The notes under the pieces were generated by a model. That model searched no databases and was not told the origin of the DNA. It saw only the letters and a program-made list of their open reading frames with translations. Made by a program: the position numbers and the translations under genes. A stretch of 64,000 nt of DNA from a virus. Within the stretch, counting starts at the first letter, position 1, and every line of letters starts with the position of its first letter. Where the stretch lies: the IMG/VR virus record IMGVR_UViG_3300027704_000015, positions 1 to 64,000 of that record; one strand, 5' to 3'. This document shows, piece after piece, positions 1-64,000 of the stretch.

Positions 1-483
1 GTAGATGAAGGTCTTTGGGCCAATATAAATGCTAAAAAGAAACGAGGTGGTAAATCAGCACCTAAAGGTTCTAAAGCGTATAAAGCAGCAAAAAAAGCTG
101 GTGGTAAGTTAGAGAAGACTAAAGAGTCAGTTATCTATAGAAATGAAGCACTTAAATTAGAAATAATTGAATCCTCTGAACCTATACTATTCCAAGAAGC
201 TGAGTACCAAGGACGTAAAGTAAAGCTTAATAAACCAATGCGTGGTGATACTAAGAAATTTAAAGTATATGTTAATACTGGTAAAAAAACTGCTGATGGT
301 GGAATTAAAGTAAAAAAAGTTAATTTTGGTCACGGTGGTACATCAGCTAAAAAGGCAGGTGAAAAGACAATGAGTATTAGGAAATCAAATCCTAAAGCAA
401 GATCTTCATTTCGAGCTAGACATAAATGTGCTACCCCAGGACCTAAAGATAAAGCTAGGTACTGGAGTTGCAGAAAATGGTAA
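1..483 (+). CDS. 5'-truncated basic modular virion protein (probable internal head protein)
   Basis: Frame 1 is open from base 1 (VDEGLWANINAKKK...FQEAEYQGRKVKLNKPMRGD...ARYWSCRKW); Lys-rich modules bounded by Glu sites. Confidence 0.6.
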   Translation, partial: VDEGLWANINAKKKRGGKSAPKGSKAYKAAKKAGGKLEKTKESVIYRNEALKLEIIESSEPILFQEAEYQGRKVKLNKPMRGDTKKFKVYVNTGKKTADGGIKVKKVNFGHGGTSAKKAGEKTMSIRKSNPKARSSFRARHKCATPGPKDKARYWSCRKW

Positions 484-875
484 TCAAGTTAAAGGATTTA
501 CTATTTGAAAGATTCGATAGACAATCTGTAGTAGATAAAGTATACCCGCAGATAGTAAAGAATTTAGGTAGAGCAAGAAGAGGTACCCCTAAAGTAGAAT
601 TTCACAGCAATATATATGTAAGGATTACAGGCATTGAAGGTATGGAAGGTGAAGCTAATCCACATGCAGAATATGATTGGGAAAACAATAAGATCTATTT
701 GTATACACCTAGGATGACTAACGAAAAAGAAATTATCAAAGGATTGTTACACGAATATACACATGCAACTCAAGATCCAAAGAAAATGGACAAGTATCGT
801 GAGTTAGGTTACAAGAAGAATCCTTACGAAATAGCAGCATCAAGAGCAGAAAAGAACTGGCGAAAGTATACATGA
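477..875 (+). CDS. Leader-bearing zincin-like metallopeptidase
   Basis: ATG 477 gives MVIKLKDLLFE leader; HEYTH (HExxH) plus downstream NPYE. Confidence 0.65.
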   Translation: MVIKLKDLLFERFDRQSVVDKVYPQIVKNLGRARRGTPKVEFHSNIYVRITGIEGMEGEANPHAEYDWENNKIYLYTPRMTNEKEIIKGLLHEYTHATQDPKKMDKYRELGYKKNPYEIAASRAEKNWRKYT

Positions 876-1486
876 TCAAATTAAAAGACATATTAACTGA
901 AGGTATGGGTGATTGTTATCAAGCAGGTGGTAGGTTAATCATGAACTTTTTTGGTGATAAAAGACATAAATTAGTGCATGGCATGGTTAATGGTCAAGGA
1001 GCATTAAAAGGAAAGCGTTATGGACACTGTTGGGTAGAGTCAAGCAATACAGTATTAGACCACTCTAACGGTAGAAAATTAGAAATACCGACAAAAGTAT
1101 ATTATGCATTAGGTAGTGTCAAACGAAATGAATGTAAATATTATACACCTGAACAAGCTGCAAAGATGATGTCAACTAAGAAGCACTGGGGTCCATGGGA
1201 GATGGCTGGAGGTGTAGTAATGGCAGAAGATATACCTGATGCAAGAGGTGAGATAGGTAAGAGACGTATAAAAATTCCATCAGGCTTTTTAAAAAATATT
1301 GATTTAGAAGAAAATTATAAGGATGGTAAGAAGAAAGGAAAAAGCCGTCCAGGTAGAGTTAAAAAATCTGGAGCAAGTTGTGATGGTTCAGTAACTTCAC
1401 TACGTGCTAAAGCAAAGAAGCATGGAGGTGAAAAAGGTAAAATGTATCACTGGTGTGCTAACATGAAAAAAGGCAAAAAGAAATAA
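872..1486 (+). CDS. Leader-bearing transglutaminase/papain-like domain plus basic C-terminal module
   Basis: MIKLKDILTE leader; GDCY...GHCWVE...VLD Cys-His-Asp pattern; Lys-rich tail after DLEE. Confidence 0.55.
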   Translation: MIKLKDILTEGMGDCYQAGGRLIMNFFGDKRHKLVHGMVNGQGALKGKRYGHCWVESSNTVLDHSNGRKLEIPTKVYYALGSVKRNECKYYTPEQAAKMMSTKKHWGPWEMAGGVVMAEDIPDARGEIGKRRIKIPSGFLKNIDLEENYKDGKKKGKSRPGRVKKSGASCDGSVTSLRAKAKKHGGEKGKMYHWCANMKKGKKK

Positions 1487-1492
1487 GAAATA

Positions 1493-1525
1493 AGTTGGTA
1501 GTCTGAGATATATTTCTTATCTTTA
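1493..1525 (+). promoter_or_regulatory. Bacteroidota-type promoter (TTG-N20-TATCTTTA)
   Basis: agTTGgtagtctgagatatatttctTATCTTTA, 8 nt before ATG 1534; one of 21 copies. Confidence 0.8.
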
Positions 1526-1533
1526 TATATAAG

Positions 1534-2052
1534 ATGATAAAACTAAAAACTATATTACGAGAAGGAAAAACTGTAAGTATCTTCGATTTCGATGATACTA
1601 TAGCTCAAAGTGATTCATGGGTATATATAACCAAAAATGGTAAGACCATTAAAAAACTAGATCCAGCTGAATTTGCGGTATATACTCCTAAAGCAGGTGA
1701 AGAGTACGATTTCAGAGACTTCGATAGAAAGCTTAGAAATCCAAGACTTATCAAAAAGAATGCTGACTTACTAAAAAAGCAATTAAAGAAGGGAGGTAGA
1801 AAGGTGACTATACTTACTGCTAGACGTTTAAAAGCTCCCATTAATCACTTCTTTAAAACAATCGGTATACAGCCTTATGTTATCACATTAGGTAGTGCTG
1901 ACCCACAGAAGAAAGCTGAGTACATAGAAAATGAGATAAAGAAAGGATATACTACTATTTATTTTATGGACGATAGTGTGAAGAACTTGAGAGCAGTTGA
2001 TGCTTTAAAACGTAAATATCCGAAAATTAAACTAATAACAAAGATAGCATAA
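1534..2052 (+). CDS. Leader-bearing HAD-superfamily phosphatase
   Basis: MIKLKTILRE leader; FDFDDT motif I, LTAR motif II, FMDDS motif IV. Confidence 0.8.
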   Translation: MIKLKTILREGKTVSIFDFDDTIAQSDSWVYITKNGKTIKKLDPAEFAVYTPKAGEEYDFRDFDRKLRNPRLIKKNADLLKKQLKKGGRKVTILTARRLKAPINHFFKTIGIQPYVITLGSADPQKKAEYIENEIKKGYTTIYFMDDSVKNLRAVDALKRKYPKIKLITKIA

Positions 2053-2053
2053 T

Positions 2054-3454
2054 ATGAAATTTAACATTAAAAACTGGCAAGACAAACACTTAATCAAGGA
2101 ATCTAAATTGAAAGAAATGGATTTCAAAGATAAAGCTGCGTTTGATAAATATCAATCTAAACTTAAAACTAAAATGCGAAAGTCTACCAAAGTAAACATT
2201 GCTGGTAAAGATACTACAGCTGGAGATGCTACTGGAGACGGAAAATCAGCAAGTAAATCAGTTGCACCTTCAACAAATGGTAAAGAGCTATCAGATTTAG
2301 TAAATAATTCTCTAGCTGATTTTGATGGAGAGGGTTATGAAGAAGAAGCAATGGAACAGCTGGATCAATTATTTCAAGATACAGGAGCTTATGGTAAAGA
2401 AGAACTAACATATGAAGATGGTATGAAAGCAATCCAGGATCTTGATAACTACCAGGATGGGGAAGGGATTCATAATGATGAGGATGAAGCTTATGATGCA
2501 AAACTAGAAATGCAGGACCAACTTCAGACGCTTTTTGATGAACCTGAAGGTGGATGGACCAATGACAATAAGGGAAATGTAAAAGCTGATGGCAGTAGTC
2601 ACGATTATGAAGAACTATCTAGAACCACAAAATCATCTCAGACAGGAAGATTTGATGACGATGACGAGGAAGGTGATGACGGTGGAGAACAGCCAGCACC
2701 AGAAGCATCGAATGAATTTGATGGTAACTATGATGGGAAGAAGTACATAGACCCGAAAGAATTAAACGCCGATAACGTAGGCGATTATGATAAGAGTTGG
2801 GCAGGTGAATTTACAGATAACACGAGTGAAACGTATAGTAAAGATACTGCAAGATTAATAATGCGAGGTTTTGCTTGGAACGATCAAGTAGATGGTAAAG
2901 ATTTTAAAGTTAATTTTGCAAAAGATGGGTCAGTTAGTATTAAAACACTAAGTGATAAGGCAAAGAGATTAACGACTGATTCAATGAACGACCCATATAA
3001 GACTGTATATGATGAGAATCCTAGTAAGTATTCAAGACTTCCAAAAAAATCTGTTACTTCAGGAGAACGCAAATACACTGGTGATTACAGTGACCGCGAG
3101 CAAGGTGAAAATTTTAGTGATGGATTTTTTGATGATGTAGAGAAGGAACTTGGACAGACATATAGTTTAGATAAAAAAAATAAAAGGAAATTAAAAAAAG
3201 ATTTATATTATAATGCAAATTCTAAATTTGCTCAAGCAGCAATTGATGCAAAACTAGCTGGTAAAGAGCCTCCAACTGCAACTGCAAGAGACTTCGCTTT
3301 GGAAATAGAAAAGACTCTTAATTATAATAACCAAGTTAAAGATGGTGTTACGCTTACATCTAAAAAAGAATCTGTTACACCTCGATCCACAAGAATACAA
3401 GAAGCAAAGATATATCGAACTATTCAAGAGCTAAAAGGGTTAGAGAAAAAGTAA
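2054..3454 (+). CDS. Acidic putative internal head protein, paralogue 1
   Basis: FNIKNWQDKH leader; N-terminal RKSTK..GK.TTAG module; C-terminus shared with next gene. Confidence 0.55.
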   Translation: MKFNIKNWQDKHLIKESKLKEMDFKDKAAFDKYQSKLKTKMRKSTKVNIAGKDTTAGDATGDGKSASKSVAPSTNGKELSDLVNNSLADFDGEGYEEEAMEQLDQLFQDTGAYGKEELTYEDGMKAIQDLDNYQDGEGIHNDEDEAYDAKLEMQDQLQTLFDEPEGGWTNDNKGNVKADGSSHDYEELSRTTKSSQTGRFDDDDEEGDDGGEQPAPEASNEFDGNYDGKKYIDPKELNADNVGDYDKSWAGEFTDNTSETYSKDTARLIMRGFAWNDQVDGKDFKVNFAKDGSVSIKTLSDKAKRLTTDSMNDPYKTVYDENPSKYSRLPKKSVTSGERKYTGDYSDREQGENFSDGFFDDVEKELGQTYSLDKKNKRKLKKDLYYNANSKFAQAAIDAKLAGKEPPTATARDFALEIEKTLNYNNQVKDGVTLTSKKESVTPRSTRIQEAKIYRTIQELKGLEKK

Positions 3455-3487
3455 TATGCTATTCAATATTAAAAACTGGCAAGACAA
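3368..3487 (+). repeat. ~120-bp direct repeat spanning gene junction (copy 1)
   Basis: gaatctgttacacctcgatccacaagaat...attaaaaactggcaaga recurs at 4782-4901. Confidence 0.9.
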
Positions 3488-4868
3488 GCACCTTATTACA
3501 GAGCTAGATTTCAAAAATCAAAAAGCTTTTCAGAAATATGATGCTGAAAATAAGATACGTAAATCAACTAAAATAACAGTTGGTGGTAAATCAACTACAG
3601 CAGGGGAACAAGGTGGTGGTACATCAAACGGTAAAAAAGCAGCTAAAGCAGGATCTAAAAAACAGCCCGTTTTTCACCACACCGATCTTACTAATTTAAG
3701 ATGGAAAACACTAAATAGAGGAACAGAAAGGGTATTCAAAAGGGAAGCTATTCCTGTGCTGAACGACATGCTAGATGATGTTATAGATAATTATGATGGT
3801 AACTTAGAAGATTATAAAGAAAACGGAATGTCTAATATGCCTCCTAATATAGAGAAAGGATTAGATGCTTTGCATAAAATATCTGCAGACGGAGGTTCTT
3901 CAACTGATGTTGATTCTTTTATGAAAACAGCTTATGATCAAATAGAGCAACATCTTGCTCCCAAAGAACCCCCATCTCCTAAAACTGCTTTTTCAATGAA
4001 AAGCGGAGCAATTGATGGAAACACTTTTGAAAAAATGGTACCTGAGCTCAAAGGATATATAACTAGACAGAGTGACGAAGGAAGGGCAGATCTTATGGCA
4101 TCTGGACTCAAATCAGCAGGTGTATACGGGAAAGGTAACGTAACACTTGCAGACGCAGAAAAAGCAGTCGATAATATATCTCTTGATGACATACAAGCTT
4201 ATCATGATAAGTACAAAATTACTAGTGAAACACCTGATGTTGCAAAAACGGAAATGAAAGATGATCTTAAAAGATTGTTTGATCAAGAACATCGACTCAA
4301 TAAGCAGTTTAAAGTAGCAGCTGGAAACCCACTTGAATTTTCTTATGCTACTGGAGAGAGGATCCCAGGTTGGGCGAATGATCCAAATGGAGGGGAATAC
4401 AAAGTAGGTCCTGAAAATTTACCTGGATATGACATTTCACAAGCTAAGATGTCTACACAAGAAGCAGAGTGGGCAAGAATGGATGCAGTAGGTGGAGAGA
4501 AAGAATATAATAAACAAGCTAAAAAGCTAAAATTCAAAGATGGTCAACTCGTGTCAAAAGTTAGTGATGAAAAAGCTGGATTCAAATTTACAGGAGGTAA
4601 TCCTGATTTTAATGGTAAAGATAATTACGGTGAGGAAGGTGAAGCTGAAATAATTACCATGGCTTCTAAAGTTGAAAAGGGTGAAATTGAGCAATCTGAA
4701 ATGGATAAAAGCTTACATCCTGAAGATCCAAGAATGTCAGATCAAGGTAGAAAAAAAGAACTCGCATCTCAAAATTATGATGAATCTGTTACACCTCGAT
4801 CCACAAGAATTCAAGAAGCAAGGATATATCGAACTATTCAAGAATTGAAAGCTTTAGAGAGAAAGTAA
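3456..4868 (+). CDS. Putative internal head protein, paralogue 2
   Basis: Same leader, N-module and C-terminal ESVTPRSTRIQEA.IYRTIQELK as 2054..3454. Confidence 0.55.
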   Translation: MLFNIKNWQDKHLITELDFKNQKAFQKYDAENKIRKSTKITVGGKSTTAGEQGGGTSNGKKAAKAGSKKQPVFHHTDLTNLRWKTLNRGTERVFKREAIPVLNDMLDDVIDNYDGNLEDYKENGMSNMPPNIEKGLDALHKISADGGSSTDVDSFMKTAYDQIEQHLAPKEPPSPKTAFSMKSGAIDGNTFEKMVPELKGYITRQSDEGRADLMASGLKSAGVYGKGNVTLADAEKAVDNISLDDIQAYHDKYKITSETPDVAKTEMKDDLKRLFDQEHRLNKQFKVAAGNPLEFSYATGERIPGWANDPNGGEYKVGPENLPGYDISQAKMSTQEAEWARMDAVGGEKEYNKQAKKLKFKDGQLVSKVSDEKAGFKFTGGNPDFNGKDNYGEEGEAEIITMASKVEKGEIEQSEMDKSLHPEDPRMSDQGRKKELASQNYDESVTPRSTRIQEARIYRTIQELKALERK

Positions 4869-4901
4869 TATGCGATTTAACATTAAAAACTGGCAAGATA
4901 A
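4782..4901 (+). repeat. ~120-bp direct repeat spanning gene junction (copy 2)
   Basis: Matches 3368-3487 at offset 1414. Confidence 0.9.
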
Positions 4902-5130
4902 AACCTTAAACGAAGCTCCAGCTGTGAGAGGTCTTGAAAAACTTAAAGATAACTACTACGGTATATCAGATGAAATATATGATATTCAGACCAATGTAAA
5001 AAATGTGTTGGGTACTATGGAAGGTGAAGAATGGGTTAAGAGTAAAAATATTGATATGTCAAAAGAAGCAAAACTGTTTAAGCAGATAGAAAAATTATTC
5101 AACCAAAGTAAATTAGGAAAGCATTTATAA
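4870..5130 (+). CDS. Small leader-bearing protein
   Basis: MRFNIKNWQDKTLNE leader. Confidence 0.55.
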   Translation: MRFNIKNWQDKTLNEAPAVRGLEKLKDNYYGISDEIYDIQTNVKNVLGTMEGEEWVKSKNIDMSKEAKLFKQIEKLFNQSKLGKHL

Positions 5131-5131
5131 T

Positions 5132-7990
5132 ATGGAAAAAATAACAGACTTACTAATGAAGTTGAATGAGATTTCCTTTAAATCAGCTGAAGAGTTGAAG
5201 AGGTATAAAGCTAAACATAAAATGCGAGATACTACTAAGGTAACTATTGGTGGTAAAGAAACGACAGCAGGGGAAGCAGAGCCAAAAGCTGATACAACAC
5301 CAAGAAAAGCAGATGGTAGTGTAGATTGGGATGCAATTGCAAATGATCCAAGTAATGTACATGCTAAAGGAACACCACAAGCTGGTGAAGATGATGGTTA
5401 CTTTAATGATGAGGATCATGAAGATGGAAGTAGAGGGACAGGAGTAACAGATGGTGAGAAGAAAGCAGAGCCATCACAAGCTCAGAAAAATGTTAAAAAA
5501 TATCCATCGATGCAAGATGCTGAATCTATAATGGATCAATTTCAGGAAGATGGTTTAGAGAAAGGTGTAGACTATGAAGAAACAACTGCATATGGAGACG
5601 ATGTACCAAACGAAATAGTAGCTTTATCTGATAAAGCTAAAGAGATAGTTGATCAGTATGATGACGAAGATGAAGATTCTGGTGATGAAGGTAGATCTAA
5701 CGATGATCCAGAACTCAGTACAAAAGAAAAATCTCCATATGGGGCTAAACAGAAAGGTATTGGTGCAGGAGGTGATAATTTAACTGGACCTACTTCTGAT
5801 GAGAATTCAGTGTCTGGAGATGCAAAAGCTGAAAAGAAAGTTCTAGAGAAGTTAAGATCTATTACAAAAGATAATGATGTTGATTTATGTTCTATAGCAG
5901 TACCTGGCACTAATCTATTTTGTGCAGGTAACAAACAGATACCTCGTGATGAAATGCCACAATTAAAATCTACAGTAGTTGCAGGTGGTAAAGCTGATGA
6001 ACTAGTTAAAGCTGGTAAGTTAGACATAGATGCTAAAACAGGTGAAGTGAATACTGAAGATCTATTCAAATCGATGCTAGAGAAGGAAGGTATCACAATG
6101 AAAGATCCTGAACCTAGACAGGTAACTTCATTGAAAGCTACTCAAAATCAATTGGTAGGATCAAAAGTTAATATGTTTGCTAAAGTTCTTGCAGGTGATC
6201 AACCTTTTGAAGGTAAAGAGTTACCAGCAGAAGATCTTAAAAAATGGCAAGATGCATTACGAGAACCTATCATAGCTTCTAAAGATGGGTATATACTAGA
6301 TGGTCATCACAGATGGGCAGCTCTTGTTCAGCATGATATAGCAAATGGTGGTACAGGGGATGTTGAAATGGATGTGAAAGAGGTTGATATGGGTGCTACT
6401 GACCTAGTAGATAAAACTAACAAATTTACTAACGATATGGGATTAGCAACTAAATCAGGTGGTAAAGCTAAAGCTACTAAACCTCAATCAAAAATGGACA
6501 AGAGAATTGCTGCTATGCGAGCTCAAGGTATGTTCGGTAAAAAAGAAAAGAAAGAAGGTATTATGAAACTTGCACAGATAATAGAAGAAGAACTTATTGC
6601 AGAACTTAAAGAACGTAATAATCCAGATGATGGAAAAGCTGCTCCTTATGGTTCAGGTTACAACAAAGTAAATGAAGCTAAAGATCGAAAATTGGACAAA
6701 CTATTTCAACGATCTAGAGCTGTTACTTCAAAAAGTGGTGAAGATAAATTATACAAACTATCACAAGACTGGGAAGACTGGAATGTTGATAACGATGATA
6801 AATACGATGATTTAGTAGATCATTTATTTGCAGCAGTTGAACTTGTACAAGACGCTGGTGTTCCTGGTAAAAACAATGTAGTAGCAGATAAGGAATATTA
6901 TAGCTATATGAAATCAGCTGACAAACATCTTAAAACATTTACTAAAGATGTTACAAAAGCAATGAAATTGCATAAAGAAGGTAAATTAAATGAAGATGGT
7001 CATATGGATATACCATCAGCTATCAGAAAATGTAAAGTTATTATAGATGGAGCTCAAGATATCATGGAGAAGTTGGGTGGAATGTCTCAAGAGCAAGATG
7101 ATTTACCATCTTGGTGGATGGACAAAGTAACTCTTGCTACTGATTATATCAATAAAGCAGACGATTATATCAACAATAGTGGTCAGATAAATGATGAAAA
7201 ATTAACGGAAGGTAAACCAATCCCAATGGATACTCCTAATGAATTTGCTTATCTAGACTTTAAAAAATATGTTTATCAGAAACGTAGTATGTTCAAGAAA
7301 GAAATGATGAAGCATGTAAGGAAATCTGACGGACAATCTGATAGCAGTAGAATGTTTAGAACACTATCAGCATTATGGTTTAAATGGGCATATCATAAAG
7401 CTAGAGACTTTAGACATATTAAAGACGATCAAAAATTTGGTAGAGCTTTAATGGTAATGATGGTTAAGGATGATTTAATATTTGATAAGAAAGCTTGGAA
7501 GAAGGATAACAATATGACTCACATTAAAGAGTCAAGAGATCCAGCATCAATTCGAAAAGAATATAAAGAACTTAAAAAACAATCTATAAGTAATCTACGA
7601 CAGGAATGGAGTAGAATGAACAAAGTAGGTAATCCTAATAGTTTAGATAAAGAAGGTTTAGTGTCAGATATATTAAGACAGAGACATGGCGGTAAACATA
7701 TAGATAAAGCTTTTGAAGGTAACGTAACTGAAGCAACAGACTTATGGAAAAAGTTTGATGAGAAGCAAAGATTATACGGTGATGGGATGGATATAGAAAA
7801 CGATCTAAAAAACATCACAGCAACCATCAAACAACTACATAAAAATATGGAACAGGAAGCTGAACCAGAAGGTGGTAAGATAGCTGATAAATATGGTAGG
7901 CAGCTCGATAAATATGAAAAGATGTATAAGAAAAGAAAATCTGATCTTAAAAAGGTTTTTTCTAAAATAGACAAATTAGAGCAATACTAA
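5132..7990 (+). CDS. Multi-module polyprotein with ParB/Srx-like domain
   Basis: LKATQ...PIIASKDGYILDGHHRWAA ParB-N motif; internal linkers EGKLNE, EKLTE, EGNVTE. Confidence 0.7.
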   Translation: MEKITDLLMKLNEISFKSAEELKRYKAKHKMRDTTKVTIGGKETTAGEAEPKADTTPRKADGSVDWDAIANDPSNVHAKGTPQAGEDDGYFNDEDHEDGSRGTGVTDGEKKAEPSQAQKNVKKYPSMQDAESIMDQFQEDGLEKGVDYEETTAYGDDVPNEIVALSDKAKEIVDQYDDEDEDSGDEGRSNDDPELSTKEKSPYGAKQKGIGAGGDNLTGPTSDENSVSGDAKAEKKVLEKLRSITKDNDVDLCSIAVPGTNLFCAGNKQIPRDEMPQLKSTVVAGGKADELVKAGKLDIDAKTGEVNTEDLFKSMLEKEGITMKDPEPRQVTSLKATQNQLVGSKVNMFAKVLAGDQPFEGKELPAEDLKKWQDALREPIIASKDGYILDGHHRWAALVQHDIANGGTGDVEMDVKEVDMGATDLVDKTNKFTNDMGLATKSGGKAKATKPQSKMDKRIAAMRAQGMFGKKEKKEGIMKLAQIIEEELIAELKERNNPDDGKAAPYGSGYNKVNEAKDRKLDKLFQRSRAVTSKSGEDKLYKLSQDWEDWNVDNDDKYDDLVDHLFAAVELVQDAGVPGKNNVVADKEYYSYMKSADKHLKTFTKDVTKAMKLHKEGKLNEDGHMDIPSAIRKCKVIIDGAQDIMEKLGGMSQEQDDLPSWWMDKVTLATDYINKADDYINNSGQINDEKLTEGKPIPMDTPNEFAYLDFKKYVYQKRSMFKKEMMKHVRKSDGQSDSSRMFRTLSALWFKWAYHKARDFRHIKDDQKFGRALMVMMVKDDLIFDKKAWKKDNNMTHIKESRDPASIRKEYKELKKQSISNLRQEWSRMNKVGNPNSLDKEGLVSDILRQRHGGKHIDKAFEGNVTEATDLWKKFDEKQRLYGDGMDIENDLKNITATIKQLHKNMEQEAEPEGGKIADKYGRQLDKYEKMYKKRKSDLKKVFSKIDKLEQY

Positions 7991-8307
7991 TGATTAAATT
8001 AAAAAATATGTTAAACGAAGCAGGTGATCAATGGACAGTAAAAGATATTCTGGTATTGCAAAAAGCTCATGAGCGAGTATTGAAATCAACCAAATCATTA
8101 CAAAAAGCTGTAGCTGCATTAGATAAATTATCTATGAAAAATGCTAACAAGCCAAATGGTAAAATGTTTACTGCTGATTCAAGCAATATGCTTAAAGCAT
8201 TCAAGTCAGGGGTAATGCCAGGTAGTAAGTTTTGGAAAGGTTGGGAGGAATTTATGAAGGGTGCTGAAGCTGCATTTCCTAATAATTGGAAAAAGACAAG
8301 ATCATGA
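7990..8307 (+). CDS. Leader-bearing hypothetical protein
   Basis: MIKLKNMLNE leader. Confidence 0.6.
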   Translation: MIKLKNMLNEAGDQWTVKDILVLQKAHERVLKSTKSLQKAVAALDKLSMKNANKPNGKMFTADSSNMLKAFKSGVMPGSKFWKGWEEFMKGAEAAFPNNWKKTRS

Positions 8308-8582
8308 TAAAGCTTAAAGATATATTAAGCGAAGCTAAAGTAAAAACTATAGATATATGGTTTGAGGAAAGCCGTGGAAGATTTTATAAAGTAATAATCA
8401 ATGGTAATAGAGCTCCAAGAGAATGGAGTAGTTGGAAAGATGCACAAGAGTCTTTAACTAAATTGCTAGGTTGGACGATTTATTTAAGATCGATAGATCA
8501 TGATGAGTTAGATAAAGCTGCTAAACAATTAAAAAAGCAAGGTATCAAACTAACTTATGATGAATCAATGGATGTATCCTAA
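8304..8582 (+). CDS. Leader-bearing hypothetical protein
   Basis: ATG 8304 (ATGA overlap with previous stop) gives MIKLKDILSE. Confidence 0.6.
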   Translation: MIKLKDILSEAKVKTIDIWFEESRGRFYKVIINGNRAPREWSSWKDAQESLTKLLGWTIYLRSIDHDELDKAAKQLKKQGIKLTYDESMDVS

Positions 8583-8608
8583 AACCTACTGTATTCCTTA
8601 AGCAACAG

Positions 8609-8625
8609 CTATTTATTATAGATAA
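8609..8625 (+). promoter_or_regulatory. Candidate late promoter CTATTTATTATAGATAA
   Basis: Identical 17-mer at 21323-21339; both intergenic and upstream of virion-type genes. Confidence 0.5.
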
Positions 8626-8695
8626 ATCCTGGTACTGTACCAGAAGAGTTCAACTAACTACCGAGTAAATACTCGATGATCTTCGGAGAAACAAG

Positions 8696-11029
8696 ATGCA
8701 AGAATCTAAGCTAAGAAACTTAGTACGTCAAGAAATTATAAACAAGCTTGATACAATTACAGAAGGTAAAGATCCTTTTGTTCCAACCTACGGAAAAGGT
8801 GATGTCGTTCATGACTGCCCAAAACACGTCCAAGAAATCAACACAGGTATTAAAGGTAAAGTAACTGGTCACACTCTTAATGAGTCTGGTGTAGTTAACT
8901 TTGTAGATGTAGATTTCGGTACAGGAAAGGTGTTTGAAAACATTCCAACAAAGAAATTAAAAATATTAGAGATGCAAGAGCATGCTCACAATATAAAAGA
9001 AGAACCAATCACAGGTGCAGGTAAAGATGAGGTTGTTACTGAAGAAGGTGATAGATGTGATTGTGCATTAGCACATCCAGGTATATCCCATAGAGCTTAT
9101 AATAGTCAACAACTTGCTGAAGAAATAAAAGTGTTAACTAGAACACCTAATCAAAATGGGTCATCATTAGGATACAGGTTGACTCAAAAACAACACAAAA
9201 AAATGTTAGCATTCTTGAAAAAGAATAAAAATCAACCAAGTGTTAAGGAACTACTTGCTACATTAAAAGATAAATACTCTGATGCAGTTGGTATTGTAAT
9301 GGATGGTAAAGTATTTTTTGTATATGCTCAATATGGTCAGTTAAGAATTGGAACAGGAGGAAAGGCTTCAGAATGGAATCAAGATGCATCAGCATCTCTT
9401 ACTAAATACATTGGTGAAGCTGTTCTACTTGAAAAAGTAACTCCAAGACAAGTATCAAAAGCATTTAGCGATATATCCAAATTATCTATGGAAATGATAG
9501 AAAATCTACAGAAATATAAAGCTGCCAAGAAATCAGGTAATGAAGCTGATATTAAAAAATATATTAAAATTGCAGGAACATTAAGTAAACAAAAGCGTTC
9601 AATGGAAGCTGCAATGGAGAAAATGATCACTCAACTAGATAAAGATGTTGAGTATATAGGTGAAGGCAAAATAAACGAAGCTCCAATGGATAAAAGATTT
9701 GCAAAAGAATGGGAAAGAAATTGTAAAGTTTTATTGACTCACATTAAACATGAGGAATCTAAAAAGAACAGAGAAAATTTTAGACTGTTAAATAATTTAA
9801 CAAATCAAGTAAAAGATGCAATGAATGTACCTGCTATGTTATCTAAGATAGTTGGAATGCAGGAAGGTAAATTAGCTGAAGCTACTATATTAGCTAATGT
9901 TTATTATATAGACTCAGAAGGATCAGCAGTGCCTGAGCACGAGCTTGCTGGAAGATCCAAAGGAGGTCCAAATTTTCTTTACATAAAAAAAGGAACAAAA
10001 GGAACATACAACGGGGACGAGTTCGAAAGTGAAGAAGGTTCGAATGTCTATATTAACAAAAGATATATAAGAGAATCTAAAACTCGATTAACTGAAGCAT
10101 TTGCATCAACTAAACTTGGTCAACTATTTGGAAAAGTATCCAAGTATAGCAATGATAAAAACTTTTTATCCGGTATGGCGAAGAGTTATGGACTTGAATG
10201 GGATAAAATTACAGACGACCAAGTAAAAGGTCCAGACACAAAATTAGATCGAAAAGGTATCGATTTAATTGTAGCTACTCAAGATGTTAATTTAGCAGCT
10301 ACAACAACGTATGATTGGACAACTTACATCAAAAAAGGTCAATTGCTAGGTGCAACCATAAAAGGTAAACGAGTATGGACAGGTAGATTTGGTGTATCAA
10401 CAGGTGCAGGTAAAAATAGAAACTTTATTGGATTAGAAAAACGTGGATACTCTAACGTAAAAAGCGTTCTATCAATTACCGGAGCAGTAGTTTATCATAT
10501 AGATCCTGAATTAAAATCACGTGGTGCAAAAGATAAAGTTGCATCAAGAGCAGAAGCTAAAGCTGGTGCAACTGCACTTATGTCTGCTAGAGATATAAAA
10601 GATAAAAACAGAAGAACGTATGAAGCAGCATTAAAGGTTCGTGTTGGAGCAGAAGGCAAAGGAGGTCTAATCAAGATGATTGAACAAGCTACCAAGTTGT
10701 ATGAAAAAGTATTGAAAGAGAAACTTAATATGCTTAAAAAAGGAATGGTTTCCACTGAACATTGGAACAATGATTCATGGAGCACAGTTTCTAGAGCACA
10801 TCAACAAATGATTAGAGATTTTCAGTACTGGATGAGAGAAGCTGCTGACCAGGAAGCACAAGCTAAAAAGGATGGGGGTAATGATGCTTCAGGAGGTGTT
10901 GATTATATGCAAAAACAAATGAATCAATATGCTTTGAATATAAAACAGGAATTTGGTAAAATGAATATCGCACTTAAAAAGATTGATAAAAGTAAAGAGT
11001 ATTCTAAGATTGAAGGTCGAGCTTATTAA
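8696..11029 (+). CDS. Multi-module polyprotein (putative internal head protein)
   Basis: Linkers ITE, VTE, LAE, EGKINE, EGKLAE, RLTE separate unrelated segments. Confidence 0.55.
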   Translation: MQESKLRNLVRQEIINKLDTITEGKDPFVPTYGKGDVVHDCPKHVQEINTGIKGKVTGHTLNESGVVNFVDVDFGTGKVFENIPTKKLKILEMQEHAHNIKEEPITGAGKDEVVTEEGDRCDCALAHPGISHRAYNSQQLAEEIKVLTRTPNQNGSSLGYRLTQKQHKKMLAFLKKNKNQPSVKELLATLKDKYSDAVGIVMDGKVFFVYAQYGQLRIGTGGKASEWNQDASASLTKYIGEAVLLEKVTPRQVSKAFSDISKLSMEMIENLQKYKAAKKSGNEADIKKYIKIAGTLSKQKRSMEAAMEKMITQLDKDVEYIGEGKINEAPMDKRFAKEWERNCKVLLTHIKHEESKKNRENFRLLNNLTNQVKDAMNVPAMLSKIVGMQEGKLAEATILANVYYIDSEGSAVPEHELAGRSKGGPNFLYIKKGTKGTYNGDEFESEEGSNVYINKRYIRESKTRLTEAFASTKLGQLFGKVSKYSNDKNFLSGMAKSYGLEWDKITDDQVKGPDTKLDRKGIDLIVATQDVNLAATTTYDWTTYIKKGQLLGATIKGKRVWTGRFGVSTGAGKNRNFIGLEKRGYSNVKSVLSITGAVVYHIDPELKSRGAKDKVASRAEAKAGATALMSARDIKDKNRRTYEAALKVRVGAEGKGGLIKMIEQATKLYEKVLKEKLNMLKKGMVSTEHWNNDSWSTVSRAHQQMIRDFQYWMREAADQEAQAKKDGGNDASGGVDYMQKQMNQYALNIKQEFGKMNIALKKIDKSKEYSKIEGRAY

Positions 11030-12987
11030 TGACCAATATAACTAAGATAAAAAATGCTATTAAACGTAAAGTAAATGAATCACGTTTACGTGATAAAGTA
11101 TCTTCTATTTTAGATGATGCATTACCAAATATACTTGCAGAGATCGATCAATTAGATCAAGCATTTATAAACGCAACGCCTACAAAAATTAATGTTTTTA
11201 AAAATTCCAAGAAGGAGGCGGACGATCCACTTGATATTAATAAAGTACAAATTGTTGATGAAGGTGGTACACCTTTACAAAACAAAGTATATGATGCAGT
11301 TACTGGTATGAGTATAAATGGTAAGGATAGTTTCGAAAGTAAATTTGCTGTCAGACCAGGTAAATTAAACGACTTTGTATTCAGATTATCTGATAGAGAC
11401 GCAACAGGTATATTGAAACTTATCAAACAACGTAAATTCGAAAGTATCAAAGAGTTAGACGTAAGAAAAACTCATGGTGATAAACGAATAGAAAATCCTG
11501 CAACTGGAAATGATATAAAACTTCGTACAGCTTTAAAAGCTAAAAAAGGTTCAGCAGTGTATGCTAAAGGTAAATCAATGTATAATGCATTAAAAGACGA
11601 ACCTACTAATGAAGGTAAAATAACTGAAGACTACTCTCAACGAGCAAGAAATTTTAGAGTTAACCTTAGAAAAAGACTTATAGGTATGAAAAAAGGTCAA
11701 AAGGTTAGCTATGGTAAAGCTCAATATGTAAAGATGGTTGATGGAAATTTTCAAATTCCGAAAACAGGTAAAGTGTACGGTGTAGAAGATATAGTACAAG
11801 CAATGAAACGTGCAGTACAGCCAGATATAATGAAACATAGAGGTGTAGCTGGTGCAGACATGGTTAATGCTTATCTGAAATTTGAAGGTAAATTAACTGA
11901 AGCTAAAGGTGGATGGGCTTTATATATTGACGGGAAGAAAATCAAATCATTTAGATCGAAGAGGGAAGCACTACGAGCATTACAACTCGTACAGTTATCT
12001 GATAACTCAGTTGAACTTAAAAAAGAAGGTAAATTAACTGAAGTTTCATGGCCAGGCCCTTCTTTAAAAGATTTAGGTATGTCATCTTCAGTTAGCAAAC
12101 GTAGAGCTGGAGCTGAGTTAAAACAAAAGCTTGCAGGTAAACGTTCCGATGGAATGGGTAAATATACAGCTACTATCTACGGTATGAATGGTAGTAAAAG
12201 AGTTGAATTAAAAAGCTTGAATGATCTAAATAAATTTAGTAAGTTTGAATTAGATGAAGGTAAATTAACTGAAGCTGCAAAATATAAAAAAGGTCAAAAG
12301 GTAACCTTTCAAATGGATAAAGGTGGTGCTAGACCATTAAAGCCTACTACTGGTACAATATCAAAAGTACAAAGAAAAGGTAATTCTTATCTCTATACAA
12401 TAGTTGATAAGCTTGGACCAACTCCTGTATATGAACCAGAAATTACAGGCCTTGCAGAAACTAAAGGGGCTCCTAAAGGACATTACTTCACTGCATCAGG
12501 TAATGTAGTTAAAGGTAGCTTATCTAAAGCAGCTAAATCAAAAGGTGCAAGGTTAAGTGATCCTAAAGACAAACAACGATCTAAAGTACCTAAAGCAACT
12601 CAAGTAAATGAAGCAGAAGAATACAAATATAAAAAGTATGTTGCAAAAGCATTTAAAGATATAAAAGATGCAACATTTAACTTTAGAAATGCAATGGGCG
12701 TTAAGCAATTAGGTCAATCCGATCCTAAAGTAAAGAAGCAGCTAGAATCATTACATAAAGCTTTATTTGCTTTGGAAAAAGACTTCAAAGGTAAAGGTTT
12801 AACAGAAGGTGAGATACACGAAGATAGATTCGGCCACCCTATTACATCACAGGGTAATCAGACGTATATCCAATTGGAAAAACTAATAAAAATGCTTTCT
12901 GGTAAGGAAAAACGTGATGCAGAAAAAGCTTTCCGTACAATGTGGAGTAAGATAAAAACAGCAATGGAAGAAGAGGAGCAAAAATGA
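11029..12987 (+). CDS. Multi-module basic polyprotein (putative internal head protein)
   Basis: EGKITE, 3x EGKLTE, GLAE, QVNE, EGEIHE linkers. Confidence 0.6.
   Translation: MTNITKIKNAIKRKVNESRLRDKVSSILDDALPNILAEIDQLDQAFINATPTKINVFKNSKKEADDPLDINKVQIVDEGGTPLQNKVYDAVTGMSINGKDSFESKFAVRPGKLNDFVFRLSDRDATGILKLIKQRKFESIKELDVRKTHGDKRIENPATGNDIKLRTALKAKKGSAVYAKGKSMYNALKDEPTNEGKITEDYSQRARNFRVNLRKRLIGMKKGQKVSYGKAQYVKMVDGNFQIPKTGKVYGVEDIVQAMKRAVQPDIMKHRGVAGADMVNAYLKFEGKLTEAKGGWALYIDGKKIKSFRSKREALRALQLVQLSDNSVELKKEGKLTEVSWPGPSLKDLGMSSSVSKRRAGAELKQKLAGKRSDGMGKYTATIYGMNGSKRVELKSLNDLNKFSKFELDEGKLTEAAKYKKGQKVTFQMDKGGARPLKPTTGTISKVQRKGNSYLYTIVDKLGPTPVYEPEITGLAETKGAPKGHYFTASGNVVKGSLSKAAKSKGARLSDPKDKQRSKVPKATQVNEAEEYKYKKYVAKAFKDIKDATFNFRNAMGVKQLGQSDPKVKKQLESLHKALFALEKDFKGKGLTEGEIHEDRFGHPITSQGNQTYIQLEKLIKMLSGKEKRDAEKAFRTMWSKIKTAMEEEEQK
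11611..12274 (+). repeat. Dispersed 19-bp in-frame repeat gaaggtaaattaactgaag
   Basis: Exact at 11884, 12025, 12256; one mismatch at 11611, 9863, 6977. Confidence 0.9.
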
Positions 12988-13466
12988 TAAAACTTAAAGA
13001 ACTACTCATCAAAGAACAAGAGGAAAAGAAATGTCCATCAGCAACTCAAAATCTAGTTGTTAATACAGCTAATAGAGATCGAGCAATTCAAGCTGATTTC
13101 ATTAAGTATGGTCCTTTAAATGTTGAAGAGCCTGGTGACTACTGGAAAGTAATTGCTAAGAAATGGAATACTTCAGAAGAAGCAGCTGAGAAATCAAAGT
13201 GTGCTTCATGTACTGCATTTGATGTATCACCAAGGATGTTGAAATGTATACCAGGTGAAACTTCTCAACCAGTTAAAGATGAACATGGTGATTTAGGTTA
13301 CTGTTGGATGCACCATTTCAAGTGTCACTCAGCTAGATCATGTAACACATGGGCAGCAGGTGGACCAATTAATCAAGATGAGAAATCATTTGAATGGCAA
13401 AAACGTAACTTAAAAGTAGCTTTGGATCCAGATCCAATTGATCCTACAATGTATAAGGGCGCGTAA
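12984..13466 (+). CDS. Leader-bearing Cys/His-rich (probably metal-binding) protein
   Basis: MIKLKELLIKE leader; CASC, YCWMHHFKCHSARSC. Confidence 0.6.
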   Translation: MIKLKELLIKEQEEKKCPSATQNLVVNTANRDRAIQADFIKYGPLNVEEPGDYWKVIAKKWNTSEEAAEKSKCASCTAFDVSPRMLKCIPGETSQPVKDEHGDLGYCWMHHFKCHSARSCNTWAAGGPINQDEKSFEWQKRNLKVALDPDPIDPTMYKGA

Positions 13467-14008
13467 TGATTAAACTAAAAGACCTATTAAACGAAGATAG
13501 AATGGACCAAACTAAGATGTTTGATACATCTACAGTTAACAAGATAGCTACTGATATTAAAAAGCTAGCTAACTGGAAGAAGGAACAGTATGGTAATCAA
13601 TCATTCGACTACAGTGAATTTAGATTTGGTGATGGATCAGGAGGATTTTCTTTCAAATGGGCACATGCAAGAAATTGGGGTGGACAGATTGGAGTAAGCT
13701 TCGGTAAAGATGGTAATCATAAGTATTACTCTTATAGCCACTATGATAAAAAATATACTGGAAGTACTACAACAAACAGTATGAAGCCATTCAAGTTCAA
13801 AGGTAATCCTAAGGTATGGAAAGACTTTACAAACGATCATCTTCTACAGTTTTGGAAGAAAGTTAAAGGTGAGATCAAGAAGAACGAAGCAGGTGCTAAA
13901 GCAGCATTAGATGCAGAGGCAAAAGCACAAGCAGCACACTATGGTGCAAAAGCTGATACTGGTAGGATAGGTTACGGGCTATCATCACAACCAAGAAGAG
14001 GAAGATAA
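13466..14008 (+). CDS. Leader-bearing hypothetical protein
   Basis: MIKLKDLLNE leader. Confidence 0.6.
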   Translation: MIKLKDLLNEDRMDQTKMFDTSTVNKIATDIKKLANWKKEQYGNQSFDYSEFRFGDGSGGFSFKWAHARNWGGQIGVSFGKDGNHKYYSYSHYDKKYTGSTTTNSMKPFKFKGNPKVWKDFTNDHLLQFWKKVKGEIKKNEAGAKAALDAEAKAQAAHYGAKADTGRIGYGLSSQPRRGR

Positions 14009-14292
14009 TGATTAAATTAAAAGACATAATAAACGAAGTAAATAAATCAGATGTAAAGTATGCTATGAAAATGGCATTTGATAGTATACCAGGTAACTGG
14101 CATAAAGCTCTTAAAAAAGTCGATACCCAAGGTAATACGATTAAACTAAATATGTCTTCTTATATGGGTCCTGGTAAAACACTTCAAAAGATTGTAGATG
14201 AATTTAATAGTTCAATGGGTACTAAATATAAAATTGATAAAGACTCGTTTGTAAAAGGCAGTATTACAAGTATAGAGTTACGAGAAAAATAA
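14008..14292 (+). CDS. Leader-bearing hypothetical protein
   Basis: MIKLKDIINE leader. Confidence 0.6.
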   Translation: MIKLKDIINEVNKSDVKYAMKMAFDSIPGNWHKALKKVDTQGNTIKLNMSSYMGPGKTLQKIVDEFNSSMGTKYKIDKDSFVKGSITSIELREK

Positions 14293-14304
14293 AGGGATAA
14301 ACAC

Positions 14305-14694
14305 ATGGATAAGTATATTTATAAAGCAAAGTTAGATAGAGTAGTTGATGGTGATACTGTTGACGCTATGATAGATGTAGGATTTGATATATGGGTTAAA
14401 AAAAGGATACGCTTTATGGGTGTTGATGCTTGGGAATCTAGAACAAGAGACTTGGAAGAAAAAGCAAAAGGACTTGCAGCGAAGGCAAGAGTTATAGAAT
14501 TGCTAGAGGAAACATCATCTAAACCAGGGTATTTTAGATTGAAGTCACATGGTGTTGGAAAATACGGAAGAGTTCTTGGTGAACTATTCATACAAGATGA
14601 GGAAGGAAAACAATACAATATAAATGAACAATTAAAAATCGAAGGTCATGCTTATGAATACTTCGGAGGTAAAAAACAAATATTCAAGGGATAA
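14305..14694 (+). CDS. Thermonuclease (SNase-like) family protein
   Basis: RVVDGDT, IRFMGVDAWE, GKYGRVLG motifs. Confidence 0.85.
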   Translation: MDKYIYKAKLDRVVDGDTVDAMIDVGFDIWVKKRIRFMGVDAWESRTRDLEEKAKGLAAKARVIELLEETSSKPGYFRLKSHGVGKYGRVLGELFIQDEEGKQYNINEQLKIEGHAYEYFGGKKQIFKG

Positions 14695-14697
14695 GTT

Positions 14698-17600
14698 ATG
14701 AAAAAGTTATTATTATTACTGGCACTATTGCCAACAATGTTATTAGCACAAAATAATAGCTGGCTTAAGCTTGACATACAGCTAGACCAATGGCCGGAGG
14801 AAAACTGCTGGGAGTTAAGAGAATTTACTACAGATACTTTAATATATGATGCCTGTGGAGACCCTTATTTCCCTAATGAATTTATAGAATTATATATTCC
14901 ATTACCAGCAGGTCAATATATCTTTAATTTTGTAGATTCATATGGTGATGGATTATCTACTGCAATTCCTTCATACGCTTTAGTTTCAAATGAATGTCAA
15001 GATACTCTATCCTATGTACATGGATTTGGTACCTCTTATAATGGAAACGATTCACTTGCATTAGCTAATGGATGGACAATACCAGGAATCATTACTCAAG
15101 GTTTTACAAGTGCAGCAGAGTTAATTGATACATTAACACTTGCACCTTGCGCTCCACCAACTACTTTTATACCTGGTTGTATGGACCCTATTGCAGAGAA
15201 TTATGACTCATTAGTAACCGTACCTCAATGGGGATATTCAGACCAATCTATTTGTACATATATTATAGGATGTACAGACCCATCAGCATTAAATTATGAT
15301 ACAGTAGCAACTTTAGCTGATGATGGTTTATGTATGTACCCACCATGTGGTGGCTTTGATACAATATCGGCTTCACAAACATGTATGGGTAATCAAACAA
15401 CATTAACATTTGAATGGGAAACATCTCTAACTGCATGTGATGTTGGTGAAATACATTATGGTTACGATTTATCAGCTGCACCATTTGTTCAAAGTCAATG
15501 GTTTCAAGGTGATGTTCCGTTAGGAGCTACACCTCCTACTACACTAGCATACACTATATTTGAATGTAGTTACTTTAATTATAACTGGAATGTTTTTGAA
15601 GCTAAAGCAGGTGGTAATTTCGTAACACAAGATATACCACACTTCTTCTTTGTTAAATTTGGCATTGCCGGTAATTTCACGTACAGTGATACAACATGGA
15701 TAACACCAGAACATTGTATTGTTGGATGTACAGACCCAACATCTAGTCAATATAACCCATTTGCAAATATAGATGATGGTAGTTGTCAAAATAGTGGTAC
15801 GACATGTGGCCCTGATTCCACTACAATTAACATTATACTAACTCCAGATACATATTCTGGTGAAACATCTTGGGAACTTATAGATTCTACAACTACACCT
15901 CCTACAATAATAGCTTCAAGTCCATTATATAGTGGATTAACAGGTATACCTACATCAACAATAGTATGTGTTGATAGTACAATGAACCTAGTATTTAATT
16001 TATATGATTCTTTTGGAGATGGAATGTGTGGTTCATGTTTTGGAGAGGCTGATGGTGAAGTATTGATATTAGATGAATCATGTGGTGATACATTGTTCCA
16101 CTTAACTTCACCTAATATGAATTTTGGTGTTGAACTTAGTGAATCATTTGGATTTCTTAATACATGTGGAATTAATGCTAGTGTATACGGTTGTACTGAC
16201 CCCGCATACGTTGAGTACGACGAATCATTTTTGTACGATGATGGTTCATGTTTAACATTAAACATTTATGGATGTACAGACTCTACTGCATTAAACTATG
16301 ACCCTAATGCAAATACACAAATAAATACACCATCATGTAATTATACATTAAGATTAACAGATGGTGCTGGCGATGGTTGGTTCGGTTCTTATATTGGGAT
16401 AGTACAGGGAGATTCATTATATGGTCCTTACACTTTTAATAATGGTTTCTATAATGATTTTAATATAAATTTAACAACAACCGAAAAAGCTAAAATATAT
16501 TTTTATACTCAAGGTAATTCATCAGGGACAGCAAGTCAATGTGGGTTTAAGTTAATTAATCCAGATGACGTTGTTACGTTTGAGGCTGGAACAAACCCAT
16601 GGACAGATGCTATCGTTCCATTTCCAAAAGTATATACAGCAGAACAAGATTGTGGTAATACTTGTTTACCGTCAGTTTTAGGGTGTATCGATTCATTTGC
16701 ATTTAATTATGATTCTTTAGCTAATACAACAGACAGCTCATGTTATTATAATCCAGGATGTACTGATGCTGCTTATTTAGAATATCATACTCAAGGATTT
16801 ATCGCTGATTTTAATAATGGTTCATGTTTATCATACGCTATATTTGGTTGTATGGATATGACAATGTTTAATTATGACCAATACGCGACAGTTCAATGGA
16901 CAACAGTATTAAATGATACAACTCCTTGTATTGCAAAAATACTTGGTTGTTTAGACCCAACTGCTTTTAATTACGACCCACTAGCAAATACAGAAAATTA
17001 TTCATGTGTCCCATTTATATATGGATGTATGGATGCAACACAATTCAATTATGATCCATCAGCGAATACTGATAACGGATCTTGTTTACCTTATATACTT
17101 GGTTGTACAGACTCAACAGCATTAAATTATGATGCTTTAGCTAATACTGATAACGGAACATGCATCCCTTTCTTATATGGATGTACAGACTCTTTAGCTT
17201 TAAATTATAACTCATTAGCGAATACAGATGATGGTTCTTGCATATCAACTATACTAGGTTGTACTGATGTTAGTGCTTTCAATTACGATTCACTAGCTAA
17301 TACTGATGATGGAACATGCGTTCCATTTATCTATGGATGTACAGATGCTTCACAGTTTAACTATAATGCTTTAGCTAATTCAGATGATGGATCATGTATA
17401 CCATTTATTTATGGTTGTACAGACCCCTCACAATTCAATTATAATGCTACTGCAAATACTGATAACGGATCCTGTATCCCATTTGTTTACGGATGTTTAG
17501 ATTCATTAGCATTTAATTTTAACCCACTAGCTAATACTGATAACGGATCATGTACACCAATAATACTTGGTTGCACAGATACCGCAGCAATCAATTATAA

Positions 17601-18894
17601 TCCTTTAGCAAATACAGAGGATGGTTCTTGTTTAGGTATTATATATGGATGTACTTCTCCAATAGCATTCAATTATGATTCAACTGCAAATTCAGATGAT
17701 GGTTCATGTATTCCTTTCATCTACGGTTGTATGGACAATACACAATTTAATTTCAATCCTTTAGCTAATTCAGATGATGGATCATGTATTCCAATCATTA
17801 ATGGATGTACTGACAACACTCAATTTAATTACAATCCATTAGCAAATACTGATAATGGATCATGTATTCCTTTTATCTTTGGATGTATGGATCCATTAGC
17901 ATTTAACTTTGATCCTCTAGCTAATACAGACAACAACGGATGTATAGCTGTAGTACTTGGATGTACTGATTCAACCTCAGTTACTTATGATCCTCTTGCA
18001 AATACGGATGATGGAAGTTGTATATCTCCATTGTATGGATGTACAGACTCAACGGCACTTAACTATAACAACTTAGCTAATGTAGATGACGGTTCATGTA
18101 TTGATATAGTTAATGGATGTACAGACCCATTAGCATTTAATTATAATTCATTGGCAAATGTAGATGACGGAACCTGTATTCCATTTATATATGGATGTAT
18201 TGATCCAACACAATTCAATTACGACATTACAGCTAATACTGATGATGGTTCATGTATTCCTTATATTTATGGGTGTATGGATATATTATCATTCAACTAC
18301 AATCCTTTAGCAAATACTGACAATGGATCATGTATAGCAATCATATTAGGATGCATGGATACAACAGCATTAAATTATGATATACTTGCTAATACAGAAT
18401 ATGTACCTTCTAATTGTATACTTCCTATATCAGGATGTACTGATGTTGCAGCTTACAATTACGATCCAATTGCTAACACTTCAGACTCTACAGCTTGTTT
18501 ATATGATGCAGGATGTTATGGAGGACCAGGAATGCCATATTGGTTAAACGATGGATGTTTTGCATGGGTAATCGATGTAGATGATTATTGCTGTACTACT
18601 GACTGGGACGCTTCATGTCAGTCAATGTATGATTACTGTCAACAAGGTTGGCCAACAGCAATACAAGATATATCAGCATTAGGTATTGTAGTGTATCCAA
18701 ACCCTACTAAAGATGTTATAACAATAGAAACAAGATTAGATATACAAGTTGAATTGTATGATATGACAGGTAAGAGAGTTATTAATGAATCTAACACTAA
18801 ACGATTAGACTTATCTAAATTGCCAAGTGGTATTTATAATATGTCAATACTTTACAATGATTCTAGATACAGTAAAAGGGTGATAAAACAATGA
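14698..18894 (+). CDS. Secreted Cys-rich repeat protein with T9SS type A C-terminal sorting domain
   Basis: Signal peptide ending LLA-Q; ~28 GCxD..A.NY...AN.DDGSC units; C-terminal VYPNPTKD...YDMTGK...LDLSKLPSGIY. Confidence 0.9.
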   Translation: MKKLLLLLALLPTMLLAQNNSWLKLDIQLDQWPEENCWELREFTTDTLIYDACGDPYFPNEFIELYIPLPAGQYIFNFVDSYGDGLSTAIPSYALVSNECQDTLSYVHGFGTSYNGNDSLALANGWTIPGIITQGFTSAAELIDTLTLAPCAPPTTFIPGCMDPIAENYDSLVTVPQWGYSDQSICTYIIGCTDPSALNYDTVATLADDGLCMYPPCGGFDTISASQTCMGNQTTLTFEWETSLTACDVGEIHYGYDLSAAPFVQSQWFQGDVPLGATPPTTLAYTIFECSYFNYNWNVFEAKAGGNFVTQDIPHFFFVKFGIAGNFTYSDTTWITPEHCIVGCTDPTSSQYNPFANIDDGSCQNSGTTCGPDSTTINIILTPDTYSGETSWELIDSTTTPPTIIASSPLYSGLTGIPTSTIVCVDSTMNLVFNLYDSFGDGMCGSCFGEADGEVLILDESCGDTLFHLTSPNMNFGVELSESFGFLNTCGINASVYGCTDPAYVEYDESFLYDDGSCLTLNIYGCTDSTALNYDPNANTQINTPSCNYTLRLTDGAGDGWFGSYIGIVQGDSLYGPYTFNNGFYNDFNINLTTTEKAKIYFYTQGNSSGTASQCGFKLINPDDVVTFEAGTNPWTDAIVPFPKVYTAEQDCGNTCLPSVLGCIDSFAFNYDSLANTTDSSCYYNPGCTDAAYLEYHTQGFIADFNNGSCLSYAIFGCMDMTMFNYDQYATVQWTTVLNDTTPCIAKILGCLDPTAFNYDPLANTENYSCVPFIYGCMDATQFNYDPSANTDNGSCLPYILGCTDSTALNYDALANTDNGTCIPFLYGCTDSLALNYNSLANTDDGSCISTILGCTDVSAFNYDSLANTDDGTCVPFIYGCTDASQFNYNALANSDDGSCIPFIYGCTDPSQFNYNATANTDNGSCIPFVYGCLDSLAFNFNPLANTDNGSCTPIILGCTDTAAINYNPLANTEDGSCLGIIYGCTSPIAFNYDSTANSDDGSCIPFIYGCMDNTQFNFNPLANSDDGSCIPIINGCTDNTQFNYNPLANTDNGSCIPFIFGCMDPLAFNFDPLANTDNNGCIAVVLGCTDSTSVTYDPLANTDDGSCISPLYGCTDSTALNYNNLANVDDGSCIDIVNGCTDPLAFNYNSLANVDDGTCIPFIYGCIDPTQFNYDITANTDDGSCIPYIYGCMDILSFNYNPLANTDNGSCIAIILGCMDTTALNYDILANTEYVPSNCILPISGCTDVAAYNYDPIANTSDSTACLYDAGCYGGPGMPYWLNDGCFAWVIDVDDYCCTTDWDASCQSMYDYCQQGWPTAIQDISALGIVVYPNPTKDVITIETRLDIQVELYDMTGKRVINESNTKRLDLSKLPSGIYNMSILYNDSRYSKRVIKQ
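16939..18500 (+). repeat. Coding tandem array, 78-bp (26-aa) period, ~20 units
   Basis: Consecutive GC(T/M/L/I)D...GSC units in the 1398-aa ORF. Confidence 0.9.
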
Positions 18895-20012
18895 AAAAGT
18901 TATTAATAATACTATTTGCAGTGATTAGCTTACAAGTTAGTGCGCAAGAAAAACAGGACAAACATATAAAAAAATTATTCCAGAATGAATATGTAAAAGA
19001 TCTACTTAAATTTGGTACAATATATGGTGCTGTTAACGGAGGTACATCATTATCTGATAGAGATGTTTACTCAGTAACTAATGGTTTACAGACATCTGTT
19101 ATTGAAACACCTTATGATTATTCCGTATTATTTGGAATAAGAAAGATCAAGAAATTTGGATACGAAGACAAAGAAAGATTTAAGAATGGTACTGAAAACT
19201 CATTTACAGATGCAGCTACTATTGGTAGATGGACAAATAAAATTGAATTCTTAGTTCAGGGTGAATATAAAAGACAGCAAGGCGAATCTTATTTAGATCA
19301 ACATCATTTTATTAGATATGTTGGCGATGATGGTTGTAGTAATAAAAACTGCTGGAGACATTACATAGTAAAAATTGAATACCTTGAAGATGGTTTTGCT
19401 GATATAAAATACTTTGAAGCTTCAGAAAGATTTACATATAAACACCCATCTTTTAAAAATTTAACATTTAACTTTGGAGCTGCTCAGAGATTAGCAGAAC
19501 CTTATGGTTATGATCCGTTAGAAGAGTGGATATTATCTACTGGTAATTTACATTATACTCAACTTGCAATAGAAGAAGGTTACAATATTATCTTTGATGG
19601 TAACAATGGAGTAGAATATCTAGATCCTTCAGGAGATCAAGTGGCTACAAGTACTGAGGTATGGGAAGCAGTTGTTATACCAACAGTAATAGCAAACTAT
19701 GCAGAACGTAAACGAAATGAGTTAGAAAATACTATGCAACACTCTTTAGTATTTGGAGCAGATTATTACAAATATGAAAAAAAGAGTTGGCTACATGCAT
19801 GGGGTAATATAATGCCTTACCATTATGATGCAGGTGGAGAATTTAGTTATCATAAATTTATTGGAGGACAATGGTTAGATTATTCGGCAGGTATAGTTTA
19901 TGGTCATTGGTACAATAAAAACTTAGGTATATTTTTAGAAGGAACTTATAACAGATATTGGAATAGAGAATGGCACGGGTTTAGTGCTGGAGTAAATTAC
20001 AGAGTATTTTAG
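18891..20012 (+). CDS. Putative outer-membrane beta-barrel protein
   Basis: Signal peptide VSA-Q; aromatic-rich; C-terminal GVNYRVF. Confidence 0.65.
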   Translation: MKKLLIILFAVISLQVSAQEKQDKHIKKLFQNEYVKDLLKFGTIYGAVNGGTSLSDRDVYSVTNGLQTSVIETPYDYSVLFGIRKIKKFGYEDKERFKNGTENSFTDAATIGRWTNKIEFLVQGEYKRQQGESYLDQHHFIRYVGDDGCSNKNCWRHYIVKIEYLEDGFADIKYFEASERFTYKHPSFKNLTFNFGAAQRLAEPYGYDPLEEWILSTGNLHYTQLAIEEGYNIIFDGNNGVEYLDPSGDQVATSTEVWEAVVIPTVIANYAERKRNELENTMQHSLVFGADYYKYEKKSWLHAWGNIMPYHYDAGGEFSYHKFIGGQWLDYSAGIVYGHWYNKNLGIFLEGTYNRYWNREWHGFSAGVNYRVF

Positions 20013-20023
20013 AGGAAAGAACA

Positions 20024-20308
20024 ATGGCAAAAGAATTAAACGAAGACACAGGGGTAACAGTAAGCATAAAAACATTAGGTGGAATTGCAGCTTTAATAGC
20101 AACAGTTGTAGGTATGTGGTTTGCATTACAAGCCGACATCGAAGAAGCAAAACTACTTCCAGAACCTCAAGCTCCTGTAATTAGTCGTATGGAATTCGAT
20201 ATGAAAGATAAGTTGGTACGACAAACTATTATGACAACTCAAGAGGATGTTAAAGAAATTAAGGTACAACTTGATAAATTAAATGATAAGATTGATAGAT
20301 TAAGATAG
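20024..20308 (+). CDS. Single-TM coiled-coil protein
   Basis: Hydrophobic helix then heptad-rich C-terminus. Confidence 0.55.
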   Translation: MAKELNEDTGVTVSIKTLGGIAALIATVVGMWFALQADIEEAKLLPEPQAPVISRMEFDMKDKLVRQTIMTTQEDVKEIKVQLDKLNDKIDRLR

Positions 20309-20309
20309 T

Positions 20310-20660
20310 ATGAAACTATTAAAAACTAATATTTGTTTAACATCTAGAGTATCACTATTAACAATAGCTGCGTTATTAGTGAGTACATTAGTTATAGCAA
20401 GTGTATATAGAACTACATTAGTTATTGAAGACGTTAATGAAGAAGAGGTAGAGGTTTGGATACCAACAATAGAAGATATAGCTTTCCAAGACTCAATGTA
20501 TGCTATAATAGAGCGAACTCAATTAGATTTGGATACTATTAGATCAGGTATAGATAGAATACTATATAAACTTGAAAGATTTGATTACCCAGATGGCACG
20601 TATGATAGTATACGATATGTTGCTGGTGGTAAGATTGACAAACGCAGAAATAAGAGGTAG
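20310..20660 (+). CDS. Membrane-anchored hypothetical protein
   Basis: N-terminal hydrophobic helix. Confidence 0.5.
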   Translation: MKLLKTNICLTSRVSLLTIAALLVSTLVIASVYRTTLVIEDVNEEEVEVWIPTIEDIAFQDSMYAIIERTQLDLDTIRSGIDRILYKLERFDYPDGTYDSIRYVAGGKIDKRRNKR

Positions 20661-20668
20661 AGTAGACA

Positions 20669-21049
20669 ATGAATAAAGATTATACAATATGGAAATTAAT
20701 GGCAGGGTATATATTAATACTATTATTAATGTTGATATCAGTTACAGCTAATGGACAATCCCCATGTGGAAGTGATGGATTATGTGTAGTACAATTTAAT
20801 GCAGGTTTTAACGAAGGCAATAAAGTAACATGGGTAGGTAACTTAGAGGAATGTGAAACATCATTTATAGACATAGGTACAGATGCAAAAGCTTCAGGTA
20901 AATATAAGATTGTAGTTATACCTACGATACTTATATTCAATGGAGACGAAGAGATAGGTAGATATCAAGCAAATATAATGATGGTGATGGAAGCTAAACA
21001 ATCAGATATACAAGGTAAAATCGATGAAATAATCATGGATGCCTTTTAA
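20669..21049 (+). CDS. Secreted thioredoxin-fold protein lacking CxxC
   Basis: Signal peptide; VVQFNA.., KYKIVVIPTILIFNGDEEIGR (cis-Pro strand of Trx fold). Confidence 0.55.
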   Translation: MNKDYTIWKLMAGYILILLLMLISVTANGQSPCGSDGLCVVQFNAGFNEGNKVTWVGNLEECETSFIDIGTDAKASGKYKIVVIPTILIFNGDEEIGRYQANIMMVMEAKQSDIQGKIDEIIMDAF

Positions 21050-21064
21050 CTTAGGAGATATATA

Positions 21065-21289
21065 ATGAGTTGGAAAGAAATATTTAAAGATGGGAATGAT
21101 TACAATGAAAAATCGATAGTAGGTTTTTTAGCTTTTTTTGTAATGGTGATAGTGATGTTGGCTGATGTTATTACTGGATGGACAGGAGCAGATTTAGTAA
21201 TAAACGAAGCTATATACAATTCATTTGTAATGGTTGTATTAGGATGTTTTGGGATAGCTGGACTTGAAAAATTTGCAAATAGAAAGTAA
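21065..21289 (+). CDS. Small two-TM protein (holin-like candidate)
   Basis: 74 aa, two hydrophobic helices, basic C-terminus. Confidence 0.45.
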   Translation: MSWKEIFKDGNDYNEKSIVGFLAFFVMVIVMLADVITGWTGADLVINEAIYNSFVMVVLGCFGIAGLEKFANRK

Positions 21290-21322
21290 TTATATAATAG
21301 CACTGTCTTATTCATTAAACAT

Positions 21323-21339
21323 CTATTTATTATAGATAA
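21323..21339 (+). promoter_or_regulatory. Candidate late promoter CTATTTATTATAGATAA
   Basis: Identical to 8609-8625. Confidence 0.5.
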
Positions 21340-21374
21340 GCAACGTATGAATAGGTTTATTAAAGAGGAAGGAT

Positions 21375-21626
21375 ATGTCAAAATTAGCACAAATGTTAGC
21401 AAATAGTAAATCACCAACTACAATGGTTACCAACGCAGATGTCTTTGCTCAAGAAACTGGTTTAGGTTTAGGTGGTATGACATCCAAAATTACACCACTT
21501 GGTAAGGTAGGTCCATTAGCACAAGAAGGAACTGCAGGGCTATCAAGTATGAGTTCAACATATCAAAGCAGTCCAGGAGGAACAATAACACCAGCAGGTG
21601 AAAGCAGTCCTGTAAAAACAACATAA
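21375..21626 (+). CDS. Hypothetical Ser/Thr/Gly-rich protein
   Basis: ORF with GAGGAAGG upstream. Confidence 0.5.
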   Translation: MSKLAQMLANSKSPTTMVTNADVFAQETGLGLGGMTSKITPLGKVGPLAQEGTAGLSSMSSTYQSSPGGTITPAGESSPVKTT

Positions 21627-21636
21627 AGGGAAAACA

Positions 21637-21990
21637 ATGAGTAAAGAAAAATTTAGTATAAATAATTGGAGAAAGAAACGCGTACTTAAAGAAGGTGTAG
21701 GTGGAGTAGTTTCTAGAAATCCATTCAAAAAAATGCAAGGAATGTGGTTTACAGAAGCTGTAGATCATATTGATGATAAGGAAGCTGATACTGATTATGA
21801 TAATCTTGAGGATAAAGATGTTGATAATGATGGTGATCATGATGCTTCAGATAAATACCTTCATAAACGTCAAGGTAAAGTTGCTAAAGTAACTGAAAAT
21901 GAATTAGAAGAAGAAATGTCTGATGAAGAATTTAATATTCAAGAATGGCAAAAGAAGTTCCTTGATAAACGTAATTTGAAATGGGGATAA
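21637..21990 (+). CDS. Acidic leader-family protein with DxDxDGD (Ca-binding-like) motif
   Basis: FSINNWR at N-terminus and FNIQEWQKK at C-terminus; DVDNDGDHD. Confidence 0.55.
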   Translation: MSKEKFSINNWRKKRVLKEGVGGVVSRNPFKKMQGMWFTEAVDHIDDKEADTDYDNLEDKDVDNDGDHDASDKYLHKRQGKVAKVTENELEEEMSDEEFNIQEWQKKFLDKRNLKWG

Positions 21991-21991
21991 T

Positions 21992-22333
21992 ATGATAAAT
22001 CTTAAAAAATTATTAAGCGAAAATGTTTTAGGTGATCTACCTTCTTCAAAGTTAATGAAGATGAAATGGAATCCTGTAACTGAAGCTACACAAGATGCTC
22101 CGGAGCATTCAGAGTTAGAAGAAGCTGCATTCAGTTTGAATGAAGCCTTTGCTACATGGAAAATGCAATTTGCACCAATGACATTATCAGGTGTAACATT
22201 AGATCCAAAGAAAACTTTCACAGTAAAAGCTAGATCAACAGTTGAAGCAATTAAAAAGGCATCTAAAGCAGCTGGTATTACTGGTGATGGTTGGATGGCA
22301 ACTCAAACACATAAATTAGTAAAAGTAGGATAA
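21992..22333 (+). CDS. Leader-bearing hypothetical protein
   Basis: MINLKKLLSE leader; internal VTE, LEE, LNE sites. Confidence 0.6.
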   Translation: MINLKKLLSENVLGDLPSSKLMKMKWNPVTEATQDAPEHSELEEAAFSLNEAFATWKMQFAPMTLSGVTLDPKKTFTVKARSTVEAIKKASKAAGITGDGWMATQTHKLVKVG

Positions 22334-22386
22334 AGTAACGACCGAAACACGGTTATAGTATTAACAATTAATAAAGGAGAAATACA

Positions 22387-22569
22387 ATGAGTACAGTAGA
22401 TTTATACACTTCGTTAGATGGTTTATGGGAAACATTCCAAGAAAATCATAGAAAACATAACGATAAGAATAATAAAGCAGCTGCACAGAGAGCTAGAAAA
22501 TCTTTAGGTGATATCAAGAAATTGGTAACTGAATATAGAAAAGCATCTGTTGAAGAATGCAAAAAATAA
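22387..22569 (+). CDS. Histone H1-like Hc1-family small DNA-binding protein
   Basis: NKAAAQRARKSLGDIKKLVTEYRKAS resembles the Bacteroidota Hc1-like motif. Confidence 0.65.
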   Translation: MSTVDLYTSLDGLWETFQENHRKHNDKNNKAAAQRARKSLGDIKKLVTEYRKASVEECKK

Positions 22570-22646
22570 AGAAGACACTAAGGGCTTCCTAAAAGTTCGT
22601 TAAGAGATCATAAGAATTCTCCAAGAACATATCTAGGAGAATTTTT

Positions 22647-22979
22647 ATGGTTAAACGAGTTACAACAGACGGACATAGTTTCTCACGAGACGAATATAAA
22701 TGGGAGTATGCTAACTTCCATTGGGATAAAGCAACTGGTGATGGTTATGAATGGGATGATGTAGTACTTATCAAAGAAATTTGGACAGGTAATACATATC
22801 AAGCAGTTGAAGCATTACCAGAGGAAAAAAAGAAGAAGCTTGTACGACTTGTAATGCGTAGGAGAGGTATTAAGTTATATGATGAATATAAAGAAGTATC
22901 TAACATTACAGCAAGTATTGAAGATATTAAATTGATAATTAAAGAAGTTAAAGTTAAAGTAAAGGTTGAGCTAGTATAG
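22647..22979 (+). CDS. Hypothetical phage protein
   Basis: ORF with AGGAG upstream, coupled to next gene. Confidence 0.55.
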   Translation: MVKRVTTDGHSFSRDEYKWEYANFHWDKATGDGYEWDDVVLIKEIWTGNTYQAVEALPEEKKKKLVRLVMRRRGIKLYDEYKEVSNITASIEDIKLIIKEVKVKVKVELV

Positions 22980-23792
22980 ATGGCAATTTCGGATAAAGTA
23001 CTCTCAGAAATACAGGTAAAATTAGCCAAGCTATATGGTTCTGAAATACTTATTCTTAATGGTTCAGATTTAACTTTTATTGCAGCTACAGGTTTTGTAA
23101 CTGGATCTGACGGATTAAATGGTTCTGCTTGGACTGATTATAGAACTGCTTTAGAGATTGCAGATGGAACAGAATTTGATCCTAAAGAATATCTACAAAT
23201 AATTACCAAGCTCGGTATTAGAGGTGAGAAAGCTCTAGAAGCAAGTTTACAGGAGCGAAAGGTAAGATCTTTAAAGGACGCAACTGGAGCAGCAGCAGAG
23301 GCTAAGAAAGATCAATATGTTAAGCTATTTAGAGGTAGAGCGTTATTTACAGCTCCTGCTGATCTGAAAGGTGTTGATGTATCATTATCTGGGTCAGCAT
23401 TATTCATAGATTATGACGACTTATCTGATGCGGTAGAAGCAGAACTTGATTCTAAAATGATTGAAGAAACCAACATCTCTAAAATAATGATGCCTTCTGG
23501 TTCAGTTGCAACTCTAGGTGATCTTACATATATACAGGTAAAGGAAGGTAGAGAGGTTGCTAGAAGATCAATGCAAGCTCAAGGATTTAAAATTAGTAGA
23601 AAGAATTTAAGAGCTAAACCAAACGCTAGAGGTACTAGAGGTAGATTTAATGTATTTAATAATCATCAAGAGCAATTCTACGCTACAGGTTCATGGAAAA
23701 CTGGTACAGGTGGACCTAGAATACAAGGACATGCAGGTGGGGCTGAAAGTTGCGCATTTGTAATTATTCACAGATCGGGATCGAGAGGATAG
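22980..23792 (+). CDS. Hypothetical phage protein
   Basis: 270-aa ORF in operon. Confidence 0.55.
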   Translation: MAISDKVLSEIQVKLAKLYGSEILILNGSDLTFIAATGFVTGSDGLNGSAWTDYRTALEIADGTEFDPKEYLQIITKLGIRGEKALEASLQERKVRSLKDATGAAAEAKKDQYVKLFRGRALFTAPADLKGVDVSLSGSALFIDYDDLSDAVEAELDSKMIEETNISKIMMPSGSVATLGDLTYIQVKEGREVARRSMQAQGFKISRKNLRAKPNARGTRGRFNVFNNHQEQFYATGSWKTGTGGPRIQGHAGGAESCAFVIIHRSGSRG

Positions 23793-23799
23793 AGGAAAT

Positions 23800-24381
23800 A
23801 TGTATAAATTATTTACAGATAAAAAAGAAGTATTTGAGTGTGACCTAAAATTATCAGGAGCATCTCTAGACAAATCTAATGTACGGTTAGTAGTTGAATC
23901 AGCAGATATAAATTTGTTATTCAAAGGGAAAATCGATTCAACTGGTAAGTGTGTTGTACCTGTTAAACGTCTAAGTGGACTACTAGGTGAGAGTACTACG
24001 GGAACACTACGGCTTGAAGTAATAGCAGATGATACATTCTTCACACCGTGGGAGAGTGAGTTTGTAGTTGAAACTAGTAAGAAAGTAACAATAGAGGTTA
24101 AGTCTCAAAACAAAACTCGAATAGTTGAAACTCAAAAACCAGTGATCCAAGTTGCAAATATTAAAAATATAGCACCAGCTAAGATACTAAAAGAATCAAC
24201 GCATATAGTTCGCATACTCAAGCAGTTGATAAAAGAGAAGGTAACTCTTAAAAACATGCCAAGCAAGAAAAAAATAGTGAATAGAGTGATAGCAAACTAT
24301 TCAAAAAAATATACGATTACAGAATCAAAACAAAAAAGGATTATTGATGGAATAGTCAAGGTTTTATCTAAACGTAAATAA
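23800..24381 (+). CDS. Hypothetical (probably structural) phage protein
   Basis: Beta-rich N-domain, ILKE/ITE sites in C-terminal part. Confidence 0.5.
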   Translation: MYKLFTDKKEVFECDLKLSGASLDKSNVRLVVESADINLLFKGKIDSTGKCVVPVKRLSGLLGESTTGTLRLEVIADDTFFTPWESEFVVETSKKVTIEVKSQNKTRIVETQKPVIQVANIKNIAPAKILKESTHIVRILKQLIKEKVTLKNMPSKKKIVNRVIANYSKKYTITESKQKRIIDGIVKVLSKRK

Positions 24382-24394
24382 AAGGTTATAAAAT

Positions 24395-25585
24395 ATGCCA
24401 AACACATTATTCGGCACAAACATTTCAGATACTTACCAGAAACTGGTACAAGTAGAGAATGGACAAGTATCAGATGGAACTGGTAGTCTTCTCCCTATCT
24501 CATTTAACGGTAATGATGTCACTATCATAGGTACATTGCACGCTACTTCTATATCATCTTCTCGAGTAACATCTTCGATAATTTATACAAGTGGATCAAG
24601 TACATTTGGTGATGAAGCAACTGATACACACACATTCTTAGGATCAATAACAGCCTCAGGTAATATAAGTTCAAGTGGTAATGTTTATGGAACTAATATT
24701 TATGGTGTATCTACCCTTAGATTACATGATGCTATTGGATTATCTAGAAATGTTATTTCTAACGGATCTGATGATAAAAGAGTTGAAGTAGGTAACGTAT
24801 TTATGACAAGTGGGGTGTCATTAATAGGTAACGTAACAGCATCAGGTAATATAAGTTCTAGTGGTTATATTCAGACAACAGAATTAAGAGGAGCTGGAGA
24901 TGGCGTTACACAATTAAATGTGCAAGGTCAAATAACAGCCTCAGGTAATATAACTGCAAGTCAAGTGTATGAAAGCACACTTTATCAATGGGAAGCAACT
25001 GCAAGATCTGATACAAATGATGATACAAACTGGCAAGGACCTAATGGATATGGTATCCATACAAGAGCTGATTGGAATCAAGATTATGGGACTGATTATG
25101 ACGATCCAAGTTCAACAAATGCAGAATCTAGATTATACATGAATACAGGGTGGAGGATACCTAATCAAGCAAATTACTCGTGTAGTATAAAATCAATGGA
25201 TGTATATGTTGGGCACAACACAAATGATAATCATATATCAGCAAGTCAGAATTTCTCGTGCACTCTATGGTACTCAAAAAATTCAGATCTAACTGGTGAA
25301 ATAAATGTATTAGGCTCTAGTCCAGGTAGTTTTACTCAAAGACACGCTACTACAATTAGCTCTAGTCAGTTTAAAGCACCTGACGAAGCGTTCTTTAAAT
25401 ATAACAATTACTATGTATCAGCTTCAAACATGGACTTAAATTTAGCACCAGGTTCTATTATATTTCCTAGAATTAAATCAGTAGGTAATTTGAATCCAGA
25501 TCGAACTAATGATCCAACACCTAACCAGACAGGCTCAGTGCTTAATATACACTGGATAGTTAATTATGCAAAAACACCACTATAG
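24395..25585 (+). CDS. Tail fibre/adhesin-like protein
   Basis: Gly/Ser/Thr-rich; three (I/V)TASGNI repeats; distinct C-terminal domain. Confidence 0.6.
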   Translation: MPNTLFGTNISDTYQKLVQVENGQVSDGTGSLLPISFNGNDVTIIGTLHATSISSSRVTSSIIYTSGSSTFGDEATDTHTFLGSITASGNISSSGNVYGTNIYGVSTLRLHDAIGLSRNVISNGSDDKRVEVGNVFMTSGVSLIGNVTASGNISSSGYIQTTELRGAGDGVTQLNVQGQITASGNITASQVYESTLYQWEATARSDTNDDTNWQGPNGYGIHTRADWNQDYGTDYDDPSSTNAESRLYMNTGWRIPNQANYSCSIKSMDVYVGHNTNDNHISASQNFSCTLWYSKNSDLTGEINVLGSSPGSFTQRHATTISSSQFKAPDEAFFKYNNYYVSASNMDLNLAPGSIIFPRIKSVGNLNPDRTNDPTPNQTGSVLNIHWIVNYAKTPL

Positions 25586-25596
25586 GAGATGAAGTA

Positions 25597-27234
25597 ATGG
25601 GAAAACCAAATGAATTTATAGAAAGTGATAATCAAGCTGGATTTGGCGGAATAGGAAGACCTAATGATCCTAAAGGTATATTTGTTATTCCTACAGGGAG
25701 TGCATCAATACTTGGTACATCTAGTTCTATTAAAGCAGGAGAAGTAGGTTCAACTAAAGATACGTTAACTTTATTAAGTGCATTTAATACAGGAGATTCT
25801 TATGAAGAAGCATGGCATGAACCGGTGCATTTTTTATATAAAAAGGTAACTCAATTAGCACATGGTATAAACCGAGTAGGGGATGCACAATCAAATATAT
25901 CATCTTCAACTGCTAACAAGGATCGAGATGATAGAGATATAGTAGATGCAACTGTGCGAATTACAGGTAATCAAGATATAGCTGGAATTAAAACATTTAG
26001 TAATAGTATAGTATTAAATGGTCAATTAACTGGTGACGGAGCAACTAACATCACTAATTTTAATAATGCAAATTTACTAGGAACACTTAATGTTGCATCT
26101 ACAACTTGGTTAGGAAATCCTTATCTAGATAATTCTTCTAAAACTCGATTTAGTGGTGCAAAGGTTATTGTCAATGGAAATATGTACTTATCAGGTAATG
26201 TATCATCTTCTGGAGCAATTAGTAGCTCTAAAGGATTACTCGCAGGTAGTTTAGTTATCAGAAACAACAAAGTACAAAAAGTATCTATATTAAATAGCCA
26301 TATAACAGCCTCAGGTAATATAAGTTCAAGTGGTACCATCTATGCAAACACCTTTAATGGTATGTTTAGTGGTTCTTCACAAACTGATCATGATGCAGCT
26401 ACAAATTTTGTAGCAAACGAACATATAGATCACTCAGAAATAAGTGTAGCAGCAGGAACTGGTTTAACTGGGGGAGGTACTATAGCAGCTAATAGAACTT
26501 TAAATGTAATAGGGGGTGATGGTATAACAGCTAATGCAAATGATATAGCAGTAACTGCAGCTCAAACTACTATTACATCCATGTATGCAACCGATTTAAA
26601 AATTGGTGAGGATGCAGAAACAGCAATAGACTTTGAAACAGTTAATGAAATACATTTTGATGCAAACAATTCTGAAGTAATGAAGGTACGAGCAGGTGGT
26701 GTTGAAATAACAGGACAAGTGACTGCTTCATCAAATATAAGTGCACTTGGATTAAAAGTTGCATCAACAATTACAGGATCAATATCATCTTATAAAGGTT
26801 CAGCAACTGATTATATCTTAACACCTAATGATTTTAATCAAGTAGTTCTTAATGAAGATGGAAATGGCGTTTTAATACCTGATGCATTAGGTAGATTTAG
26901 TTCACCTAGTGTAGTAGGAACAATAATTGCACAGATAACTATACCTCAAGGATTGATACCAACACATGTAAGCCTGATACCTAGTACCACAGCTCAAACA
27001 AATAGGAACACCAAGTTTGCATTATATCATAACTTGTTTTCAGATAGTTCTACTGTAACTGCAATAGATGGAAGCATAAATAATGCTGGTGTTCCAATAA
27101 CTAAAAAATGTACGATAAGAGCATCAAATTCTTTGTTATTTCTTAATGCAGCATCATACCTAACTATTGCCCTCAGATTTGGAGCTACAAGTGATCAAAT
27201 AGCTGGAGCAAGTATTACCATGAGGCATAGATAA
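25597..27234 (+). CDS. Tail fibre-like protein
   Basis: GNQDIAGIKTF, ITASGNISSSG, AGTGLTGGG fibre-type motifs. Confidence 0.65.
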   Translation: MGKPNEFIESDNQAGFGGIGRPNDPKGIFVIPTGSASILGTSSSIKAGEVGSTKDTLTLLSAFNTGDSYEEAWHEPVHFLYKKVTQLAHGINRVGDAQSNISSSTANKDRDDRDIVDATVRITGNQDIAGIKTFSNSIVLNGQLTGDGATNITNFNNANLLGTLNVASTTWLGNPYLDNSSKTRFSGAKVIVNGNMYLSGNVSSSGAISSSKGLLAGSLVIRNNKVQKVSILNSHITASGNISSSGTIYANTFNGMFSGSSQTDHDAATNFVANEHIDHSEISVAAGTGLTGGGTIAANRTLNVIGGDGITANANDIAVTAAQTTITSMYATDLKIGEDAETAIDFETVNEIHFDANNSEVMKVRAGGVEITGQVTASSNISALGLKVASTITGSISSYKGSATDYILTPNDFNQVVLNEDGNGVLIPDALGRFSSPSVVGTIIAQITIPQGLIPTHVSLIPSTTAQTNRNTKFALYHNLFSDSSTVTAIDGSINNAGVPITKKCTIRASNSLLFLNAASYLTIALRFGATSDQIAGASITMRHR

Positions 27235-27235
27235 T

Positions 27236-27706
27236 ATGGCAACAGTATCAGGGTATTCATCAGTAGAGGAGTTATCAGTAATAGATGGTAGTATCTTAAG
27301 AGCTCAAGAGGTTGTTCTAGAAGATTATCAACTTACAGTACCTGCAAATGCAACTATTAAAGGTATAACAGTAGTGTGGACAGGTGCATACTCATCAAAA
27401 GTTCCTAATCCAGTACAATCAATGACAGTAACTTATGATGGTGCAGGCTTAGATAGCAATGCATTGCAAGCGGATTTACATGCTATATACCAACCTATAG
27501 CTACAGTGAAGTTTGGAGGTTCAACTGAACTATGGGGGTTAACTTGGACTGCAGCCCAAGCAGCTGCAATTGTTACAAATTTTAATATTGATGAAGGTAC
27601 AGCTTACCATGATGCATTTGAAGTTATAATTAACTACACAACACCTGATCAAATAACTATTAGTAAAGGAAGTATTCAGTTATCTACTGGAAATTTAACA
27701 ATCTAG
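27236..27706 (+). CDS. Hypothetical beta-rich virion protein
   Basis: FGGSTELWGLTWT; follows fibre genes. Confidence 0.5.
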   Translation: MATVSGYSSVEELSVIDGSILRAQEVVLEDYQLTVPANATIKGITVVWTGAYSSKVPNPVQSMTVTYDGAGLDSNALQADLHAIYQPIATVKFGGSTELWGLTWTAAQAAAIVTNFNIDEGTAYHDAFEVIINYTTPDQITISKGSIQLSTGNLTI

Positions 27707-27737
27707 TTGTTTAATTAAGATATTTTCCGTATATTTA
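27705..27737 (+). promoter_or_regulatory. Bacteroidota-type promoter
   Basis: agTTG-N20-TATATTTA. Confidence 0.7.
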
Positions 27738-27742
27738 TATAA

Positions 27743-28330
27743 ATGGATACAGAAACTAAACTCACAGCAGGTATATTTACATTTATTTTCATGTGTTTAG
27801 TTATGTATTATATTAACTATCAAGACGAATTATTAATTAATACAATTCAATCTCATGAGATTGAGCTGAACGAGGTAATAAATCAACATGAAACAATTAA
27901 CATAAAATATGACAGCTTATTAAATATAATTGATAGCTTACCTTTAGGATCCCCATTAGATACATTAGAAGTATCAAGTGAGTATGGATGGAGGAGAAAT
28001 CCAATAAGGACAGGTTGGCAGATGCATGGAGGAACAGATTATCTAGCAGCATGGCAAGACACAGTTTATGCAACAGGGAGTGGTATAGTTAGAAGAGCTA
28101 GATGGAATGCAGGATATGGTAGATGTATTATGATTGACCATACATGGGGGTATCAATCAACATATGCTCATTTATACAGATACTTTGTAAGAAGAGGTGA
28201 TACAGTTAGTAAAGGACAACCTATAGCAAGGGCAGGGAACTCAGGAGCTGTAACAGGTCCTCATTTGCACTATGAAGTAAGAAGGTATGGAAAAAGAGCA
28301 AATCCCTCACTGTTTGTGTTGGATAATTGA
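27743..28330 (+). CDS. M23-family peptidoglycan endopeptidase, membrane-anchored
   Basis: HGGTD (HxxxD), YAHL, GPHLHYEVR (HxH); N-terminal TM. Confidence 0.92.
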   Translation: MDTETKLTAGIFTFIFMCLVMYYINYQDELLINTIQSHEIELNEVINQHETINIKYDSLLNIIDSLPLGSPLDTLEVSSEYGWRRNPIRTGWQMHGGTDYLAAWQDTVYATGSGIVRRARWNAGYGRCIMIDHTWGYQSTYAHLYRYFVRRGDTVSKGQPIARAGNSGAVTGPHLHYEVRRYGKRANPSLFVLDN

Positions 28331-28349
28331 TAAAAAGTTCGTATATTTA
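28317..28349 (+). promoter_or_regulatory. Bacteroidota-type promoter
   Basis: gTTG-N20-TATATTTA. Confidence 0.6.
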
Positions 28350-28372
28350 ATATAAATAAAGATGGATAATAG

Positions 28373-29170
28373 ATGAGTAAATTTAGCGTAGTTCAGAATT
28401 TTATATGTGATATACCTCAAAGACTTGAAGTTATTAGAAATAATACTCCAATAGTAGCGTCTGTATGGGGTGATTACGAATATTTTGTAAACTTTAATTC
28501 TAGTATAAATTTGAATGAAGTACATGCAATATATAAAAAGAGTTTACCTAAACTTAATTTTTATAATAACCTAGAGAAGGATTGGGCAAGTATTACACTT
28601 GCTCTTGTTAATCAAGTAAATACATCATATGTTATTATGCTTAATGAAGATATGCAGTTTAGGATGGATAAAGAGCATTGGGATAATATTGTTCATGAAT
28701 GCTTTATTGATAATGATGTTAGTTATATGTTGCTTAATAAAATCGGTAAATATAATCAAGAACCGTATGTAAGTGGAGAGTTTCCTGATCCTAATAATCA
28801 AGCAGCACACGCTACAATAAGAGGGTGGGGTCAATACCCTGCTCCTAAGTACAAGCAAGGAAAGCATGTATATTTTTATGATAGTAAATTTGCTAGACAT
28901 AAAAGGGTATCTATGGATGCAGTTTATAAAACAGAATGGTTAAAGGAGAGGTTAGAAGAATTTATTCTTAAAGGAGATGCATGTAAGCATGATATACCTC
29001 ATAGGCATAAACATATACCTCACTTCTATGAAGGTTATTATGACTTTAATAATGGAATGTATAGATTTGGAGACATGAAGTGTGCAATACCGAGAAACAA
29101 TATAATTGACCATTATGAAGAAGTAAAGCAGAACGAATTTCATCACCTATATAATAAACAATCAATATAA
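28373..29170 (+). CDS. Hypothetical, possibly GT-A glycosyltransferase-like
   Basis: VNTSYVIMLNEDM resembles the GT-A DxD strand. Confidence 0.35.
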   Translation: MSKFSVVQNFICDIPQRLEVIRNNTPIVASVWGDYEYFVNFNSSINLNEVHAIYKKSLPKLNFYNNLEKDWASITLALVNQVNTSYVIMLNEDMQFRMDKEHWDNIVHECFIDNDVSYMLLNKIGKYNQEPYVSGEFPDPNNQAAHATIRGWGQYPAPKYKQGKHVYFYDSKFARHKRVSMDAVYKTEWLKERLEEFILKGDACKHDIPHRHKHIPHFYEGYYDFNNGMYRFGDMKCAIPRNNIIDHYEEVKQNEFHHLYNKQSI

Positions 29171-29192
29171 TTAATAAATAAAAAGAAAGAAT

Positions 29193-29711
29193 ATGAAAAA
29201 AGTATTATTAGCACTATTAGTTTCGCTTGGACTACAAACACAAGCACAACAAGCAACACCATATTTCTGTTGTGATTCAATCACATACTGGACAGATCAA
29301 AGTCAAGGATTTAGTATAGGTCTTGATACATCAGGAATAATACATAATCCAGACTCTATGTTGGTATTGTGGCAAGTATGTAATTCAAATACATGTTATT
29401 CAGCAGATGGAATGTATGCTTATTTCGGACAGGTATTGACAACAGATACATTGAAGGTTTGTTACGATGTTATGATTTGGGAAGCAGGTATAATGGAAGT
29501 ATGTACTAGATGTGATTCATTAGTATTTGATCAAAATACATTCACATGGATGTTATATAATTCACAAGGTAATACAACTGGAATTGAAGAGTTAATGAAG
29601 AATGAAGGTGTGTATAATACAATGTATGATTTACAAGGTAGAAAGATTAACCTAGCTCCTACAGGAACAATGTACATCAGAAATAACAAGACATATATTA
29701 GAGTAAAATAA
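29193..29711 (+). CDS. Secreted Cys-containing protein with short T9SS-like C-terminal domain
   Basis: Signal peptide; TGIEE...MYDLQGRKI...GTMYIRNNKTY. Confidence 0.7.
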   Translation: MKKVLLALLVSLGLQTQAQQATPYFCCDSITYWTDQSQGFSIGLDTSGIIHNPDSMLVLWQVCNSNTCYSADGMYAYFGQVLTTDTLKVCYDVMIWEAGIMEVCTRCDSLVFDQNTFTWMLYNSQGNTTGIEELMKNEGVYNTMYDLQGRKINLAPTGTMYIRNNKTYIRVK

Positions 29712-30349
29712 TGAAAAAGATATTATTAACATTAGTATTAGGGTTAGGATTACTGACAGCTGATGCACAAACAAACTTAACTACTGCAGTTGATTTTACA
29801 GTAACAGATGTACATGGTGAAATATATAATTTATTCTCTATACTAGATGGAGGTCAACATGTAATACTTGATTTTTTCTTTACTACTTGTGGACCTTGTA
29901 TAGCTTCGGTCCCAACTCTAAACCAATCATTTACAGACTATGGGTGTAATTTAGGTGAAGTATTTTATATTTCAATAGATGCTGGTGATACTGATGCACA
30001 AGTTCTCCAATATGAATATGATTACGGAGGACTTTTACCTGCAGTTAGTGGAATAGATGGTGGAGGTGATGCAGTAAATTCTACATATGGAATTGGTGCA
30101 TATCCAACAGTGGTTTTAATTGCACCAGACTATACAATAATAGAACAAGACATATACCCTGTTACAAATATAACATCAACATTAATGAGTGCAGGATTAA
30201 ATATGTCATCTTGTAATTTAGTATCAATAGAAGAATTATCAGTAGAAACTATAAGTAACAGTAAACAGTATGATCTATTAGGTAGAGAGTTGATAAAAGT
30301 TACTAAAGGAACTATATACATTCAGAATAAAGAATTAAAGATTAAATAA
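29711..30349 (+). CDS. Secreted redoxin/TlpA-like thiol-disulfide oxidoreductase with T9SS-like tail
   Basis: DFTVTDVHG, LDFFFTTCGPC, YPTVVLIAPD; C-terminal YDLLGRE...GTIYIQN. Confidence 0.8.
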   Translation: MKKILLTLVLGLGLLTADAQTNLTTAVDFTVTDVHGEIYNLFSILDGGQHVILDFFFTTCGPCIASVPTLNQSFTDYGCNLGEVFYISIDAGDTDAQVLQYEYDYGGLLPAVSGIDGGGDAVNSTYGIGAYPTVVLIAPDYTIIEQDIYPVTNITSTLMSAGLNMSSCNLVSIEELSVETISNSKQYDLLGRELIKVTKGTIYIQNKELKIK

Positions 30350-30903
30350 TGAAAAAGATATTATTAACATTAGTATTAGGGTTAGGGTTACTGACAGCTG
30401 ATGCACAGATAGACAGATTAGCAGGACCAAGAATTGGATTCACATTATTAACACATGGTAGTTCAGCAGACTTTATCAATGATAGGTCATCTGAATACAA
30501 TGGATTTGATGAGGTTTATACAGAAGGTCAGAAGATGGCATTCATATCTCAATATGGATGGCAATGGGAAACAAGATTTGTAGACAATGGTGAAGTAGCA
30601 GGATTAGTAGAATGGGTAGTTGTTGTAGGTGGAATGGAGCAAGGAATGTTCTTACCAGCAGTATCATCTTTAGTAGGAATAAGAACAGGTAATGGAATGG
30701 AAGCAGCAATAGGACCTAACTTATCTTTATCAGGTATTGGAATGGTATTTACAATAGGAAAGAACTTCAAATCAGGAGACTTAAACTTTCCAGTAAATAT
30801 AGCATTTGTGCCAGGTAAAACTTCAGCATGGGGTGATGGAGGAGATCCAACAGGAGCTAGAATATCATTGATACTTGGATTCAATATGAGCAATAGTAAG
30901 TAA
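30349..30903 (+). CDS. Secreted/outer-membrane protein
   Basis: Signal peptide identical to previous gene; amphipathic beta strands. Confidence 0.6.
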   Translation: MKKILLTLVLGLGLLTADAQIDRLAGPRIGFTLLTHGSSADFINDRSSEYNGFDEVYTEGQKMAFISQYGWQWETRFVDNGEVAGLVEWVVVVGGMEQGMFLPAVSSLVGIRTGNGMEAAIGPNLSLSGIGMVFTIGKNFKSGDLNFPVNIAFVPGKTSAWGDGGDPTGARISLILGFNMSNSK

Positions 30904-31029
30904 TGAGAAGAGATGAGCAAGCAATGTATGCATTAATGATACCATGGTTATTTATAATTGGAGTATGTGGTATAATGATTATAGCAGTAGCATTAGATTT
31001 AGTTTTTAACTTAGGGCTAAGTAACTGAT

Positions 31030-31497
31030 ATGAAAAATATGAATTCAAGATTAGGGTATACAATAGTTGTAACATTCTGGGTTATAATTTTAATAGCATT
31101 AACTAGTTGCAATGGCACATACTATTTAACAGATGCAGAGTATATAGATGCAAGAGAAGATCACGCATCTATAACATATTACAATAGTCAAATATATTGG
31201 GGATGGAATAATGGATATTATTACTATTATGGAATACCTCATTACTATCCTTGGACATACTATTATAATACATGTCCACCATCACATCATACAACATCTA
31301 CACATATTGTAATTAGTAGACCTGTTAACAGGCCAACACATAGACCTAATATACCAACACATAGACCAACTATAAAAACCAATTCTAGTAGGAATATCAT
31401 AAAGACTAATAGGAATATCATAAAGACTAATGTCAAGACTAATGTCAAGACTAATAGAACAAACAAAAAGGTTACTAATAGAAGGAGACCAAAATAA
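31030..31497 (+). CDS. Lipoprotein with Tyr-rich and Arg/Pro/Thr/Asn-rich repeats
   Basis: Lipobox LTSC; tandem DNA repeats of 21 bp and 12 bp at 31389-31454. Confidence 0.65.
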   Translation: MKNMNSRLGYTIVVTFWVIILIALTSCNGTYYLTDAEYIDAREDHASITYYNSQIYWGWNNGYYYYYGIPHYYPWTYYYNTCPPSHHTTSTHIVISRPVNRPTHRPNIPTHRPTIKTNSSRNIIKTNRNIIKTNVKTNVKTNRTNKKVTNRRRPK

Positions 31498-31883
31498 TGG
31501 GATTTCATAAAAGACATATAAGTAATGATCAGGTAATTGATATATTTAGAAGTCAAGGTATAACTGGTGTAGAAGATTGGTACACTAGAAAGGTAGATGC
31601 AGTTATAACTGAAGCAGGTCTAGCATCAGATATATATGATATAATGCATATTCCAGGAATGGATCAAGCTAACACATGGAAAACAATATCTGATATGATT
31701 ATGAATGAAAGGTATTATGATAGATTAACAGAAGCTGAGCAAATTGAAGAAATACTTCAAGAAGCAAATGGATATGGATTAAGACCAGAGGTAAAGCAAT
31801 GGGCAAGACAATTTATAGATAAAGATCCTAAATTAACTAAAATAGCTGCATATCAAATGAGCTATGATGAATGGGTAAAATAA
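31497..31883 (+). CDS. Hypothetical phage protein
   Basis: ORF, TAATG coupling. Confidence 0.55.
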   Translation: MGFHKRHISNDQVIDIFRSQGITGVEDWYTRKVDAVITEAGLASDIYDIMHIPGMDQANTWKTISDMIMNERYYDRLTEAEQIEEILQEANGYGLRPEVKQWARQFIDKDPKLTKIAAYQMSYDEWVK

Positions 31884-32464
31884 TGAGCAAAGAAACACAA
31901 GCAAGAGATGTAGCACTTAGTGAATATAATAAATTCATGGACAAGTATAAAGCAGGGGTAGAATCAGGTAACATGAAGCTAATGCAGCATATGTTACGAT
32001 TAGAAGCTGATAAGATTAGAACACAATCTATTGTAGATGCAGTAGAGAAATCAGAAGCAGGTATTGATGGTGGTGTATATGACTTTGAAGATACTAAGAT
32101 GAAGCTACAAATGGATTCAAACGAGTACAGGCAAGATCAAGCTAGAGAACAAGCATTTGTTAAGATGGCTACTAAAGACACTACTAAGGAGGAGCTAAAG
32201 CAAGCACCTATCAGTATTGGGGACCCTGATAAGATGGATGCATTTAGAATAGATCCATATGATTTTGGTCAAATAGCTAAATCAACCCCTGCTAAGGAAG
32301 AAGTTAAACAGGCTCCTTCTGTTACACCAGCAGTTACAATAGATCCAGTTACAGGTAAGAAGGTATACAATGGTCCAAAACTACGAAATAAAAGAATAGT
32401 TGATGGAAAGGAGTGGGATGAATCTCACCCTAACTTCATGGACAAAGGTGTGGGAGGGATGTAA
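31883..32464 (+). CDS. Hypothetical phage protein
   Basis: TAATG-coupled start at 31883. Confidence 0.55.
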   Translation: MSKETQARDVALSEYNKFMDKYKAGVESGNMKLMQHMLRLEADKIRTQSIVDAVEKSEAGIDGGVYDFEDTKMKLQMDSNEYRQDQAREQAFVKMATKDTTKEELKQAPISIGDPDKMDAFRIDPYDFGQIAKSTPAKEEVKQAPSVTPAVTIDPVTGKKVYNGPKLRNKRIVDGKEWDESHPNFMDKGVGGM

Positions 32465-32527
32465 TCTTCGAAGAAGCGACGCCCGAAGAGAAATACTAGG
32501 TTACATACACTTATAAAGGAATAAAAA

Positions 32528-32854
32528 ATGAAAGAAATGATTAAAGATAGCACAATAATATTATTATTGATAGCAGCAGTATATTTGAGTGTGATGGGAA
32601 TTGCACAAGTAAACAATGCTCATGACAAACAGACAACGGATTGGACAGGAACAACTCAAGGTGTACAGGATACAATGACAGAAGCAGAGTTGATGTTGTC
32701 AAAAGAACCGGATTGCATCTACTATGACACAACACATTGGCAACAAGAAGAAGATAGTGTCAATGCATACATGAGACATTGGTATGAGGTGTTGGATACA
32801 AATAGTGATGGTGAAATAGATAATGATAGTATAATAGAATGGTTGGAGGAGTAA
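32528..32854 (+). CDS. Membrane-anchored protein with EF-hand-like loop
   Basis: N-terminal TM; DTNSDGEID. Confidence 0.5.
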   Translation: MKEMIKDSTIILLLIAAVYLSVMGIAQVNNAHDKQTTDWTGTTQGVQDTMTEAELMLSKEPDCIYYDTTHWQQEEDSVNAYMRHWYEVLDTNSDGEIDNDSIIEWLEE

Positions 32855-32858
32855 ACAA

Positions 32859-33005
32859 ATGGAATGGATGAAAATAGTAGGTTGGATATGGGCAGGATTG
32901 ATAGTATGGTGTGCATGGGAGTTCTTTACATCACCCACAATGCCAGCAGATTACAATGAGGATGGAATTAATCCAGATTATGAGGAGATTCAGGATGATG
33001 AATAG
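32859..33005 (+). CDS. 48-aa membrane protein (below ORF-track cutoff)
   Basis: MEWMKIVGWIWAGLIVWCAWEFF + acidic tail; GGAG upstream. Confidence 0.55.
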   Translation: MEWMKIVGWIWAGLIVWCAWEFFTSPTMPADYNEDGINPDYEEIQDDE

Positions 33006-33393
33006 AGCAGATTGGTTGAAGTTGAGAAATAGATTTACAGGCGATTTATGGTCATTTATAGTGTGGGCATGTATAGGTTGGGGAGCCACCGAGATGATTG
33101 TGTGGTTGACTGCAATACCAAGACCTCAGGTGCAAACATTCTTCTCAGGAGCATTCACTATGTTTGTGGTGTTAACCTTGTTGGGTGCTTGGAGATATGC
33201 TCAAGCAGAGAAGTTGAGACATGCGGCCATGGATCAGTTCATTGCGGATCAGAAGATGGATCAAGACAAACAAGCCAAGATCGATAAAGAGGTGATTGAA
33301 AAGCTCCAAAACGAGCATAACCTATCAGGTACTGAGCAGGATCGAAGGCTTAAAAGCTTGGAAGCAGCCTTGAAACATTTGAGAAAGAAATAG
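32995..33393 (+). CDS. Two-TM coiled-coil protein
   Basis: Start revised to MMNRADW, overlapping previous stop. Confidence 0.55.
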   Translation: MMNRADWLKLRNRFTGDLWSFIVWACIGWGATEMIVWLTAIPRPQVQTFFSGAFTMFVVLTLLGAWRYAQAEKLRHAAMDQFIADQKMDQDKQAKIDKEVIEKLQNEHNLSGTEQDRRLKSLEAALKHLRKK

Positions 33394-33395
33394 CG

Positions 33396-33596
33396 ATGGC
33401 AACATATATAATGGCAATAAAGACTAGAAATGCAGGTGATCAAACTTTGAACTCACAGATATGGAGAACAGAAGCTGATGGATTGAGTGAAGCGAAAAAG
33501 TATTTTGTGGAACTCAAACAGTTGAAAGAGGAGGACTTTGATAGAATGTTTATAGTTACTGAAATAAGAAAAGATGGAAACAATGAGAACGGATAA
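33396..33596 (+). CDS. Hypothetical phage protein
   Basis: ORF in operon. Confidence 0.5.
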   Translation: MATYIMAIKTRNAGDQTLNSQIWRTEADGLSEAKKYFVELKQLKEEDFDRMFIVTEIRKDGNNENG

Positions 33597-33942
33597 ACAA
33601 TATACAGACTCCATGAAGATGTTGTCTATAGGATGGTGTGGAATAGTGATGACAATACTCCTACTGTTAGCAACACAATGTACACCCATACAAGCACAAA
33701 CCATATACGAGGTGGAGTATAAGTCACAAGCAAACATCATACTATATAAGACACAATACCAATCACAAGCTGATTATAGCTACTATATTACAGCATACCC
33801 ATCACAGGCAAACACAAGTAGAAATCATTGGTATCAAGTACCTTATAAGTCACAAGCTGAACTGCTGGTATGGTGGACAAGGCATCCCAATCAAGCTCAT
33901 CACAAGGTGTGGCAAGCAAAGTATCCTTCGGAAACCCGATAA
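33574..33942 (+). CDS. Secreted repeat protein, DUF6150-like
   Basis: Signal region then repeated YxSQA units. Confidence 0.6.
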   Translation: METMRTDKQYTDSMKMLSIGWCGIVMTILLLLATQCTPIQAQTIYEVEYKSQANIILYKTQYQSQADYSYYITAYPSQANTSRNHWYQVPYKSQAELLVWWTRHPNQAHHKVWQAKYPSETR

Positions 33943-34212
33943 ACACCAAGAGTTCCATCCAAGCTCCTTCTTCATTACAAGTCTAACCCTTGAGCAGATC
34001 ATAGCTATACAAGGTAGAAAGGGGGCTAAGTTCAATAAAAGTATTACTATCATTCCAAATAATCATGTCGAGAGAATAAGGGCTTTCTAGTTTTCCTCAT
34101 ACTTATTTACATAGTATAATATAGGTCATACAATTAACTTGTATAGAAGACAGATAAAACAATCATGTACGTGTCTGTCGTGAACCGAATTTTTATATAG
34201 GAGTAAATTATT

Positions 34213-34734
34213 ATGGGAAGAATGTTTGGAACAGGGAGAGAGCCCTTAAACCTACTCAAATCAAATATCATTTATGGTATGGCTAATAGTAAAAGCAATA
34301 TGGAGGCTGCTAGGTTCTTGAGGATATCCTACCCCACCTACAAGAAATATGCCAAGATGTACAAGGATGATGCTACAGGTACCAGCTTGTTTGAAATGCA
34401 TAAGAACCAGCAAGGCATAGGGGTAGCTAAACCTTACAATGTCAAGAAAGGAAAATACAGCATGGAGGATATCCTGGAGGGTGCTTATCCAGAGTATCCT
34501 GTAAGTAATCTTAAGAAAAGAATCATAACCAACTCCATCCTCGAGGAATGCTGTGACAATTGCAGCTTTCAGGAGAGGAGAGTAGTGGACTATACTGTAC
34601 CCTTGCTCCTGGACCATATGGATGGCGATAGAACCAACCATAGACGCTGGAACCTTAGGATGTTGTGTTATAATTGCTACTACCTGATGGTGGGTAACAT
34701 CGGTGGACGTCCAGTCAACACAGATAATCATTAA
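34213..34734 (+). CDS. HNH endonuclease with N-terminal HTH
   Basis: SNMEAARFLRISYPTYKKY; CDNC...LDHMDGDRTNH...NLRMLCYNC. Confidence 0.85.
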   Translation: MGRMFGTGREPLNLLKSNIIYGMANSKSNMEAARFLRISYPTYKKYAKMYKDDATGTSLFEMHKNQQGIGVAKPYNVKKGKYSMEDILEGAYPEYPVSNLKKRIITNSILEECCDNCSFQERRVVDYTVPLLLDHMDGDRTNHRRWNLRMLCYNCYYLMVGNIGGRPVNTDNH

Positions 34735-34737
34735 ATT

Positions 34738-34770
34738 AGTTGCTTATCCGAGATATATTTCGTATCTTTA
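34738..34770 (+). promoter_or_regulatory. Bacteroidota-type promoter with no downstream ORF
   Basis: agTTG-N20-TATCTTTA. Confidence 0.75.
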
Positions 34771-34847
34771 TAATATAAATCAATTGGATACCCTAATAGA
34801 TCGGGGGAGCGCACCTACTATTTAATTTTTCACCCCACCCTTAACTA

Positions 34848-34880
34848 TAAAGATACGAAATTAAATGCAGGGAGGCAACT
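34848..34880 (-). promoter_or_regulatory. Bacteroidota-type promoter on minus strand
   Basis: Reverse complement agTTGcctccctgcatttaatttcgTATCTTTA. Confidence 0.75.
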
Positions 34881-35080
34881 AAATCCATGTTTATCTTTGT
34901 CTCAATAGGAGTCATGCGGTGGAGGGGGCGGGGAACCCAAGGCTTAATAACTTTCTGATAACTTTCCGGGAGAGAGTTGCCACCGATGTAACGCCTTGAG
35001 TATGAACTAGTTAGCGGCGCTCAGTTTAAACACAAAGGTTTAATAACTTTTGCAAATTAACTCAAGATAACTGTGGGATT

Positions 35081-35113
35081 AGTTGTAGATATGCAGATTA
35101 TTTCTTATCTTTA
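35081..35113 (+). promoter_or_regulatory. Bacteroidota-type promoter
   Basis: agTTG-N20-TATCTTTA. Confidence 0.8.
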
Positions 35114-35153
35114 GGTATAAATAAAGCGGAGATACTAATTAAATTACAATAAA

Positions 35154-35435
35154 ATGACAGAAACACACTTACCAAAGACTACAGACATGTTACACACGTT
35201 AACACTGGAGCAATTAAACGAATTACAAGGACAGATCACACAGATGATCCAGTTAAAACAGCCATCCTTAAGGGTTGGAATGAAATGCGAGGTAAGATCT
35301 CCTAAATTGGAAGGGTTAGAAGGTATGATCATCAAGGTGAATAGGACTAAATGTAAGATACAGTTCGATAACAGTGGACAATTCAAGAGAGACACTACAT
35401 GGAACGTGCCAAAAGACATGATAATCTTAAAATAA
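35154..35435 (+). CDS. Small SH3/KOW-like protein
   Basis: LRVGMKCEV...GMIIKVNRTKCKI...WNVP. Confidence 0.5.
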   Translation: MTETHLPKTTDMLHTLTLEQLNELQGQITQMIQLKQPSLRVGMKCEVRSPKLEGLEGMIIKVNRTKCKIQFDNSGQFKRDTTWNVPKDMIILK

Positions 35436-35445
35436 ACAGTGAAAC

Positions 35446-35478
35446 AGTTGGAGATACGAGATATTTTTCGTATCTTTA
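35446..35478 (+). promoter_or_regulatory. Bacteroidota-type promoter
   Basis: agTTG-N20-TATCTTTA. Confidence 0.8.
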
Positions 35479-35527
35479 TGTATATAAAGAGGGAGGAAGC
35501 TCCTAGTAATAATTAAAAACTAAATCA

Positions 35528-36709
35528 ATGAGTGCAATCAACGAACTATTAATCGGCTACTACAGACCGGAAATGTTTACAACTACAACTATCAAGGTGT
35601 ATAACACCGATGGCAAGGAATGTCATACCAACAACTATCCTCACAAGCTATGGAGCAATCTTAAGAAGTCGGCTATGGCGGAAGGCAAGGCTCTACACTA
35701 TACAGGTGAAGGCTGGAGGAAAGTGGATATGACTCATTACCTACAAGCTCAGATGGAGGTGAAAATACCTGAACCAGCTCCAGAGGTACCAACTGAGCAT
35801 GCTGAACTTCTCAACCTTATACATACATCATATGACCTTAAACCTAAGGGCTTGAAAATGAACGAGTTAAAGTGGAAGTATCTGATGAGATCAGGTATGA
35901 GAGGTAAAAATATAATGATGACAGGTCCAGCTGGATGTGGTAAAACGATGGCTGCTAAAGCTCTAGTTAACGCATTGGATAGACCTGACTTCTATTTCAA
36001 CCTGGGAGCTACTCAAGATCCAAGAGCTACCCTAATAGGTAATACTCATTTCAATAAAGAGCAAGGCACCTACTTCTCAGAGGCTTTATTTGTTAAAGCT
36101 ATTCAGACCCCTAACGCAGTAATACTATTGGATGAGCTATCAAGAGCTCACCCTGATGCATGGAACATCTTAATGACGGTACTTGACTCAGGTCAAAGGT
36201 ATTTACGTTTAGATGAAGCTTCCACACAAGCTACTATCAATGTAGCGGATGGAGTAACCTTTATCGCAACCGCGAACATAGGTAACGAGTATACGTCGAC
36301 CAGGGTGATGGATAAGGCTTTGATGGATAGATTCACAATTATCGAGATGGACCTATTGAGCGCATACGATGAAGCAGAACTGCTGAAATATATGTTTCCG
36401 TTAGTAGCTAGCAAGGATATTGAAAGCATTGCGGGCATCACAGATCTAACTAGAAAGGAATGTAACAATGAAGAGTCTAGATTATCCAGTCCAATAAGCA
36501 CACGTACAGCCGTAGAGATGACTTCCCTTATATACGATGGCTTCACGTTACAAGAGGCGTCAGGTATTACTATCTACCCTCAGTATAGTACGGATGGAGG
36601 GGTAGACTCAGAACGCACATTTATCAAGCAGATAGTTCAGAAGTTCTGTGATGATGGTACTGAGAAGGACCTATTCAACGTGGATGAAGAGGCAGGTCAA
36701 GAGATATAA
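35528..36709 (+). CDS. MoxR/CbbQ/CobS-type AAA+ ATPase
   Basis: Walker A GPAGCGKT, Walker B ILLDE, IATAN, ALMDRF, ISTR. Confidence 0.9.
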   Translation: MSAINELLIGYYRPEMFTTTTIKVYNTDGKECHTNNYPHKLWSNLKKSAMAEGKALHYTGEGWRKVDMTHYLQAQMEVKIPEPAPEVPTEHAELLNLIHTSYDLKPKGLKMNELKWKYLMRSGMRGKNIMMTGPAGCGKTMAAKALVNALDRPDFYFNLGATQDPRATLIGNTHFNKEQGTYFSEALFVKAIQTPNAVILLDELSRAHPDAWNILMTVLDSGQRYLRLDEASTQATINVADGVTFIATANIGNEYTSTRVMDKALMDRFTIIEMDLLSAYDEAELLKYMFPLVASKDIESIAGITDLTRKECNNEESRLSSPISTRTAVEMTSLIYDGFTLQEASGITIYPQYSTDGGVDSERTFIKQIVQKFCDDGTEKDLFNVDEEAGQEI

Positions 36710-36713
36710 TATA

Positions 36714-36899
36714 ATGATAATCAATGAGTTAGCAAGGCTGGTAGGTATAGAGAGGACAAGGTTCCAAAGTAACTGCAAGGTGAAAATAGACAAGGACTTC
36801 AAAAACCCAACGGCCAAGCTTACTCATGGATTTTCAAGAGATCTAAAAAACAGGGATTGCACTCCCAAGAGACGGGTAACCCAAAGTGGCGGTAATTAA
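36714..36899 (+). CDS. Small hypothetical protein
   Basis: ATG just after AAA+ stop. Confidence 0.4.
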   Translation: MIINELARLVGIERTRFQSNCKVKIDKDFKNPTAKLTHGFSRDLKNRDCTPKRRVTQSGGN

Positions 36900-36932
36900 C
36901 TCCACTAAGGGGGACTTGGTCCCTAAACACGG

Positions 36933-36967
36933 CACACTGTGGGTTGTGTGTCGAGCATGGTTTTTTG
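36933..36967 (+). terminator. Possible terminator hairpin
   Basis: cggcacac/gtgtgtcg stem followed after 7 nt by T7. Confidence 0.3.
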
Positions 36968-37111
36968 GTATAGGTAGTTCATACGTTACAATGTGTTGAA
37001 CACATGAGTATAGAAAGTAGATATATAAAGAACAGGTGCACTGTTTGTTGAGAGACAAAACGGGTACTGAGATATAAAGAGTAAAAAAAATTGAAAACAA
37101 AAAAATTACAT

Positions 37112-37348
37112 ATGGAAACTAAAGAACACATACACTTACAGAAGCTTATAGCATTAGAGGAACGAATAGAGCTCTATTATATATGTAATAGTGAGGAGGA
37201 CAAGGAAGGGAATCAAGGATTCATTACAGACTTGCGACGTAAGTGCATGAAAGATACCACTCATAGAATAGGAAAACACTACATGCAGACTATGAACCAT
37301 CTGTGGCATCAATATAAGATAAATGGTAACATGAAAGAAACAATATGA
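37112..37348 (+). CDS. Hypothetical phage protein
   Basis: ORF, ATG start. Confidence 0.5.
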   Translation: METKEHIHLQKLIALEERIELYYICNSEEDKEGNQGFITDLRRKCMKDTTHRIGKHYMQTMNHLWHQYKINGNMKETI

Positions 37349-37662
37349 CAGTAAAAGAGGTATACGCTATACTCAAGGAGCTTGAGGATCATGTTGAAGA
37401 TACATGCTGTACAGTGACCATGGATTCAGAAGATGTAAAGGATTTAATAACAAAACTGAGAAAGGCGATACACGCTTACTCTCAAGAAAAGTAATAATAA
37501 CGAAAGAATAAAATATGACAACAATCACAATGATAACCGTAGGTGCCCTAGGCTTTGCTTTGGGCCTGTATGTAAGCTCTCAAATCATGGCACACATCAA
37601 CACCAGTACCAGTAACGAGAAGCTTATGGACAACATCAACAAATGGGACAAGAGAAAGAACA

Positions 37663-37974
37663 ATGACTAGACATGAACAAGAGATGTATCGAAATATCGA
37701 GCGTATAGCTGTAGCTCTAGAGACTATAGTAGTACAAGGCAAGGACCAGAAGCTTGCACAATTCAAGAAGGCCACCAATCTGATATACGGCAATGAACCT
37801 ACTGGTCAATCAGAGCGTACGTCAATGGGTAGCTTTCAACCGGATATTCAATCCCAACTGGATGAACGTATATACCAGGAGTCACAGGCTATAACTGGTG
37901 GTGAGTTTCAAACCTGGTACCATGCTTTGACTCCTGACGAACGAGAGTCGTATGGTCGTGTGTATAGTCACTAA
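37663..37974 (+). CDS. Hypothetical phage protein
   Basis: ORF. Confidence 0.55.
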   Translation: MTRHEQEMYRNIERIAVALETIVVQGKDQKLAQFKKATNLIYGNEPTGQSERTSMGSFQPDIQSQLDERIYQESQAITGGEFQTWYHALTPDERESYGRVYSH

Positions 37975-38001
37975 CATCAGTATACAATTCGCACTGCATT
38001 T

Positions 38002-38034
38002 AGTTGCTAGTCTCAACTTTTTTTCTTATATTAA
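38002..38034 (+). promoter_or_regulatory. Bacteroidota-type promoter
   Basis: agTTG-N20-TATATTAA. Confidence 0.65.
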
Positions 38035-38062
38035 TATAAATTAAACAATCAATAGAACGCTT

Positions 38063-38338
38063 ATGAAATCAGCTCAACAACAAGACATCAGTCTACTCAA
38101 CATCAACCTATCAAATGCTCGTTCAGAGAACGAGTCTTACGAGGACTACCGCAATAGATTGAAGACCAGCAAACAAATACTTAAAACTTACTTCACACAC
38201 GGTAGAGAAGGTTTTCGTACCATGTTCCCTAACGGTGTAGCAGATGCTATGCAACAGGCACAAGCACAAGATCAACAGGAGATGGCTACCGAACAAGTTC
38301 AAGTGCCGGGGTCACTTCACTTTGGAGACAATGAGTAG
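38063..38338 (+). CDS. Hypothetical phage protein
   Basis: ORF behind promoter. Confidence 0.55.
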   Translation: MKSAQQQDISLLNINLSNARSENESYEDYRNRLKTSKQILKTYFTHGREGFRTMFPNGVADAMQQAQAQDQQEMATEQVQVPGSLHFGDNE

Positions 38339-38681
38339 TGACCCGCATCTAGACAACCGACGTGCCGGGCGCAAACAGCGCCTTCACAACCCTTACAACT
38401 GTGCGGGCTCACTGGAGGTGCAACACGACAATGGTACTTGGTATCGAACTACAACTTCATATTTTCGTTCCTTCTCCGGACCACGACGTATCACTGCTCC
38501 CGAACGCATCATACAAGGCATGGAATCGTTGAGCATACCCGTAGTGACCAACGAGTATCATGGACCGGTCTATGCCATGGACACCAACTTCGAGTATATT
38601 GGGCCGGTGATCAATGATTACGTCAACAAAGAGATGTTGAACAAGTCCAAGATGGATCGAAACGCGTCTATGTTAGACTAA
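38331..38681 (+). CDS. Hypothetical phage protein
   Basis: Start revised to MSSDPH, GGAG upstream. Confidence 0.55.
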   Translation: MSSDPHLDNRRAGRKQRLHNPYNCAGSLEVQHDNGTWYRTTTSYFRSFSGPRRITAPERIIQGMESLSIPVVTNEYHGPVYAMDTNFEYIGPVINDYVNKEMLNKSKMDRNASMLD

Positions 38682-38786
38682 TAGTGTATAGAAATCAATG
38701 AGAAAATTCGAGGGGCATTTTGCGCGCGGCGTCGCTTCGCTCTAATCCTTCCCTCGCCCCCTCTCGCCCAACATAACTGTGTGAAT

Positions 38787-38819
38787 AGTTGGTAGTCTGA
38801 GATATTTTTCTTATCTTTA
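38787..38819 (+). promoter_or_regulatory. Bacteroidota-type promoter
   Basis: agTTGgtagtctgagatatttttctTATCTTTA. Confidence 0.8.
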
Positions 38820-39036
38820 TATATAAATAAAAAGGAACAAATTATGAATGAAAGAGACAGGTTACGAGTAGCTAACGATTATATAGTAGGTTACGCAAAT
38901 GGTTTTATTACAGATCAAGAGTGCAGTGAAATGTGTGATCTAATATTAAATGAGTCATCAATTGTTACAGAAGATGATTGGTGTCATTACTCAGGTATGC
39001 CATCACCAGAAGCTTATAAATAATAACCGTGAAAAC

Positions 39037-39069
39037 AGTTGCTAGTCTGAGATATTTTTCTTATCTTTA
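39037..39069 (+). promoter_or_regulatory. Bacteroidota-type promoter
   Basis: agTTGctagtctgagatatttttctTATCTTTA. Confidence 0.8.
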
Positions 39070-39125
39070 GGTATAAATAAAGAGGGAGATACTAGATCGA
39101 GCTCAGTAACAATAAAAATCAAAAA

Positions 39126-39581
39126 ATGTCAAAATCTAAAAAAGCACCAGTTTACCAATACGGAATCGAAATTACTAAACCTCATTCAAAAGCAATGTAC
39201 GAGCATAATGATCAAGTTGCAGAAGAGATGAAGCGTAATATCGCAAGTATTTGGGCTGATGAAATGATTAAGTTCAATAAGACTGATGAGTGGCCTTCGC
39301 AAGGTGATTCTAAAATGCATACAATACAGAGTAGTATATGTGCTACCGGTTTTGGTGACGGGTTTACTATTGATGAAGTTCATACAGACTTTATGTCTAA
39401 CTTGAGTAATATGGCCAACTGGCAATTGCATGAAGAGTACAGTTACATGTCCTTTAGTAATGGTTTAGTTCCAAGAACTAGATTTATGATGGTAGGTTTT
39501 GAATGGCAAAAACATGATTACAGTTTCTGTACAGATAAAGATTTATCACCAGTAGCAGTAGAAAATAAAATGCACGTATAA
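39126..39581 (+). CDS. Hypothetical early protein
   Basis: ORF behind promoter. Confidence 0.55.
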   Translation: MSKSKKAPVYQYGIEITKPHSKAMYEHNDQVAEEMKRNIASIWADEMIKFNKTDEWPSQGDSKMHTIQSSICATGFGDGFTIDEVHTDFMSNLSNMANWQLHEEYSYMSFSNGLVPRTRFMMVGFEWQKHDYSFCTDKDLSPVAVENKMHV

Positions 39582-39582
39582 T

Positions 39583-40080
39583 ATGAAAGATAAATTAAGA
39601 ATTTTTATAGACATGGATGGTGTGTTAGCTGACTTCCAGAAAGCAGCTGACTTAATACCTGACTGGGCACCTGAACATGATAAAAAGCATCCAGATGAGG
39701 TGTTAGACTTTTCAACGTTTGAAGTGATTCCAGGTGCTAAAGAAGCAATAGCTAAATTAATTGATATGGGTCACGATCTATTCATTGCTTCTACCCCACC
39801 TTGGAACAATAAAGCTGCATGGGGTCAGAAAGGTGAGTGGATAGAAGAACACTTCCCAGCACTTAAAAGAAAGGTTTTTCTAACTCACAGAAAAGATCTA
39901 CTGATTGGTGACATCTTGATTGATGATACTGGTTATAGAGGTCAAGCTGACTTTCAAGGTGAGTGGATCCATTTCGGTAAGAGTAAGAGAAAGGTTCTAA
40001 CTGATCAGGGATGGAGAACACGAAATTGGGGAGACTGGAAGAGTGTTATGTTATACTTAAACAAGAAATATGGTATTTAA
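39583..40080 (+). CDS. 5'(3')-deoxyribonucleotidase (NT5C-like HAD)
   Basis: IFIDMDGVLADF, IPGAKEA, K.EWIEEHF, GDILIDD. Confidence 0.9.
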   Translation: MKDKLRIFIDMDGVLADFQKAADLIPDWAPEHDKKHPDEVLDFSTFEVIPGAKEAIAKLIDMGHDLFIASTPPWNNKAAWGQKGEWIEEHFPALKRKVFLTHRKDLLIGDILIDDTGYRGQADFQGEWIHFGKSKRKVLTDQGWRTRNWGDWKSVMLYLNKKYGI

Positions 40081-40165
40081 AAAAACTAGTAAATAATTTG
40101 TTGTTATGAAAAATAATTCGTATATTATAATATGATTGAATTCCTTATATATAAAATAAAAAATT

Positions 40166-40552
40166 ATGGCAAAGAAAAGTAAGTATACTAGACGTAGAGC
40201 GATCGATTGTAAATTAATTGAGAGAAGCAAGAGCAATCCAGGTTACTGCAAGTATATGATTACTATAGCAGAGCTAGATGGTACCATTCATAAGCAGCCA
40301 GCTTACGGTAGAGATATGCAAAGTGCTTTAGCTAGGTTAATGAATAGAGAGTTGACTGTAAAAGTTGAAAGGAAGTTAGAGACTAATACTGGTTTAATAT
40401 TCATAGCCTGGTTACTATTAATGGGGACACCAGCTATAATTTTTGGAGCACAAGATACACCTTGGTACCTGGCACTCACGTTTGGTACTATTATAATGTT
40501 AATGGCAGTAGCTAGTATATGGTATAACTATATAAAGAAAGGTGAAGTATGA
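40166..40552 (+). CDS. Two-TM membrane protein
   Basis: Two C-terminal hydrophobic helices; weak promoter at 40096-40128. Confidence 0.55.
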   Translation: MAKKSKYTRRRAIDCKLIERSKSNPGYCKYMITIAELDGTIHKQPAYGRDMQSALARLMNRELTVKVERKLETNTGLIFIAWLLLMGTPAIIFGAQDTPWYLALTFGTIIMLMAVASIWYNYIKKGEV

Positions 40553-40660
40553 GTAGATTGATATATGACATGTATTATGCTGATGAGATAACTCTAGAGG
40601 TGTGCGAGCGATTGTTAGCTCAACTAAGTAAATCAAAAGAACGTAGACGGTATTATTAAT

Positions 40661-41005
40661 ATGAATTATATAGAAGATCGACCTTGGGGTAAATTTGAGA
40701 TATTAATTGATAGTGATATCTGTAAGGTTAAAAAGATAACAGTTAAACCTGGCGGTAGGTTAAGTTACCAATACCATCACAAGAGGGGTGAGGCCTGGAC
40801 AGTTGTATCAGGTGTAGCTACTATGACTTTAAATGACAACATAAGCATACACGTGTACGGTGAAACTATATTAATACCGCAAGGTACTAAACATAGGGTC
40901 GAGAATAGGGGTACAAATGATCTAATATTTATAGAAGTTCAGCATGGGTCATATTTTGGTGAAGATGATATAATAAGAATAGAAGACGATTATAATAGAG
41001 AATAA
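40661..41005 (+). CDS. Type II mannose-6-phosphate isomerase C-terminal cupin
   Basis: RPWG, LSYQYHHKR.E.W.VVSG, HRVEN, IEVQ.GSYFGEDDIIR. Confidence 0.9.
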   Translation: MNYIEDRPWGKFEILIDSDICKVKKITVKPGGRLSYQYHHKRGEAWTVVSGVATMTLNDNISIHVYGETILIPQGTKHRVENRGTNDLIFIEVQHGSYFGEDDIIRIEDDYNRE

Positions 41006-41006
41006 T

Positions 41007-41249
41007 ATGTATAGAATAATAAGAGAAGTAAACCATTTAACAGATAAAGTACAGTACTTTATTGAGCGTAAGAAAACATTTTTATGGGCATCATCATGGA
41101 CTAGAGAGCTAGGATTAGATGTCAGTCAGAGAGGTACTATAGGAGCTCCGACTTATGATGGAGCAAAATGGAAGTTAGACCGTATCAAGTTAAGAGACGG
41201 TGTTATGATGGAGAAGGAGGTAGTAGTAGACTTAACTGACGTTATATAG
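41007..41249 (+). CDS. Hypothetical phage protein
   Basis: ORF in operon. Confidence 0.5.
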   Translation: MYRIIREVNHLTDKVQYFIERKKTFLWASSWTRELGLDVSQRGTIGAPTYDGAKWKLDRIKLRDGVMMEKEVVVDLTDVI

Positions 41250-41250
41250 A

Positions 41251-41706
41251 ATGGATATAAATTACTATACTAAATACGATAAAGGGTTTCAACTACTATG
41301 TGAACTACAGCCATCAGATAGATATACTCAAGGTATTGAGTTAAAGGATGTAAGGTTACTCAAAGACAATAGAGAACTCTATAGTCAGCCAGGTGTATAT
41401 ATACTTGCTAATAAGCTTGGAGAGGTACTTAAAATAGGTCAGACGAGTAATATGTTCAATAGAATATATACTCAATACAAATGTGTTTCAAATGCTACTA
41501 ATCACAGGATACGAGATCATATTAAGATAGTTGAGCCTCTATTAGTATATGTCTATATGCTACCTAAAAAGAAGACTAGAATACCTTTAGGGCTAAATAA
41601 GTACACAGTGTATACATCTTTTGCAGGAGGGTTTGAGCATGCACTTCTAAAAGAATTTAAAGATAAAACTAAAGCATTACCTAAACTAAATACGATGATA
41701 CGATGA
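41251..41706 (+). CDS. GIY-YIG-like nuclease
   Basis: PGVYI...LKIGQTSNMFNR...E...P.LN. Confidence 0.65.
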   Translation: MDINYYTKYDKGFQLLCELQPSDRYTQGIELKDVRLLKDNRELYSQPGVYILANKLGEVLKIGQTSNMFNRIYTQYKCVSNATNHRIRDHIKIVEPLLVYVYMLPKKKTRIPLGLNKYTVYTSFAGGFEHALLKEFKDKTKALPKLNTMIR

Positions 41707-42257
41707 AACAATTTTCTCAACTCTTTACTATAATAGTTATAACTGTGTTAATGGGTGTATATCTCTCAAGTATATTAGAGGTAGAGCATCAGCAGGAAGA
41801 ACTAACTAACAATCTACATTTAATCGATAGCTTAACCCGCGTCAATGATAGTCTGATACGTACAATCGATACATTACATCGTCAATCAGAAATATGGGAC
41901 TTTGGTATACAAAAGAAAACTAAATTTCTATTAAATGCAATTATTACCATTGAATCTAGTAATAACGACTCTGCATATCATGCTGGAGAAGATGCAGTTG
42001 GTTGCTTACAGATACGACCATGCATGGTTTTAGATGTTAATCGAATATTAAAAAAACAAAATAAAACAATTCAGTACACTTTAACTGATAGATGGAGTAG
42101 AGATAAATCTATTGAGATGTTTCATGTGTATTGTAACTATTATAAACTTACTACACTTGAAGCTATGGCACGTTCTTGGAACGGAGGACCTCGTGGAGCA
42201 GCTAAATCTACTACAGTAGGTTACTGGAAAAAAATACAAAATCAGTTGGAAAGCTGA
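41703..42257 (+). CDS. Membrane-anchored lysozyme-like/lytic transglycosylase
   Basis: AIITIESS, AVGCLQI, ARSWNGGP; N-terminal TM. Confidence 0.8.
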   Translation: MKQFSQLFTIIVITVLMGVYLSSILEVEHQQEELTNNLHLIDSLTRVNDSLIRTIDTLHRQSEIWDFGIQKKTKFLLNAIITIESSNNDSAYHAGEDAVGCLQIRPCMVLDVNRILKKQNKTIQYTLTDRWSRDKSIEMFHVYCNYYKLTTLEAMARSWNGGPRGAAKSTTVGYWKKIQNQLES

Positions 42258-42276
42258 ATAATATTTCTTATATTTA
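42244..42276 (+). promoter_or_regulatory. Bacteroidota-type promoter
   Basis: agTTG-N20-TATATTTA. Confidence 0.7.
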
Positions 42277-42280
42277 ATAT

Positions 42281-43324
42281 ATGATAAACGGAACTAGACT
42301 AGGGTATGCATGCGTCAACGCAGGACTTACCAACCGACCTAAGAAGCTTGGAGGTCGTGTAACGACTTCAAGGACGTTACGTAAATCAACTTGGCAATTA
42401 GATGAGGGTTGGGATTATGAAGCTGTAGGTGTAAAGGCATTAGATAATGCAATCGACTTACTTCATTACCTTAAGTGGAATAAAGAACATAATATTACCT
42501 TATTCCGTATTGGAAGTGAACTTATACCATGGCATGATCATTACGAATTAAAAATGTTACCTCAATTAGATGAGATAAAAGCTGCTTTATTTGAAGCTGG
42601 TGAATACGCTCGTAAACATAATATGAGAGTGACTACTCACCCTGGTCCATTTACTGTATTAGGTTCTCCTACCCCTGCGGTAGTTGATAAATCTATTATA
42701 GGTCTAGAGCGTCATTCTGAGATGTTTGATATGATGGGATTTGAGCCTTCGTTTGATAATAAGATAAATATACATATAGGTGGTGCTTATGGAGATCATG
42801 CTGCTACTGCAGTGCGATGGATAGCAGCTTGGCATAGACTATCAGATGGCTGTAAAAAGCGTTTGGTTGTTGAGAATGATGATAAAGCTAATATGTGGTC
42901 AGTGCAGATGTTATATGATTACTTCCATAAAGAGATTGGCATTCCTATTACATTTGATTACTTCCATCACAAGTTTCATACTAGCGATTTAACAGAAGAG
43001 CAAGCTCTTAAACTAGCAGCTACTACTTGGCCTGATAATGTTCGTCAATGTACCCATTATTCAGAATCTAAACGAGAAGAGGAGCTTAGAGCGTTTAATC
43101 GTATGTGTAAAGCTAATTCGATTAACCCAGATAAGATAGAGGACTGGCCTACTCTACTTGAAATGAAGAAGAAGGTAGATAAGATTAGAGCTACTGCTCA
43201 CGCAGATTATGTTATAGAAGAAATAGATACTTACGGTTTAGATATCGATATAGTATTAGAAGTAAAAGCTAAAGAGTTAGCTCTCTTTGGTTGTAGACAA
43301 GTAAACAAACAATTAATTAAATAA
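42281..43324 (+). CDS. uvsE: UV DNA damage endonuclease
   Basis: RLGYAC, LFRIGS, RVTTHPGPF, RLVVENDD, PITFDYFHH, AHADY, LEVKAKE. Confidence 0.92.
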   Translation: MINGTRLGYACVNAGLTNRPKKLGGRVTTSRTLRKSTWQLDEGWDYEAVGVKALDNAIDLLHYLKWNKEHNITLFRIGSELIPWHDHYELKMLPQLDEIKAALFEAGEYARKHNMRVTTHPGPFTVLGSPTPAVVDKSIIGLERHSEMFDMMGFEPSFDNKINIHIGGAYGDHAATAVRWIAAWHRLSDGCKKRLVVENDDKANMWSVQMLYDYFHKEIGIPITFDYFHHKFHTSDLTEEQALKLAATTWPDNVRQCTHYSESKREEELRAFNRMCKANSINPDKIEDWPTLLEMKKKVDKIRATAHADYVIEEIDTYGLDIDIVLEVKAKELALFGCRQVNKQLIK

Positions 43325-43333
43325 GAGAAGATT

Positions 43334-43537
43334 ATGTATTATGTAACAAAAGTATCGGTACTTCATACCGACCCAAATTCAGGTAAAGAGAAAAAAATGA
43401 CTGAGCAGTATCTAATAGATGCGGTAAGTGTAACTGATGCAGAGGTGATTATAACTAAAGAGTTGAGCTCACAAAGTTTAGACTTTGAAGTAAAATCAGT
43501 AACGGCAAGTAAAATATTATCAGTATTATCCGCATAA
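43334..43537 (+). CDS. DUF4494-like small protein
   Basis: KKMTEQYLIDAVSVTDAE pattern. Confidence 0.6.
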   Translation: MYYVTKVSVLHTDPNSGKEKKMTEQYLIDAVSVTDAEVIITKELSSQSLDFEVKSVTASKILSVLSA

Positions 43538-43538
43538 T

Positions 43539-43571
43539 AGTTGGTAGTCTGAGTTATTTTTCTTATCTTTA
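43539..43571 (+). promoter_or_regulatory. Bacteroidota-type promoter
   Basis: agTTG-N20-TATCTTTA. Confidence 0.8.
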
Positions 43572-43596
43572 TATATAATAATAAAAACGATAAACT

Positions 43597-43827
43597 ATGA
43601 TTTGTGTGAAATGCAATGAAGAAATTCAAGAGGGTAGACTAAAGGCTTTACCTAGTACAAAGACTTGTACTGAATGCTCAACTACTACTGCTTGGTATGT
43701 ACGTAATGTAATAGCTGGTAAAACTGAGTATATGGAGACAGAGATAATTAAAGATCCTAAAGCTATAGCTGTTATTAAAGATATGGATAAGAGGGTAGGT
43801 TGGGGAAGTAACTTAGTAAAAGTATAA
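43597..43827 (+). CDS. DksA/TraR-type C4 zinc-finger protein
   Basis: CVKCNEEI..GRLKALP..KTCTEC. Confidence 0.8.
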   Translation: MICVKCNEEIQEGRLKALPSTKTCTECSTTTAWYVRNVIAGKTEYMETEIIKDPKAIAVIKDMDKRVGWGSNLVKV

Positions 43828-43836
43828 AGAGTAAAT

Positions 43837-45504
43837 ATGAAGATATTAGGATTTCAATCTGGTCACGACGTTTCATACTGTCTTTTAGAAGACGGTATAC
43901 CGGTTATACACGAGGAGTTAGAGCGATTCACGCGTGAAAAGGAACCCCTTGGTGATGGTTTAGAGTTCGCTATTAAGAGACTACCAGAAGATGTATTTAA
44001 CGATGTAGCGTGCTATGTACATGGTAACCCTGGAGGTAGATATGGTAAGTATAAAGAGGTATGTAATAAGTCTGAAGCTGAAGATAAAATGTTATCGCGA
44101 GTGGCTTCAGGAAAAAGTGATAACTTATGCATAGGTCACCACCAATCACATGCTGCTAATGCATTCTTTTCTAGTAATTTTGATAAAGCTATAATTTTTA
44201 CTCTAGATGGTAGTGGTATGGAGAAGAGTATCACAAGAGATTATGTATACGAAAATAAAAAGCCTACCACGTTTAATGGGTTCCAAAACTTCTCATGTGC
44301 ATTTACTGTATGGCTCGGTGAAGGTAATAAGATAACACCTATACGTCGAATAGATTCAGGGTTATTTACAGTAGGATCTTCATGGAAGTACTATACTAAA
44401 GAACTGTTTGGGTTATCTAGTGGTCATCCGCACGGATTTGCCGGTGGTACAGTTATGGCTATGGCAAGTGCTGGTGATGGTAGTAAGTACTATCTTGATT
44501 TTGCAAAAGCATTTATCATGGGTGGTGGAGGTCATAGTGCAGCTGTCAAAGCTAATGTTAAAAAATATTTACCTATAGTTGCAAGGAGTGAACAGGATAG
44601 ATTTGATGTAGCAGCTGCTCTTCAAATGGCTTCAGAGCAGGTTGTATATGAGACTATGGCACCATATGTACAACACTATAAAGAAGCAAACAATATCTGT
44701 CTAGCAGGAGGAGTAGCTTTAAATACAACAATGGTAGGTAAGATGTTCGATTGGTTTCCTAAATCAAATATATTTGTATGCCCAGTGCCTTACGATGGAG
44801 GGTTAAGTATTGGATCAGCTCAGTTTGTGTGGCATCACATATTAGGCAATCCTAGAGTAAAGTGGGATACTCACCCATCACCATTTTTAGGTATGGAGTA
44901 TAGTAAACAAGATATATTAAATCATCTAGAAAAATCATCAGCCGAAGTAGTATTTAAAACAGTTACTGATGATGATGTAATTGAATTACTGGATCAACAA
45001 AATATTATATCTTTATTTCAAGGTGGAGCGGAAAGTGGTCGTAGAGCACTAGGTAATAGAAGTATAGTAGCTGATCCAAGGAGCTCGGATATGAAAGGTA
45101 AAATTAACGAAAAAGTTAAACACCGGCAGTGGTACAGACCATTTGCTCCTGCAATATTAAGAGAAGATGTTAAAGATTGGTTTGAAAAAGATATCGATAG
45201 CCCGTATATGAGTTTTATAGTTAAGTTTAAAGAGAGTGTAGTAGATAAGGTACCAGCAGTAGTGCACCTTAACGGCACAGGTAGGCTTCAGACATTAACT
45301 GAGAAAGGAAATGGTTGGTTTTATAACTTTGTAAAAAAGTGGAAAGCTAAGTCAGGTGTACCTATCTTATTAAATACCAGTTTTAATGATAGAGAGCCTA
45401 TAGTTGAAACGCCAAGTCATGCAATCAATTGCTTTATAGGTACAGATATAGATTACCTTTATTTTAGTGACTGCAAAATACTAGTAGAGAAAAAACATAA
45501 ATAA
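43837..45504 (+). CDS. Carbamoyltransferase (NodU/CmcH/TobZ family)
   Basis: GHD, ERFTREK, HHQSHA, LAGGVALN, GRRALGNRS, VKHRQWYRPFAP, LLNTSFN. Confidence 0.93.
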   Translation: MKILGFQSGHDVSYCLLEDGIPVIHEELERFTREKEPLGDGLEFAIKRLPEDVFNDVACYVHGNPGGRYGKYKEVCNKSEAEDKMLSRVASGKSDNLCIGHHQSHAANAFFSSNFDKAIIFTLDGSGMEKSITRDYVYENKKPTTFNGFQNFSCAFTVWLGEGNKITPIRRIDSGLFTVGSSWKYYTKELFGLSSGHPHGFAGGTVMAMASAGDGSKYYLDFAKAFIMGGGGHSAAVKANVKKYLPIVARSEQDRFDVAAALQMASEQVVYETMAPYVQHYKEANNICLAGGVALNTTMVGKMFDWFPKSNIFVCPVPYDGGLSIGSAQFVWHHILGNPRVKWDTHPSPFLGMEYSKQDILNHLEKSSAEVVFKTVTDDDVIELLDQQNIISLFQGGAESGRRALGNRSIVADPRSSDMKGKINEKVKHRQWYRPFAPAILREDVKDWFEKDIDSPYMSFIVKFKESVVDKVPAVVHLNGTGRLQTLTEKGNGWFYNFVKKWKAKSGVPILLNTSFNDREPIVETPSHAINCFIGTDIDYLYFSDCKILVEKKHK

Positions 45505-45505
45505 T

Positions 45506-45838
45506 ATGAATGAAATAGAAGAAATAGAACAAGATATACAAATGCTTAGATCCGCAATGGAGAATACGTTCCTGATATTAACAGGGAGAGCTACCTGGGA
45601 TAGTTTAATGGATAAAGCATCCATGCAGCCCGGCAGTATTGATCAGCATAATAATGTAGCGTTATTATTTGACCCTATGGCAGATGATTATAATCCAAAA
45701 TTCCCACACCTACATAATGATGTTGATAGTAATGAGTTATTTGACTCAATGATTGAGTATTATGTTGAGAGTGAAGAGTATGAAAAATGCGCAGAAATAT
45801 TAAAAATTAAAGAGAAGAAATATGGCACAACGAGGTAG
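45506..45838 (+). CDS. Protein with C-terminal UVR-like motif
   Basis: MIEYYVESEEYEKCAEILKIKE. Confidence 0.6.
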   Translation: MNEIEEIEQDIQMLRSAMENTFLILTGRATWDSLMDKASMQPGSIDQHNNVALLFDPMADDYNPKFPHLHNDVDSNELFDSMIEYYVESEEYEKCAEILKIKEKKYGTTR

Positions 45839-46028
45839 ACCGAGATCAAAACCGGTAAAAAAATGGAATCCTAGGTATTCAAAAACAGCAGTTAGAGTAG
45901 CGATACAGAATGCATTTATGGATAATCCAGAGGTAGGAATGATGATGAACCAAAATAAGTTTACAAGTACTATACTACAGTCATGTGATACTTGGGCAGT
46001 AAATGATGGACAGACACCACCGGAGTAG
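45822..46028 (+). CDS. Small basic protein
   Basis: N-terminal RGRP (AT-hook-like). Confidence 0.45.
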   Translation: MAQRGRPRSKPVKKWNPRYSKTAVRVAIQNAFMDNPEVGMMMNQNKFTSTILQSCDTWAVNDGQTPPE

Positions 46029-46031
46029 TCT

Positions 46032-46604
46032 ATGAAGATAGCTTTTTGTATACCGGGTCCAAGTTTTTCAGGATGGTTTTTAGAAAACTGGACTGCATTA
46101 ATTAAGTCTCTCCCACCTGAGATAGATTGGAGATTGTTTCGTAATTATAATCCAAACGTTCATGTAGTACGTAATCAAGTATTAGATAGGGCTAAGATGT
46201 TCAGACCAGATTACTATATGTGGATAGATAGTGATATAAATTTTACACCTGACGATTTTTATAAGCTTTTAGATCATAAGAATGTATCAATAGTATCTGG
46301 AGTGTATGTTATGAAAACAGTGCACCCTTATAATGATTTTGCATGTGGCTCGTTAGACGGTGGTACATTAACTCGAGATGATATCAAAGATAAGAAAGAA
46401 TTGATAGAAGTTAAAGCTAACGGGTTAGGTTGGATGTTAGTAAAGGCAGAGGTGTTTGAACAAATGGATCAACCATTTACGCAGGATGAACACGGTACTG
46501 GTGAAGATGCTTTATTTCAACTACGAGCTAAAGAGCTAGGATATATATCTTATATCGATCCGACACTAGTGGTTGGTCATGAAAAAGTGATGATACTTAC
46601 TTAA
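46032..46604 (+). CDS. GT2-like glycosyltransferase
   Basis: RN, YYMWIDSDI (DxD), GLGWMLV, GED, GH. Confidence 0.8.
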   Translation: MKIAFCIPGPSFSGWFLENWTALIKSLPPEIDWRLFRNYNPNVHVVRNQVLDRAKMFRPDYYMWIDSDINFTPDDFYKLLDHKNVSIVSGVYVMKTVHPYNDFACGSLDGGTLTRDDIKDKKELIEVKANGLGWMLVKAEVFEQMDQPFTQDEHGTGEDALFQLRAKELGYISYIDPTLVVGHEKVMILT

Positions 46605-46678
46605 ACTGCTAGCGCAAATACTATCACCATTATTAAAATATAAATTAATGGTGCTATATCGATTTGTTTTGTTTCCAT
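46601..46678 (-). CDS. 25-aa hydrophobic membrane peptide
   Basis: METKQIDIAPLIYILIMVIVFALAV fills the intergenic gap; stop overlaps convergent GT stop. Confidence 0.5.
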   Translation of the reverse strand: METKQIDIAPLIYILIMVIVFALAV

Positions 46679-46711
46679 ATTATTAATAAGTAAATATTTA
46701 TATAAGCAAAC

Positions 46712-46741
46712 ATATTAAGAGAATATTAAGAAATTATTAAA
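46712..46741 (-). promoter_or_regulatory. Three direct repeats with 11-bp period (regulator-binding-site-like)
   Basis: Minus strand TTTAATAA ttt CTTAATAT tct CTTAATAT. Confidence 0.45.
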
Positions 46742-47043
46742 TGTCGAATAACAGTTTTAAAAATTTACAAAACAAACTACTCCAGTTAAAGAAGGAGATA
46801 GAGCCTGATGAGCCTAAGCGTAGAGTTGAAGCATTACGCTATATAGATGTTCTATGCAGTTTAGTTAATGATAGTTATGATCCACTAAGTACAGGTGATT
46901 ATATGTTTATAAAGACGTTAACAGATTCTATACATGAAGTAAAATACTTTGGTGGATTTACAAAAGATTCTAAGGAAAGGTTACGTGTTATAGAAAAACG
47001 ATATAATTATATACATGAAGAAGACAGAACTAACATCGAGTGA
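46741..47043 (+). CDS. Hypothetical phage protein
   Basis: ORF. Confidence 0.5.
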   Translation: MSNNSFKNLQNKLLQLKKEIEPDEPKRRVEALRYIDVLCSLVNDSYDPLSTGDYMFIKTLTDSIHEVKYFGGFTKDSKERLRVIEKRYNYIHEEDRTNIE

Positions 47044-47176
47044 AAAACTAGCTATATGTAGTTCATGTGAGCATTATTGGAAAGCAACAACGCAGTGTGG
47101 TATTTGTAAATGTTTTATGATAATAAAAGTGTTAACATCACTGCCATGTCCTGCTAAACCACCTAGATGGGAGTAA
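47015..47176 (+). CDS. 53-aa Cys-rich metal-binding protein
   Basis: ICSSC...QCGICKCFM...CP...W. Confidence 0.6.
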   Translation: MKKTELTSSEKLAICSSCEHYWKATTQCGICKCFMIIKVLTSLPCPAKPPRWE

Positions 47177-47179
47177 GTA

Positions 47180-47353
47180 ATGAGTAAGTGGCAAGAGGAT
47201 ACATTGTATGAGATTACAATGTCAGTCCAAGCATTAGGGTTAGCAGTTAAGTTTAATAAACAAATAAAAAAGATGCAGACTCAGCCTCATCATAAACATA
47301 AGACTGTATGTGAGAGATACGAATATGCATACAGTAAGATAAAGAACAAGTAG
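47180..47353 (+). CDS. 57-aa hypothetical protein
   Basis: MSKWQEDTLYEI... fills gap on coding strand. Confidence 0.5.
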   Translation: MSKWQEDTLYEITMSVQALGLAVKFNKQIKKMQTQPHHKHKTVCERYEYAYSKIKNK

Positions 47354-47395
47354 AGAAATGGTTATGTGTACTAAGAAACAATTAGGGGAAACCAA

Positions 47396-47584
47396 ATGGG
47401 ACATAAAGTATTTATTAGACATACATACATATATCAATGCAGTGATAAAAATTGCAAAGGTGAATGGAAGATAAATGAAGCCGATAATATAGAAAAATTA
47501 AAATGCCCACACTGTGGTAAACACGACATTGTTGAGTATGTAATACTTGATCAAAGAGAAAAGTACAATCGAAAGTGGGAGTAG
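47396..47584 (+). CDS. Zinc-ribbon protein
   Basis: CSDKNC...CPHCG. Confidence 0.6.
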   Translation: MGHKVFIRHTYIYQCSDKNCKGEWKINEADNIEKLKCPHCGKHDIVEYVILDQREKYNRKWE

Positions 47585-47601
47585 GTTGTTATTAAAAAGT
47601 T

Positions 47602-48108
47602 ATGAGTTGTCCGTATACTAGTTTAAAAAATAAAATGAAAGGTTATATTAACTTTATACTTCGACCTAAACGAGAAGAGTATGGTGGTATGCCTGTATGC
47701 CCGTTTGCAGGATCAGAGCTTGATCAAGGTAAGTTATTAATTGATATATTCGATCCTACTATAGAAAGTTTCATAGATAAGATGCAGGAGTTCAAGGATA
47801 GCAAATATAACTCTGCATTATTTGCTCAAGTTAATACTGACACTATACCAGAAGTAGATACACGAAAATATCAGTCATATTTAAACAAGCTAATTAAAAC
47901 TAGCGGGTTTACTAACTACAAGATTATATGCTTTAATCCAGAAGATACTATTACTAATATAGACGGGTTTAACCCTAGACAGTTTGCTCCTGCTTTTTTA
48001 ATTAATGTAGCAGATAAAAAAGAGCTAGGTAAAGCGCATAGGACAATTATGAAGTCAAACTATTTTGATAAAATGTCAGATGCTTATAAAAAATATCTTA
48101 AAGTTTAG
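47602..48108 (+). CDS. DUF1415-like protein
   Basis: CPFA...FNPED...PRQFAP. Confidence 0.5.
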   Translation: MSCPYTSLKNKMKGYINFILRPKREEYGGMPVCPFAGSELDQGKLLIDIFDPTIESFIDKMQEFKDSKYNSALFAQVNTDTIPEVDTRKYQSYLNKLIKTSGFTNYKIICFNPEDTITNIDGFNPRQFAPAFLINVADKKELGKAHRTIMKSNYFDKMSDAYKKYLKV

Positions 48109-48139
48109 TTGGTAGTGTGAAGATTATTTCGTATATTTA
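48107..48139 (+). promoter_or_regulatory. Bacteroidota-type promoter
   Basis: agTTG-N20-TATATTTA. Confidence 0.75.
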
Positions 48140-48149
48140 ATATAATTAA

Positions 48150-48366
48150 ATGGGATAGGTAACTATCTCATCAGTTATAAAACATGGAAGATACATGTTA
48201 AGAGTGGACGCGACTATGATTAAGACCGGCATCAATCGAAAGCAATGTAGCACACCTCTGACTCTTCCATAGCTCTACGAACAAAGGCCACCTTCACGTG
48301 GTGTAGGGTGTTAAGGTTAAAGTTGCTCACTATTATATCCAACTGTTTAACCCACTGAGAGCCTTT
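48150..48366 (+). ncRNA. Candidate structured RNA (multi-stem, possible pseudoknot)
   Basis: At least five stems with G-U pairs and a GUAA tetraloop directly behind a promoter in ORF-free DNA. Confidence 0.6.
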
Positions 48367-48397
48367 ATTTTTAAACAAATTAAAATTGATATATAAT

Positions 48398-48640
48398 ATG
48401 AAACGATTAACCGCACATCTAGCTCACGTTAAACCTATTAAAGAAAAGGTAGGTAACGAGGGTAAATTAAAAACGATATTGAACAATACATTATCAGTTC
48501 GCAACCTTAGATCACAAGCTGATGTTCACGAAGCTCTATCTAAGATTCGTTCCAACCACACTATTGCAACATGTACCAAGCATAATCATGCTACCTGGAA
48601 TGTAGGTGATGAAATGTGGTACACTTCTAACGAAAAATAA
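48398..48640 (+). CDS. Hypothetical phage protein
   Basis: ATG 48398. Confidence 0.5.
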   Translation: MKRLTAHLAHVKPIKEKVGNEGKLKTILNNTLSVRNLRSQADVHEALSKIRSNHTIATCTKHNHATWNVGDEMWYTSNEK

Positions 48641-48650
48641 TCCATAAAAC

Positions 48651-48778
48651 AGTTGGTAGTCTGAGATTTATTTCTTATCTTTAGTATATAAAGAAAGAGA
48701 GATGAAGAACCGGACAAACTACTTATTAAAAATAACTACAGATTTAGTTGGTAGTCTGAGTTTTTTTTCTTATCTTTA
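48651..48778 (+). promoter_or_regulatory. Two tandem Bacteroidota-type promoters (48651-48683, 48746-48778)
   Basis: Both agTTGgtagtctgag...TATCTTTA. Confidence 0.8.
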
Positions 48779-48812
48779 TATTATAAATAAAGAGAGATAA
48801 ATACCTAAAATT

Positions 48813-50852
48813 ATGATTATAAAAAATAGAACAAATTCAAGCTGGTGGTTAGGAAACGACTTCTTTTCTGAGGATAGAGATATCCTGACAGGGGATATAG
48901 TTTCAGATAGAACTTCTGAGCTAATTAAGCTATCTGGATACCGTAGAGCAATTTCTAACTTCGTTAATATTGTAACCGGTAAATCAGATATACCAGTTCG
49001 ATTTGAAGGTAAAGATAGTTATACTGATGGTAAGTCAGTTACTATTTCAGCTAGTATTAAAGATACAGATTTCGATAGTACTGTTGGTTTAGCTTTGCAT
49101 GAAGGTTCCCACGTTCTATTAACTGATTTTAAGATCCTACCTAATCTAGAGGATGAGATAGCTAGCTGGGTAGAAGCTACTGATATATACTCTAATATAA
49201 ATGAGAAGTATGAAATGAAGAGTCATATGGCAGCTAAAAGTTATGTGAAAGATAAAATTAGAAACTTGTTAAATATAGTTGAAGATAGACGAATTGATAA
49301 TTTCGTATTCAAATCAGCTCCAGGCTATAAAGGTTACTATCATGCATTATACAATCGTTACTTTAGCTCACCTATCATTGATAAAGCTTTAAATTCATCT
49401 AGTCATAGAGAGTTAGATTGGAATTCTTACATGTTTCATATCATTAATATTACTAATGCTAACCGTGATCTTAACGCTTTACCTGGATTATTAGATATAT
49501 ATAAAGCTATAGATCTAGCTAATATTGATAGATTAAAATCTACTACAGAATCATTACAAGTTGCATTAGAGATATTTGATATAGTAGAAGCAAATATTCC
49601 TGCAGTTACTGAGCAAGATGGTGATAGTCAAGAGGATGGTAACGAAGGTAATAATGCTAATAGCGGTGAAGAAGCTACTACTACAGAAGGTGAATCTAAA
49701 GATGATGGATCAAAAGCTGATGGAGATGATGCTATCACAGGTACTGCTCAAGGAAATGGTGCTGGTGGGTCAGGAGGATCAGATCTACCTGATTTATCAC
49801 CTCGTCAAGAGAAGCAGTTAATTAAAGCTATTCAGAAGCAAAAAGATTTTATCAATAATAATATTAAAAAGACTAAGCTTAATAAGACTGAGCAGAAGAA
49901 GATGGTGGCGTTAGATGAGTCAGGTTCAGAGATTAAAAAGGTAGGTAAGTCTACTAACAAGTATAATGGTAGAGTTTACGAAACTGAGTGTATATTAGTA
50001 AAAAAGCTCACTCAGAACGTTATTGATAATGCAGGGTACAATTTCTTAGATGCTCAAATGTGGAGATCTAAAGGAGAAAAAATGAGTAATGCTATTAGTA
50101 AAGGTGTTACTCTTGGTAGACAGCTAGGTAAGAAGCTTAAGTTAAGAAGCGAAGAGCGAAATACTAAATTTTCTAGACTTGATTCTGGTAAGATAGATAA
50201 GAGGTTGATTAGTACTTTAGGGTTTGGTGCAGAGAGAATATTTCAGCAGGTTATGAATGATAAGTATACCCCTGCTAATGTACACATCACAATAGACGCT
50301 TCAGGATCAATGGCTGGATCTAGATTCGAAAACTGTCAAACTGCTGTAGTTGCAATAGCTAAAGCAGCTTCTATGATTGATAACTTAGATGTTCAGATAT
50401 CTTACAGAACTACAACAGGTGATAAACCGATTATCTTAATTGCTTATGACTCTAGAGTTGATAGCTTTAGAAAAATTACTAACTTATTTAAGCATATATG
50501 TGCTTCTAATTTAACTCCAGAAGGTTTAACTTTTGAAGCTATAAAAAATGAACTAGTTACTGCATCAGGTGATAAAGAGAGTTATTTCATTAACTTCAGT
50601 GATGGAATGCCATACTGCGAGCCTAAAGGCTACCAGTACTGGGGAGAATCTGCTATACAGCATACTAGAAAGCAGGTTGATGGTATGAAGAAGAGAGGTA
50701 TCAAAGTGTTAAGTTACTTTATTGGAGGTGGTCAATATGGATCTACTAAAGATGACTTTACTAGAATGTATGGTAAATCGGCTCAAACGATAGATGTTAC
50801 TAGCCTTGTCCCATTAGCTAAGACGTTGAATAAAATGTTTTTAACCAAGTAG
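48813..50852 (+). CDS. VWA-domain protein with N-terminal HExxH domain (CobT-like partner of MoxR AAA+)
   Basis: LALHEGSH, NIVEDRRID, acidic linker, MIDAS DASGS, T.EG, FSDG. Confidence 0.88.
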   Translation: MIIKNRTNSSWWLGNDFFSEDRDILTGDIVSDRTSELIKLSGYRRAISNFVNIVTGKSDIPVRFEGKDSYTDGKSVTISASIKDTDFDSTVGLALHEGSHVLLTDFKILPNLEDEIASWVEATDIYSNINEKYEMKSHMAAKSYVKDKIRNLLNIVEDRRIDNFVFKSAPGYKGYYHALYNRYFSSPIIDKALNSSSHRELDWNSYMFHIINITNANRDLNALPGLLDIYKAIDLANIDRLKSTTESLQVALEIFDIVEANIPAVTEQDGDSQEDGNEGNNANSGEEATTTEGESKDDGSKADGDDAITGTAQGNGAGGSGGSDLPDLSPRQEKQLIKAIQKQKDFINNNIKKTKLNKTEQKKMVALDESGSEIKKVGKSTNKYNGRVYETECILVKKLTQNVIDNAGYNFLDAQMWRSKGEKMSNAISKGVTLGRQLGKKLKLRSEERNTKFSRLDSGKIDKRLISTLGFGAERIFQQVMNDKYTPANVHITIDASGSMAGSRFENCQTAVVAIAKAASMIDNLDVQISYRTTTGDKPIILIAYDSRVDSFRKITNLFKHICASNLTPEGLTFEAIKNELVTASGDKESYFINFSDGMPYCEPKGYQYWGESAIQHTRKQVDGMKKRGIKVLSYFIGGGQYGSTKDDFTRMYGKSAQTIDVTSLVPLAKTLNKMFLTK

Positions 50853-50908
50853 TATGATACTTAACTACACACTACAAACTAACGAGAGCGTTAGGTAAAT
50901 CCATTGAT

Positions 50909-51145
50909 ATGAATATAAACGGACGAGATATAACAGAGGCAGATTTAGTAAATCAAATTGATATGCTACACTCGGGATGGTGCAATATAATGTATAAGTA
51001 TATATCTACTGATAAGAACTTCCTAAAAGATATGCATGGTACTAATTATAAAAAGCGACAATTATTAGATGAGTTAGTAGAGCACTTTATTAAGACTGAA
51101 GAGTATGAGAGGTGCGCAGAACTAGTAAAGTTAAAGGAATGGTAA
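50909..51145 (+). CDS. Protein with C-terminal UVR-like motif
   Basis: LVEHFIKTEEYERCAELVKLKE. Confidence 0.6.
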   Translation: MNINGRDITEADLVNQIDMLHSGWCNIMYKYISTDKNFLKDMHGTNYKKRQLLDELVEHFIKTEEYERCAELVKLKEW

Positions 51146-51402
51146 AGGTAAGTTACAAAGATGTACTTAGAGAACCAACCATGGCAGCTAATAGAAGGAT
51201 TGATGATCTTATCAATCAAAGGAATAAAATTGATCGTGAGCTACGTGAGATGCGTTCAAAATGTAATCACATGGAGCAGACGATTAAACAAGTGACGCTA
51301 GGCGAGGGGTGTCAGACGAGCACTAGATGGGTGTGTTGTGAGTGCGCAGCTGTGATAGGCTATCCATCAGAATATGAACTAAATAAATTTTTTAAAAAGT
51401 AA
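51139..51402 (+). CDS. Coiled-coil plus zinc-ribbon protein
   Basis: CNH...CCEC. Confidence 0.5.
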   Translation: MVKVSYKDVLREPTMAANRRIDDLINQRNKIDRELREMRSKCNHMEQTIKQVTLGEGCQTSTRWVCCECAAVIGYPSEYELNKFFKK

Positions 51403-51406
51403 AGTT

Positions 51407-51850
51407 ATGTCAACAGTAAGTCAGGAAGCAGAATGTCAAAGATGTGATTACGAACACGGTTATCACGAGTTTCAAACAAGAACAATGGAGGATTATTTTA
51501 TGTGTCCAAGGTGCGGGCATCAGGTACGTTATGTAGTTGATAACTGGGATGATTCAAAATACAAATCAGGTAAAAAGAAGGGTCAAAAGAGAAAGACTTG
51601 GAAGCCTAAATATCGAACTGAGACTATAGTACCAGTTGCATCATACACTTTAAAAGAGAAAGGTGCATTAGGTAAGCAGTTAGGTCCAGTTCCTACAGAT
51701 GAAGATCTAGTTAATTTTAAACTAAACGTAGTAGAGCGTTCAACTGAATTGTCTGTAGCTAAATTAACATATCTATGTGCTGAAGGGCAATACTTAGGTA
51801 AATGGGTAGAAGAAGACTTACTAGAAAATAGAGTTAAATTATTAAAATAA
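51407..51850 (+). CDS. Zinc-ribbon protein
   Basis: CQRC...CPRCG. Confidence 0.6.
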   Translation: MSTVSQEAECQRCDYEHGYHEFQTRTMEDYFMCPRCGHQVRYVVDNWDDSKYKSGKKKGQKRKTWKPKYRTETIVPVASYTLKEKGALGKQLGPVPTDEDLVNFKLNVVERSTELSVAKLTYLCAEGQYLGKWVEEDLLENRVKLLK

Positions 51851-51855
51851 AATAA

Positions 51856-52191
51856 ATGAATAAAAGGTTATATGATCTTCCTGTCGAGAGAAGGAGGAAA
51901 GAGTTTCAAAAAATTAAAAAGAAGGTTCTGAAGAGGTATCCGAACGCATCTACAAAAGCAAATAGTGAAGGTAAATATTATATCATAGATGGGTATGGTG
52001 GAGTCATAGGTGAAGATTATATGCTACCGCCTGCTAAATCAGTCTGGGATGCGTGGGAGTATGCGCTACAGTACGGAATTAAATTACATCAAAATTTACT
52101 ACGAACACATCCAAGTAAAGGATTAAGCGATAAAGCTGAGGCTAAGGTTATGCGTATTAATAGGCGTAGAGGTAATCGGTATAAAGAATAG
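51856..52191 (+). CDS. Basic hypothetical protein
   Basis: ORF. Confidence 0.5.
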   Translation: MNKRLYDLPVERRRKEFQKIKKKVLKRYPNASTKANSEGKYYIIDGYGGVIGEDYMLPPAKSVWDAWEYALQYGIKLHQNLLRTHPSKGLSDKAEAKVMRINRRRGNRYKE

Positions 52192-52275
52192 TTGTTTATA
52201 TGAAATTAAATTACTATATTAACAATAATAAAATTATTTATTAACTAAAAGGTTGTGGCTCACCACTAAAATAGA

Positions 52276-52596
52276 ATGTCATACGACAACAAAAACAACA
52301 GCAAAGAATGGAAAATGCCTAAAAAAACTGACAACAGAATTGGTGTAATGCAAGGAGGGTTACATACTCATCCAAGAGAGCAGCGTTATGGTAACTTGTG
52401 GGGTCATATCGACTTCTCGCCTAGAGAGGGAGTTAGAGGTGACGGTAAAGATGGGTATAATAACAAAACTATTGGAGAGCTTTCAATTGGTAATTATAAA
52501 GTTGCACTAACATGGACTGAATGTACTAAGATTATTGAAGCAATAGCTAATGGAAAGGAAGCGTTCAAGACTGGTAAAGCTCTTGACATAGTATAA
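52276..52596 (+). CDS. Hypothetical phage protein
   Basis: ORF behind promoter copy at 52190-52222. Confidence 0.55.
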   Translation: MSYDNKNNSKEWKMPKKTDNRIGVMQGGLHTHPREQRYGNLWGHIDFSPREGVRGDGKDGYNNKTIGELSIGNYKVALTWTECTKIIEAIANGKEAFKTGKALDIV

Positions 52597-52607
52597 AAAG
52601 AGAAGAC

Positions 52608-52808
52608 ATGGGTATATTATTATTTATAGTAGGAGCGTTATTGGGTGCTATAAGCACTTATTGGTACGCAAGTAAGACAATTAACGGGTTAACAGAGAAG
52701 AATCTAGATAAAGCTTTAGTAATAAGTTTACTAAAAACTAGAGCAGATAAGTCTACAAAGAAGATCGTTAATAAGAAAGAAAGTAAAAAATCAAAAGCAA
52801 CTAATTAA
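52608..52808 (+). CDS. Small N-anchored membrane protein
   Basis: TM helix plus Lys-rich tail. Confidence 0.55.
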   Translation: MGILLFIVGALLGAISTYWYASKTINGLTEKNLDKALVISLLKTRADKSTKKIVNKKESKKSKATN

Positions 52809-52931
52809 GGGTTGTGTATAGAATAAATCCGGGGCATATATAAATATCTTAAGTGTTTATTTATATGTGCAACAGATTTACTTAATGCTAATACAAGGGT
52901 TAACTTAAATTAAAACAAAAAGAGGAAATAT

Positions 52932-53366
52932 ATGAAAAATTTATTTTTAACATTAGCACTGGGCTTTGCAACTATGTTCGCATCAGCACAGAATTTTATA
53001 GTAGTTACAACTTACACTGCAGCTGAAGAAGGCGCAGAGTGGGAAATGTCTAGCTTAACTGACAACATGGGTATTGGATACGCAGTAAACGATACTTGGA
53101 CAGTTGGTTTAATCACAGCTGGAGAAGATTCTTTAGGTGATGCTTCTTACGACCTTTTTGGTCGTTATAATTGGAACGAAAACGTTTACGTTTCAATCCA
53201 AGCACCAACCGAAGAAATGATGGATAACTTAACTTTAGGGTTAGGATATTCATTCAACGTATGGAAAGGGTTAGCAGTAGAACCTAACTATACAATGGGT
53301 CTTAAAGAAGACGCAAACGGAGAAAGAGAAGGTACATTCAACCTAGGGTTGGCGTACCGTTTCTAA
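52932..53366 (+). CDS. Small outer-membrane beta-barrel protein
   Basis: Signal peptide ASA-Q; LGLGYSF, VEPNY, C-terminal NLGLAYRF. Confidence 0.8.
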   Translation: MKNLFLTLALGFATMFASAQNFIVVTTYTAAEEGAEWEMSSLTDNMGIGYAVNDTWTVGLITAGEDSLGDASYDLFGRYNWNENVYVSIQAPTEEMMDNLTLGLGYSFNVWKGLAVEPNYTMGLKEDANGEREGTFNLGLAYRF

Positions 53367-53466
53367 GTAATTAATATCCCATAATGGGATCAACCCTTGT
53401 AGAGCATCGGCAATTGTGCCACAAAATTTGTATTTAACAATACAATAGATATAGGAGATTTATAAC

Positions 53467-53691
53467 ATGGAAAATGTAATCAAATATGTAACAGGATTCT
53501 TTGGCGGTTTATTAACTGTCTTAATGGCAGTATTGCCAGTAACAATCCTTTGGACTGTCTTAACAGGTGGTTCAGTATTCGGAATGGACGTAATAGCTAA
53601 CTTAACAGCTATCGTTACTTCATTAGGAAATGGTGGGTTCGTAGGACTTATCGTTTTATTAATAGTAGCTTCATTCTTCGTAAAGAAGTAA
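53467..53691 (+). CDS. Small hydrophobic membrane protein
   Basis: Two hydrophobic helices; AGGAG upstream. Confidence 0.6.
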   Translation: MENVIKYVTGFFGGLLTVLMAVLPVTILWTVLTGGSVFGMDVIANLTAIVTSLGNGGFVGLIVLLIVASFFVKK

Positions 53692-53700
53692 TTAGTTAAC

Positions 53701-53740
53701 ATGTATAGGTCCTGGGCGATTGGTCCAGGGCCTAATACAT
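53701..53740 (+). terminator. Strong intergenic hairpin (no U-tract)
   Basis: taggtcctggg/tccagggccta stem flanked by atgta/tacat. Confidence 0.45.
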
Positions 53741-53762
53741 TAAATAAAGGTAAGAGAAAAAA

Positions 53763-54005
53763 ATGTTATATTTAGGAATAGTAATAGGATTACTAATTGG
53801 TGCAGGAGCAATGTACCTTAAGAGTGTAAAAGAAGTAGATGTAGTAAATGCTACTCTAGAAGCAACACAAGACAAATTAAAATCAGTTAAAAGTCAGTTA
53901 TATAAGAGACGTACATCTTATAAAAAGAAACCAAACGTTCAAGCAAATGGCAAAAAAACAACGCGGAAAAAAACAACCTCCAACTCTAAAAACTCAAATA
54001 TCTAG
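53763..54005 (+). CDS. Small N-anchored membrane protein
   Basis: TM helix, coiled coil, Lys-rich tail. Confidence 0.55.
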   Translation: MLYLGIVIGLLIGAGAMYLKSVKEVDVVNATLEATQDKLKSVKSQLYKRRTSYKKKPNVQANGKKTTRKKTTSNSKNSNI

Positions 54006-54399
54006 TAATCTCTCTAAAAAAGCTAATAAGCTTTTGGACCATTATGAAAATATTGAAGCATTACGGAAGGTAGGTGAATCTAATTCAGAGACATCTCAGC
54101 TATTGAGTAAGTTAGGTGATATATTTAATACCACGGAGGAGGTACCTAAAGATACTTTCAGCTCTAAAGTTGAAGATGTTTTAGGTAAATTAAAAACGCT
54201 TAAGCAATTAATTGTACTTAATATAATGTGTACTGAAGATAAGAAGAATTTTGATACCGATGAGTATCGTGAGGATAGAATGTTTGTAACAGATACTGTA
54301 TTTAAAATACATGCTACTTCAGAGGTGGATAGAGCAGATCTAGTTACAATGAATACTTTATATAAAAAACATAAACGGATTAAGCAATTATTTGATTAA
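53947..54399 (+). CDS. Hypothetical phage protein
   Basis: ORF. Confidence 0.5.
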   Translation: MAKKQRGKKQPPTLKTQISSNLSKKANKLLDHYENIEALRKVGESNSETSQLLSKLGDIFNTTEEVPKDTFSSKVEDVLGKLKTLKQLIVLNIMCTEDKKNFDTDEYREDRMFVTDTVFKIHATSEVDRADLVTMNTLYKKHKRIKQLFD

Positions 54400-54490
54400 T
54401 AATTACTAATTATTATAAAGGGAATAATATGATACAACTTATTACGATACAAAGATTTATGTTACCTAGAACTGCACACTGTAAAGGTGG

Positions 54491-54745
54491 ATGTTAGCTA
54501 TGGATAGCTATACTGATAATTACGATACATTTAGTGATGATGATGAATTACTAAACGCAGCTATTAGTAATACATATGAATATTTAGTTAGTGAGCTAGA
54601 GATATCTGAACTTCCAGCTGGTACATGGATGCTTAAGCAACCAAGGCGAGTTGCAACTATAGATCAGCTTATAGAGTACTTTACAGGAACAGAAGAGTAT
54701 GAGAAGTGTGCTGAACTAGTAAAGATAAAACAAACAATAAATTGA
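54491..54745 (+). CDS. Protein with C-terminal UVR-like motif
   Basis: LIEYFTGTEEYEKCAELVKIKQ. Confidence 0.6.
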   Translation: MLAMDSYTDNYDTFSDDDELLNAAISNTYEYLVSELEISELPAGTWMLKQPRRVATIDQLIEYFTGTEEYEKCAELVKIKQTIN

Positions 54746-55025
54746 CCGCTAGTACTTTTATTAGCTGCTCAAATGGACGAGGGTTCGACTCCCTCCATCT
54801 CCACAACAATTATATGTGAAAACATATAATACAATAAATTACATATAAAGTATATGTAATTACATATAATATGGGGATGACTTGGATATTGACATTGAGA
54901 TAAGGATTTAAGGAAGGTCACGCATAACAGGCGAACATGTTGAAATGGCAATGGCGGCTTAATAAAGTCCCCAGAACCGAACGGCGTTAACAGGGCAAGT
55001 CGTATAAGCCCGGTGGTGGTGGACC
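54741..55025 (+). ncRNA. ssrA: Circularly permuted (two-piece) tmRNA
   Basis: T-arm GAGGG-TTCGACT-CCCTC and 3' acceptor CATCTCC-A (to 54803) precede 5' acceptor GGGGATG (54873); G3-U70; tag GEHVEMAMAA at 54930-54962. Confidence 0.9.
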
Positions 55026-55040
55026 TATAAGGTATAAATT

Positions 55041-55733
55041 ATGACAATGATGAGTAGACCAATAATAAAGAAAAAGATTAAGCGTAACAATGTTGTGTAT
55101 AATCTTGAGTTATGGAATACGATAGATGATGATTTTATACCAAATGTATCAGAGCCACCCCAATTCCGAAAAGATTTCTTTAATGATGTAGCTATGGATG
55201 GTAAATGGCCTGACTCAACAGAGTATCAAGAGAGGTTCGATGATTGGTTTGATAATCTATCTAAAGACAAGCAAATTCAATATGCTAGAGCTATTGATGA
55301 GTCTAATAGGGTTATAATATTAATGGTGTGGGAGCAAGTTAATAAATTAGATAAGCATGAGTTGTTCAATAATAACATCAGGCAGTTTAGTATCTGGTTC
55401 TCAGGTTTGGATCCAGCTGATATTGACTTCTACATGACACGTATAATGTCTAAACGTCGTTTGATGCCTGCTGAGTTTAGAAGTGATAGCCCTGAGTTAT
55501 TATCTGCTGAAGAGATAACTAACGCGTTACAAGGTGTATATGATAGTATAAATGATGATTTAATTCGAGCAACAACTATTAACGGTCTACTGTGTATTAG
55601 CTGTACTGATGAATCAAGATTAGCTAAAGTAAAAAAGCATATGATAATGCATGGTAGTATATTACGTGATTATCGCAAGAAAGAAAACATCAGCGGTAAT
55701 ATGATTTATACATATATATTTTCTAAACCGTAA
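55041..55733 (+). CDS. Hypothetical phage protein
   Basis: 230-aa ORF. Confidence 0.55.
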   Translation: MTMMSRPIIKKKIKRNNVVYNLELWNTIDDDFIPNVSEPPQFRKDFFNDVAMDGKWPDSTEYQERFDDWFDNLSKDKQIQYARAIDESNRVIILMVWEQVNKLDKHELFNNNIRQFSIWFSGLDPADIDFYMTRIMSKRRLMPAEFRSDSPELLSAEEITNALQGVYDSINDDLIRATTINGLLCISCTDESRLAKVKKHMIMHGSILRDYRKKENISGNMIYTYIFSKP

Positions 55734-55799
55734 TATACACGTTATTAGTGCACCTTTACATACTTATATATACACATAACTAAACAGAGGAGAAATGCT

Positions 55800-56339
55800 A
55801 TGAAGCAACTATTAATTTTACTATGTATGGCTACATCGTTATACGCAATATCGCAGACAACTATAAATCCAGACACTGTATGTTCTGGTGCAACAGCGGA
55901 GCAGTACTTTGTAACTAACACACCTACATCAACCTATCAATGGACTGTTAACGGAGGTGGTAGTTCTATACAGACAGGTCAGGGTACTAATCTAATAACA
56001 GTTGACTGGGGTACAGTTGCAGGGTTATACTCTAATGCGGTCGAAGTTGTAGAGTCAAACGCTGCAGGATGCCCTGGTTTGCCTATATTATTAGATGTAT
56101 TTATATTAAGTCTATCAAGTAATCTCATAGGACCTTTCTGTCCAGGTGATCCGTCTGCATCGTTAGTTGGTAATCCGATCGGTGGAACTTGGTCAGGCAC
56201 AGGAGTAACAGGAAATAATTTTGATCCTGCATCTGGTATAGGAAATTATATACTAACTTACTCATTAGCGGGTTGTACAACTACAATAAATGTTATTGTT
56301 AATAGTGGTCCAATTACTGGACCTATTCAACACTTTTAA
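55800..56339 (+). CDS. Secreted PKD/Ig-like domain protein
   Basis: Signal peptide; TYQWTV.GG, GQGTN.ITVDW, GGTWSGTG. Confidence 0.7.
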   Translation: MKQLLILLCMATSLYAISQTTINPDTVCSGATAEQYFVTNTPTSTYQWTVNGGGSSIQTGQGTNLITVDWGTVAGLYSNAVEVVESNAAGCPGLPILLDVFILSLSSNLIGPFCPGDPSASLVGNPIGGTWSGTGVTGNNFDPASGIGNYILTYSLAGCTTTINVIVNSGPITGPIQHF

Positions 56340-56340
56340 T

Positions 56341-56871
56341 ATGAGATGGTTAGTAATATTATTACTACCTTTTCAGTTATTAGCTCAAGAAACTTATAAT
56401 GATTGCGCAACTATTGAACCTCAATCATATCAAGTAAGCTATGAAGTTGATAAGATATACTACTGGTCAATCTCTAACGGAGAGGTAGTATCTACGTTTG
56501 ACAATACAATAACAGTACAATGGCCTGATACTGCAGGAGAGTACCTCATTTCAGTATATACTACTAGATTTGGATGTGAAGGAGATACCTCTAGCTATCA
56601 AGTGGTTATAAATGAATGTCCATACGCTACATTATTCTTTCCGAGCTCATTTACACCAAACAAGGATGGAATTAATGAAACATACTTTATAGGAGGTAAA
56701 TCAGCTGATAATATTGAGTATATTACGATATATAACAGGTGGGGTAATAGGGTATTTGAAGCTGATGGAAATATGCCATGGACGGGTGATGAATGTGCGG
56801 CTGGCGTTTATGTTGTTAGTGTATTTGTTAATAATAATAGGTTTACAAGAAAGGTTACTTTAATACGATGA
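56341..56871 (+). CDS. Secreted protein with T9SS type B (gliding motility-associated) C-terminal domain
   Basis: Start MRWLVILLLPF; LFFPSSFTPNKDGINETY...IYNRWGNRVF...VTLIR. Confidence 0.85.
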   Translation: MRWLVILLLPFQLLAQETYNDCATIEPQSYQVSYEVDKIYYWSISNGEVVSTFDNTITVQWPDTAGEYLISVYTTRFGCEGDTSSYQVVINECPYATLFFPSSFTPNKDGINETYFIGGKSADNIEYITIYNRWGNRVFEADGNMPWTGDECAAGVYVVSVFVNNNRFTRKVTLIR

Positions 56872-57434
56872 AAAAGTTACTATATATAATATGTTTATTG
56901 ATTAGTTTTAACGCAGGCGCTCAATGTATAACTGGTCAGACTTCTACTACTGTTCCTGCAGGACCTTATCAACCAGGGGATGTTGTTACTGTAACATATA
57001 CTTTAAATAATTTTACAGGAATATTCATTAATTGGATTCATGCATTTCAGATAAATTTATCCCCAGCTTGGATTAATTTAACACCTATAACCACTCCACT
57101 TAATCCAGCAGGATCTGCAGGGAATTGGGTATGGGATTTGCAGCATACATTTATAGGAGGATTGAACTTTGGACCAGGGTGGAGGTTTGATAATACAGGT
57201 AATGTAGATTGGGGAACTACCTCCACAGGTCCGTTCACAGTGAGTTTTACCGTTGAGGTGGGTCCAACATGTACCCCAGATGTTTTAACTATTGATATGC
57301 TAGTAATAGATGATTGCACAACTGGTGGTTGGACGGGAGGTGGAGGAGCTTGCTGTACTGATCCAGCATTTCAGGTATATAATGGAATTATACAAGTACC
57401 ACCTATTAATACATCACTAATAAACCATAACTAA
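56868..57434 (+). CDS. Secreted beta-rich Cys-containing protein
   Basis: Signal peptide AGA-QC; GPYQPGDVV. Confidence 0.65.
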   Translation: MKKLLYIICLLISFNAGAQCITGQTSTTVPAGPYQPGDVVTVTYTLNNFTGIFINWIHAFQINLSPAWINLTPITTPLNPAGSAGNWVWDLQHTFIGGLNFGPGWRFDNTGNVDWGTTSTGPFTVSFTVEVGPTCTPDVLTIDMLVIDDCTTGGWTGGGGACCTDPAFQVYNGIIQVPPINTSLINHN

Positions 57435-57466
57435 GTTGGTAGTTTAAAATACTTTTCGTATATTTA
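57434..57466 (+). promoter_or_regulatory. Bacteroidota-type promoter
   Basis: agTTG-N20-TATATTTA. Confidence 0.75.
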
Positions 57467-57553
57467 TATTAAATAACTTATTGATACTGCGGGTCAGCAA
57501 GTTATATTAAAACAATAATGTTTAATAATTAAAATTATCTAAGGAGATTTATT

Positions 57554-57967
57554 ATGGGAAATTTAACACCATTCGGCACATCGCCATTCGACGTCCTTTT
57601 CAAGGACTTTTTCAAGACAGATGTAGACTACCAGTTTGCAGATGCAACTAAACTAAACCATCCAGTAGACATATACGAGGCCAATGACGGTCTTAATATA
57701 GATATTGCTTGTGTTGGGTTAACTAAAAAGGATATTGAGCTCACTATTGAGGGAGATATTCTTCGAGTAGAATATAAAAAAGAAGCTGGCCATAACGGGG
57801 CAGAATACATTCAGAGAAACATTGCTAAACGAGCGTTCAACTTTGGATGGAGAATAAGCGGAAGATTTGATCTATCAAATTTACAAGCTAAACTAGAAAA
57901 TGGTTTACTAACTCTATTTGCACCAATTGCAGATGAGGCTAAACCTAAATCTATAACTATTAAGTAG
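57554..57967 (+). CDS. Small heat-shock protein (Hsp20/alpha-crystallin)
   Basis: PVDIYE, DIELTIEGDIL, AKLENGLLTL. Confidence 0.92.
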   Translation: MGNLTPFGTSPFDVLFKDFFKTDVDYQFADATKLNHPVDIYEANDGLNIDIACVGLTKKDIELTIEGDILRVEYKKEAGHNGAEYIQRNIAKRAFNFGWRISGRFDLSNLQAKLENGLLTLFAPIADEAKPKSITIK

Positions 57968-57975
57968 AGTCTATT

Positions 57976-58212
57976 ATGATGTTTGCAAGTAAGAGAAGGA
58001 GTTTATTAAAAACTATTAGTTGGAGGATCGTAGGGACCATAGATACAATGGCCTTAGGGTGGTTTATTACTGGTAGCCCTTTAGTAGGATTAAAAATAGG
58101 GGCATTAGAACTATTTACTAAGTTCATCTTATACTATTTTCATGAAAGAACTTGGATCAATTGCAAATACGGTATAGATTCTAAAGTTAAAAAGGTTATA
58201 GAAAAACAATAA
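57976..58212 (+). CDS. DUF2061 membrane protein
   Basis: RSLLKTISWRIVGT.DT...LYYFHER.W. Confidence 0.8.
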   Translation: MMFASKRRSLLKTISWRIVGTIDTMALGWFITGSPLVGLKIGALELFTKFILYYFHERTWINCKYGIDSKVKKVIEKQ

Positions 58213-58247
58213 AAAGCTGGCCCGCACGTCAATTTAAAAAATACATC

Positions 58248-58478
58248 ATGAATAGAAAAGTATGGAAGTATGAGGATGAATACTGGGTAATACATAGAAG
58301 TATACCTGAACATCAAATGTCACCAAAATCGTTAGGTTATAATTCTGATGATAAAAACAAAATGGTACGAGTTTGGGTAGAGTATCTACGTGATAATTGC
58401 AATAATATCGAGAAGGTTTTTAGTAAAGACGGTGTATTCTTATTCTGTGAGCAAATTAAATCTGCAGAATTAGTATAA
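58248..58478 (+). CDS. Hypothetical phage protein
   Basis: ORF. Confidence 0.5.
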   Translation: MNRKVWKYEDEYWVIHRSIPEHQMSPKSLGYNSDDKNKMVRVWVEYLRDNCNNIEKVFSKDGVFLFCEQIKSAELV

Positions 58479-58513
58479 AACAGTTGCTTTTACGATTTAT
58501 TTTAATTATATTC

Positions 58514-58621
<108 letters not shown>

Positions 58622-58645
58622 GATATTTATAATAAGAGGAATAAT

Positions 58646-58819
58646 ATGAAATATAAAGAACAAGTACAGTCAAGAGCGGAAGCAATCGTTAATTTATTAG
58701 AAACGTTAGAGCGTGGACTTCAAGCTAACGCTATAAGTAAATCAGAAGCAGTTAAGTTGGTTGCTAAATTAAGACGTCTAATTACTGAGATAGATAACTT
58801 CGCTGACCTCGAGGGGTAA
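58646..58819 (+). CDS. 57-aa helical protein
   Basis: GAGG upstream; MKYKEQVQSRAE... Confidence 0.55.
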   Translation: MKYKEQVQSRAEAIVNLLETLERGLQANAISKSEAVKLVAKLRRLITEIDNFADLEG

Positions 58820-58820
58820 A

Positions 58821-60152
58821 ATGCAGAAACACTTATTTCCAATTATAATTACGCTAAGTGCACTTGCCGTTTCAGGTAGTGCTGCATTCTATTCTGTTTA
58901 TGGATTAAGTAAGTTGTTTGCGGGAGCAAGCTTACAAGTTATGATTATGGCTGGTTCATTAGAGTTTGCAAAATTGGTTGTTGCATCTTTACTATACCAG
59001 TATTGGGACACAATAAATAAAGGTTTACGAGCATATCTATCTATAGCATGTCTTGTGTTAATACTAATAACATCAGGTGGTATATATGGATTCTTATCAG
59101 GCGCATATCAATCCACTGCTACTCAATCAGAGCTACTTGACAAATCCCTTATGATTCTAAATCAAAAACAGATTAGATTTGAGGAGCAGAAAGAGGATCT
59201 TAAGATAGAAAAGCAGGGATTATCTAAATCAATATCAGATCTAAGAGTCGCTCTATCTAATCCAGCGCAAGTGCAGTACATAGATAAGGAATCAGGTACG
59301 TTAATTACAACATCATCATCTTCAGCAAGAAGAGCTCTTCAAGGTGAACTATCTACAGCTACTAATAACAGAGATGTTATAAATTTAAAGATGGAAGCTG
59401 TAATGGATTCTATTAATAAAACAGATATGGCATTGCTAGATAAAGAGATATCTAATGAAGCTGAGAGTGAGCTAGGTCCTTTAAAATATTTAGCTGAAAT
59501 AACTGGTAAGGATATGGGAGTTGTTGTTAATTGGTTCTTATTATTAATTATATTTGTATTTGATCCTTTAGCTATAGCGTTAGTAGTAGCAGCTAATATG
59601 GCATTTGCACAAATAACTCCTAAAGTTACTATGTCTGTACCAGTCGGTAAAAAGTTTAACACACCCTACCCAGTACCTTTGAACATTGAGAACCCATCAA
59701 GTGAATTAAAAACTCGTGTTGCTAATAATCAAGCAAGATTAAAAGATCAAGAGTATAGTCAAGATAACTGGGATATTAAAGTGCATAGTTCAAGTTTAAA
59801 TCCGAACAGTTTATCTAGTAGTATTAAGGTTGAGAGAAAGGATCTAGTAATGGATGATCTTGAGACGAATATATCTAAACCGGAAAAGGTTGAAATTGGA
59901 TTAGATGCGTTGATCGATATACTGGAGGATGAAGAATTGCAACTACCAGAAAATTCTGTTACTGAGACTGATATACCCTTACCAGTTGAAAAAAATATTC
60001 CAGCTGCTGAGCAATCAAGCGAGCACACACTATACCATGGTGATTCAAAGCAAAAATCATTAAGTACTAACGATAAACGTAGAAAGCGTGTTATCAAACG
60101 ACCTAAACACAATCCAAACAAACCACATAACCCGAACCCTTATAAAGGATAA
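58821..60152 (+). CDS. Multi-TM coiled-coil membrane protein
   Basis: Three N-terminal TMs, long coiled coil, IIFVFDPLAIAL helix. Confidence 0.65.
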   Translation: MQKHLFPIIITLSALAVSGSAAFYSVYGLSKLFAGASLQVMIMAGSLEFAKLVVASLLYQYWDTINKGLRAYLSIACLVLILITSGGIYGFLSGAYQSTATQSELLDKSLMILNQKQIRFEEQKEDLKIEKQGLSKSISDLRVALSNPAQVQYIDKESGTLITTSSSSARRALQGELSTATNNRDVINLKMEAVMDSINKTDMALLDKEISNEAESELGPLKYLAEITGKDMGVVVNWFLLLIIFVFDPLAIALVVAANMAFAQITPKVTMSVPVGKKFNTPYPVPLNIENPSSELKTRVANNQARLKDQEYSQDNWDIKVHSSSLNPNSLSSSIKVERKDLVMDDLETNISKPEKVEIGLDALIDILEDEELQLPENSVTETDIPLPVEKNIPAAEQSSEHTLYHGDSKQKSLSTNDKRRKRVIKRPKHNPNKPHNPNPYKG

Positions 60153-60184
60153 GTTGGTTAACTTATTTTTTTTTCGTATATTTA
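60152..60184 (+). promoter_or_regulatory. Bacteroidota-type promoter
   Basis: agTTG-N20-TATATTTA. Confidence 0.75.
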
Positions 60185-60189
60185 ATTAT

Positions 60190-60696
60190 ATGGCAAAGAA
60201 AATAAAAACTGTTTACAATAGTTACACTGACGGTGGTGAACGATACATGATATGTCGTAATAGCATTGAGGGTGGTAGATGGTGGAAAGGTAACTTATGC
60301 GGAGAGTGGGTAAAGGTTAATGTAGATACAACTGCTACCCTTTGTCATAGATGTGTAAATAAAGTTACTGAGCCTCCTAAATTTACTCCCAGGTATGCCC
60401 CTACAGGTCGACCAAAAGGCTGGCAATGGATGACAGAGTTTGTAGATAAGGACGGTAAGGTTTATCATAAAGGTAAAGAGCAACCTGCTCTTGAAGGCAC
60501 ATTACCAGTAACTATAGTTGAGAAGGTTAGTAATAAAAAACGATTAACTAAGCGTGAACGAGAAACTCAACGAAGAAATGATGCATCAAAGATATATACT
60601 CTTAAGAAGAAATTAGCTAAAGCTAAATTTAAGAAAGATAGAAAGCCCTTGGAGGTGCAAATCCGGAAACTTACTAGAAAAATAAAAGTTAAATAA
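60190..60696 (+). CDS. Basic zinc-binding protein
   Basis: Start MAKKIK behind promoter; C..C..CHRC; GRPKGWQWM. Confidence 0.55.
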   Translation: MAKKIKTVYNSYTDGGERYMICRNSIEGGRWWKGNLCGEWVKVNVDTTATLCHRCVNKVTEPPKFTPRYAPTGRPKGWQWMTEFVDKDGKVYHKGKEQPALEGTLPVTIVEKVSNKKRLTKRERETQRRNDASKIYTLKKKLAKAKFKKDRKPLEVQIRKLTRKIKVK

Positions 60697-60733
60697 GTTT
60701 GTTTATTTAATTTTTTTTCGTATATTATACTAT

Positions 60734-60943
60734 ATGGATAAACTAATATACACTCGTGGTACTCATTCTAATGAAATACAGAAGGTTGAACTAGATGTTA
60801 ATGAAAATATAGACATACATGATTTTAAAAGAGTATGTAAGCAGCTAGCATGTGCATTAGGTTATGACGCATTGAGTGTTCAACAGGCTTTTGAAGGTAA
60901 AACATCACAAGTAGATAAATTAAAGCAAATTTTAAAAGGTTAA
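60734..60943 (+). CDS. Hypothetical phage protein
   Basis: ORF behind weak promoter copy 60697-60728. Confidence 0.5.
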   Translation: MDKLIYTRGTHSNEIQKVELDVNENIDIHDFKRVCKQLACALGYDALSVQQAFEGKTSQVDKLKQILKG

Positions 60944-60945
60944 AT

Positions 60946-61608
60946 ATGTCAAAGAATATATACGGTAATTACGAGGAGCAAGAAGAAGATTTGAATAAAA
61001 ACTCAAACGCATCTGACGAGGAAGTTTATTATGAAGATGAGCTTGAGAAAAAGCATCTCTATAAAGAGATAGAATTTGCAGTAGATGTAGAAGATAGTAT
61101 TATCTATATTATAGGTGAAATTGAAGATTTCGGTTTATATGATTTTATGGTTAGGTGTAGAGCTATATTGCGTAATCGTCAAGAGGGTGATGATTCACCA
61201 ATTAATGTAGTTATTGACTCTGTAGGTGGTGATGTGTATGAGATGTTCGGTATAATCGATTATATTGAAAGTCTGGAGAAAAACAGTAACATTAAAGTTA
61301 ATACAATATGTAGAGGTAAAGCAATGAGTGCAGGTGCAATGATACTAGCCAGTGGTACAGGTAAGAGATATGCTAGCAAGAGGTCAACAATAATGATACA
61401 TGAAGGTTCATCGATGCAAGCAGGTAAGTCATCAGATTTAAAAGCTGCACATAAATATAATTCACATCTAGAAGAAATGGCTAATGCATTATTAGGTGAG
61501 AAGACATCAAAAGATAAAAAATTCTGGTCTGAACAAACAAAAACTGACCTTTATTTATCCGCAAAAGATGCTCAAAAGTTGGGCGTTATAGACGGTATAA
61601 TTAATTAA
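60946..61608 (+). CDS. clpP: ATP-dependent Clp protease proteolytic subunit
   Basis: IDSVGGDV, AMSAG (Ser), IMIHE (His), DLYLSAKDA..LGVID (Asp). Confidence 0.88.
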   Translation: MSKNIYGNYEEQEEDLNKNSNASDEEVYYEDELEKKHLYKEIEFAVDVEDSIIYIIGEIEDFGLYDFMVRCRAILRNRQEGDDSPINVVIDSVGGDVYEMFGIIDYIESLEKNSNIKVNTICRGKAMSAGAMILASGTGKRYASKRSTIMIHEGSSMQAGKSSDLKAAHKYNSHLEEMANALLGEKTSKDKKFWSEQTKTDLYLSAKDAQKLGVIDGIIN

Positions 61609-61611
61609 TAT

Positions 61612-62433
61612 ATGAAATTAAACGAAAAACAAATTACAGGAAACTGGGCAGATTTAATTGGTCGTATTACACACCAATTTAGTGGTGAACGACAAGACAA
61701 GTTATTAGAAATGTATAACTACTTTGCAGATAGAATGATGTTCGCCCCTGCAAGCTCTAGGGAGCATTACCATAATTGTTTTCCAGGTGGTTACGTGGAT
61801 CATGTTTTACGTGTTATGGATTGTTCATTTGATCTATACAATTCCTGGATGATGCAAGGTGCTTACACTGACAACTACTCGGTTGAAGAGTTAATGTTTG
61901 CTGCATTAAATCATGATTTAGGTAAGATAGGTGATCTAGAGAATGATACCTACATACCCAACACGTCTGAATGGCATAGAAAGAACCAGGGAGCTCTGTA
62001 TACAGTAAATCCTAAAACTGAATTTAGTCTTGTTCCAGATAGAAGTTTATTTTTATTACAGCATTTTGGTATTAAATACTCTTGGAATGAGTTCTTAGGT
62101 ATACGGACGCATGATGGTATGTATGAAGAAGCTAATAAGCCATATCTAGTTAGTTTTAATCCTGACTCTAGATTACGTTCAAATTTACCTCTTATACTCC
62201 ATCAAGCTGATATGATGGCTTCTAGAGTAGAGTGGGAGCGATGGAAGTATGGTGAAAACGGGCTACAAGGTAATCGAACATTAACAGATGTATCTAAAGA
62301 CAAGATGATGGATCATGTAGTTAAGAAACCAGCAGCTGCACCGAAATCTGTCCCTAAAAAGAAACCAAATCCTGCTTCACAACTTAATACTGGAGCAGAT
62401 ACTAGTAAACTATTTGATGAGTTATTCAAATGA
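61612..62433 (+). CDS. HD-domain phosphohydrolase
   Basis: APAS...H...GGYVDH, LNHDLGK, H, HQAD. Confidence 0.85.
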   Translation: MKLNEKQITGNWADLIGRITHQFSGERQDKLLEMYNYFADRMMFAPASSREHYHNCFPGGYVDHVLRVMDCSFDLYNSWMMQGAYTDNYSVEELMFAALNHDLGKIGDLENDTYIPNTSEWHRKNQGALYTVNPKTEFSLVPDRSLFLLQHFGIKYSWNEFLGIRTHDGMYEEANKPYLVSFNPDSRLRSNLPLILHQADMMASRVEWERWKYGENGLQGNRTLTDVSKDKMMDHVVKKPAAAPKSVPKKKPNPASQLNTGADTSKLFDELFK

Positions 62434-62723
62434 TAATAGCAATAATAATTTTAAGCATAGCATTAATATGCTCACTGTATGCCAATTACAATATACTTAA
62501 GAAGTATGAGCGAGGTGAGGAATATATAACGAATTTAGAAACATGGTTTGTTCAATTCTCTAAAACTATCACTAACATGAACAAGGAAATGGAGAAGATA
62601 GATAAGAGAGGAGCATTTTCATCTGATGATGAAGTTGGATATTTCTTTAAAGAACTCAAATCTATTATTGGTAAAATAAACAACTTAGGAGATAATGATG
62701 AATCTAACTCAAACGAGCTCTAG
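62430..62723 (+). CDS. N-anchored coiled-coil protein
   Basis: TM helix; F.SDDEVG.FF. Confidence 0.55.
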   Translation: MIIAIIILSIALICSLYANYNILKKYERGEEYITNLETWFVQFSKTITNMNKEMEKIDKRGAFSSDDEVGYFFKELKSIIGKINNLGDNDESNSNEL

Positions 62724-63498
62724 CCTTTCACCTGTACAAGAATTTTATGAATGGTATGCAATTTTTGAAGCTGAACGTAAAGCTACAAAACAAAAAAAGC
62801 GCCGCGGGTACTTTTTTGAAGAAAACGAAAAAGCTATTATAGCGTATAATAATGAACCAGATTATCATCTACGTAATAAAGTTTACTCCCAGCATATTCA
62901 TAAACCCTTTATGAAGTTAGCTGAAAATATAATTCATACCTTTAAATTCTATTGTTTCGATGATTGCTATGCTGATGTACAAGCAGAAGTGGTAGCTTAT
63001 CTTATAGAAAAGATTGATAAATTTGATCCAACAAAAGGATCTAAAGCATACTCATACTTCAGTATAGTAGCTAAAAACTATTTAATTTATAATAATAATG
63101 AAAATTATAAAAAGATGAAACAGAAGACTGATCTAACTGTAGTAGATTTATCACGTAATATTACTAATGAAATAGTACGAGCTGAGTATGTAGAATCTAA
63201 AAAAGATTTTACCGATCTCATGGTAGAATTCTGGGATGATAATCTTAATGTTATATTTACGCGCAAGAAGGATATTAGGGTAGCTGCAGCAATAGCGGAA
63301 CTTTTTCGTCGACGAGACAATTTAGAGATTTATAATAAGAAAGCTCTATATATATTGATACGTGAGATGGCAGACGTAAAGACGCAATACATTACTAAAG
63401 TGGTGAATCAGATGAGAAAAATATATAATTATATGTGGGAGGAATATAATATTAAAGGAAAGCTTCCTGCATATGATCAAAACTCTAAATATTTCTAA
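62695..63498 (+). CDS. Phage sigma factor, T4 gp55-like (late transcription)
   Basis: KLAENII...KIDKFDPTKGSKAYSYFSIVAKNYL resembles sigma region 2. Confidence 0.7.
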   Translation: MMNLTQTSSSLSPVQEFYEWYAIFEAERKATKQKKRRGYFFEENEKAIIAYNNEPDYHLRNKVYSQHIHKPFMKLAENIIHTFKFYCFDDCYADVQAEVVAYLIEKIDKFDPTKGSKAYSYFSIVAKNYLIYNNNENYKKMKQKTDLTVVDLSRNITNEIVRAEYVESKKDFTDLMVEFWDDNLNVIFTRKKDIRVAAAIAELFRRRDNLEIYNKKALYILIREMADVKTQYITKVVNQMRKIYNYMWEEYNIKGKLPAYDQNSKYF

Positions 63499-63507
63499 TT
63501 ATTATAT

Positions 63508-63900
63508 ATGGATAAAGATAGTGAAATATTTAAAGGAAAGAGTTTTTCCGATATAGCTAAGGATTTATACGGTGCATCTAAGAAAAAAGAGTCACAAATA
63601 AACCTACTTATATCAGAATTAAAGCCGTTTGTGACTAACATCGGTGATGCAACATTAATAGTACCTTTAATAAAAGACTACCTTGAGGTAAGCGTAAAAA
63701 ATGATGATCAATTGGCTAAATTACTAGCAGTAGTTCAGCGATTAATTGGTAATAACGTGCAAGGTGAAGGCGATTTTGGTATCTCTGAAGAAGAGAAGCA
63801 GCAGCTTCTTGATGAACTGGAAGCTATCAACCATACTAATAAAAAGATCGACGACACAGTTAAGGGTATAAGCAATGGGCTACAAAAAAATAAGGAATAA
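63508..63900 (+). CDS. Hypothetical helical phage protein
   Basis: ORF following sigma gene. Confidence 0.55.
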   Translation: MDKDSEIFKGKSFSDIAKDLYGASKKKESQINLLISELKPFVTNIGDATLIVPLIKDYLEVSVKNDDQLAKLLAVVQRLIGNNVQGEGDFGISEEEKQQLLDELEAINHTNKKIDDTVKGISNGLQKNKE

Positions 63901-64000
63901 TAAAGCTAAGTTTTATAATCCGGTTGGTCCTCAGACACCGGTAACACCTCAAGATCTAGAGCATTCAGCTAATCTTCGCATTACTGAAATCAATACTGAG
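63875..64000 (+). CDS. 3'-truncated ORF
   Basis: MGYKKIRNNKAK... open to window end. Confidence 0.4.
   Translation, partial: MGYKKIRNNKAKFYNPVGPQTPVTPQDLEHSANLRITEINTE

What the first reader, a model, noticed from the sequence alone, without database searches (positions are those of the whole stretch)
477..22333. Family of capsid-targeting-like leaders on unrelated cargo proteins
Seen: nine otherwise unrelated ORFs begin with a 10-11 aa M(V)I(K/N)LKx(L/I/M)(L/I)x(x)E leader (477, 872, 1534, 7990, 8304, 12984, 13466, 14008, 21992); a second class begins F(N/S)IxNW(Q/R)xK...E (2054, 3456, 4870, 21637). Known: T4 internal proteins carry a 10-aa capsid-targeting sequence ending in Glu that prohead protease gp21 removes. 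Inference: this phage uses two portable tags to load at least 13 different proteins into the head for delivery with the DNA.
Basis: partly seen in the sequence, partly recalled or inferred. Interest (0 to 1): 0.85.

Follow-up and report, generated by a model that had tools for sequence, protein, structure and literature searches.

The report
Shared head-loading leader on phage proteins
An uncultured T4-type phage of marine Bacteroidota starts at least nine unrelated proteins with the same ten-residue leader, MIKLKDLLxE. This leader looks like phage T4's capsid-targeting tag, and it also heads about 90 unrelated protein families in more than 100 other aquatic phage contigs, so it may allow packaged proteins to be predicted from sequence.

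Summary
Nine ORFs begin M(V)I(K/N)LKx(L/I/M)(L/I)x(x)E, and a tenth is cut by the contig start. Four more begin FNIKNWQDK..LxE. No copy lies elsewhere in the 80-kb contig. Conservation is at protein level and stops exactly after the Glu.

- **Spread:** the same decapeptide starts 167 proteins (92 BLAST-distinct families) in 120 IMG/VR loci. It is almost absent from 596 Gb of prokaryote genomes.
- **Protease link:** leader-bearing contigs carry the T4 gp21-type S77 prohead protease (18/35). They lack the HK97-type S78 (0/35) and rarely have ClpP (3/35).
- **Match to T4:** hydrophobic residues at 4, 7 and 8 and Glu at 10, as in T4's CTS MKTYQEFIAE, ending in gp21's L/I-x-E cut site.
- **Linkers:** three adjacent giant ORFs hold seven internal EGK(L/I)xE motifs. 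One module (DYSQRARNF...) starts right after EGKITE here and right after MIKLKxILNE in stand-alone homologues elsewhere.

My best reading (about 0.6) is a CTS-like targeting and cleavage leader. It is a new variant of a known kind.

Packaging, cleavage and ejection are inferred, not shown. The window's contig is 46% complete and lacks its head module.

The scan's note e1-6023680 had already flagged the linkers on this same stretch.

The parts
1..483 (+). ORF cut by the contig start; probably a tenth class 1 member. Its C-terminal domain matches phrog_7595.
   Evidence: The G005 homologue (191 aa) begins MKLKKILKE and aligns from its residue 14 to residue 4 here. PHROG hit.
477..875 (+). Class 1 leader MVIKLKDLLFE (477-509) on a 132-aa HExxH protein with a zincin-like fold
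   Evidence: Of the 120 listed homologues (158 hits), 89 match a strict leader pattern, all 89 with Glu at position 10. AF2 gives pLDDT 90.7 overall but about 50 for the first 10 residues. Fold hits are weak and mostly zinc metallopeptidases.
872..1486 (+). Class 1 leader MIKLKDILTE on a 204-aa protein
   Evidence: Leaderless homologues start MAGDCY / MAGKGDCY, exactly where the leader ends here (GMGDCY).
1534..2052 (+). Class 1 leader MIKLKTILRE on a HAD-type phosphatase-like protein
   Evidence: Weak Pfam and PHROG matches start at residue 9-10. The leaderless homologue L047 starts MGRILRVFDFDDT; the tagged homologue L044 starts MIKLKDLLLE+KKLRVFDFDDT.
2054..3454 (+). Class 2 leader MKFNIKNWQDKHLIKE on a 466-aa charged protein
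   Evidence: It shares an N-terminal domain with 3456 and 5132 and a C-terminal tail with 3456. The same family occurs in 7 viral contigs.
3456..4868 (+). Class 2 leader MLFNIKNWQDKHLITE on a 470-aa protein
4870..5130 (+). Class 2 leader MRFNIKNWQDKTLNE on an 86-aa protein that is unrelated downstream of the leader
5132..7990 (+). 952-aa multi-module ORF that starts MEKITDLLMKLNE and holds one internal EGKLNE
   Evidence: Residues 207-453 match stand-alone proteins that start MIKLKQLINE or MIKLKDLLKE in other contigs.
7990..8307 (+). Class 1 leader MIKLKNMLNE on a 105-aa protein
8304..8582 (+). Class 1 leader MIKLKDILSE on a 92-aa protein
8696..11029 (+). 777-aa multi-module ORF with EGKINE and EGKLAE linkers
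   Evidence: Residues 455-772 match L080_11941 (starts MIKLKDILKE+SKVSHLITE) and G005 66876. Residues 152-246 match the G005 head-module protein at 75661.
11029..12987 (+). 652-aa multi-module ORF with four EGK(I/L)TE linkers, their Glu at residues 200, 291, 338 and 415
   Evidence: The module that begins DYSQRARNF right after EGKITE begins right after MIKLKxILNE in P0153, P0160, P0183, P0190 and P0218.
12984..13466 (+). Class 1 leader MIKLKELLIKE on a 160-aa Cys-rich protein
   Evidence: Homologues carry other leaders: MKLKHLALE, and MDNFNLRKYLAEGKLYE.
13466..14008 (+). Class 1 leader MIKLKDLLNE on a 180-aa protein
   Evidence: It is 70% identical to a G005 protein that starts MIKLKDILNE.
14008..14292 (+). 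Class 1 leader MIKLKDIINE on a 94-aa protein
21637..21990 (+). Class 2 variant MSKEKFSINNWRKKRVLKE, with a second copy (FNIQEWQKKFL) near the C-terminus
   Evidence: It has weak similarity to the G005 388-aa gene that directly follows the S77 protease.
21992..22333 (+). Class 1 leader MINLKKLLSE on a 113-aa protein
   Evidence: The N-terminal ~55 residues are 42% identical (E 5e-6 to 5e-7) to G005 75661 (MKLKDILKE...LPSSKLKKMRWNPV), which lies two genes after the S77 protease in the head module.
60946..61608 (+). ClpP-family protease. It is the only protease on the contig and probably not the one that acts on the leaders.
   Evidence: Pfam CLP_protease E 4.7e-28. ClpP is found in only 3 of 35 leader-bearing contigs, against 18 of 35 for S77. 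In G005 it lies far from the head module.

Best explanation
The decapeptide M-I-K-L-K-(D/E)-(L/I)-(L/I)-x-E is a portable N-terminal leader that works like T4's capsid-targeting sequence.

Proposed mechanism:
1. The leader attaches otherwise unrelated proteins to the scaffold core of the assembling prohead.
2. The phage's gp21-type (S77) prohead protease then removes it by cutting after the Glu of the (L/I)-x-E site.
3. The mature protein is left inside the head.
4. The three neighbouring giant ORFs are polyproteins. The same protease cuts them at internal EGK(L/I)xE linkers into modules that other phages encode as separate leader-tagged genes.
5. Class 2 (FNIKNWQDK.L.E) ends in the same kind of site. 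It probably copies the core-binding KWxxxGLLE motif of the capsid protein's own propeptide.

Shown here:
- The leader exists and ends sharply at the Glu.
- Conservation is at protein level.
- It is portable across about 92 cargo families.
- It is essentially restricted to viruses.
- It is associated with S77-protease phages.
- The leader end and the linker end fall at the same boundary of a shared module.

Inferred: binding to the core, cleavage, retention in the head, and ejection into the host.
For: 1. Architecture. T4 ipII and ipIII start MKTYQEFIAE|A. The review PMC9026906 says gp21 cuts after L/I-X-E, that CTS residues 4 and 7 target, and that residues 8 and 10 direct processing. Here residues 4, 7 and 8 are hydrophobic and residue 10 is Glu.

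2. Unbiased conservation. In 33 MIKLK ORFs that were not forced by the scan pattern, position 7 is L/I in 33/33, position 8 is hydrophobic in 33/33, and position 10 is E in 24/33 (background 6%). Nothing is conserved after position 10.

3. Portability. 167 leader proteins in 120 viral loci fall into 92 BLAST clusters. Leaderless homologues begin exactly after the leader.

4. Protease association. S77 is found in 18/35 leader contigs of 40 kb or more. For the 26 fragments, summed completeness predicts about 8 hits if every genome has one copy, and 11 were seen. S78 is in 0/35 and ClpP in 3/35. The complete relative G005 has TerL, portal, S77 and gp23-type MCP.

5. Position in head modules. In G003 and G030 a leader gene lies within about 1 kb of the protease gene, in G011 about 1.5 kb away, and in G005 two genes downstream.

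6. Boundary equivalence. The DYSQRARNF module follows EGKITE| in the window, MIKLKxILNE| in five stand-alone proteins, and other leaders or EGKVTE| elsewhere. EGK[LI]xE occurs 7 times, only in the three giant ORFs.

7. Structure. In the AF2 model of the 477 protein the leader is a low-confidence extension outside the fold.

8. Virus specificity. Only 39 matches occur in 596 Gb of prokaryote genomes. About half are at starts of substantial ORFs (80 aa or more), most of those on MAG contigs and several matching the viral cargo families.
Against: - No S77 protease, capsid or portal gene lies on the window's own contig, which is 46% complete.
- G002 is rated 100% complete, carries two leaders, and gave no S77 hit.
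- Most leader genes lie far from the head module. In Mel-JY01 they sit among replication genes. T4's ip genes are also dispersed.
- No proteomic or N-terminal data exist for any leader-bearing phage. The two papers I looked for on cultured carriers were not in the library.
- Sequence identity to T4's CTS is only 2 of 10 (M1 and E10), so homology is unproven.
- L/I-x-E is a short motif, at about 1 per 100 residues genome-wide.
- The cultured relatives immuto, HTVC008M, Melnitz and C48C1 lack the exact leader.
Confidence: 0.6

Rival explanations
1. The leaders and linkers are S77 cleavage sites, but the tagged proteins are mainly prohead core or scaffold parts, or zymogens. They are cut up and expelled during maturation, as T4 gp22, gp67 and gp68 are. 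They are not cargo delivered to the host.
For: T4 gp22, gp67, gp68 and gp21 also begin with short L/I-x-E-ended N-termini: MLKEQLIAE, MEGLIE, MLLIPE and MNEPQLLIE. The class 2 proteins at 2054 and 3456 are charged, low-complexity and scaffold-like. The 21637 and 21992 ORFs show short, weak similarity to the two genes that follow the protease in the G005 head module.
Against: Many tagged proteins look like folded enzymes: zincin-like, HAD-like and a P-loop kinase-like family. About 92 unrelated families is far more than a scaffold needs. Cargo turnover between phages matches the pattern of T4's internal proteins (PMC3012670).
Confidence: 0.17
2. The leader is a recognition tag for some other partner and has nothing to do with the head. 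The partner could be a chaperone, a ClpXP-type degradation system (the phage has its own ClpP), or a localisation factor.
For: The window encodes a ClpP. Most leader genes are not next to head genes. Nothing direct shows packaging.
Against: ClpP is present in only 3/35 leader contigs, against 18/35 for S77. A degradation or chaperone tag does not explain the invariant Glu at the leader's end. It also does not explain the identical boundary with internal EGK(L/I)xE linkers, which calls for endoproteolysis. The leader has no hydrophobic core, so it is not a Sec, Tat or T9SS signal.
Confidence: 0.1
3. The repeat is a nucleic-acid feature: a translation-start context favoured in AT-rich genomes, or a microhomology cassette for shuffling genes. 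It has no role as a peptide.
For: The leader DNA is A/T-rich and 74% identical between copies, with exact shared runs of up to 15 nt. Most genes overlap the previous stop (ATGA or TAATG), so they are translationally coupled.
Against: Third codon positions vary freely (95 synonymous changes) while the residues are kept. Upstream DNA is not conserved (29%). The same peptide is kept in more than 100 contigs with different codons. It is almost absent from AT-rich bacterial genomes. Recombination at the cassette may well occur, but as a consequence, as was proposed for T4's CTS.
Confidence: 0.04

Closest known systems
[quoted passage not shown]
   Same: Both are 10-residue N-terminal peptides shared by otherwise unrelated proteins. 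Both have hydrophobic residues at 4, 7 and 8, an acidic residue at 6, and Glu at 10 within an L/I-x-E site. The phages share a gp20/gp21/gp23-type head module. Cargo varies between phages while the tag is kept.
   Different: Only 2 of 10 residues are identical to MKTYQEFIAE. Here there are 10 or more tagged genes in tandem, against 3 in T4. The same decapeptide is conserved across more than 100 distant marine and freshwater contigs and about 92 cargo families. It is combined with polyproteins that carry internal linkers. Hosts are Bacteroidota or cyanobacteria, not enterobacteria. No experiment has been done.
Propeptides of ejection and inner-body proteins of giant phages phiKZ, 201phi2-1 and SPN3US (S80 protease, a relative of gp21)
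   Same: Many head proteins are processed after Glu in a three-residue motif. Paralogues have identical N-termini (SPN3US gp53 and gp54). Propeptides hold multiple cleavage sites (PMC5694885).
   Different: Those proteases need a small P3 residue (A/S/G-x-E). Here P3 is L/I, as in T4. Their propeptides are long and not a single portable decapeptide.
Cargo-loading peptides of encapsulins
   Same: A short portable peptide directs unrelated enzymes to the interior of an HK97-fold shell.
   Different: Those peptides are usually C-terminal, bind the shell itself, are not cleaved, and involve no protease. This is an analogy only.
Polyprotein processing in RNA viruses and in T4 core proteins (gp22 cut at many L/I-x-E sites)
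   Same: Several functional modules are made as one chain and separated at repeated short protease sites. T4 gp22 has 16 L/I-x-E sequences.
   Different: Here the modules are distinct domains that exist as separate genes in other phages. The linker is a longer, stereotyped EGK(L/I)xE.

Membership tests
T4-type capsid-targeting sequence (CTS) | A short N-terminal peptide shared by otherwise unrelated proteins of one phage | tested here: met
   Nine (probably ten) ORFs carry it. With the leaders removed, BLAST shows no similarity among the class 1 cargos themselves.
T4-type capsid-targeting sequence (CTS) | The peptide ends in the gp21 site L/I-x-E, with hydrophobic residues at positions 4 and 7 | tested here: met
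   All nine window leaders fit. In the unbiased set, position 7 is L/I in 33/33, position 8 is hydrophobic in 33/33, and E is at position 10 in 24/33. The T4 rule comes from PMC9026906.
T4-type capsid-targeting sequence (CTS) | The phage encodes a gp21-family (S77) prohead protease and a gp22/gp23-type head | tested here: inconclusive
   It is absent from the window's 46%-complete contig. It is present in the relative G005 and in 18/35 leader contigs; S78 is in 0/35.
T4-type capsid-targeting sequence (CTS) | The peptide is sufficient to load a protein into the prohead core | not testable with these tools
   This needs a leader-GFP packaging test.
T4-type capsid-targeting sequence (CTS) | The peptide is removed by the protease during maturation | not testable with these tools
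   Support is indirect only. Leaderless homologues and polyprotein modules start at the residue after the Glu, and the leader is disordered in the AF2 model.
T4-type capsid-targeting sequence (CTS) | Sequence homology to MKTYQEFIAE | tested here: inconclusive
   It has the same length and pattern, but only 2 identical residues (M1, E10). The peptide is too short to decide.
phiKZ/SPN3US-type propeptides (S80 protease) | Cleavage motif with a small P3 residue (A/S/G-x-E) | tested here: not met
   P3 is L/I in all nine window leaders and in all seven linkers.
Secretion signals (Sec, Tat, lipoprotein, T9SS) | A hydrophobic core of 10 or more residues, a twin-arginine motif, or a C-terminal sorting domain | tested here: not met
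   The leader is a charged, amphipathic 10-mer. True signal peptides and T9SS domains do occur in the window, but on other genes (14698, 18891).

The most novel reading that the evidence does not exclude
A large clade of aquatic T4-type phages, infecting Bacteroidota, cyanobacteria and others, shares a sequence-readable 'zip code' system. It consists of the MIKLKDLLxE leader, at least two further leader types, and EGK(L/I)xE linkers in polyproteins. All are read by the S77 prohead protease. The system loads dozens of unrelated enzymes per phage, and hundreds of families overall, into the head for injection. Class 2 leaders gain entry by mimicking the capsid protein propeptide's KWxxxGLLE motif. 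If so, the injected proteome of uncultured phages could be listed from sequence alone.
Probability: 0.45. Interest if true: 0.8.

Novelty: new variant of a known kind. Interest (0 to 1): 0.66.

Why it matters
Proteins that phages inject with their DNA act before any phage gene is expressed. Known examples are T4's IPI*, which blocks a restriction enzyme, and Alt, which modifies RNA polymerase. They are prime candidates for anti-defence functions. Finding them normally needs virion proteomics of cultured phages.

A conserved ten-residue leader tied to the S77 protease would mark such proteins directly in metagenomes. This sample alone gives about 92 unrelated families, including a zincin-like peptidase and a HAD-type phosphatase.

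It would also extend T4's packaging principle to distant aquatic phages, and it would show a dsDNA phage using linker-separated polyproteins. It could supply a ready-made tag for loading foreign proteins into phages of Bacteroidota or cyanobacteria.

In practice the leader also flags phage contigs wrongly binned into bacterial MAGs.

Tried and rejected
- **Nucleotide search:** megablast of 24 kb against GenBank phages found no match.
- **Cargo annotation:** Pfam and PHROG left almost all cargo proteins unannotated. The ESM Atlas gave only viral hypothetical clusters, with one weak Peptidase_M78 lead for the 477 protein.
- **Late promoters:** I searched for T4-type late promoters (TATAAATA) upstream of leader genes. 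None marks them; the motif sits before other genes. Expression timing stays unknown.
- **Promoter/terminator scan:** the sigma-70 and terminator scan of 1-15000 gave nothing above shuffled controls.
- **Literature:** searches for the motif strings (MIKLKD, IKLKDLL, NFNLRK, FNIKNW) and for Mel-JY01 returned no papers.
- **Cultured phages:** the exact leader is absent from immuto, HTVC008M, Melnitz and C48C1. It is present only in Mel-JY01, so no published virion proteome could be used.
- **ClpP as the leader's protease:** rejected on co-occurrence.
- **Class 2 as a widely portable tag:** rejected.
- **DNA-level repeat:** rejected.


Full report
**What is there**

The window is the first 64 kb of a 79,962-bp IMG/VR viral contig (G000). 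CheckV rates it 46% complete. All genes lie on the + strand. Baseplate genes and T9SS-type secreted proteins, together with the cultured relative Flavobacterium phage vB_FspM_immuto, point to a myophage of Bacteroidota.

ORF listing and direct reading confirm every coordinate in the finding. Nine ORFs start M(V)I(K/N)LKx(L/I/M)(L/I)x(x)E. Four start with F(N/S)I(K/N)NW(Q/R).K..L.E. A six-frame scan of the whole contig finds no further real copy.

The genes form a nearly gap-free array from 1 to 14,292, most of them overlapping the previous stop codon. The last two members lie at 21,637-22,333. The first ORF is cut by the contig end. Its homologue in the relative G005 begins MKLKKILKE about ten residues before the aligned part, so a tenth member is likely.

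**Peptide, not DNA**

- The nine leader DNAs are 74% identical, while the 30 nt on either side are 29% identical.
- Within the first eight codons there are 95 synonymous and 66 non-synonymous pairwise differences.
- Nothing upstream is conserved.
- With the leaders removed, the class 1 proteins show no BLAST similarity to each other.
- An AlphaFold2 model of the 477 protein, built on 51 homologues, has mean pLDDT 90.7 but only about 50 for the first ten residues. The leader is a floppy extension in front of a small zincin-like fold.

**The leader is widespread and virus-specific**

Nearly all hits lie at ORF starts, on very different proteins. In those loci, 167 leader proteins fall into 92 BLAST clusters.

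I then took 33 further MIKLK ORFs that the scan pattern had not forced:

| Position | Residue | Count |
|---|---|---|
| 7 | L or I | 33/33 |
| 8 | hydrophobic | 33/33 |
| 10 | Glu | 24/33 (background 6%) |
| after 10 | no conservation | - |

The same pattern gave only 39 matches in 596 Gb of prokaryote genomes. About half are at starts of substantial ORFs (80 aa or more), most of those on MAG contigs and several matching the viral cargo families, so they are probably mis-binned phage. No paper in the library prints the motif.

**The leader is a portable add-on**

- Homologues of the 872 protein start MAGDCY with no leader, exactly where the leader ends here.
- HAD homologues exist both with the leader (MIKLKDLLLE+KKLRVFDFDDT) and without it (MGRILRVFDFDDT).
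- Homologues of the 12984 protein carry other leaders.
- By contrast, most of the 120 listed homologues of the 477 protein keep the leader: 89 match a strict leader pattern, all 89 with Glu at position 10, and the rest carry close variants or differently called starts.

**Link to the T4-type head**

Leader-bearing contigs of 40 kb or more were searched for three protease families:

| Protease family | Contigs with a hit |
|---|---|
| Peptidase_S77 (T4 gp21) | 18/35 |
| Peptidase_S78 (HK97 type) | 0/35 |
| ClpP | 3/35 |

For the 26 fragmentary contigs, summed completeness predicts about 8 S77 hits if every genome has one copy, and 11 were seen.

G005 is a complete 145-kb relative, with 45-70% protein identity to many G000 genes. 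It has terminase, portal, S77 protease, scaffold and gp23-type capsid genes at 68.9-80 kb. In G005 the second gene after the protease starts MKLKDILKE, and its first ~55 residues are 42% identical to the window's 21992 ORF (weak, E about 1e-6).

In G003 and G030 a MIKLKDIL.E gene lies within about 1 kb of the protease gene, and in G011 about 1.5 kb away. Elsewhere leader genes are tens of kb away. In the cultured Microcystis phage Mel-JY01 they lie among replication genes. T4's own ip genes are similarly dispersed.

**Comparison with T4, from the T4 record itself**

IPII and IPIII start MKTYQEFIAE|A. gp22, gp67, gp68 and gp21 start with short peptides that end in L/I-x-E. gp23 starts MTIKTKAELLNKWKPLLE|G.

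The review PMC9026906 states three things:
- gp21 cuts after L/I-X-E.
- The first ten residues of IPIII suffice for targeting.
- Residues 4 and 7 matter for targeting, and residues 8 and 10 for processing.

The window's leader has hydrophobic residues at 4, 7 and 8 and Glu at 10, so the architecture is the same. Sequence identity is low, at 2 of 10.

**Polyproteins**

All seven lie in the three adjacent giant ORFs at 5132, 8696 and 11029.

Segments of these ORFs match stand-alone leader-tagged proteins in other contigs. The clearest case is the module that begins DYSQRARNF:
- It follows EGKITE in the window.
- It follows MIKLK.ILNE in five stand-alone proteins.
- It follows MKLKNILTE, other leaders, or EGKVTE in yet others.

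The leader's Glu and the linker's Glu therefore mark the same boundary of the mature domain. This is what a common endoprotease site predicts, and it is hard to explain with a degradation tag or a translation signal.

**Class 2**

Exact FNIKNWQ N-termini occur in only seven other contigs, all from the 2054/3456 family. In the window the motif heads three different downstream sequences.

Related N-termini occur in immuto. MENNFDIHKWQAKFLKE belongs to the gene right after the protease, and MADNFNLRSFLTENKL to another gene. Another occurs on a homologue of the 12984 protein (MDNFNLRKYLAEGKLYE).

Capsid protein propeptides of leader-bearing phages share KWxxxGLLE|G. Class 2 resembles this in its W-to-E spacing. 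I treat that as a lead, not a result.

**Verdict**

The best reading, at about 0.6, is a CTS-like targeting-and-cleavage leader read by an S77 prohead protease, with linker-separated polyproteins using the same site.

The main rival accepts the cleavage but holds that the products are expelled core parts rather than delivered cargo (about 0.17). Other-partner tags (0.10) and nucleic-acid explanations (0.04) fit the data poorly.

Main weaknesses:
- The head module of this phage itself is missing.
- One complete leader-bearing genome (G002) has no S77 hit.
- There is no proteomic evidence at all.

The principle is known from T4. What appears undescribed is this particular, far more widely conserved leader, its scale, and its pairing with polyproteins. 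I therefore rate it a new variant of a known kind.

Noticed in passing
window 8696-8770 and 11029-11080; proteins P0145, P0146, P0164, P0197, P0236-P0240: There appears to be a third N-terminal leader type, roughly (K/N)(K/R).(L/I)..II.EE(V/I/L)...L. It heads many homologues of the polyprotein modules. It resembles the start of the 8696 ORF (MQESKLRNLVRQEIINKL) and G005 genes at 66876 and 67884.
   Followed up: partly
L142 (Microcystis phage Mel-JY01, PP395634.1 60276-62760); also L024, L081, L089, L092, L023, L121: A leader-tagged family with a conserved (W/Y)H(F/L)T motif just after the leader recurs in many contigs. It forms four tandem paralogues in the cultured phage Mel-JY01, one of which (62733) is only an 18-codon stub. 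Its function was not examined.
   Followed up: no
window 2054-4868 and 5132-5290: The 2054 and 3456 proteins share an 89%-identical 28-residue C-terminal tail. They also share, together with the 5132 ORF, a domain of about 40 residues (FK..AF.KY....K.R.STK....GGK.TTAGE) right after the leader. Their middles are unrelated.
   Followed up: partly
window 28351, 35116, 38822, 39072, 48782: The T4 late-promoter-like motif TATAAATAAAG lies 22-54 nt upstream of five genes in the middle of the window. None of these is a leader gene.
   Followed up: no
window 1-483 (C-terminal domain, phrog_7595): This domain also occurs in pelagiphage and roseophage podoviruses, in the siphophage Kolga and in Nitrosopumilaceae spindle-shaped viruses. 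None of these was found to encode an S77 protease, so the domain itself is not head-specific. T4-type phages have added the leader to it.
   Followed up: partly
L199/L219 (NHHP01000001.1, 'Pelagibacter sp. TMED166', 71.9 kb), L196, L200, L225, L218, L223: Contigs in bacterial MAGs carry two or three MIKLKDLL.E genes from the same families as the viral contigs. They are probably phage contigs binned into MAGs by mistake.
   Followed up: partly
G002 (IMGVR_UViG_3300042387_000948, 207 kb): This genome is rated 100% complete and has two leader genes, but gave no Peptidase_S77, S78 or ClpP hit. It may hold a divergent prohead protease.
   Followed up: no
window 14305-14694: A staphylococcal-nuclease homologue sits directly after the leader array but has no leader. 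T4 workers packaged that same enzyme type artificially using the CTS.
   Followed up: no
window 8627-8645: A perfect 8-bp-stem inverted repeat lies in the only sizeable gap (8582-8696) of the leader gene array.
   Followed up: no

What the first reader, a model, noticed from the sequence alone, without database searches (positions are those of the whole stretch)
5132..12987. Polyproteins of small modules joined by EGK(L/I)xE protease-site linkers
Seen: three large ORFs (952, 777, 652 aa) consist of 30-130 aa segments separated by EGKLTE/EGKITE/EGKINE/EGKLAE/EGKLNE/EGNVTE and related (L/I/V)xE sites, the same ending as the N-terminal leaders. Known: T4-type prohead protease cuts after (L/I)xE. 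Inference: one gene is packaged and then cut into many small mature proteins, a viral-polyprotein strategy for in-capsid cargo.
Basis: partly seen in the sequence, partly recalled or inferred. Interest (0 to 1): 0.8.

Follow-up and report, generated by a model that had tools for sequence, protein, structure and literature searches.

The report
Phage head-cargo polyproteins with protease linkers
An uncultured marine relative of phage T4 strings small, freely reshuffled protein modules into three long proteins joined by a short peptide that fits the cutting rule of the T4-type head protease, so they are probably loaded into the capsid and cut apart there, though no cut or packaging has been measured.

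Summary
EGK(L/I/V)xE occurs 7 times in the three ORFs (0.03 expected) and nowhere else in the 80-kb record. In 411 homologues it occurs 274 times (2 expected).

Four sequence tests support the cut-site reading:
- Homology blocks begin and end at the (L/I/V)xE sites, and module order is permuted between phages.
- The triplet survives in front of a module whatever lies upstream, while look-alike triplets inside domains do not.
- Single modules exist elsewhere as stand-alone genes in which the 10-residue leader MIKLKDILNE abuts the same first residue as the linker does here.
- AlphaFold puts most tested sites in or beside low-confidence gaps between folded units.

A T4-type head protease (Peptidase_S77) was found in 9 of 10 related records. 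It is absent from this record, which is about half a genome.

P0003 is a true string of about ten basic 5-12 kDa modules. P0001 and P0002 are mostly large domains with a few small modules.

Cleavage, packaging and ejection are all unmeasured. I found no published description. The nearest are T4 internal proteins and Aravind's "polyvalent proteins". This scan has already noted the same arrangement in other genomes.

The parts
5132..7990 (+). P0001, 952 aa. Predicted products: 13-aa leader (MEKITDLLMKLNE|), a 502-aa acidic product with a ParB-like region, then five modules of 67-107 aa.
5849..6481 (+). ParB-like region of P0001 (about residues 240-450, DGHHR motif). This is a lead only.
   Evidence: phrog_2859 at E 7e-14. 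The nearest ESM Atlas clusters carry PF08857 ParBc_2, score 0.91. No Pfam or PDB sequence hit.
6659..6676 (+). P0001 junction YNKVNE|A (E515)
   Evidence: [LIVM]xE kept in 17 of 20 distinct upstream contexts
6977..6994 (+). P0001 linker EGKLNE|D (E621)
   Evidence: Homology blocks end at 617-621, but only 3 of 7 contexts keep the triplet.
7193..7210 (+). P0001 junction DEKLTE|G (E693)
   Evidence: 30 of 39 contexts. Stand-alone P0288 begins MKLKNILNE|GRPIPMD.
7514..7531 (+). P0001 junction MTHIKE|S (E800)
   Evidence: 14 of 20 contexts; homology blocks end at 799-801
7715..7732 (+). P0001 linker EGNVTE|A (E867), in front of the conserved C-terminal module that ends ...LEQY
   Evidence: 34 of 44 contexts
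7990..8307 (+). Small leader-bearing gene (MIKLKNMLNE|A), 105 aa
   Evidence: syntenic copy in L076
8304..8582 (+). Small leader-bearing gene. The likely true start is the ATG of MIKLKDILSE|A, not 8286.
8696..11029 (+). P0002, 777 aa. Predicted products: 23-aa helical leader, a 305-aa N-terminal product, two modules of 67 and 72 aa, and a 310-aa conserved C-terminal domain.
8696..8764 (+). P0002 leader ending ITE|G (E23)
   Evidence: 11 of 16 contexts; AlphaFold helix 3-21 followed by low pLDDT
9662..9679 (+). P0002 linker EGKINE|A (E328)
   Evidence: 24 of 24 contexts; inside the pLDDT<50 segment 313-331
9863..9880 (+). P0002 linker EGKLAE|A (E395)
   Evidence: 6 of 9 contexts; just past the pLDDT<50 segment 387-393, at the start of strand 394-398
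10079..10096 (+). P0002 junction KTRLTE|A (E467), in front of the C-terminal domain
   Evidence: 16 of 16 contexts; inside the pLDDT<50 segment 461-468. The domain is stand-alone with its own leader in L004, L093 and L095.
11029..12987 (+). P0003, 652 aa: a 38-aa leader region followed by nine modules of 47-104 aa. Seven of them have pI 9.6-10.4.
11437..11454 (+). P0003 junction FESIKE|L (E142)
   Evidence: 30 of 32 contexts, 7 of them N-terminal leaders
11611..11628 (+). P0003 linker EGKITE|D (E200)
   Evidence: 44 of 48 contexts. Stand-alone genes begin MIKLKDILNE|DYSQRARNF. In the model this site sits in the first turn of a predicted helix.
11884..11901 (+). P0003 linker EGKLTE|A (E291)
   Evidence: 10 of 15 contexts; AlphaFold pLDDT<50 at the site
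12025..12042 (+). P0003 linker EGKLTE|V (E338)
   Evidence: 9 of 15 contexts; AlphaFold pLDDT<50 at the site
12256..12273 (+). P0003 linker EGKLTE|A (E415)
   Evidence: 19 of 22 contexts; 22 homology blocks end at residue 410
12442..12459 (+). P0003 possible junction ITGLAE|T (E477); weak
   Evidence: P1 Glu is kept in 15 of 15 contexts, but P3 is L/I/V/M in only 6
12595..12612 (+). P0003 junction ATQVNE|A (E528)
   Evidence: 12 of 17 contexts
12790..12807 (+). P0003 junction GKGLTE|G (E593)
   Evidence: 5 of 5 contexts

Best explanation
The three ORFs are precursors of internal head proteins of an uncultured T4-like phage. The record is marine, and signal peptides and a type IX secretion (T9SS) substrate point to a Bacteroidota host. 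Proposed mechanism, step by step. (1) An N-terminal amphipathic leader ending in (L/I/V)-x-Glu directs the whole precursor into the prohead core, as the 10-residue capsid targeting sequence of the T4 internal proteins does. This is inferred. (2) When the gp21-type serine protease (Peptidase_S77) is activated in the prohead, it cuts after the Glu of the leader and after the Glu of each (L/I/V)-x-E linker. The commonest form is E-G-K-L-T/N-E followed by Ala. That the sites fit the rule is shown. That they are cut is inferred. (3) This would release about 19 products besides the three leaders. Fifteen of them are modules of 5-13 kDa, and most of those in P0003 are strongly basic. The other three are large products of 34-55 kDa, one with a ParB-like region. 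(4) The products stay with the packed DNA and probably leave with it at infection, like T4 IPI-III. This is inferred, and is the least certain step. The linker also acts as an evolutionary joint. Modules are swapped, permuted, fused and split exactly there, and in this genome its DNA is more uniform than codon usage explains.
For: Motif enrichment: 7 observed against 0.03 expected here, and 274 against about 2 expected in 411 homologues. There P3 is L 222, V 42, I 10; P2 is T or N; P1' is Ala in 147 of 274. This equals T4's own gp23 maturation site GSFLTE|AEI, which I read from NC_000866. It also fits the published L/I-X-E rule and the Glu-Ala bond of gp22 (PMC9026906). Module boundaries: homology-block ends cluster at the sites and module order is permuted among homologues. 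Conservation: the triplet is kept in front of a module under varied upstream contexts (30/32, 44/48, 19/22, 17/20, 30/39, 34/44, 24/24, 16/16). In-domain controls are not kept (VKE417 of P0001 16/82, VKE185 of P0002 2/14). Leader and linker are interchangeable. P0155, P0162, P0185, P0192, P0217 and P0220 are 97-177-aa proteins that start with MIKLKDILNE (or a close variant) directly followed by DYSQRARNF. P0185, P0192, P0217 and P0220 end at the module's end. Conversely, window genes 14008-14292 and 4870-5130 occur elsewhere as internal modules behind EGKLTE|. The C-terminal domain of P0002 is a stand-alone leader-bearing gene two genes after the protease in L004. AlphaFold places five of the seven sites tested in pLDDT<50 segments between folded units. 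The other two lie at the edge of an element (E395 of P0002, E200 of P0003). LKE675 of P0002 lies inside a confident helix. Peptidase_S77 was found at E 1e-31 to 1e-37 in 9 of 10 related records. These include G006, which shares tail genes with this phage, and the nearest cultured relatives, Flavobacterium phage immuto and Microcystis phage Mel-JY01. Relative G006 has a gp23-type capsid protein with QLVNE|A at the expected maturation position. Seven of the nine P0003 modules have pI 9.6-10.4.
Against: No protease, capsid or portal gene lies on this record. CheckV rates it 46% complete, so presence in this genome is extrapolated from relatives. I recovered no contig that carries both dense EGK linkers and the protease. 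No proteomic data exist for any relative. Some sites are weakly conserved: E621 3/7, E477 6/15, E338 9/15. The EGKITE site at E200 sits in the first turn of a predicted helix. The uniform linker DNA could by itself explain some of the motif's sameness. The modules match no known fold or family, so a cargo function is unsupported by annotation.
Confidence: 0.6

Rival explanations
1. The proteins are disposable prohead-core or scaffold components. They are cut at the same sites by the same protease, but mainly so that the pieces can be cleared to make room for DNA, as with T4 gp22, gp67 and gp68. They would not be delivered to the host as cargo.
For: T4 core proteins are cut into multiple fragments (PMC9026906). 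In relatives, leader-bearing genes lie directly beside the protease and scaffold genes. P0001 has a long acidic stretch (net charge -27 over residues 14-515).
Against: The modules are folded (pLDDT 85-93 for module C), mostly basic, highly diverse and freely permuted. Those are properties of T4 internal proteins rather than of conserved helical scaffolds. Relatives have a separate gp22-like acidic scaffold gene. Folded 5-13 kDa domains are unlikely to escape a closed shell; this last point is my inference.
Confidence: 0.15
2. The linker is only a flexible joint and a recombination hotspot. The proteins work uncut as multidomain 'polyvalent' proteins.
For: GAAGGTAAATTAACTGAAG is identical at three P0003 linkers. 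All five EGKL copies use GAA GGT AAA TTA, which codon usage predicts at about 0.12 per copy. Module swapping occurs exactly there.
Against: The triplet [LIVM]xE is kept where the upstream residues and codons differ (RKRLTE, DILNE, ESVVNE, KTRLDE and others). N-terminal leaders, which are not joints, end in the same triplet in front of the same module residue. A mere linker has no need for an invariant Glu with Ala preferred after it.
Confidence: 0.15
3. A different peptidase does the cutting, for example the small leader-bearing HExxH protein encoded at 468-875. This would follow the embedded zincin peptidase proposed for polyvalent proteins.
For: An HEYTH motif is present at residue 95 of that ORF. 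The zincin precedent is described in PMC5512222.
Against: The site logo equals the gp21 rule, including T4 gp23's LTE|A. None of the three ORFs has an HExxH motif. The HExxH ORF matches no Pfam or PHROG family.
Confidence: 0.05

Closest known systems
Phage T4 internal proteins IPI, IPII, IPIII and Alt: capsid targeting sequence plus gp21 processing (PMC9026906, PMC3012670)
   Same: A short N-terminal leader of about 10 residues ending in (L/I)-x-Glu. A gp21-family protease in the lineage. A highly diverse, exchangeable gene set with only the leader conserved. That the T4 products are small and basic is my recollection, not taken from these papers.
   Different: In T4 each internal protein is a separate gene with one cut. 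Here up to ten modules are concatenated in one ORF with a cut site at every joint. There is no sequence similarity to the T4 proteins, and nothing has been measured.
T4 prohead core proteins gp22, gp67 and gp68, which gp21 cuts into several fragments (PMC9026906)
   Same: Several L/I-x-E cuts in one polypeptide inside the prohead.
   Different: Those are scaffold-type core proteins (PMC9026906). As I recall, their fragments are mostly discarded. Here the pieces are folded, unrelated, shuffled modules that also exist as stand-alone genes.
Polyvalent proteins of phages and conjugative elements (Iyer, Burroughs, Anand, de Souza, Aravind 2017, PMC5512222)
   Same: Multidomain phage proteins in late or virion gene contexts, delivered with the DNA. 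ParB-like domains are among them, and the authors draw an explicit analogy to polyproteins.
   Different: Processing there is proposed to use an embedded zincin peptidase, and no defined linkers are described. Here the three ORFs have no embedded peptidase, the linkers are explicit and conserved and fit a trans-acting head protease, and the modules are much smaller.
Multi-cut propeptides of giant phages phiKZ, 201phi2-1 and SPN3US (PMC10052503, PMC9026906)
   Same: A gp21-related protease cuts after Glu at short motifs, several times per substrate.
   Different: There the cuts dismantle a long N-terminal propeptide and leave one mature C-terminal protein, and the motif is S/A-x-E. Here every segment looks like a product.

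Membership tests
T4-type head proteins with a capsid targeting sequence, processed by gp21 | The genome encodes a Peptidase_S77 (gp21-type) prohead protease | tested here: inconclusive
   No match in this 79,962-bp record, which CheckV rates 46% complete. Found above the Pfam cut-off in 9 of 10 related records.
T4-type head proteins with a capsid targeting sequence, processed by gp21 | A short N-terminal leader ending in (L/I)-x-Glu | tested here: met
   P0001 MEKITDLLMKLNE|, P0002 ...LDTITE|, P0003 ...KRKVNE| and ...NILAE|. At least eight neighbouring genes start with MIKLKDIL-x-E.
T4-type head proteins with a capsid targeting sequence, processed by gp21 | Cleavage after Glu of L/I-x-E in the prohead | not testable with these tools
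   Only the fit to the rule and the conservation of the sites could be shown.
T4-type head proteins with a capsid targeting sequence, processed by gp21 | Presence in the mature head and ejection with the DNA | not testable with these tools
   I found no virion proteome for any relative.
T4-type head proteins with a capsid targeting sequence, processed by gp21 | Sequence homology to T4 IPI, IPII, IPIII or Alt | tested here: not met
   No Pfam or PHROG family beyond one unnamed PHROG. P0003 finds nothing in 50,697 phage records.
Polyvalent proteins (PMC5512222) | Several unrelated domains in one phage polypeptide, in a late or virion gene context | tested here: met
   About 10, 7 and 5 units including the leaders. 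Order is permuted among homologues, and in relatives the genes lie beside head genes.
Polyvalent proteins (PMC5512222) | An embedded zincin-like peptidase (MPTase) for self-processing | tested here: not met
   No HExxH motif in P0001-3. A separate 135-aa HExxH gene lies at 468-875.
Polyvalent proteins (PMC5512222) | Signature domains such as the DdrB-like ParB domain | tested here: inconclusive
   DGHHR motif and ESM Atlas neighbours carrying PF08857 ParBc_2 at 0.91. No Pfam hit at E 0.1 or below and no PDB sequence hit.

The most novel reading that the evidence does not exclude
Marine (and, from this scan's other notes, rumen and freshwater) T4-like phages run a general 'cargo kit' system. 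Any small protein can be delivered to the next host by placing it behind a (L/I/V)-x-E site, either as its own leader-tagged gene or as one bead in a polyprotein. One leader then loads a whole string in fixed ratio, and the head protease releases pieces small enough to pass the tail channel. The protease site doubles as the recombination joint that lets phages trade modules. This would be a true polyprotein strategy in a double-stranded DNA phage.
Probability: 0.45. Interest if true: 0.75.

Novelty: new variant of a known kind. Interest (0 to 1): 0.6.

Why it matters
If the linkers are cut, T4-type heads can load many more kinds of protein than gene counts suggest. The head protease would also be the release device of a polyprotein system, which has not been described for tailed phages. 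The module families are large. P0001 alone finds 2270 cluster representatives, and almost all are unannotated. A rule that marks them as injected proteins would give a starting point for finding early-acting anti-defence or host-takeover factors in marine Bacteroidota phages. The leader-plus-linker grammar could also be reused to load several proteins into T4-like capsids from one construct.

Tried and rejected
- Whole P0003 found nothing in viral contigs by pattern or in cultured phages by megablast or tblastn.
- Pfam and PHROGs gave no usable family for P0002, P0003 or the neighbouring small genes.
- MAFFT alignments of whole shuffled homologues (A1, A2) were misaligned because module order differs. 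I did not use them for folding. I used a module-level alignment (A3) and the collinear P0002 family (A4) instead.
- Foldseek against the PDB gave no significant match for either model. There were only weak SH3-like hits for a beta module of P0002.
- The single metagenome scan returned mostly contigs under 10 kb. A local S77 profile found no protease on them, and their records are not held for the genome search. So co-occurrence of EGK linkers and the protease on one contig is not shown.
- I looked for co-variation between the linker motif and the capsid protein's maturation site across lineages. The capsid site reads (L/I)V-x-E|A in all three lineages, so the test is uninformative.
- I considered joining the record's open ends into a circle. 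The frames do not match, so I dropped it.
Full report
**What the window is.** The window is the first 64 kb of a 79,962-bp linear IMG/VR virus record that CheckV rates 46% complete. Nearly all genes are on the + strand and GC is about 34%. Thirteen tail and baseplate genes at 61.6-77.8 kb are syntenic with two cultured phages, at 24-53% amino-acid identity. These are Flavobacterium phage vB_FspM_immuto (160 kb) and Microcystis phage Mel-JY01 (190 kb). Both carry a T4-type head module: large terminase, gp20 portal, gp21 protease and gp23 capsid protein. So this is half the genome of an uncultured T4-like phage. Bacteroidota-type signal peptides suggest the host.

**The observation.** The three ORFs and all listed hexamers are present. 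EGK[LIVM]xE occurs 7 times in 2381 residues. Shuffling gives 0.03 on average and at most 2, and the other 21,348 residues of the record hold none. Counting all conserved junctions gives five in P0001 (Glu515, 621, 693, 800, 867). P0002 has three (Glu328, 395, 467) plus the leader end at Glu23. P0003 has eight (Glu142, 200, 291, 338, 415, 477, 528, 593) plus leader ends at Glu17 and Glu38. P0003 is therefore a string of nine modules of 47-104 aa. P0001 is a 502-aa product followed by five modules. P0002 is two large domains of 305 and 310 aa flanking two small modules.

**Relatives.** P0003 has 254 near-length and 194 shorter homologues, and P0001 has 2270 cluster representatives. The listed sources are almost all metagenome assemblies (many Tara or labelled marine) and nearly all are unnamed. 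Matches cover single stretches of 8-30% of the query at 60-100% identity, which is the signature of module exchange. In the 411 proteins collected, EGK[LIVM]xE occurs 274 times against about 2 expected. P3 is L 222, V 42, I 10. P2 is T or N. P1' is Ala in 147 cases. Another lineage (P0110, on contigs up to 265 kb) joins the same modules with ESVNE, ESVVNE or ESVVTE instead. The gene cluster itself recurs on several marine contigs with different module sets. Its order is a P0001-like gene, small leader genes, a P0002-like gene, a P0003-like gene, a 129-aa endonuclease and a large secreted protein.

**Test 1: are the sites module boundaries?** Starts and ends of homology blocks pile up at the sites. 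In P0003 this is at 138-145, 195-200, 291-293, 333-344, 410-415, 477-481, 521-534 and 593-598. In P0001 it is at 512-513, 617-621, 690-691, 799-801 and 862-866. In P0002 it is at 324-328 and 391-398. Module order is permuted in many homologues. That is hard to reconcile with one cooperative multidomain fold.

**Test 2: is the triplet selected independently of its surroundings?** For each site I collected every distinct upstream context in homologues that share the downstream module. [LIVM]xE is kept in:
- 30/32 contexts at Glu142, 44/48 at Glu200 and 19/22 at Glu415 of P0003;
- 17/20 at Glu515, 30/39 at Glu693 and 34/44 at Glu867 of P0001;
- 24/24 at Glu328 and 16/16 at Glu467 of P0002.

The residues before the triplet vary (EGK, RKR, DQG, EEE, ESV, leader sequences). 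Look-alike triplets inside domains are not kept: VKE417 of P0001 16/82 and VKE185 of P0002 2/14. Weaker sites are Glu621 (3/7), Glu338 (9/15) and Glu477 (6/15, though Glu itself is kept 15/15).

The module that follows NEGKITE| in P0003 begins DYSQRARNF. In other phages it occurs as proteins of 97-177 aa that begin MIKLKDILNE|DYSQRARNF or close variants (P0155, P0162, P0185, P0192, P0217, P0220). Four of them stop exactly where the next linker would begin. The reverse also holds:
- Window gene 14008-14292 (MIKLKDIINE|VNKSDVKYAMK) is an internal module behind EGKLTE| in P0252.
- Gene 4870-5130 is the last module of P0054, behind EGKLTE|.
- The C-terminal domain of P0002 (behind KTRLTE|) is a separate gene with its own leader in L093 and L095.
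- In L004 it lies two genes after the protease.

Leader and linker are therefore equivalent devices in front of the same first residue.

**Test 4: structure.**
- For P0003 residues 190-345 (29-row alignment, mean pLDDT 77), AlphaFold gives a confident module C (residues 197-286, pLDDT 85-93). It also gives a small beta-beta-alpha-beta module D (residues 294-332).
- Both EGKLTE linkers, at 286-291 and 333-338, fall in segments below pLDDT 50.
- The EGKITE site at Glu200 sits in the first turn of the module's first helix, in a low-confidence block.
- For full-length P0002 (22 rows, mean pLDDT 61), the leader is a helix (3-21).
- In that model, Glu23, Glu328 and Glu467 lie in segments below pLDDT 50. 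Glu395 lies just after one, at the start of a strand.
- The in-domain LKE675 is inside a confident helix.
- Neither model matches a solved fold significantly.

**The protease.** Peptidase_S77 (PF03420) is absent from this half-genome. It is present above the Pfam cut-off, at E 1e-31 to 1e-37, in 9 of 10 related records:
- four IMG/VR records that share module E of P0003;
- three that share module B, including G006, which also shares tail genes with this phage at 34-54% identity;
- immuto and Mel-JY01.

In L004 the order is modular protein, two small ORFs, terminase, portal, two genes, protease. Then come genes beginning MKKFNIKEWRDKYLTE and MKLKDLLSE, the two leader types seen in the window. 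The published rule for gp21 is a cut after Glu of L/I-X-E, first seen at a Glu-Ala bond (PMC9026906). T4's own capsid protein reads GSFLTE|AEI at residue 65, which matches the -LTE|A core of the commonest linker here. The gp23-type protein of relative G006 reads QLVNE|A at the equivalent place.

**Likely mechanism.** Steps shown: the sites exist, fit the protease rule, sit between independent modules and are interchangeable with leaders, and the lineage has the protease. Steps inferred: the leader loads the precursor into the prohead core, the protease cuts at every site, and the pieces stay with the DNA and are ejected. Seven of the nine P0003 modules are basic (pI 9.6-10.4) and all are 5-12 kDa. 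From my own knowledge, this resembles T4 IPI* at about 8.5 kDa, which PMC9026906 describes as compact enough to pass the portal while folded. One leader would load a whole string in fixed ratio, and cutting would yield pieces able to pass the tail channel. That rationale is my inference. P0001 carries a ParB-like region (DGHHR motif; ESM Atlas neighbours with PF08857). That domain type is common in the virion-delivered polyvalent proteins of PMC5512222.

**The joint as DNA.** GAAGGTAAATTAACTGAAG is identical at three P0003 linkers. All five EGKL copies use GAA GGT AAA TTA, for which codon usage predicts about 0.12 per copy. This agrees with the separate first-reader note on a 19-bp repeat. It suggests the site also serves as microhomology for module exchange. 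It does not replace the protease reading, because the triplet is kept where codons and neighbours differ.

**Rivals.**
- Same cuts, but the pieces are disposable core material like gp22, gp67 and gp68 (0.15).
- An uncut multidomain protein with a recombination-prone linker (0.15).
- A different peptidase, for example the leader-bearing HExxH gene at 468-875 (0.05).

**Known or new.** The library search found the T4 capsid targeting sequence and internal protein literature, the giant-phage multi-cut propeptides and the polyvalent-protein paper. It found no description of module strings joined by prohead-protease sites. The library is limited to open-access papers, so absence is not proof. This scan's own notes report the same arrangement in several other uncultured T4-like phages. 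This window is therefore a further, clean example with a well-sampled marine family, not the first sighting. I rate it a new variant of a known kind.

Noticed in passing
window 11884-11902, 12025-12043, 12256-12274: Three P0003 linkers share 19 identical bases (GAAGGTAAATTAACTGAAG). All five EGKL linkers of the three ORFs use the same four codons, beyond what codon usage predicts. This may be microhomology for module exchange.
   Followed up: partly
window 468-875: A 135-aa ORF with an HEYTH motif at residue 95 and a leader-like MVIKLKDLLFE. The true start is probably the ATG at 477. It matches no Pfam or PHROG family. It could be a packaged zincin-like peptidase.
   Followed up: partly
window 8286-8582: The longest ORF starts at a TTG, but the ATG at 8304 gives the standard leader MIKLKDILSE|A. 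The syntenic copy in L076 has the same layout.
   Followed up: partly
P0371 (residue 229) and P0407 (near its KMQFNIKKWQNEYL stretch): In other phages a complete leader (MIKLKDVLNE, or MQFNIKKWQNEYL...INE) sits inside a longer ORF. These look like relics of gene fusion that now serve as internal linkers.
   Followed up: no
window 14305-18894; loci L080, L074, L095: The cargo-gene cluster is followed on several marine contigs by the same 129-aa endonuclease (phrog_452) and then, directly or after a few small genes, by a large signal-peptide protein. This points to a conserved larger locus.
   Followed up: partly
window 8765-9121 (P0002 residues 24-142): A Cys/His-rich stretch (HDCPKH, CDCALAHPG) is nearly invariant among homologues but was not folded by AlphaFold (pLDDT about 26-37). 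It may be a metal-binding region.
   Followed up: no
window 21637-21990: This 117-aa ORF has a leader-like KFSINNWRKKRVLKE|G at its start and a second leader-like EEFNIQEWQKKFL near its C-terminus, just before the next leader gene at 21992.
   Followed up: no
window 2054-5280: The ORFs at 2054 and 3456 share with P0001 a short N-terminal module after different leaders (47-52% identity over about 40 residues). P0411 carries the same module behind a P0002-type leader, so leaders themselves are exchangeable.
   Followed up: partly
record 77922-79961 (L001 17922-19961) and window 1-483: The last ORF of the record runs off its end and the first ORF of the window is open at its 5' end. Their frames do not join, so the record is a fragment and not a permuted circle.
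   Followed up: partly

Follow-up and report, generated by a model that had tools for sequence, protein, structure and literature searches.

To our knowledge, HDV-like ribozymes have been assigned only a few natural roles. In phages, the published role so far is tRNA trimming by the theta ribozymes of gut Caudoviricetes, which are minimal HDV-like ribozymes without P4, positioned at the 3′ ends of tRNAs; 58% of them abut a tRNA, and the survey that described them reported few or no matches outside gut phages (Kienbeck et al. 2024, PMC10879173). Here, we describe a predicted P4-bearing relative that is common in phage contigs from the ocean and occurs behind cargoes other than tRNAs. It was identified in a 64-kb stretch of viral DNA, referred to below as the window.

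Similar to the theta ribozymes, the ribozyme of the window is phage-borne, and its cut would make the 3′ end of a stable RNA after a closing helix and one unpaired base. In contrast to the theta ribozymes, it has a P4 of 10 bp with a 14-nt loop, its expected product is a small RNA that is not a tRNA, and ARAGORN finds no tRNA in the window. The predicted strand order P1-P2-P3-L3-P3′-P1′-P1.1-P4-J4/2-P2′ is the same as that of the HDV, CPEB3, and drz-Fpra ribozymes (RF00094, RF00622, and RF02682). Features common to the class are a 7-bp P1 starting with a G·U pair at the predicted cut and, ahead of P2, an unpaired C with Y-R-A after it; a 3-bp P3 with a 7-nt L3 would also fit the class. The letters of L3 are presumably the same as those of the CPEB3 ribozyme. 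Unlike the ribozymes described by these three models, the one studied here scores below every Rfam threshold. Its own characteristics within the class are a long P4 with a 2-nt bulge and the conserved loop start CUCAC, an A-rich J1/2 facing a U-run after P2, and its occurrence in marine phages.

The locus is probably one transcription unit that provides two RNAs, with the 3′ end of a promoter-driven small RNA being made by an HDV-like ribozyme. The promoter at 48108–48137 would start the RNA near position 48145. The first ~125 nt would form the small RNA, composed of a GNRA-capped 5′ hairpin and a ~70-nt motif held in an 8-bp closing stem, and the next 95 nt would fold as the ribozyme and cut one base after the closing stem. 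After the cut, the freed small RNA would have a defined 3′ end with a 2′,3′-cyclic phosphate, and the ribozyme, with a 5′-OH, would stay at the head of the downstream RNA, which is here probably the mRNA of an 80-aa ORF.

Genomic context of the structured region

The window covers positions 1–64,000 of an 80-kb viral contig from IMG/VR (IMGVR_UViG_3300027704_000015) with an estimated completeness of 46%. The + strand carries every long ORF of the window. The encoded proteins include a carbamoyltransferase, UvdE, a CobT-like protein, and an AAA protein, and a gene for a permuted two-piece tmRNA is located at 54711–55053 on the + strand (Rfam, 55.7 bits; tag peptide GEHVEMAMAA). These genes suggest that the phage is a large marine myophage of the pelagimyophage/Melnitz kind, and a two-piece tmRNA has been described as typical of this group (PMC9004378). 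The two-piece tmRNA gene is also found in the related contig L007. A blastn search with the segment 47600–48900 identified no nucleotide relative among deposited or cultured phages.

The structured region is positioned in a 289-nt gap between ORFs of 168 aa (47602–48108) and 80 aa (48398–48640, + strand), neither of which has a Pfam or PHROG family. A coding reading of the gap (48109–48397) was rejected, because the ORFs on its + strand do not exceed 18 codons and the minus-strand ORFs of 35 and 48 aa oppose all neighboring genes. A tRNA or a piece of tmRNA was rejected as well, since ARAGORN finds none at the locus.

An earlier note on this DNA described positions 48150–48366 as a single unrecognized structured RNA of ~215 nt with its own promoter, either a novel non-coding RNA or a switchable leader. 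The present analysis agrees with the note on a structured, non-coding RNA region that is driven by a promoter and lies on the phage's + strand. Every stem listed in the note can be drawn at the place given there, but the stems are divided between two elements, and instead of a single RNA there are two joined parts, which are expected to self-cut at 48271/48272. The z-scores of the minimum free energy relative to shuffled sequences are −0.21 for 48150–48366, −0.38 for the ribozyme, and −1.50 for the upstream part. These values are uninformative; the stems are therefore not beyond chance on one sequence, and support for them comes from homologues.

Homologues and predicted fold of the ribozyme

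No Rfam family matches the locus at curated thresholds. In a search extended to an E-value of 10, the single match is HDV-F-prausnitzii (RF02682) at 48272–48321, with a score of 20.5 bits (E 0.26, cut-off 44). The match skips P4, and Rfam models cannot score a pseudoknot. The description of the family as unrecognized is accurate insofar as the scores are below the Rfam thresholds, but the 3′ 95 nt can be placed in the known class of HDV-like ribozymes. Threshold-based Rfam annotation misses the long-P4 ribozyme group.

Exact and degenerate pattern scans of IMG/VR provided ~50 further copies of the 3′ element. The covariance model R1, built from 12 copies, identified 53 copies in the collected loci, 47 of which are distinct. 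The distinct homologues are from 46 environmental phage contigs, mostly marine, and from one gut crAss-like phage. R1 matches the window with 112 bits on the + strand only, which agrees with the strand proposed earlier from the G-U pairs, and there is no second ribozyme copy in the 80-kb record. A blastn search for phage relatives with a 182-nt query matches only the unannotated ribozyme of the crAss-like phage. This P4-bearing ribozyme of the human-gut phage cr4_1 (NC_055893.1; L095:591-681; R1, 38.7 bits) ends 4 nt 5′ of a tRNA-Leu.

Covariation, the weak Rfam match, and the R1 score indicate that 48272–48366 on the + strand is an HDV-like (delta-type) self-cleaving ribozyme with a nested double pseudoknot. 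In an alignment of 12 homologues prepared with MAFFT, 99.7% of cells pair and ten pairs contain compensatory changes. In the alignment of the 47 distinct sequences, which was fitted to P1, P3, and P4 and not to P2, 99.3% of cells pair and 17 of the 28 pairs are compensatory (5/7 in P1, 10/10 in P4, and 2/7 in P2). None of 500 shuffles reaches the covariation values of the ribozyme, and slid controls pair at 30–46%.

P1 is formed by 7 bp between 48272–48278 and 48303–48309. Its first pair is G·U in 44 of the 47 sequences and G–C in three. P4 contains 10 bp between 48316–48325 and the segments 48340–48343 and 48346–48351, which are separated by a 2-nt bulge, and it is capped by the 14-nt L4 (48326–48339). 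The pseudoknot helix P2 has 6–7 bp, formed by 48283–48288 with 48361–48366 and by the additional pair C48289–G48359, and is 97.9% paired. These three helices correspond to the pairings GCTCTAC/GTAGGGT (P1), GGTTAAA/TTTAACC with GTTG/CAAC (P4), and the crossing AAAGGC/GCCTTT (P2) of the earlier note, all of which are supported by covariation. Compensatory changes of C–G to U–A in P2 are present in L007, where column 17 changes with its P2 partner, and in L104/L124, where column 18 changes with column 91. These changes find their compensation in the distant 3′ strand, as the pseudoknot alone would predict; a nested alternative hairpin does not account for them.

The remaining elements are P3 (48290–48292 with 48300–48302; letters ACC/GGU), the 7-nt L3 (48293–48299), and P1.1 (C48295–G48310). 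The letters of P3 and P1.1 fit the HDV order but are invariant across the 47 sequences; they are thus not supported by covariation and rest on analogy. RNAalifold recovers P1 and P4 unaided and draws a nested 5-bp hairpin in place of P2 and P3, preferring for P3 the register GCCAC/GTGGT over the ACC/GGT of the HDV fold. The same inner hairpin was proposed in the earlier note; it is invariant, but the compensation on the P2 side favors the pseudoknot with the ACC/GGT register.

J4/2 spans 48352–48360. It contains a C (48355) followed by Y-R-A-G, which is invariant in the alignment rows printed and is also present in the minimal form of the ribozyme. By analogy with the HDV-like class, C48355 is the candidate catalytic base. 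The cleavage site is predicted between A48271 and G48272, 5′ of G48272, which has the position of the first G of P1 in the HDV fold. From the chemistry of the ribozyme family, the ends would be a 2′,3′-cyclic phosphate on A48271 and a 5′-OH on G48272.

P4 and P4 loops of HDV-like ribozymes are normally unconstrained. In the present group, the start of the P4 loop, CUCAC(U)A (48326–48332; columns 56–62 of alignment A4), is near-invariant in 46 of the 47 ribozymes, and the P4 stem varies freely despite the conserved loop start. The conservation may reflect a tertiary contact or the binding of a partner. Directly after P2, opposite the A-rich J1/2, is a U-rich tract (48367–48373, + strand), which also follows nearly all homologues and is shorter where a tRNA follows (L120, L127). 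The tract may either extend P2 or act as a weak terminator.

The minimal form, an HDV-like ribozyme without P4, was found at L009:1082-1134 (−) and L015:669-721 (+) in viral contigs of 156–167 kb from sample 3300045988. It starts exactly at the 3′ end of a tRNA-Thr, as determined by ARAGORN, and thus represents the true theta arrangement. Its P1 and P2 letters are wholly different but complementary, and its P3 and L3 letters are the same as those of the long-P4 form.

Proposed upstream small RNA

The ~125 nt upstream of the predicted cleavage site appear to be a small non-coding phage RNA of an uncatalogued family. The RNA would begin with a hairpin (48150–48171, + strand) with a 9-bp stem and a GUAA (GNRA) loop, which was listed in the earlier note. 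The hairpin is kept in five relatives, with one pair changed from A–U to G·U in L007 and the loop changed from GUAA to GUGA in L083 and L090, and this conservation supports it weakly. The following part (48184–48270, + strand) is a cargo enclosed by an 8-bp closing stem (48184–48191 with 48263–48270), and A48271 is left unpaired between this stem and the predicted cut. The closing stem covaries: one pair is changed from A–U to G–C in L007, and other copies of the motif have different closing stems. The closing stem ends 0–2 nt before the predicted cleavage site. The pairing of ATGGAAGA with TCTTCCAT, previously regarded as an alternative that competes with two other stems, is this closing stem; covariation indicates that the pairing is real, and it is the role assigned to it that has changed.

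In the close relative L005/L007, the conserved parts are the 5′ hairpin and the last ~95 nt, and unrelated sequence takes the place of the middle ~75 nt. Both the stem flanking the swapped middle and the crossing pair change in a compensatory manner in L007. The supposed competing stems AACATG/CATGTT and AAGAGT/ACTCTT are lost in the close relatives L075 and L086, and the outer closing stem TCAGT/ACTGA is broken in L007 and L075 and would cover the catalytic junction. Thus, when homologues were collected and covariation was examined, as the earlier note had suggested, P1, P2, P4, and the closing stem of the cargo were supported and these three stems were not conserved. The switchable leader depended on the competing stems and is not upheld. 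It is very improbable that the region is a single RNA of ~215 nt that stays uncut, represents a new family, and switches between mutually exclusive folds. Its stems can be drawn and a Rfam match above threshold is absent, but the two halves occur apart in other phages, neither the outer closing stem nor either of the competing stems is conserved, and all the sequence hallmarks of a self-cleaving HDV-like ribozyme are present in the 3′ half.

The closing stem encloses a ~70-nt conserved motif (48192–48262, + strand; alignment A2, model R2). Scans with a 16-nt core identified 28 distinct copies, all in viral or metagenome contigs, and a pattern with eight core bases left free provided no additional ones. 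A 4-bp hairpin stem (48218–48221 with 48234–48237) presents an invariant 12-nt loop (48222–48233). The two outer pairs of the stem covary (G–C, A–U, U–A), and in L102 a third pair is changed from U–A to C–G. A short 2-bp helix (48204–48205 with 48250–48251) covaries as well. The other conserved segments are AGUA-like, GAA, CAA, and a 3′ ACCUCU. The pairs of the motif are 88% paired and six of ten are compensatory, counts that are indicative only since the pairs were picked after inspection of the same alignment. RNAalifold gave no useful consensus structure for the motif.

The exact core of the motif is absent from 185,579 prokaryote genomes. Seven matches of the core pattern in prokaryote genomes have dissimilar flanks and were attributed to chance, and a host origin was rejected. 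A blastn search of the motif against E. coli genomes gave no match. In Rfam, searched to an E-value of 10, the motif of the window has no match, and only the terminator-type copy gives chance matches. The novelty proposed for the whole region is therefore retained for this motif, which is in no Rfam family but is smaller than the RNA originally claimed. A resemblance to tmRNA and to the 23S sarcin-ricin region was considered and dropped. The loop sequence was not found in the literature searched, which is not proof of its absence there. A target search of the window with the reverse complement of the 12-nt loop gave nothing above chance level.

Model R2 scores 82.3 bits at 48192–48262, the one motif copy in the phage. 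Among ~45 ribozyme loci that did not originate from the motif search, R2 finds the motif in one further locus (L102, 56.3 bits), indicating that the motif is a minority cargo of the ribozyme. The best guess is that the small RNA is a stable trans-acting RNA, the invariant loop of which binds a conserved partner from the host or the phage. The invariance of the loop argues for a specific partner of this uncatalogued small RNA, which is flagged here.

Proposed alternative 3′ ends and diversity of cargoes

Of the 28 motif copies, 16 are followed by the ribozyme, and in the other 12 the closing stem runs straight into a U-run; two of the latter are followed by a tRNA. From these numbers, the ribozyme and the terminator look like interchangeable makers of the 3′ end of the motif RNA. 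Similar to an intrinsic terminator of a small-RNA gene, as present in the 12 phage contigs, the ribozyme would place the 3′ end in the same position relative to the motif, at the foot of the closing stem, and would do the terminator's job. The terminator-ended twins in other phages imply that a 3′ end at this position is what matters, and the ribozyme most likely trims the tail of the small RNA. Unlike at an intrinsic terminator, the end would come from self-cleavage after transcription has passed on, so that a single promoter can supply the small RNA as well as a gene downstream. The locus offers a clean, testable example in which the same RNA would be ended by a ribozyme in some phages and by a terminator in others.

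The use of the closing stem as a terminator stem in 12 copies could also suggest that the motif is a riboswitch-like sensor of a ligand or protein, in which formation of the closing stem gates the terminator or the ribozyme and thus controls the downstream gene. The motif is always upstream of a co-oriented gene, and its unpaired segments are strongly conserved. However, the downstream genes are unrelated (primase, Hsp20-like, the 80-aa ORF, CobT-like, and tRNA), there is no conserved alternative pairing, as the competing stems proposed earlier are not conserved, and in several phages the motif is in the 3′ tail of the preceding gene. A sensor is therefore improbable, and trimming of the small RNA is the preferred function of the ribozyme.

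ARAGORN finds no tRNA ending at the cut in the 44 P4-bearing loci examined (the window and 43 others), and in P4-bearing loci a helix ends 0–3 nt before the cut. The cargoes include the motif, a family of 15-bp hairpins, another structured element, a stop-codon hairpin, and almost nothing after the promoter. The stop-codon cargo is a short hairpin over the stop of a small DUF4494-like ORF (26.9 bits, cut-off 27), and such an ORF precedes many of the ribozyme homologues. The hairpin of ~15 bp (L105, L107, L108, L118, L120, L121, L122, and L127) is positioned in the 60 nt before each ribozyme; its stem covaries and ends 1–2 nt before the cut. The third recurrent cargo is present in L097, L111, L112, L114, L126, and L128.

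The closing stem of the window is also found with other contents. It encloses an unrelated insert of ~75 nt at L007:7183-7270 (−), a short hairpin at L017:87-120 (+), and, in L116 (upstream of 3329, −), a copy of the motif with its center deleted. Cargo is thus swapped or lost within a fixed closing-stem frame. There is about an even chance that the motif represents a new small-RNA family of marine phages and that the long-P4 ribozyme is a portable end-maker, swapped with terminators and used behind at least four types of unrelated stem-closed cargo, allowing one promoter to provide a small RNA and a message. A search of the literature, which is not proof of absence, found no description of long-P4 HDV-like ribozymes of marine phages.

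Downstream of the ribozyme

The 80-aa ORF (MKRLTAHL...) starts 31 nt after the ribozyme. There is no room for its own promoter, and the lone sigma-70-like match ends at the ATG; translation of the ORF probably takes place from the 3′ cleavage product, which would begin with the ribozyme. Members of the ORF family, M(L)KRLT[AV]HL..., are basic proteins of 80–114 aa without Pfam or PHROG assignment and also occur behind different upstream cargoes.

The downstream genes raise the alternative that the ribozyme serves mainly the RNA that follows it, by stripping the leader and providing a fixed, structured 5′-OH end for an mRNA or a tRNA precursor, as a natural insulator. The upstream hairpins, including the motif, would then mainly protect the fold. 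In the HDV ribozyme, an upstream hairpin sequesters upstream sequence and favors the correct fold. An ORF of the 80-aa family is present 25–32 nt after 10 of 26 ribozyme matches (24 distinct), with no room for a promoter, and four ribozymes are followed by a tRNA within 3–7 nt. Since the cargo is very diverse and in some cases trivial, making the 3′ end of the motif RNA may be a side effect of a broader role of the ribozyme. However, the motif is conserved independently, has an invariant loop, and also occurs without the ribozyme, with a stem and a U-run. In the close relatives L072 and L094, which are without the 80-aa ORF, the promoter, motif, and ribozyme are kept, and nothing but a U-run separates the ribozyme from the next phage promoter. 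A mainly downstream role is therefore rather unlikely; it is nevertheless compatible with the production of a small RNA by the ribozyme, and both products may matter.

Promoter and repeated promoter-like elements

The promoter-like element at 48108–48147 (+ strand) was detected as a match in a sigma-70-like scan. It contains the −35 hexamer TTGGTA (48109–48114), a 17-nt spacer, and the −10 hexamer TATATT (48132–48137), and transcription would start at about 48144–48146. The comparison of six homologous loci, among them L007, L075, L083, L086, and L090, showed that TTGG.. and TATATT are fixed 17 nt apart and that the letters of the spacer drift. Fixed hexamers with a drifting spacer are the sequence pattern of a sigma-70-type promoter, and the promoter of the earlier note is thus corroborated as a repeated phage element with hexamers conserved in homologous loci. 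In this phage group, the promoter immediately precedes the small RNA. In L069, L072, L085, and L094, a similar promoter directly abuts the closing stem, without the 5′ hairpin.

The element is repeated in the phage, with 13 matches compared to 2.5 expected, and ~9 copies are in the window. The copies are at 1494, 38003, 38788, 39038, 43540, 48108, 48652, 48747, and 57435, all on the + strand. In the repeated unit of ~45 nt, a variable spacer separates a GTTGGTAGTCTGA box from an A/T-rich block with TATAAATA-like letters; the unit is mostly positioned 10–30 nt 5′ of start codons. It may be either a host sigma-70 promoter or a phage late-type promoter.

At 48652–48840 (+ strand), the element is present twice in tandem, and the next gene, the CobT-like gene at 48813, has two promoter copies of its own. 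The first copy is followed by a 32-codon ORF, the start of which resembles that of the CobT-like gene. The segment looks like a duplicated promoter and gene head, and the same arrangement is found in L005.

Follow-up and report, generated by a model that had tools for sequence, protein, structure and literature searches.

A gene for a compact two-piece tmRNA in a phage that very probably infects Bacteroidota

The DNA considered here (the window) is a stretch of 64,000 nucleotides from an uncultured marine phage, recorded as an IMG/VR entry of 79,962 bases, the completeness of which is estimated by CheckV at 46%. On its plus strand, at 54743-55025, lies a permuted tmRNA gene, recognised by ARAGORN and by the Rfam model RF04321 (tmRNA_permuted), with the tag GEHVEMAMAA and two stop codons. 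It is the single gene reported by ARAGORN in the 64-kb window, as a permuted tmRNA extending from 54711 to 55053 with that same tag and both stops, and RF04321 matches 54754-54962 through its model positions 1-213 with 55.7 bits (gathering score 47) and E = 3.9e-8 for the window, values that are far above chance level. The permuted order (acceptor piece first, coding piece second) is indicated both by the ARAGORN flag and by the RF04321 match. A permuted two-piece tmRNA had been proposed at this position from the letters alone (the original prediction), and both detectors bear it out, ARAGORN with the same tag and the permuted Rfam model with a score above its threshold. The parts of the gene are as follows.

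54743-54803 (+): acceptor piece, placed by sequence, ARAGORN, RF04321 and covariation
54743-54747 (+): P2d strand TGACC of the acceptor piece, overlapping the TGA stop of the upstream ORF
54755-54761 (+): P2c strand of the acceptor piece
54762-54767 (+): conserved internal-loop strand TAGCTG of the acceptor piece
54768-54774 (+): P2a strand of the acceptor piece
54775-54778 (+): GGAC of the acceptor piece
54779-54795 (+): T-arm GAGGG-TTCGACT-CCCTC, with strands GAGGG (54779-54783) and CCCTC (54791-54795)
54796-54802 (+): acceptor 3′ strand CATCTCC
54803 (+): discriminator A, followed by CAA
54804-54872 (+): AT-rich intervening segment (69 nt) in which two AT-rich hairpins lie, at 54809-54830 and 54837-54861
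54873-54929 (+): 5′ part of the coding piece, placed by sequence and covariation
54873-54879 (+): acceptor 5′ strand GGGGATG, with G3 at 54875 and its partner at T54800
54880-54893 (+): D-loop analogue with UUGAC
54894-54899 (+): P2a strand of the coding piece
54900-54905 (+): loop ATAAGG of the coding piece
54906-54912 (+): P2c strand of the coding piece
54916-54920 (+): P2d strand GGTCA of the coding piece
54921-54929 (+): 9-nt linker from P2d to the resume codon, lacking pseudoknot 1
54925-54942 (+): hairpin presenting the resume codon, UAACA (54925-54929) with UGUUG (54938-54942)
54930-54959 (+): tag frame GGC...GCT (GEHVEMAMAA), then TAA TAA at 54960-54965
54952-54973 (+): helix-5-like hairpin, 54952-54960 with 54965-54973
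54981-55011 (+): H-type pseudoknot downstream of the tag (S1 and S2), placed by covariation
54981-54985 and 54999-55003 (+): pseudoknot S1, ACGGC with GTCGT
54993-54996 and 55008-55011 (+): pseudoknot S2, GGGC with GCCC
55012-55025 (+): G-rich 3′ tail (GGTGGTGGTGGACC), with GG(U/A)GG repeats kept in the family

The tRNA-like domain is complete, with an acceptor stem of 7 pairs that includes G3-U70, a T-arm carrying GGUUCGAnUCC and a discriminator A. The T-arm, the run CATCTCC-A, the 69-nt segment and the GGGGATG at 54873 had all been read beforehand, and each is exact in the sequence, as is the incompletely encoded CCA: the residues that follow A54803 are CAA, so that only the first C of CCA is present. 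This is not disqualifying, because the same holds in most one-piece genes of Bacteroidota (58/64). The inter-piece helices CTCAAAT/ATTGAG and TGACC/GGTCA are both present and, after ATAACA, the tag codons can be read directly as GGC GAA CAT GTT GAA ATG GCA ATG GCG GCT TAA TAA, in agreement with ARAGORN.

To place the gene among its relatives, IMG/VR was scanned with two patterns, one for the 29-nt T-arm/acceptor sequence and another for the 5′ end of the coding piece. Many permuted tmRNAs were recovered in this way, among which one coherent family has the full architecture of the window gene and includes at least 14 distinct homologues in marine phage contigs. The tags of the family are GEHVEMAMAA, GEQVELAMAA, GEQVEYAMAA, GKQVEYAMAA, GEQVYMAMAA and GAQVEMAMAA, the last of them being that of the closest relatives (L037 and L038); the stop codon varies between TAA, TGA and TAG across members, and the tag frame and the AMAA end are fixed. 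The tmRNA of L038 scores 69.5 bits on RF04321. ARAGORN misses the tmRNAs of both closest relatives (at about 2040-2270 in L037 and 2760-2990 in L038), which have the T-loop TTCGAAA and are plain in the sequence. Within the family, CCA is encoded in L222 only. Spacer length ranges from 15 to 70 nt, many members having 15-21 nt and others about 70 nt; for instance, it is 17 nt in the closest relatives, compared with 69 nt in the window, and the flanking genes are identical in kind. Such variation between close relatives fits a discarded segment, and the 69-nt intervening segment is presumed to be removed from the RNA. Searches of INPHARED with blastn and megablast at E ≤ 1e-5 returned no relative from an isolated phage, and relaxed searches matched the tRNA-like domain only.

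The structure was tested on an alignment of 14 distinct sequences (A1), covering the acceptor stem, the T-arm and the inter-piece helices P2a, P2c and P2d. In this alignment, 97.4% of the cells pair and 14 of the 30 pairs have changed on both sides, whereas sliding the partners by 1-3 columns, as a control, leaves only 45-54% paired, and the observed covariation score was reached by none of 500 shuffles. The acceptor and T-arm pairs are 100% paired across the 14 sequences, with compensatory changes among them, and G3-U70 is invariant, being G-U in 14 of 14. Additionally, RNAalifold recovers, when no structure is supplied, the same helices together with the resume-codon hairpin and helix 5. The two pieces can join through the 7-bp acceptor stem and the three inter-piece P2 helices, all of which are kept by compensatory changes. 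By contrast, a single-sequence cofold of both pieces does not reproduce the P2 helices, and in it the acceptor 3′ strand is taken up by the G-rich tail, so that the structure rests on comparative evidence and not on thermodynamics.

These comparisons bear on whether there is a gene here at all. The locus could be an ssrA 3′ fragment (a phage attachment site) or a detector artefact, as the 3′ ends of many bacterial tmRNAs contain its 29-nt T-arm/acceptor sequence unchanged and a permuted call made by ARAGORN in Cellulophaga phage phi4:1 is spurious. However, the 5′ acceptor strand, the tag frame and the compensatory inter-piece helices are kept in at least 14 distinct sequences, and the RF04321 score lies above its gathering threshold. 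As the two pieces covary, the fragment or artefact reading is contradicted, and we regard it as extremely improbable. Judging from this sequence comparison, the tmRNA gene is real and under selection, and the two-piece architecture that had been proposed holds in every part, with acceptor piece, spacer, coding piece and each named helix in place and at least 14 covarying homologues.

Several features of the coding piece are shared by the family. The distance from P2d to the resume codon is 9-13 nt, which leaves no room for pseudoknot 1 (PK1), and the alignment to RF04321 has a deletion in place of the PK1 hairpin of that model. The resume codon occupies the loop of a hairpin whose closing pair is made by the base preceding that codon and the third base of codon 3; this pair (54929/54938) is compensatory in the RNAalifold alignment, being A-U in 6 sequences and U-A in 8. 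In the helix-5-like hairpin, the stem contains the last Ala codons, the stop codons are at the loop, and two pairs covary. Similarly, S2 of the downstream pseudoknot changes in a compensatory manner across the family (GGGC/GCCC, GAAGC/GCTTC, GGGAT/ATCCC, GGGAC/GTCCC and GAGAC/GTCTC). A further helix, pairing the GGNGG tail to the CCCCAG region, was considered and rejected, as it has no consistent covariation and CCCCA forms helix 5 with the last part of the tag.

Two other elements deserve mention. In the 3′ tail (55012-55025) and at the equivalent position of relatives, the GG(U/A)GG repeats show complementarity to the CCA end and to the acceptor 3′ strand; they could be a signal for processing, an element resembling a ribosome-binding site or one side of an alternative pairing. 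Between P2a and P2c there is an invariant 6x6 internal loop, in which TAGCTG (54762-54767) lies opposite ATAAGG (54900-54905); its letters could form tandem G-A pairs, and it may be a protein-binding or tertiary motif.

Although the large genes of the record have almost no PHROG or Pfam matches, two ORFs carry informative domains. The ORF at 14698-18894 ends in a type A sorting domain of the type IX secretion system (T9SS), with 48.7 bits on TIGR04183 (cut-off 23) and 50.4 bits on PF18962, and the ORF at 56290-56871 has a CHU_C type sorting domain, with 44.4 bits on PF13585 (cut-off 27) and 33.7 bits on TIGR04131, just below the cut-off of 35. C-terminal sorting domains of the T9SS are specific to Bacteroidota and their relatives, and their presence in phage proteins (type A and CHU_C) implies use of the secretion system of a Bacteroidota host. 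The nearest isolate match of a conserved 443-aa protein is in Flavobacterium phage immuto (45% identity). Moreover, the 29-nt T-arm/acceptor sequence is identical in many one-piece tmRNAs, mostly from Bacteroidota and including Flavobacteriaceae with the tag GENNYALAA, and a G resume codon, UUGAC and an unencoded CCA go together in 58 of the 64 G-resume one-piece tmRNAs of our sample, mostly Bacteroidota, whereas A-resume one-piece genes in the same sample mostly have UCGAC and an encoded CCA. The T9SS domains, the Flavobacterium phage homologue, the tRNA-like domain and the start of the tag indicate that the host is very probably a member of the Bacteroidota and probably a flavobacterium. The attribution to a Bacteroidota phage had been made before these domains, the immuto homologue and the Bacteroidota-type tRNA-like domain were brought to bear, and agrees with all three. 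The tag, proposed to be host-compatible, begins like Bacteroidota tags (G resume codon, GE).

Taking together the detectors, the family, the covariation and the host signals, we assign a probability of roughly 0.8 to the reading that the locus is a working-looking phage gene for a compact class of two-piece tmRNA carried by Bacteroidota phages. By analogy with the known biology of the tmRNA family, one precursor would be transcribed from the locus, RNase P would cut 5′ of G54873, and the acceptor piece would be trimmed after A54803 (or C54804), its CCA end being completed by the host CCA-adding enzyme. The RNA would then be charged with alanine by the host AlaRS and, with host SmpB, would enter ribosomes stalled on broken mRNAs during infection; translation would resume at GGC and add A-GEHVEMAMAA, the ...MAA end of which would mark the product for host Clp-type proteolysis. 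In such an RNA, the extended P2c/P2d helix may stand in for pseudoknot 1. As there is no SmpB gene in the 80-kb record (46% complete according to CheckV), function would depend on the SmpB of the host.

The surroundings of the gene are also conserved, with a block across the family formed by Hsp20, the tmRNA, a 230-aa ORF, the 443-aa ORF, a ClpP-related peptidase and a 273-aa HD-like ORF. In the window, the conserved block proteins lie at 57554-57967, 58821-60152, 60946-61608 and 61612-62433, and Hsp20 corresponds to PF00011. No annotation could be obtained for the highly conserved 443-aa protein, which in Pelagibacter phage Mosig has a homologue located about 3.7 kb away from the tmRNA. The ClpP-related peptidase scores 98.7 bits on PF00574, its best PHROG is the head maturation protease, and neither reading is backed by a score above an NCBIfam cut-off, so that a functional link to the tag is no more than a possibility. 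A phage ClpP specific for the tag was considered and set aside, as the ClpP-like ORF matches head-maturation proteases about as well as, or at least as well as, cellular ClpP.

This block enters into a different view of the function, in which the RNA would act mainly against the host, either by competing for SmpB and ribosomes or through a phage-specific tag that spares its products or hands them to phage factors. The middle of the tag, HVEM, differs from the NNY(A) of the host, the ClpP-related peptidase and Hsp20 are encoded in the same conserved block, and a phage tmRNA consisting of the tRNA domain only has been reported to inhibit host tmRNA (PMC4131195, PMC11915505). Nevertheless, the GE start and the hydrophobic-Ala-Ala end of the tag are under selection, as in host tags, and the ClpP-like protein fits head-maturation families at least as well as cellular ClpP and attains no curated cut-off. 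We therefore judge a role mainly against the host to be improbable.

Regarding expression, a scan of the tmRNA locus for sigma-70-type promoters and terminators gave none above shuffled controls. The motif GATATTTATAAT is found directly upstream of the acceptor piece in most relatives (L008, L003, L005, L170 and L222) and exactly once in the window, at 58622-58633, upstream of the 443-aa gene cluster and beside three TTATATATAATA repeats (58557-58611). We regard the motif as a candidate promoter of the phage, although its 44 matches in the window, where 34 ± 7 are expected, do not amount to enrichment. A DUF805b RNA motif (RF02914) lies 1-1.5 kb from the tmRNA in L008 (10073-10107), L003 (8240-8274) and L170 (4587-4622), and was not found by Rfam in the window itself.

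The origin of the permutation is a separate question. Besides the merged model RF04321, Rfam has permuted-tmRNA models for the alphaproteobacterial (RF01849), betaproteobacterial (RF01850) and cyanobacterial (RF01851) types, with gathering scores of 50, 84 and 70, respectively. At the tmRNA locus there is no match to the alpha model (score 0), and the beta and cyano models give 30.6 and 21.5 bits, in the tRNA-like domain only and in both cases below the gathering score. These failures are informative, because the same models recognise control phage tmRNAs: Pelagibacter phage Mosig obtains 67.6 bits on RF01849, and phage genes with AND... tags and the shared 29-mer obtain 100-116 bits on the beta model. 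All the G-resume phage genes tested (the window family, the more distant L029, L216 and L243, Chryseobacterium phage MA9V-3 and crAss-like cr10_1) match RF04321 alone, which, together with the failure of the lineage models, sets them apart as a distinct structural class tied to Bacteroidota phages.

On this basis it is conceivable, although we put it at somewhat less than an even chance, that Bacteroidota phages (marine flavobacterial, crAss-like and Chryseobacterium phages) carry a fourth, independently permuted tmRNA lineage derived from a Bacteroidota-type ssrA, in which pseudoknot 1 was replaced by an intermolecular helix and the resume codon lies in a covarying hairpin. It may also be that the two-piece tmRNA is real and descends from an alpha-, beta- or cyano-type gene moving among marine phages, its tRNA-like domain and tag having been remodelled later for the AlaRS, SmpB and proteases of Bacteroidota. 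Such a descent would be in keeping with the identical 29-nt T-arm/acceptor sequence in beta-type phage tmRNAs, with the three-helix P2 layout, which is that of the RF04321 consensus, and with the non-tRNA parts, whose similarity to one-piece Bacteroidota tmRNAs is not significant (score 18, against a shuffled maximum averaging 18.6). By contrast, the scores on the three lineage models fall short where the same models detect the AND-tag phage genes and Mosig, the window gene lacks the PK1 hairpin that the known lineages have in their consensus, and CCA is encoded in the beta-type phage genes and not in the window gene; we consider non-independent descent unlikely. Two related proposals were also rejected. 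The P2 strands are no more similar to one-piece Bacteroidota tmRNAs than shuffled controls are, and the one-piece tmRNAs of Cellulophaga phages Calle_1 and phi40:1 (87 bits on RF00023), considered as possible ancestors, are similar in the tRNA-like domain only. The independent permutation put forward in the original prediction is in line with the lack of a fitting lineage model and with the Bacteroidota signatures; but the non-tRNA parts show no significant similarity to one-piece Bacteroidota tmRNAs, and the signatures belong to parts that have to suit the AlaRS, SmpB and proteases of the host, so independence is not established.

That an RNA gene can be rearranged and still work is classically illustrated by the permuted tmRNAs, of which three bacterial lineages are recognised. 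If a compact class were indeed restricted to phages of Bacteroidota, it would constitute a further case and, with no PK1, one pseudoknot and an RNA core of about 215 nt, would show how little a tmRNA needs and provide a natural minimal scaffold for structural work. The current lineage models and ARAGORN miss or under-describe such genes. The gain is modest, however, since the gene is already picked up by standard tools and there are related records.

Indeed, two-piece tmRNAs of phages, including those of Bacteroidota phages, are already in public records, and their novelty had been overstated. Buchholz et al. reported 53 two-piece calls by ARAGORN among 402 tmRNA-bearing phages, mostly aquatic (PMC9004378), and Table S1 of that work enters five crAssphages and Cellulophaga phage phi4:1 as 'Permuted'. 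The last of these (NC_021788; L281 13919-14580) was discarded as a prior Bacteroidota example: it has no RF04321 match and the ARAGORN call, with 'Tag not identified', spans a cluster of tRNA genes, which makes it a false positive of ARAGORN. In GenBank, permuted tmRNAs are annotated in crAss-like cr10_1 and in Chryseobacterium phage MA9V-3, and a 2025 tmRNA database counts, with no remark on them, 79 sequences from phages and 48 permuted instances from Bacteroidota assemblies. Our literature search found no published description of the compact PK1-less two-piece class.

Two-piece tmRNAs are described in Alphaproteobacteria, a betaproteobacterial group and marine cyanobacteria (Keiler et al. 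2000, Sharkady & Williams 2004, as cited in PMC9004378 and PMC11915505). As in these types, the acceptor piece of the window gene comes first, the acceptor stem and a three-part P2 hold the pieces together, G3-U70 is present, the tag ORF ends in Ala-Ala and there are fewer pseudoknots. Unlike them, the window gene fails all three lineage models, has no PK1 hairpin, resumes on a Gly codon (GGC), does not encode CCA, has UUGAC instead of UCGAC in the D-loop analogue and is carried by a Bacteroidota phage. Marine myophages, such as the OM43 phage Melnitz, Pelagibacter phage Mosig and cyanophages, also have two-piece tmRNAs, some of them with a glutamine riboswitch (PMC9004378). They resemble our case in being permuted ssrA genes borne by marine viruses between protein genes, but they are of alpha type (Mosig, with the RF01849 score given above), whereas the window gene is of none of the three types; Rfam detected no riboswitch in the window.

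The tmRNAs of crAss-like cr10_1 (MT774382 / NC_055875) and Chryseobacterium phage MA9V-3 (PV245944.1) are real genes with G3-U70 that score 49.6 and 64.7 bits, respectively, on RF04321. Like the window gene, they are Bacteroidota-associated and permuted, have a Gly resume codon and no encoded CCA, and show a short linker lacking PK1 between P2 and the resume codon. By contrast, their tags (GNNFVTDYTQLAVA and GNVIDINKYVAKLEVAA) and the region after the tag differ, the coding piece of MA9V-3 ends in a terminator-like hairpin with no pseudoknot, and blastn finds no similarity of either gene to the window gene outside the tRNA-like domain. In cr10_1, a RAGATH-9 RNA (RF03146, 97 bits; L274 123-301) lies about 1.2 kb upstream of the permuted tmRNA, and a tRNA lies directly 3′ of its coding piece. 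T-arm-like sequences occur in the long spacers of some distant permuted phage tmRNAs (GGTAGTTCGAGTCTACC in L219, with a spacer of about 230 nt, and GAGGTTCGACTCCTC in cr10_1), a hint of tRNA-like elements inside the excised segment.

Finally, the one-piece tmRNAs of Bacteroidota, with about 390 nt, PK1 and further pseudoknots, have P2 and pseudoknot regions that cannot be aligned with the window gene. Nevertheless, those of two Flavobacteriaceae MAGs (L054 and L116, with the tag GENNYALAA) share with it the identical 29-nt T-arm/acceptor sequence, the 5′ start GGGGATGAC, UUGAC, resumption on GGC GAA/GAG, AAC(U/A) preceding the resume codon and a CCA end that is not encoded.
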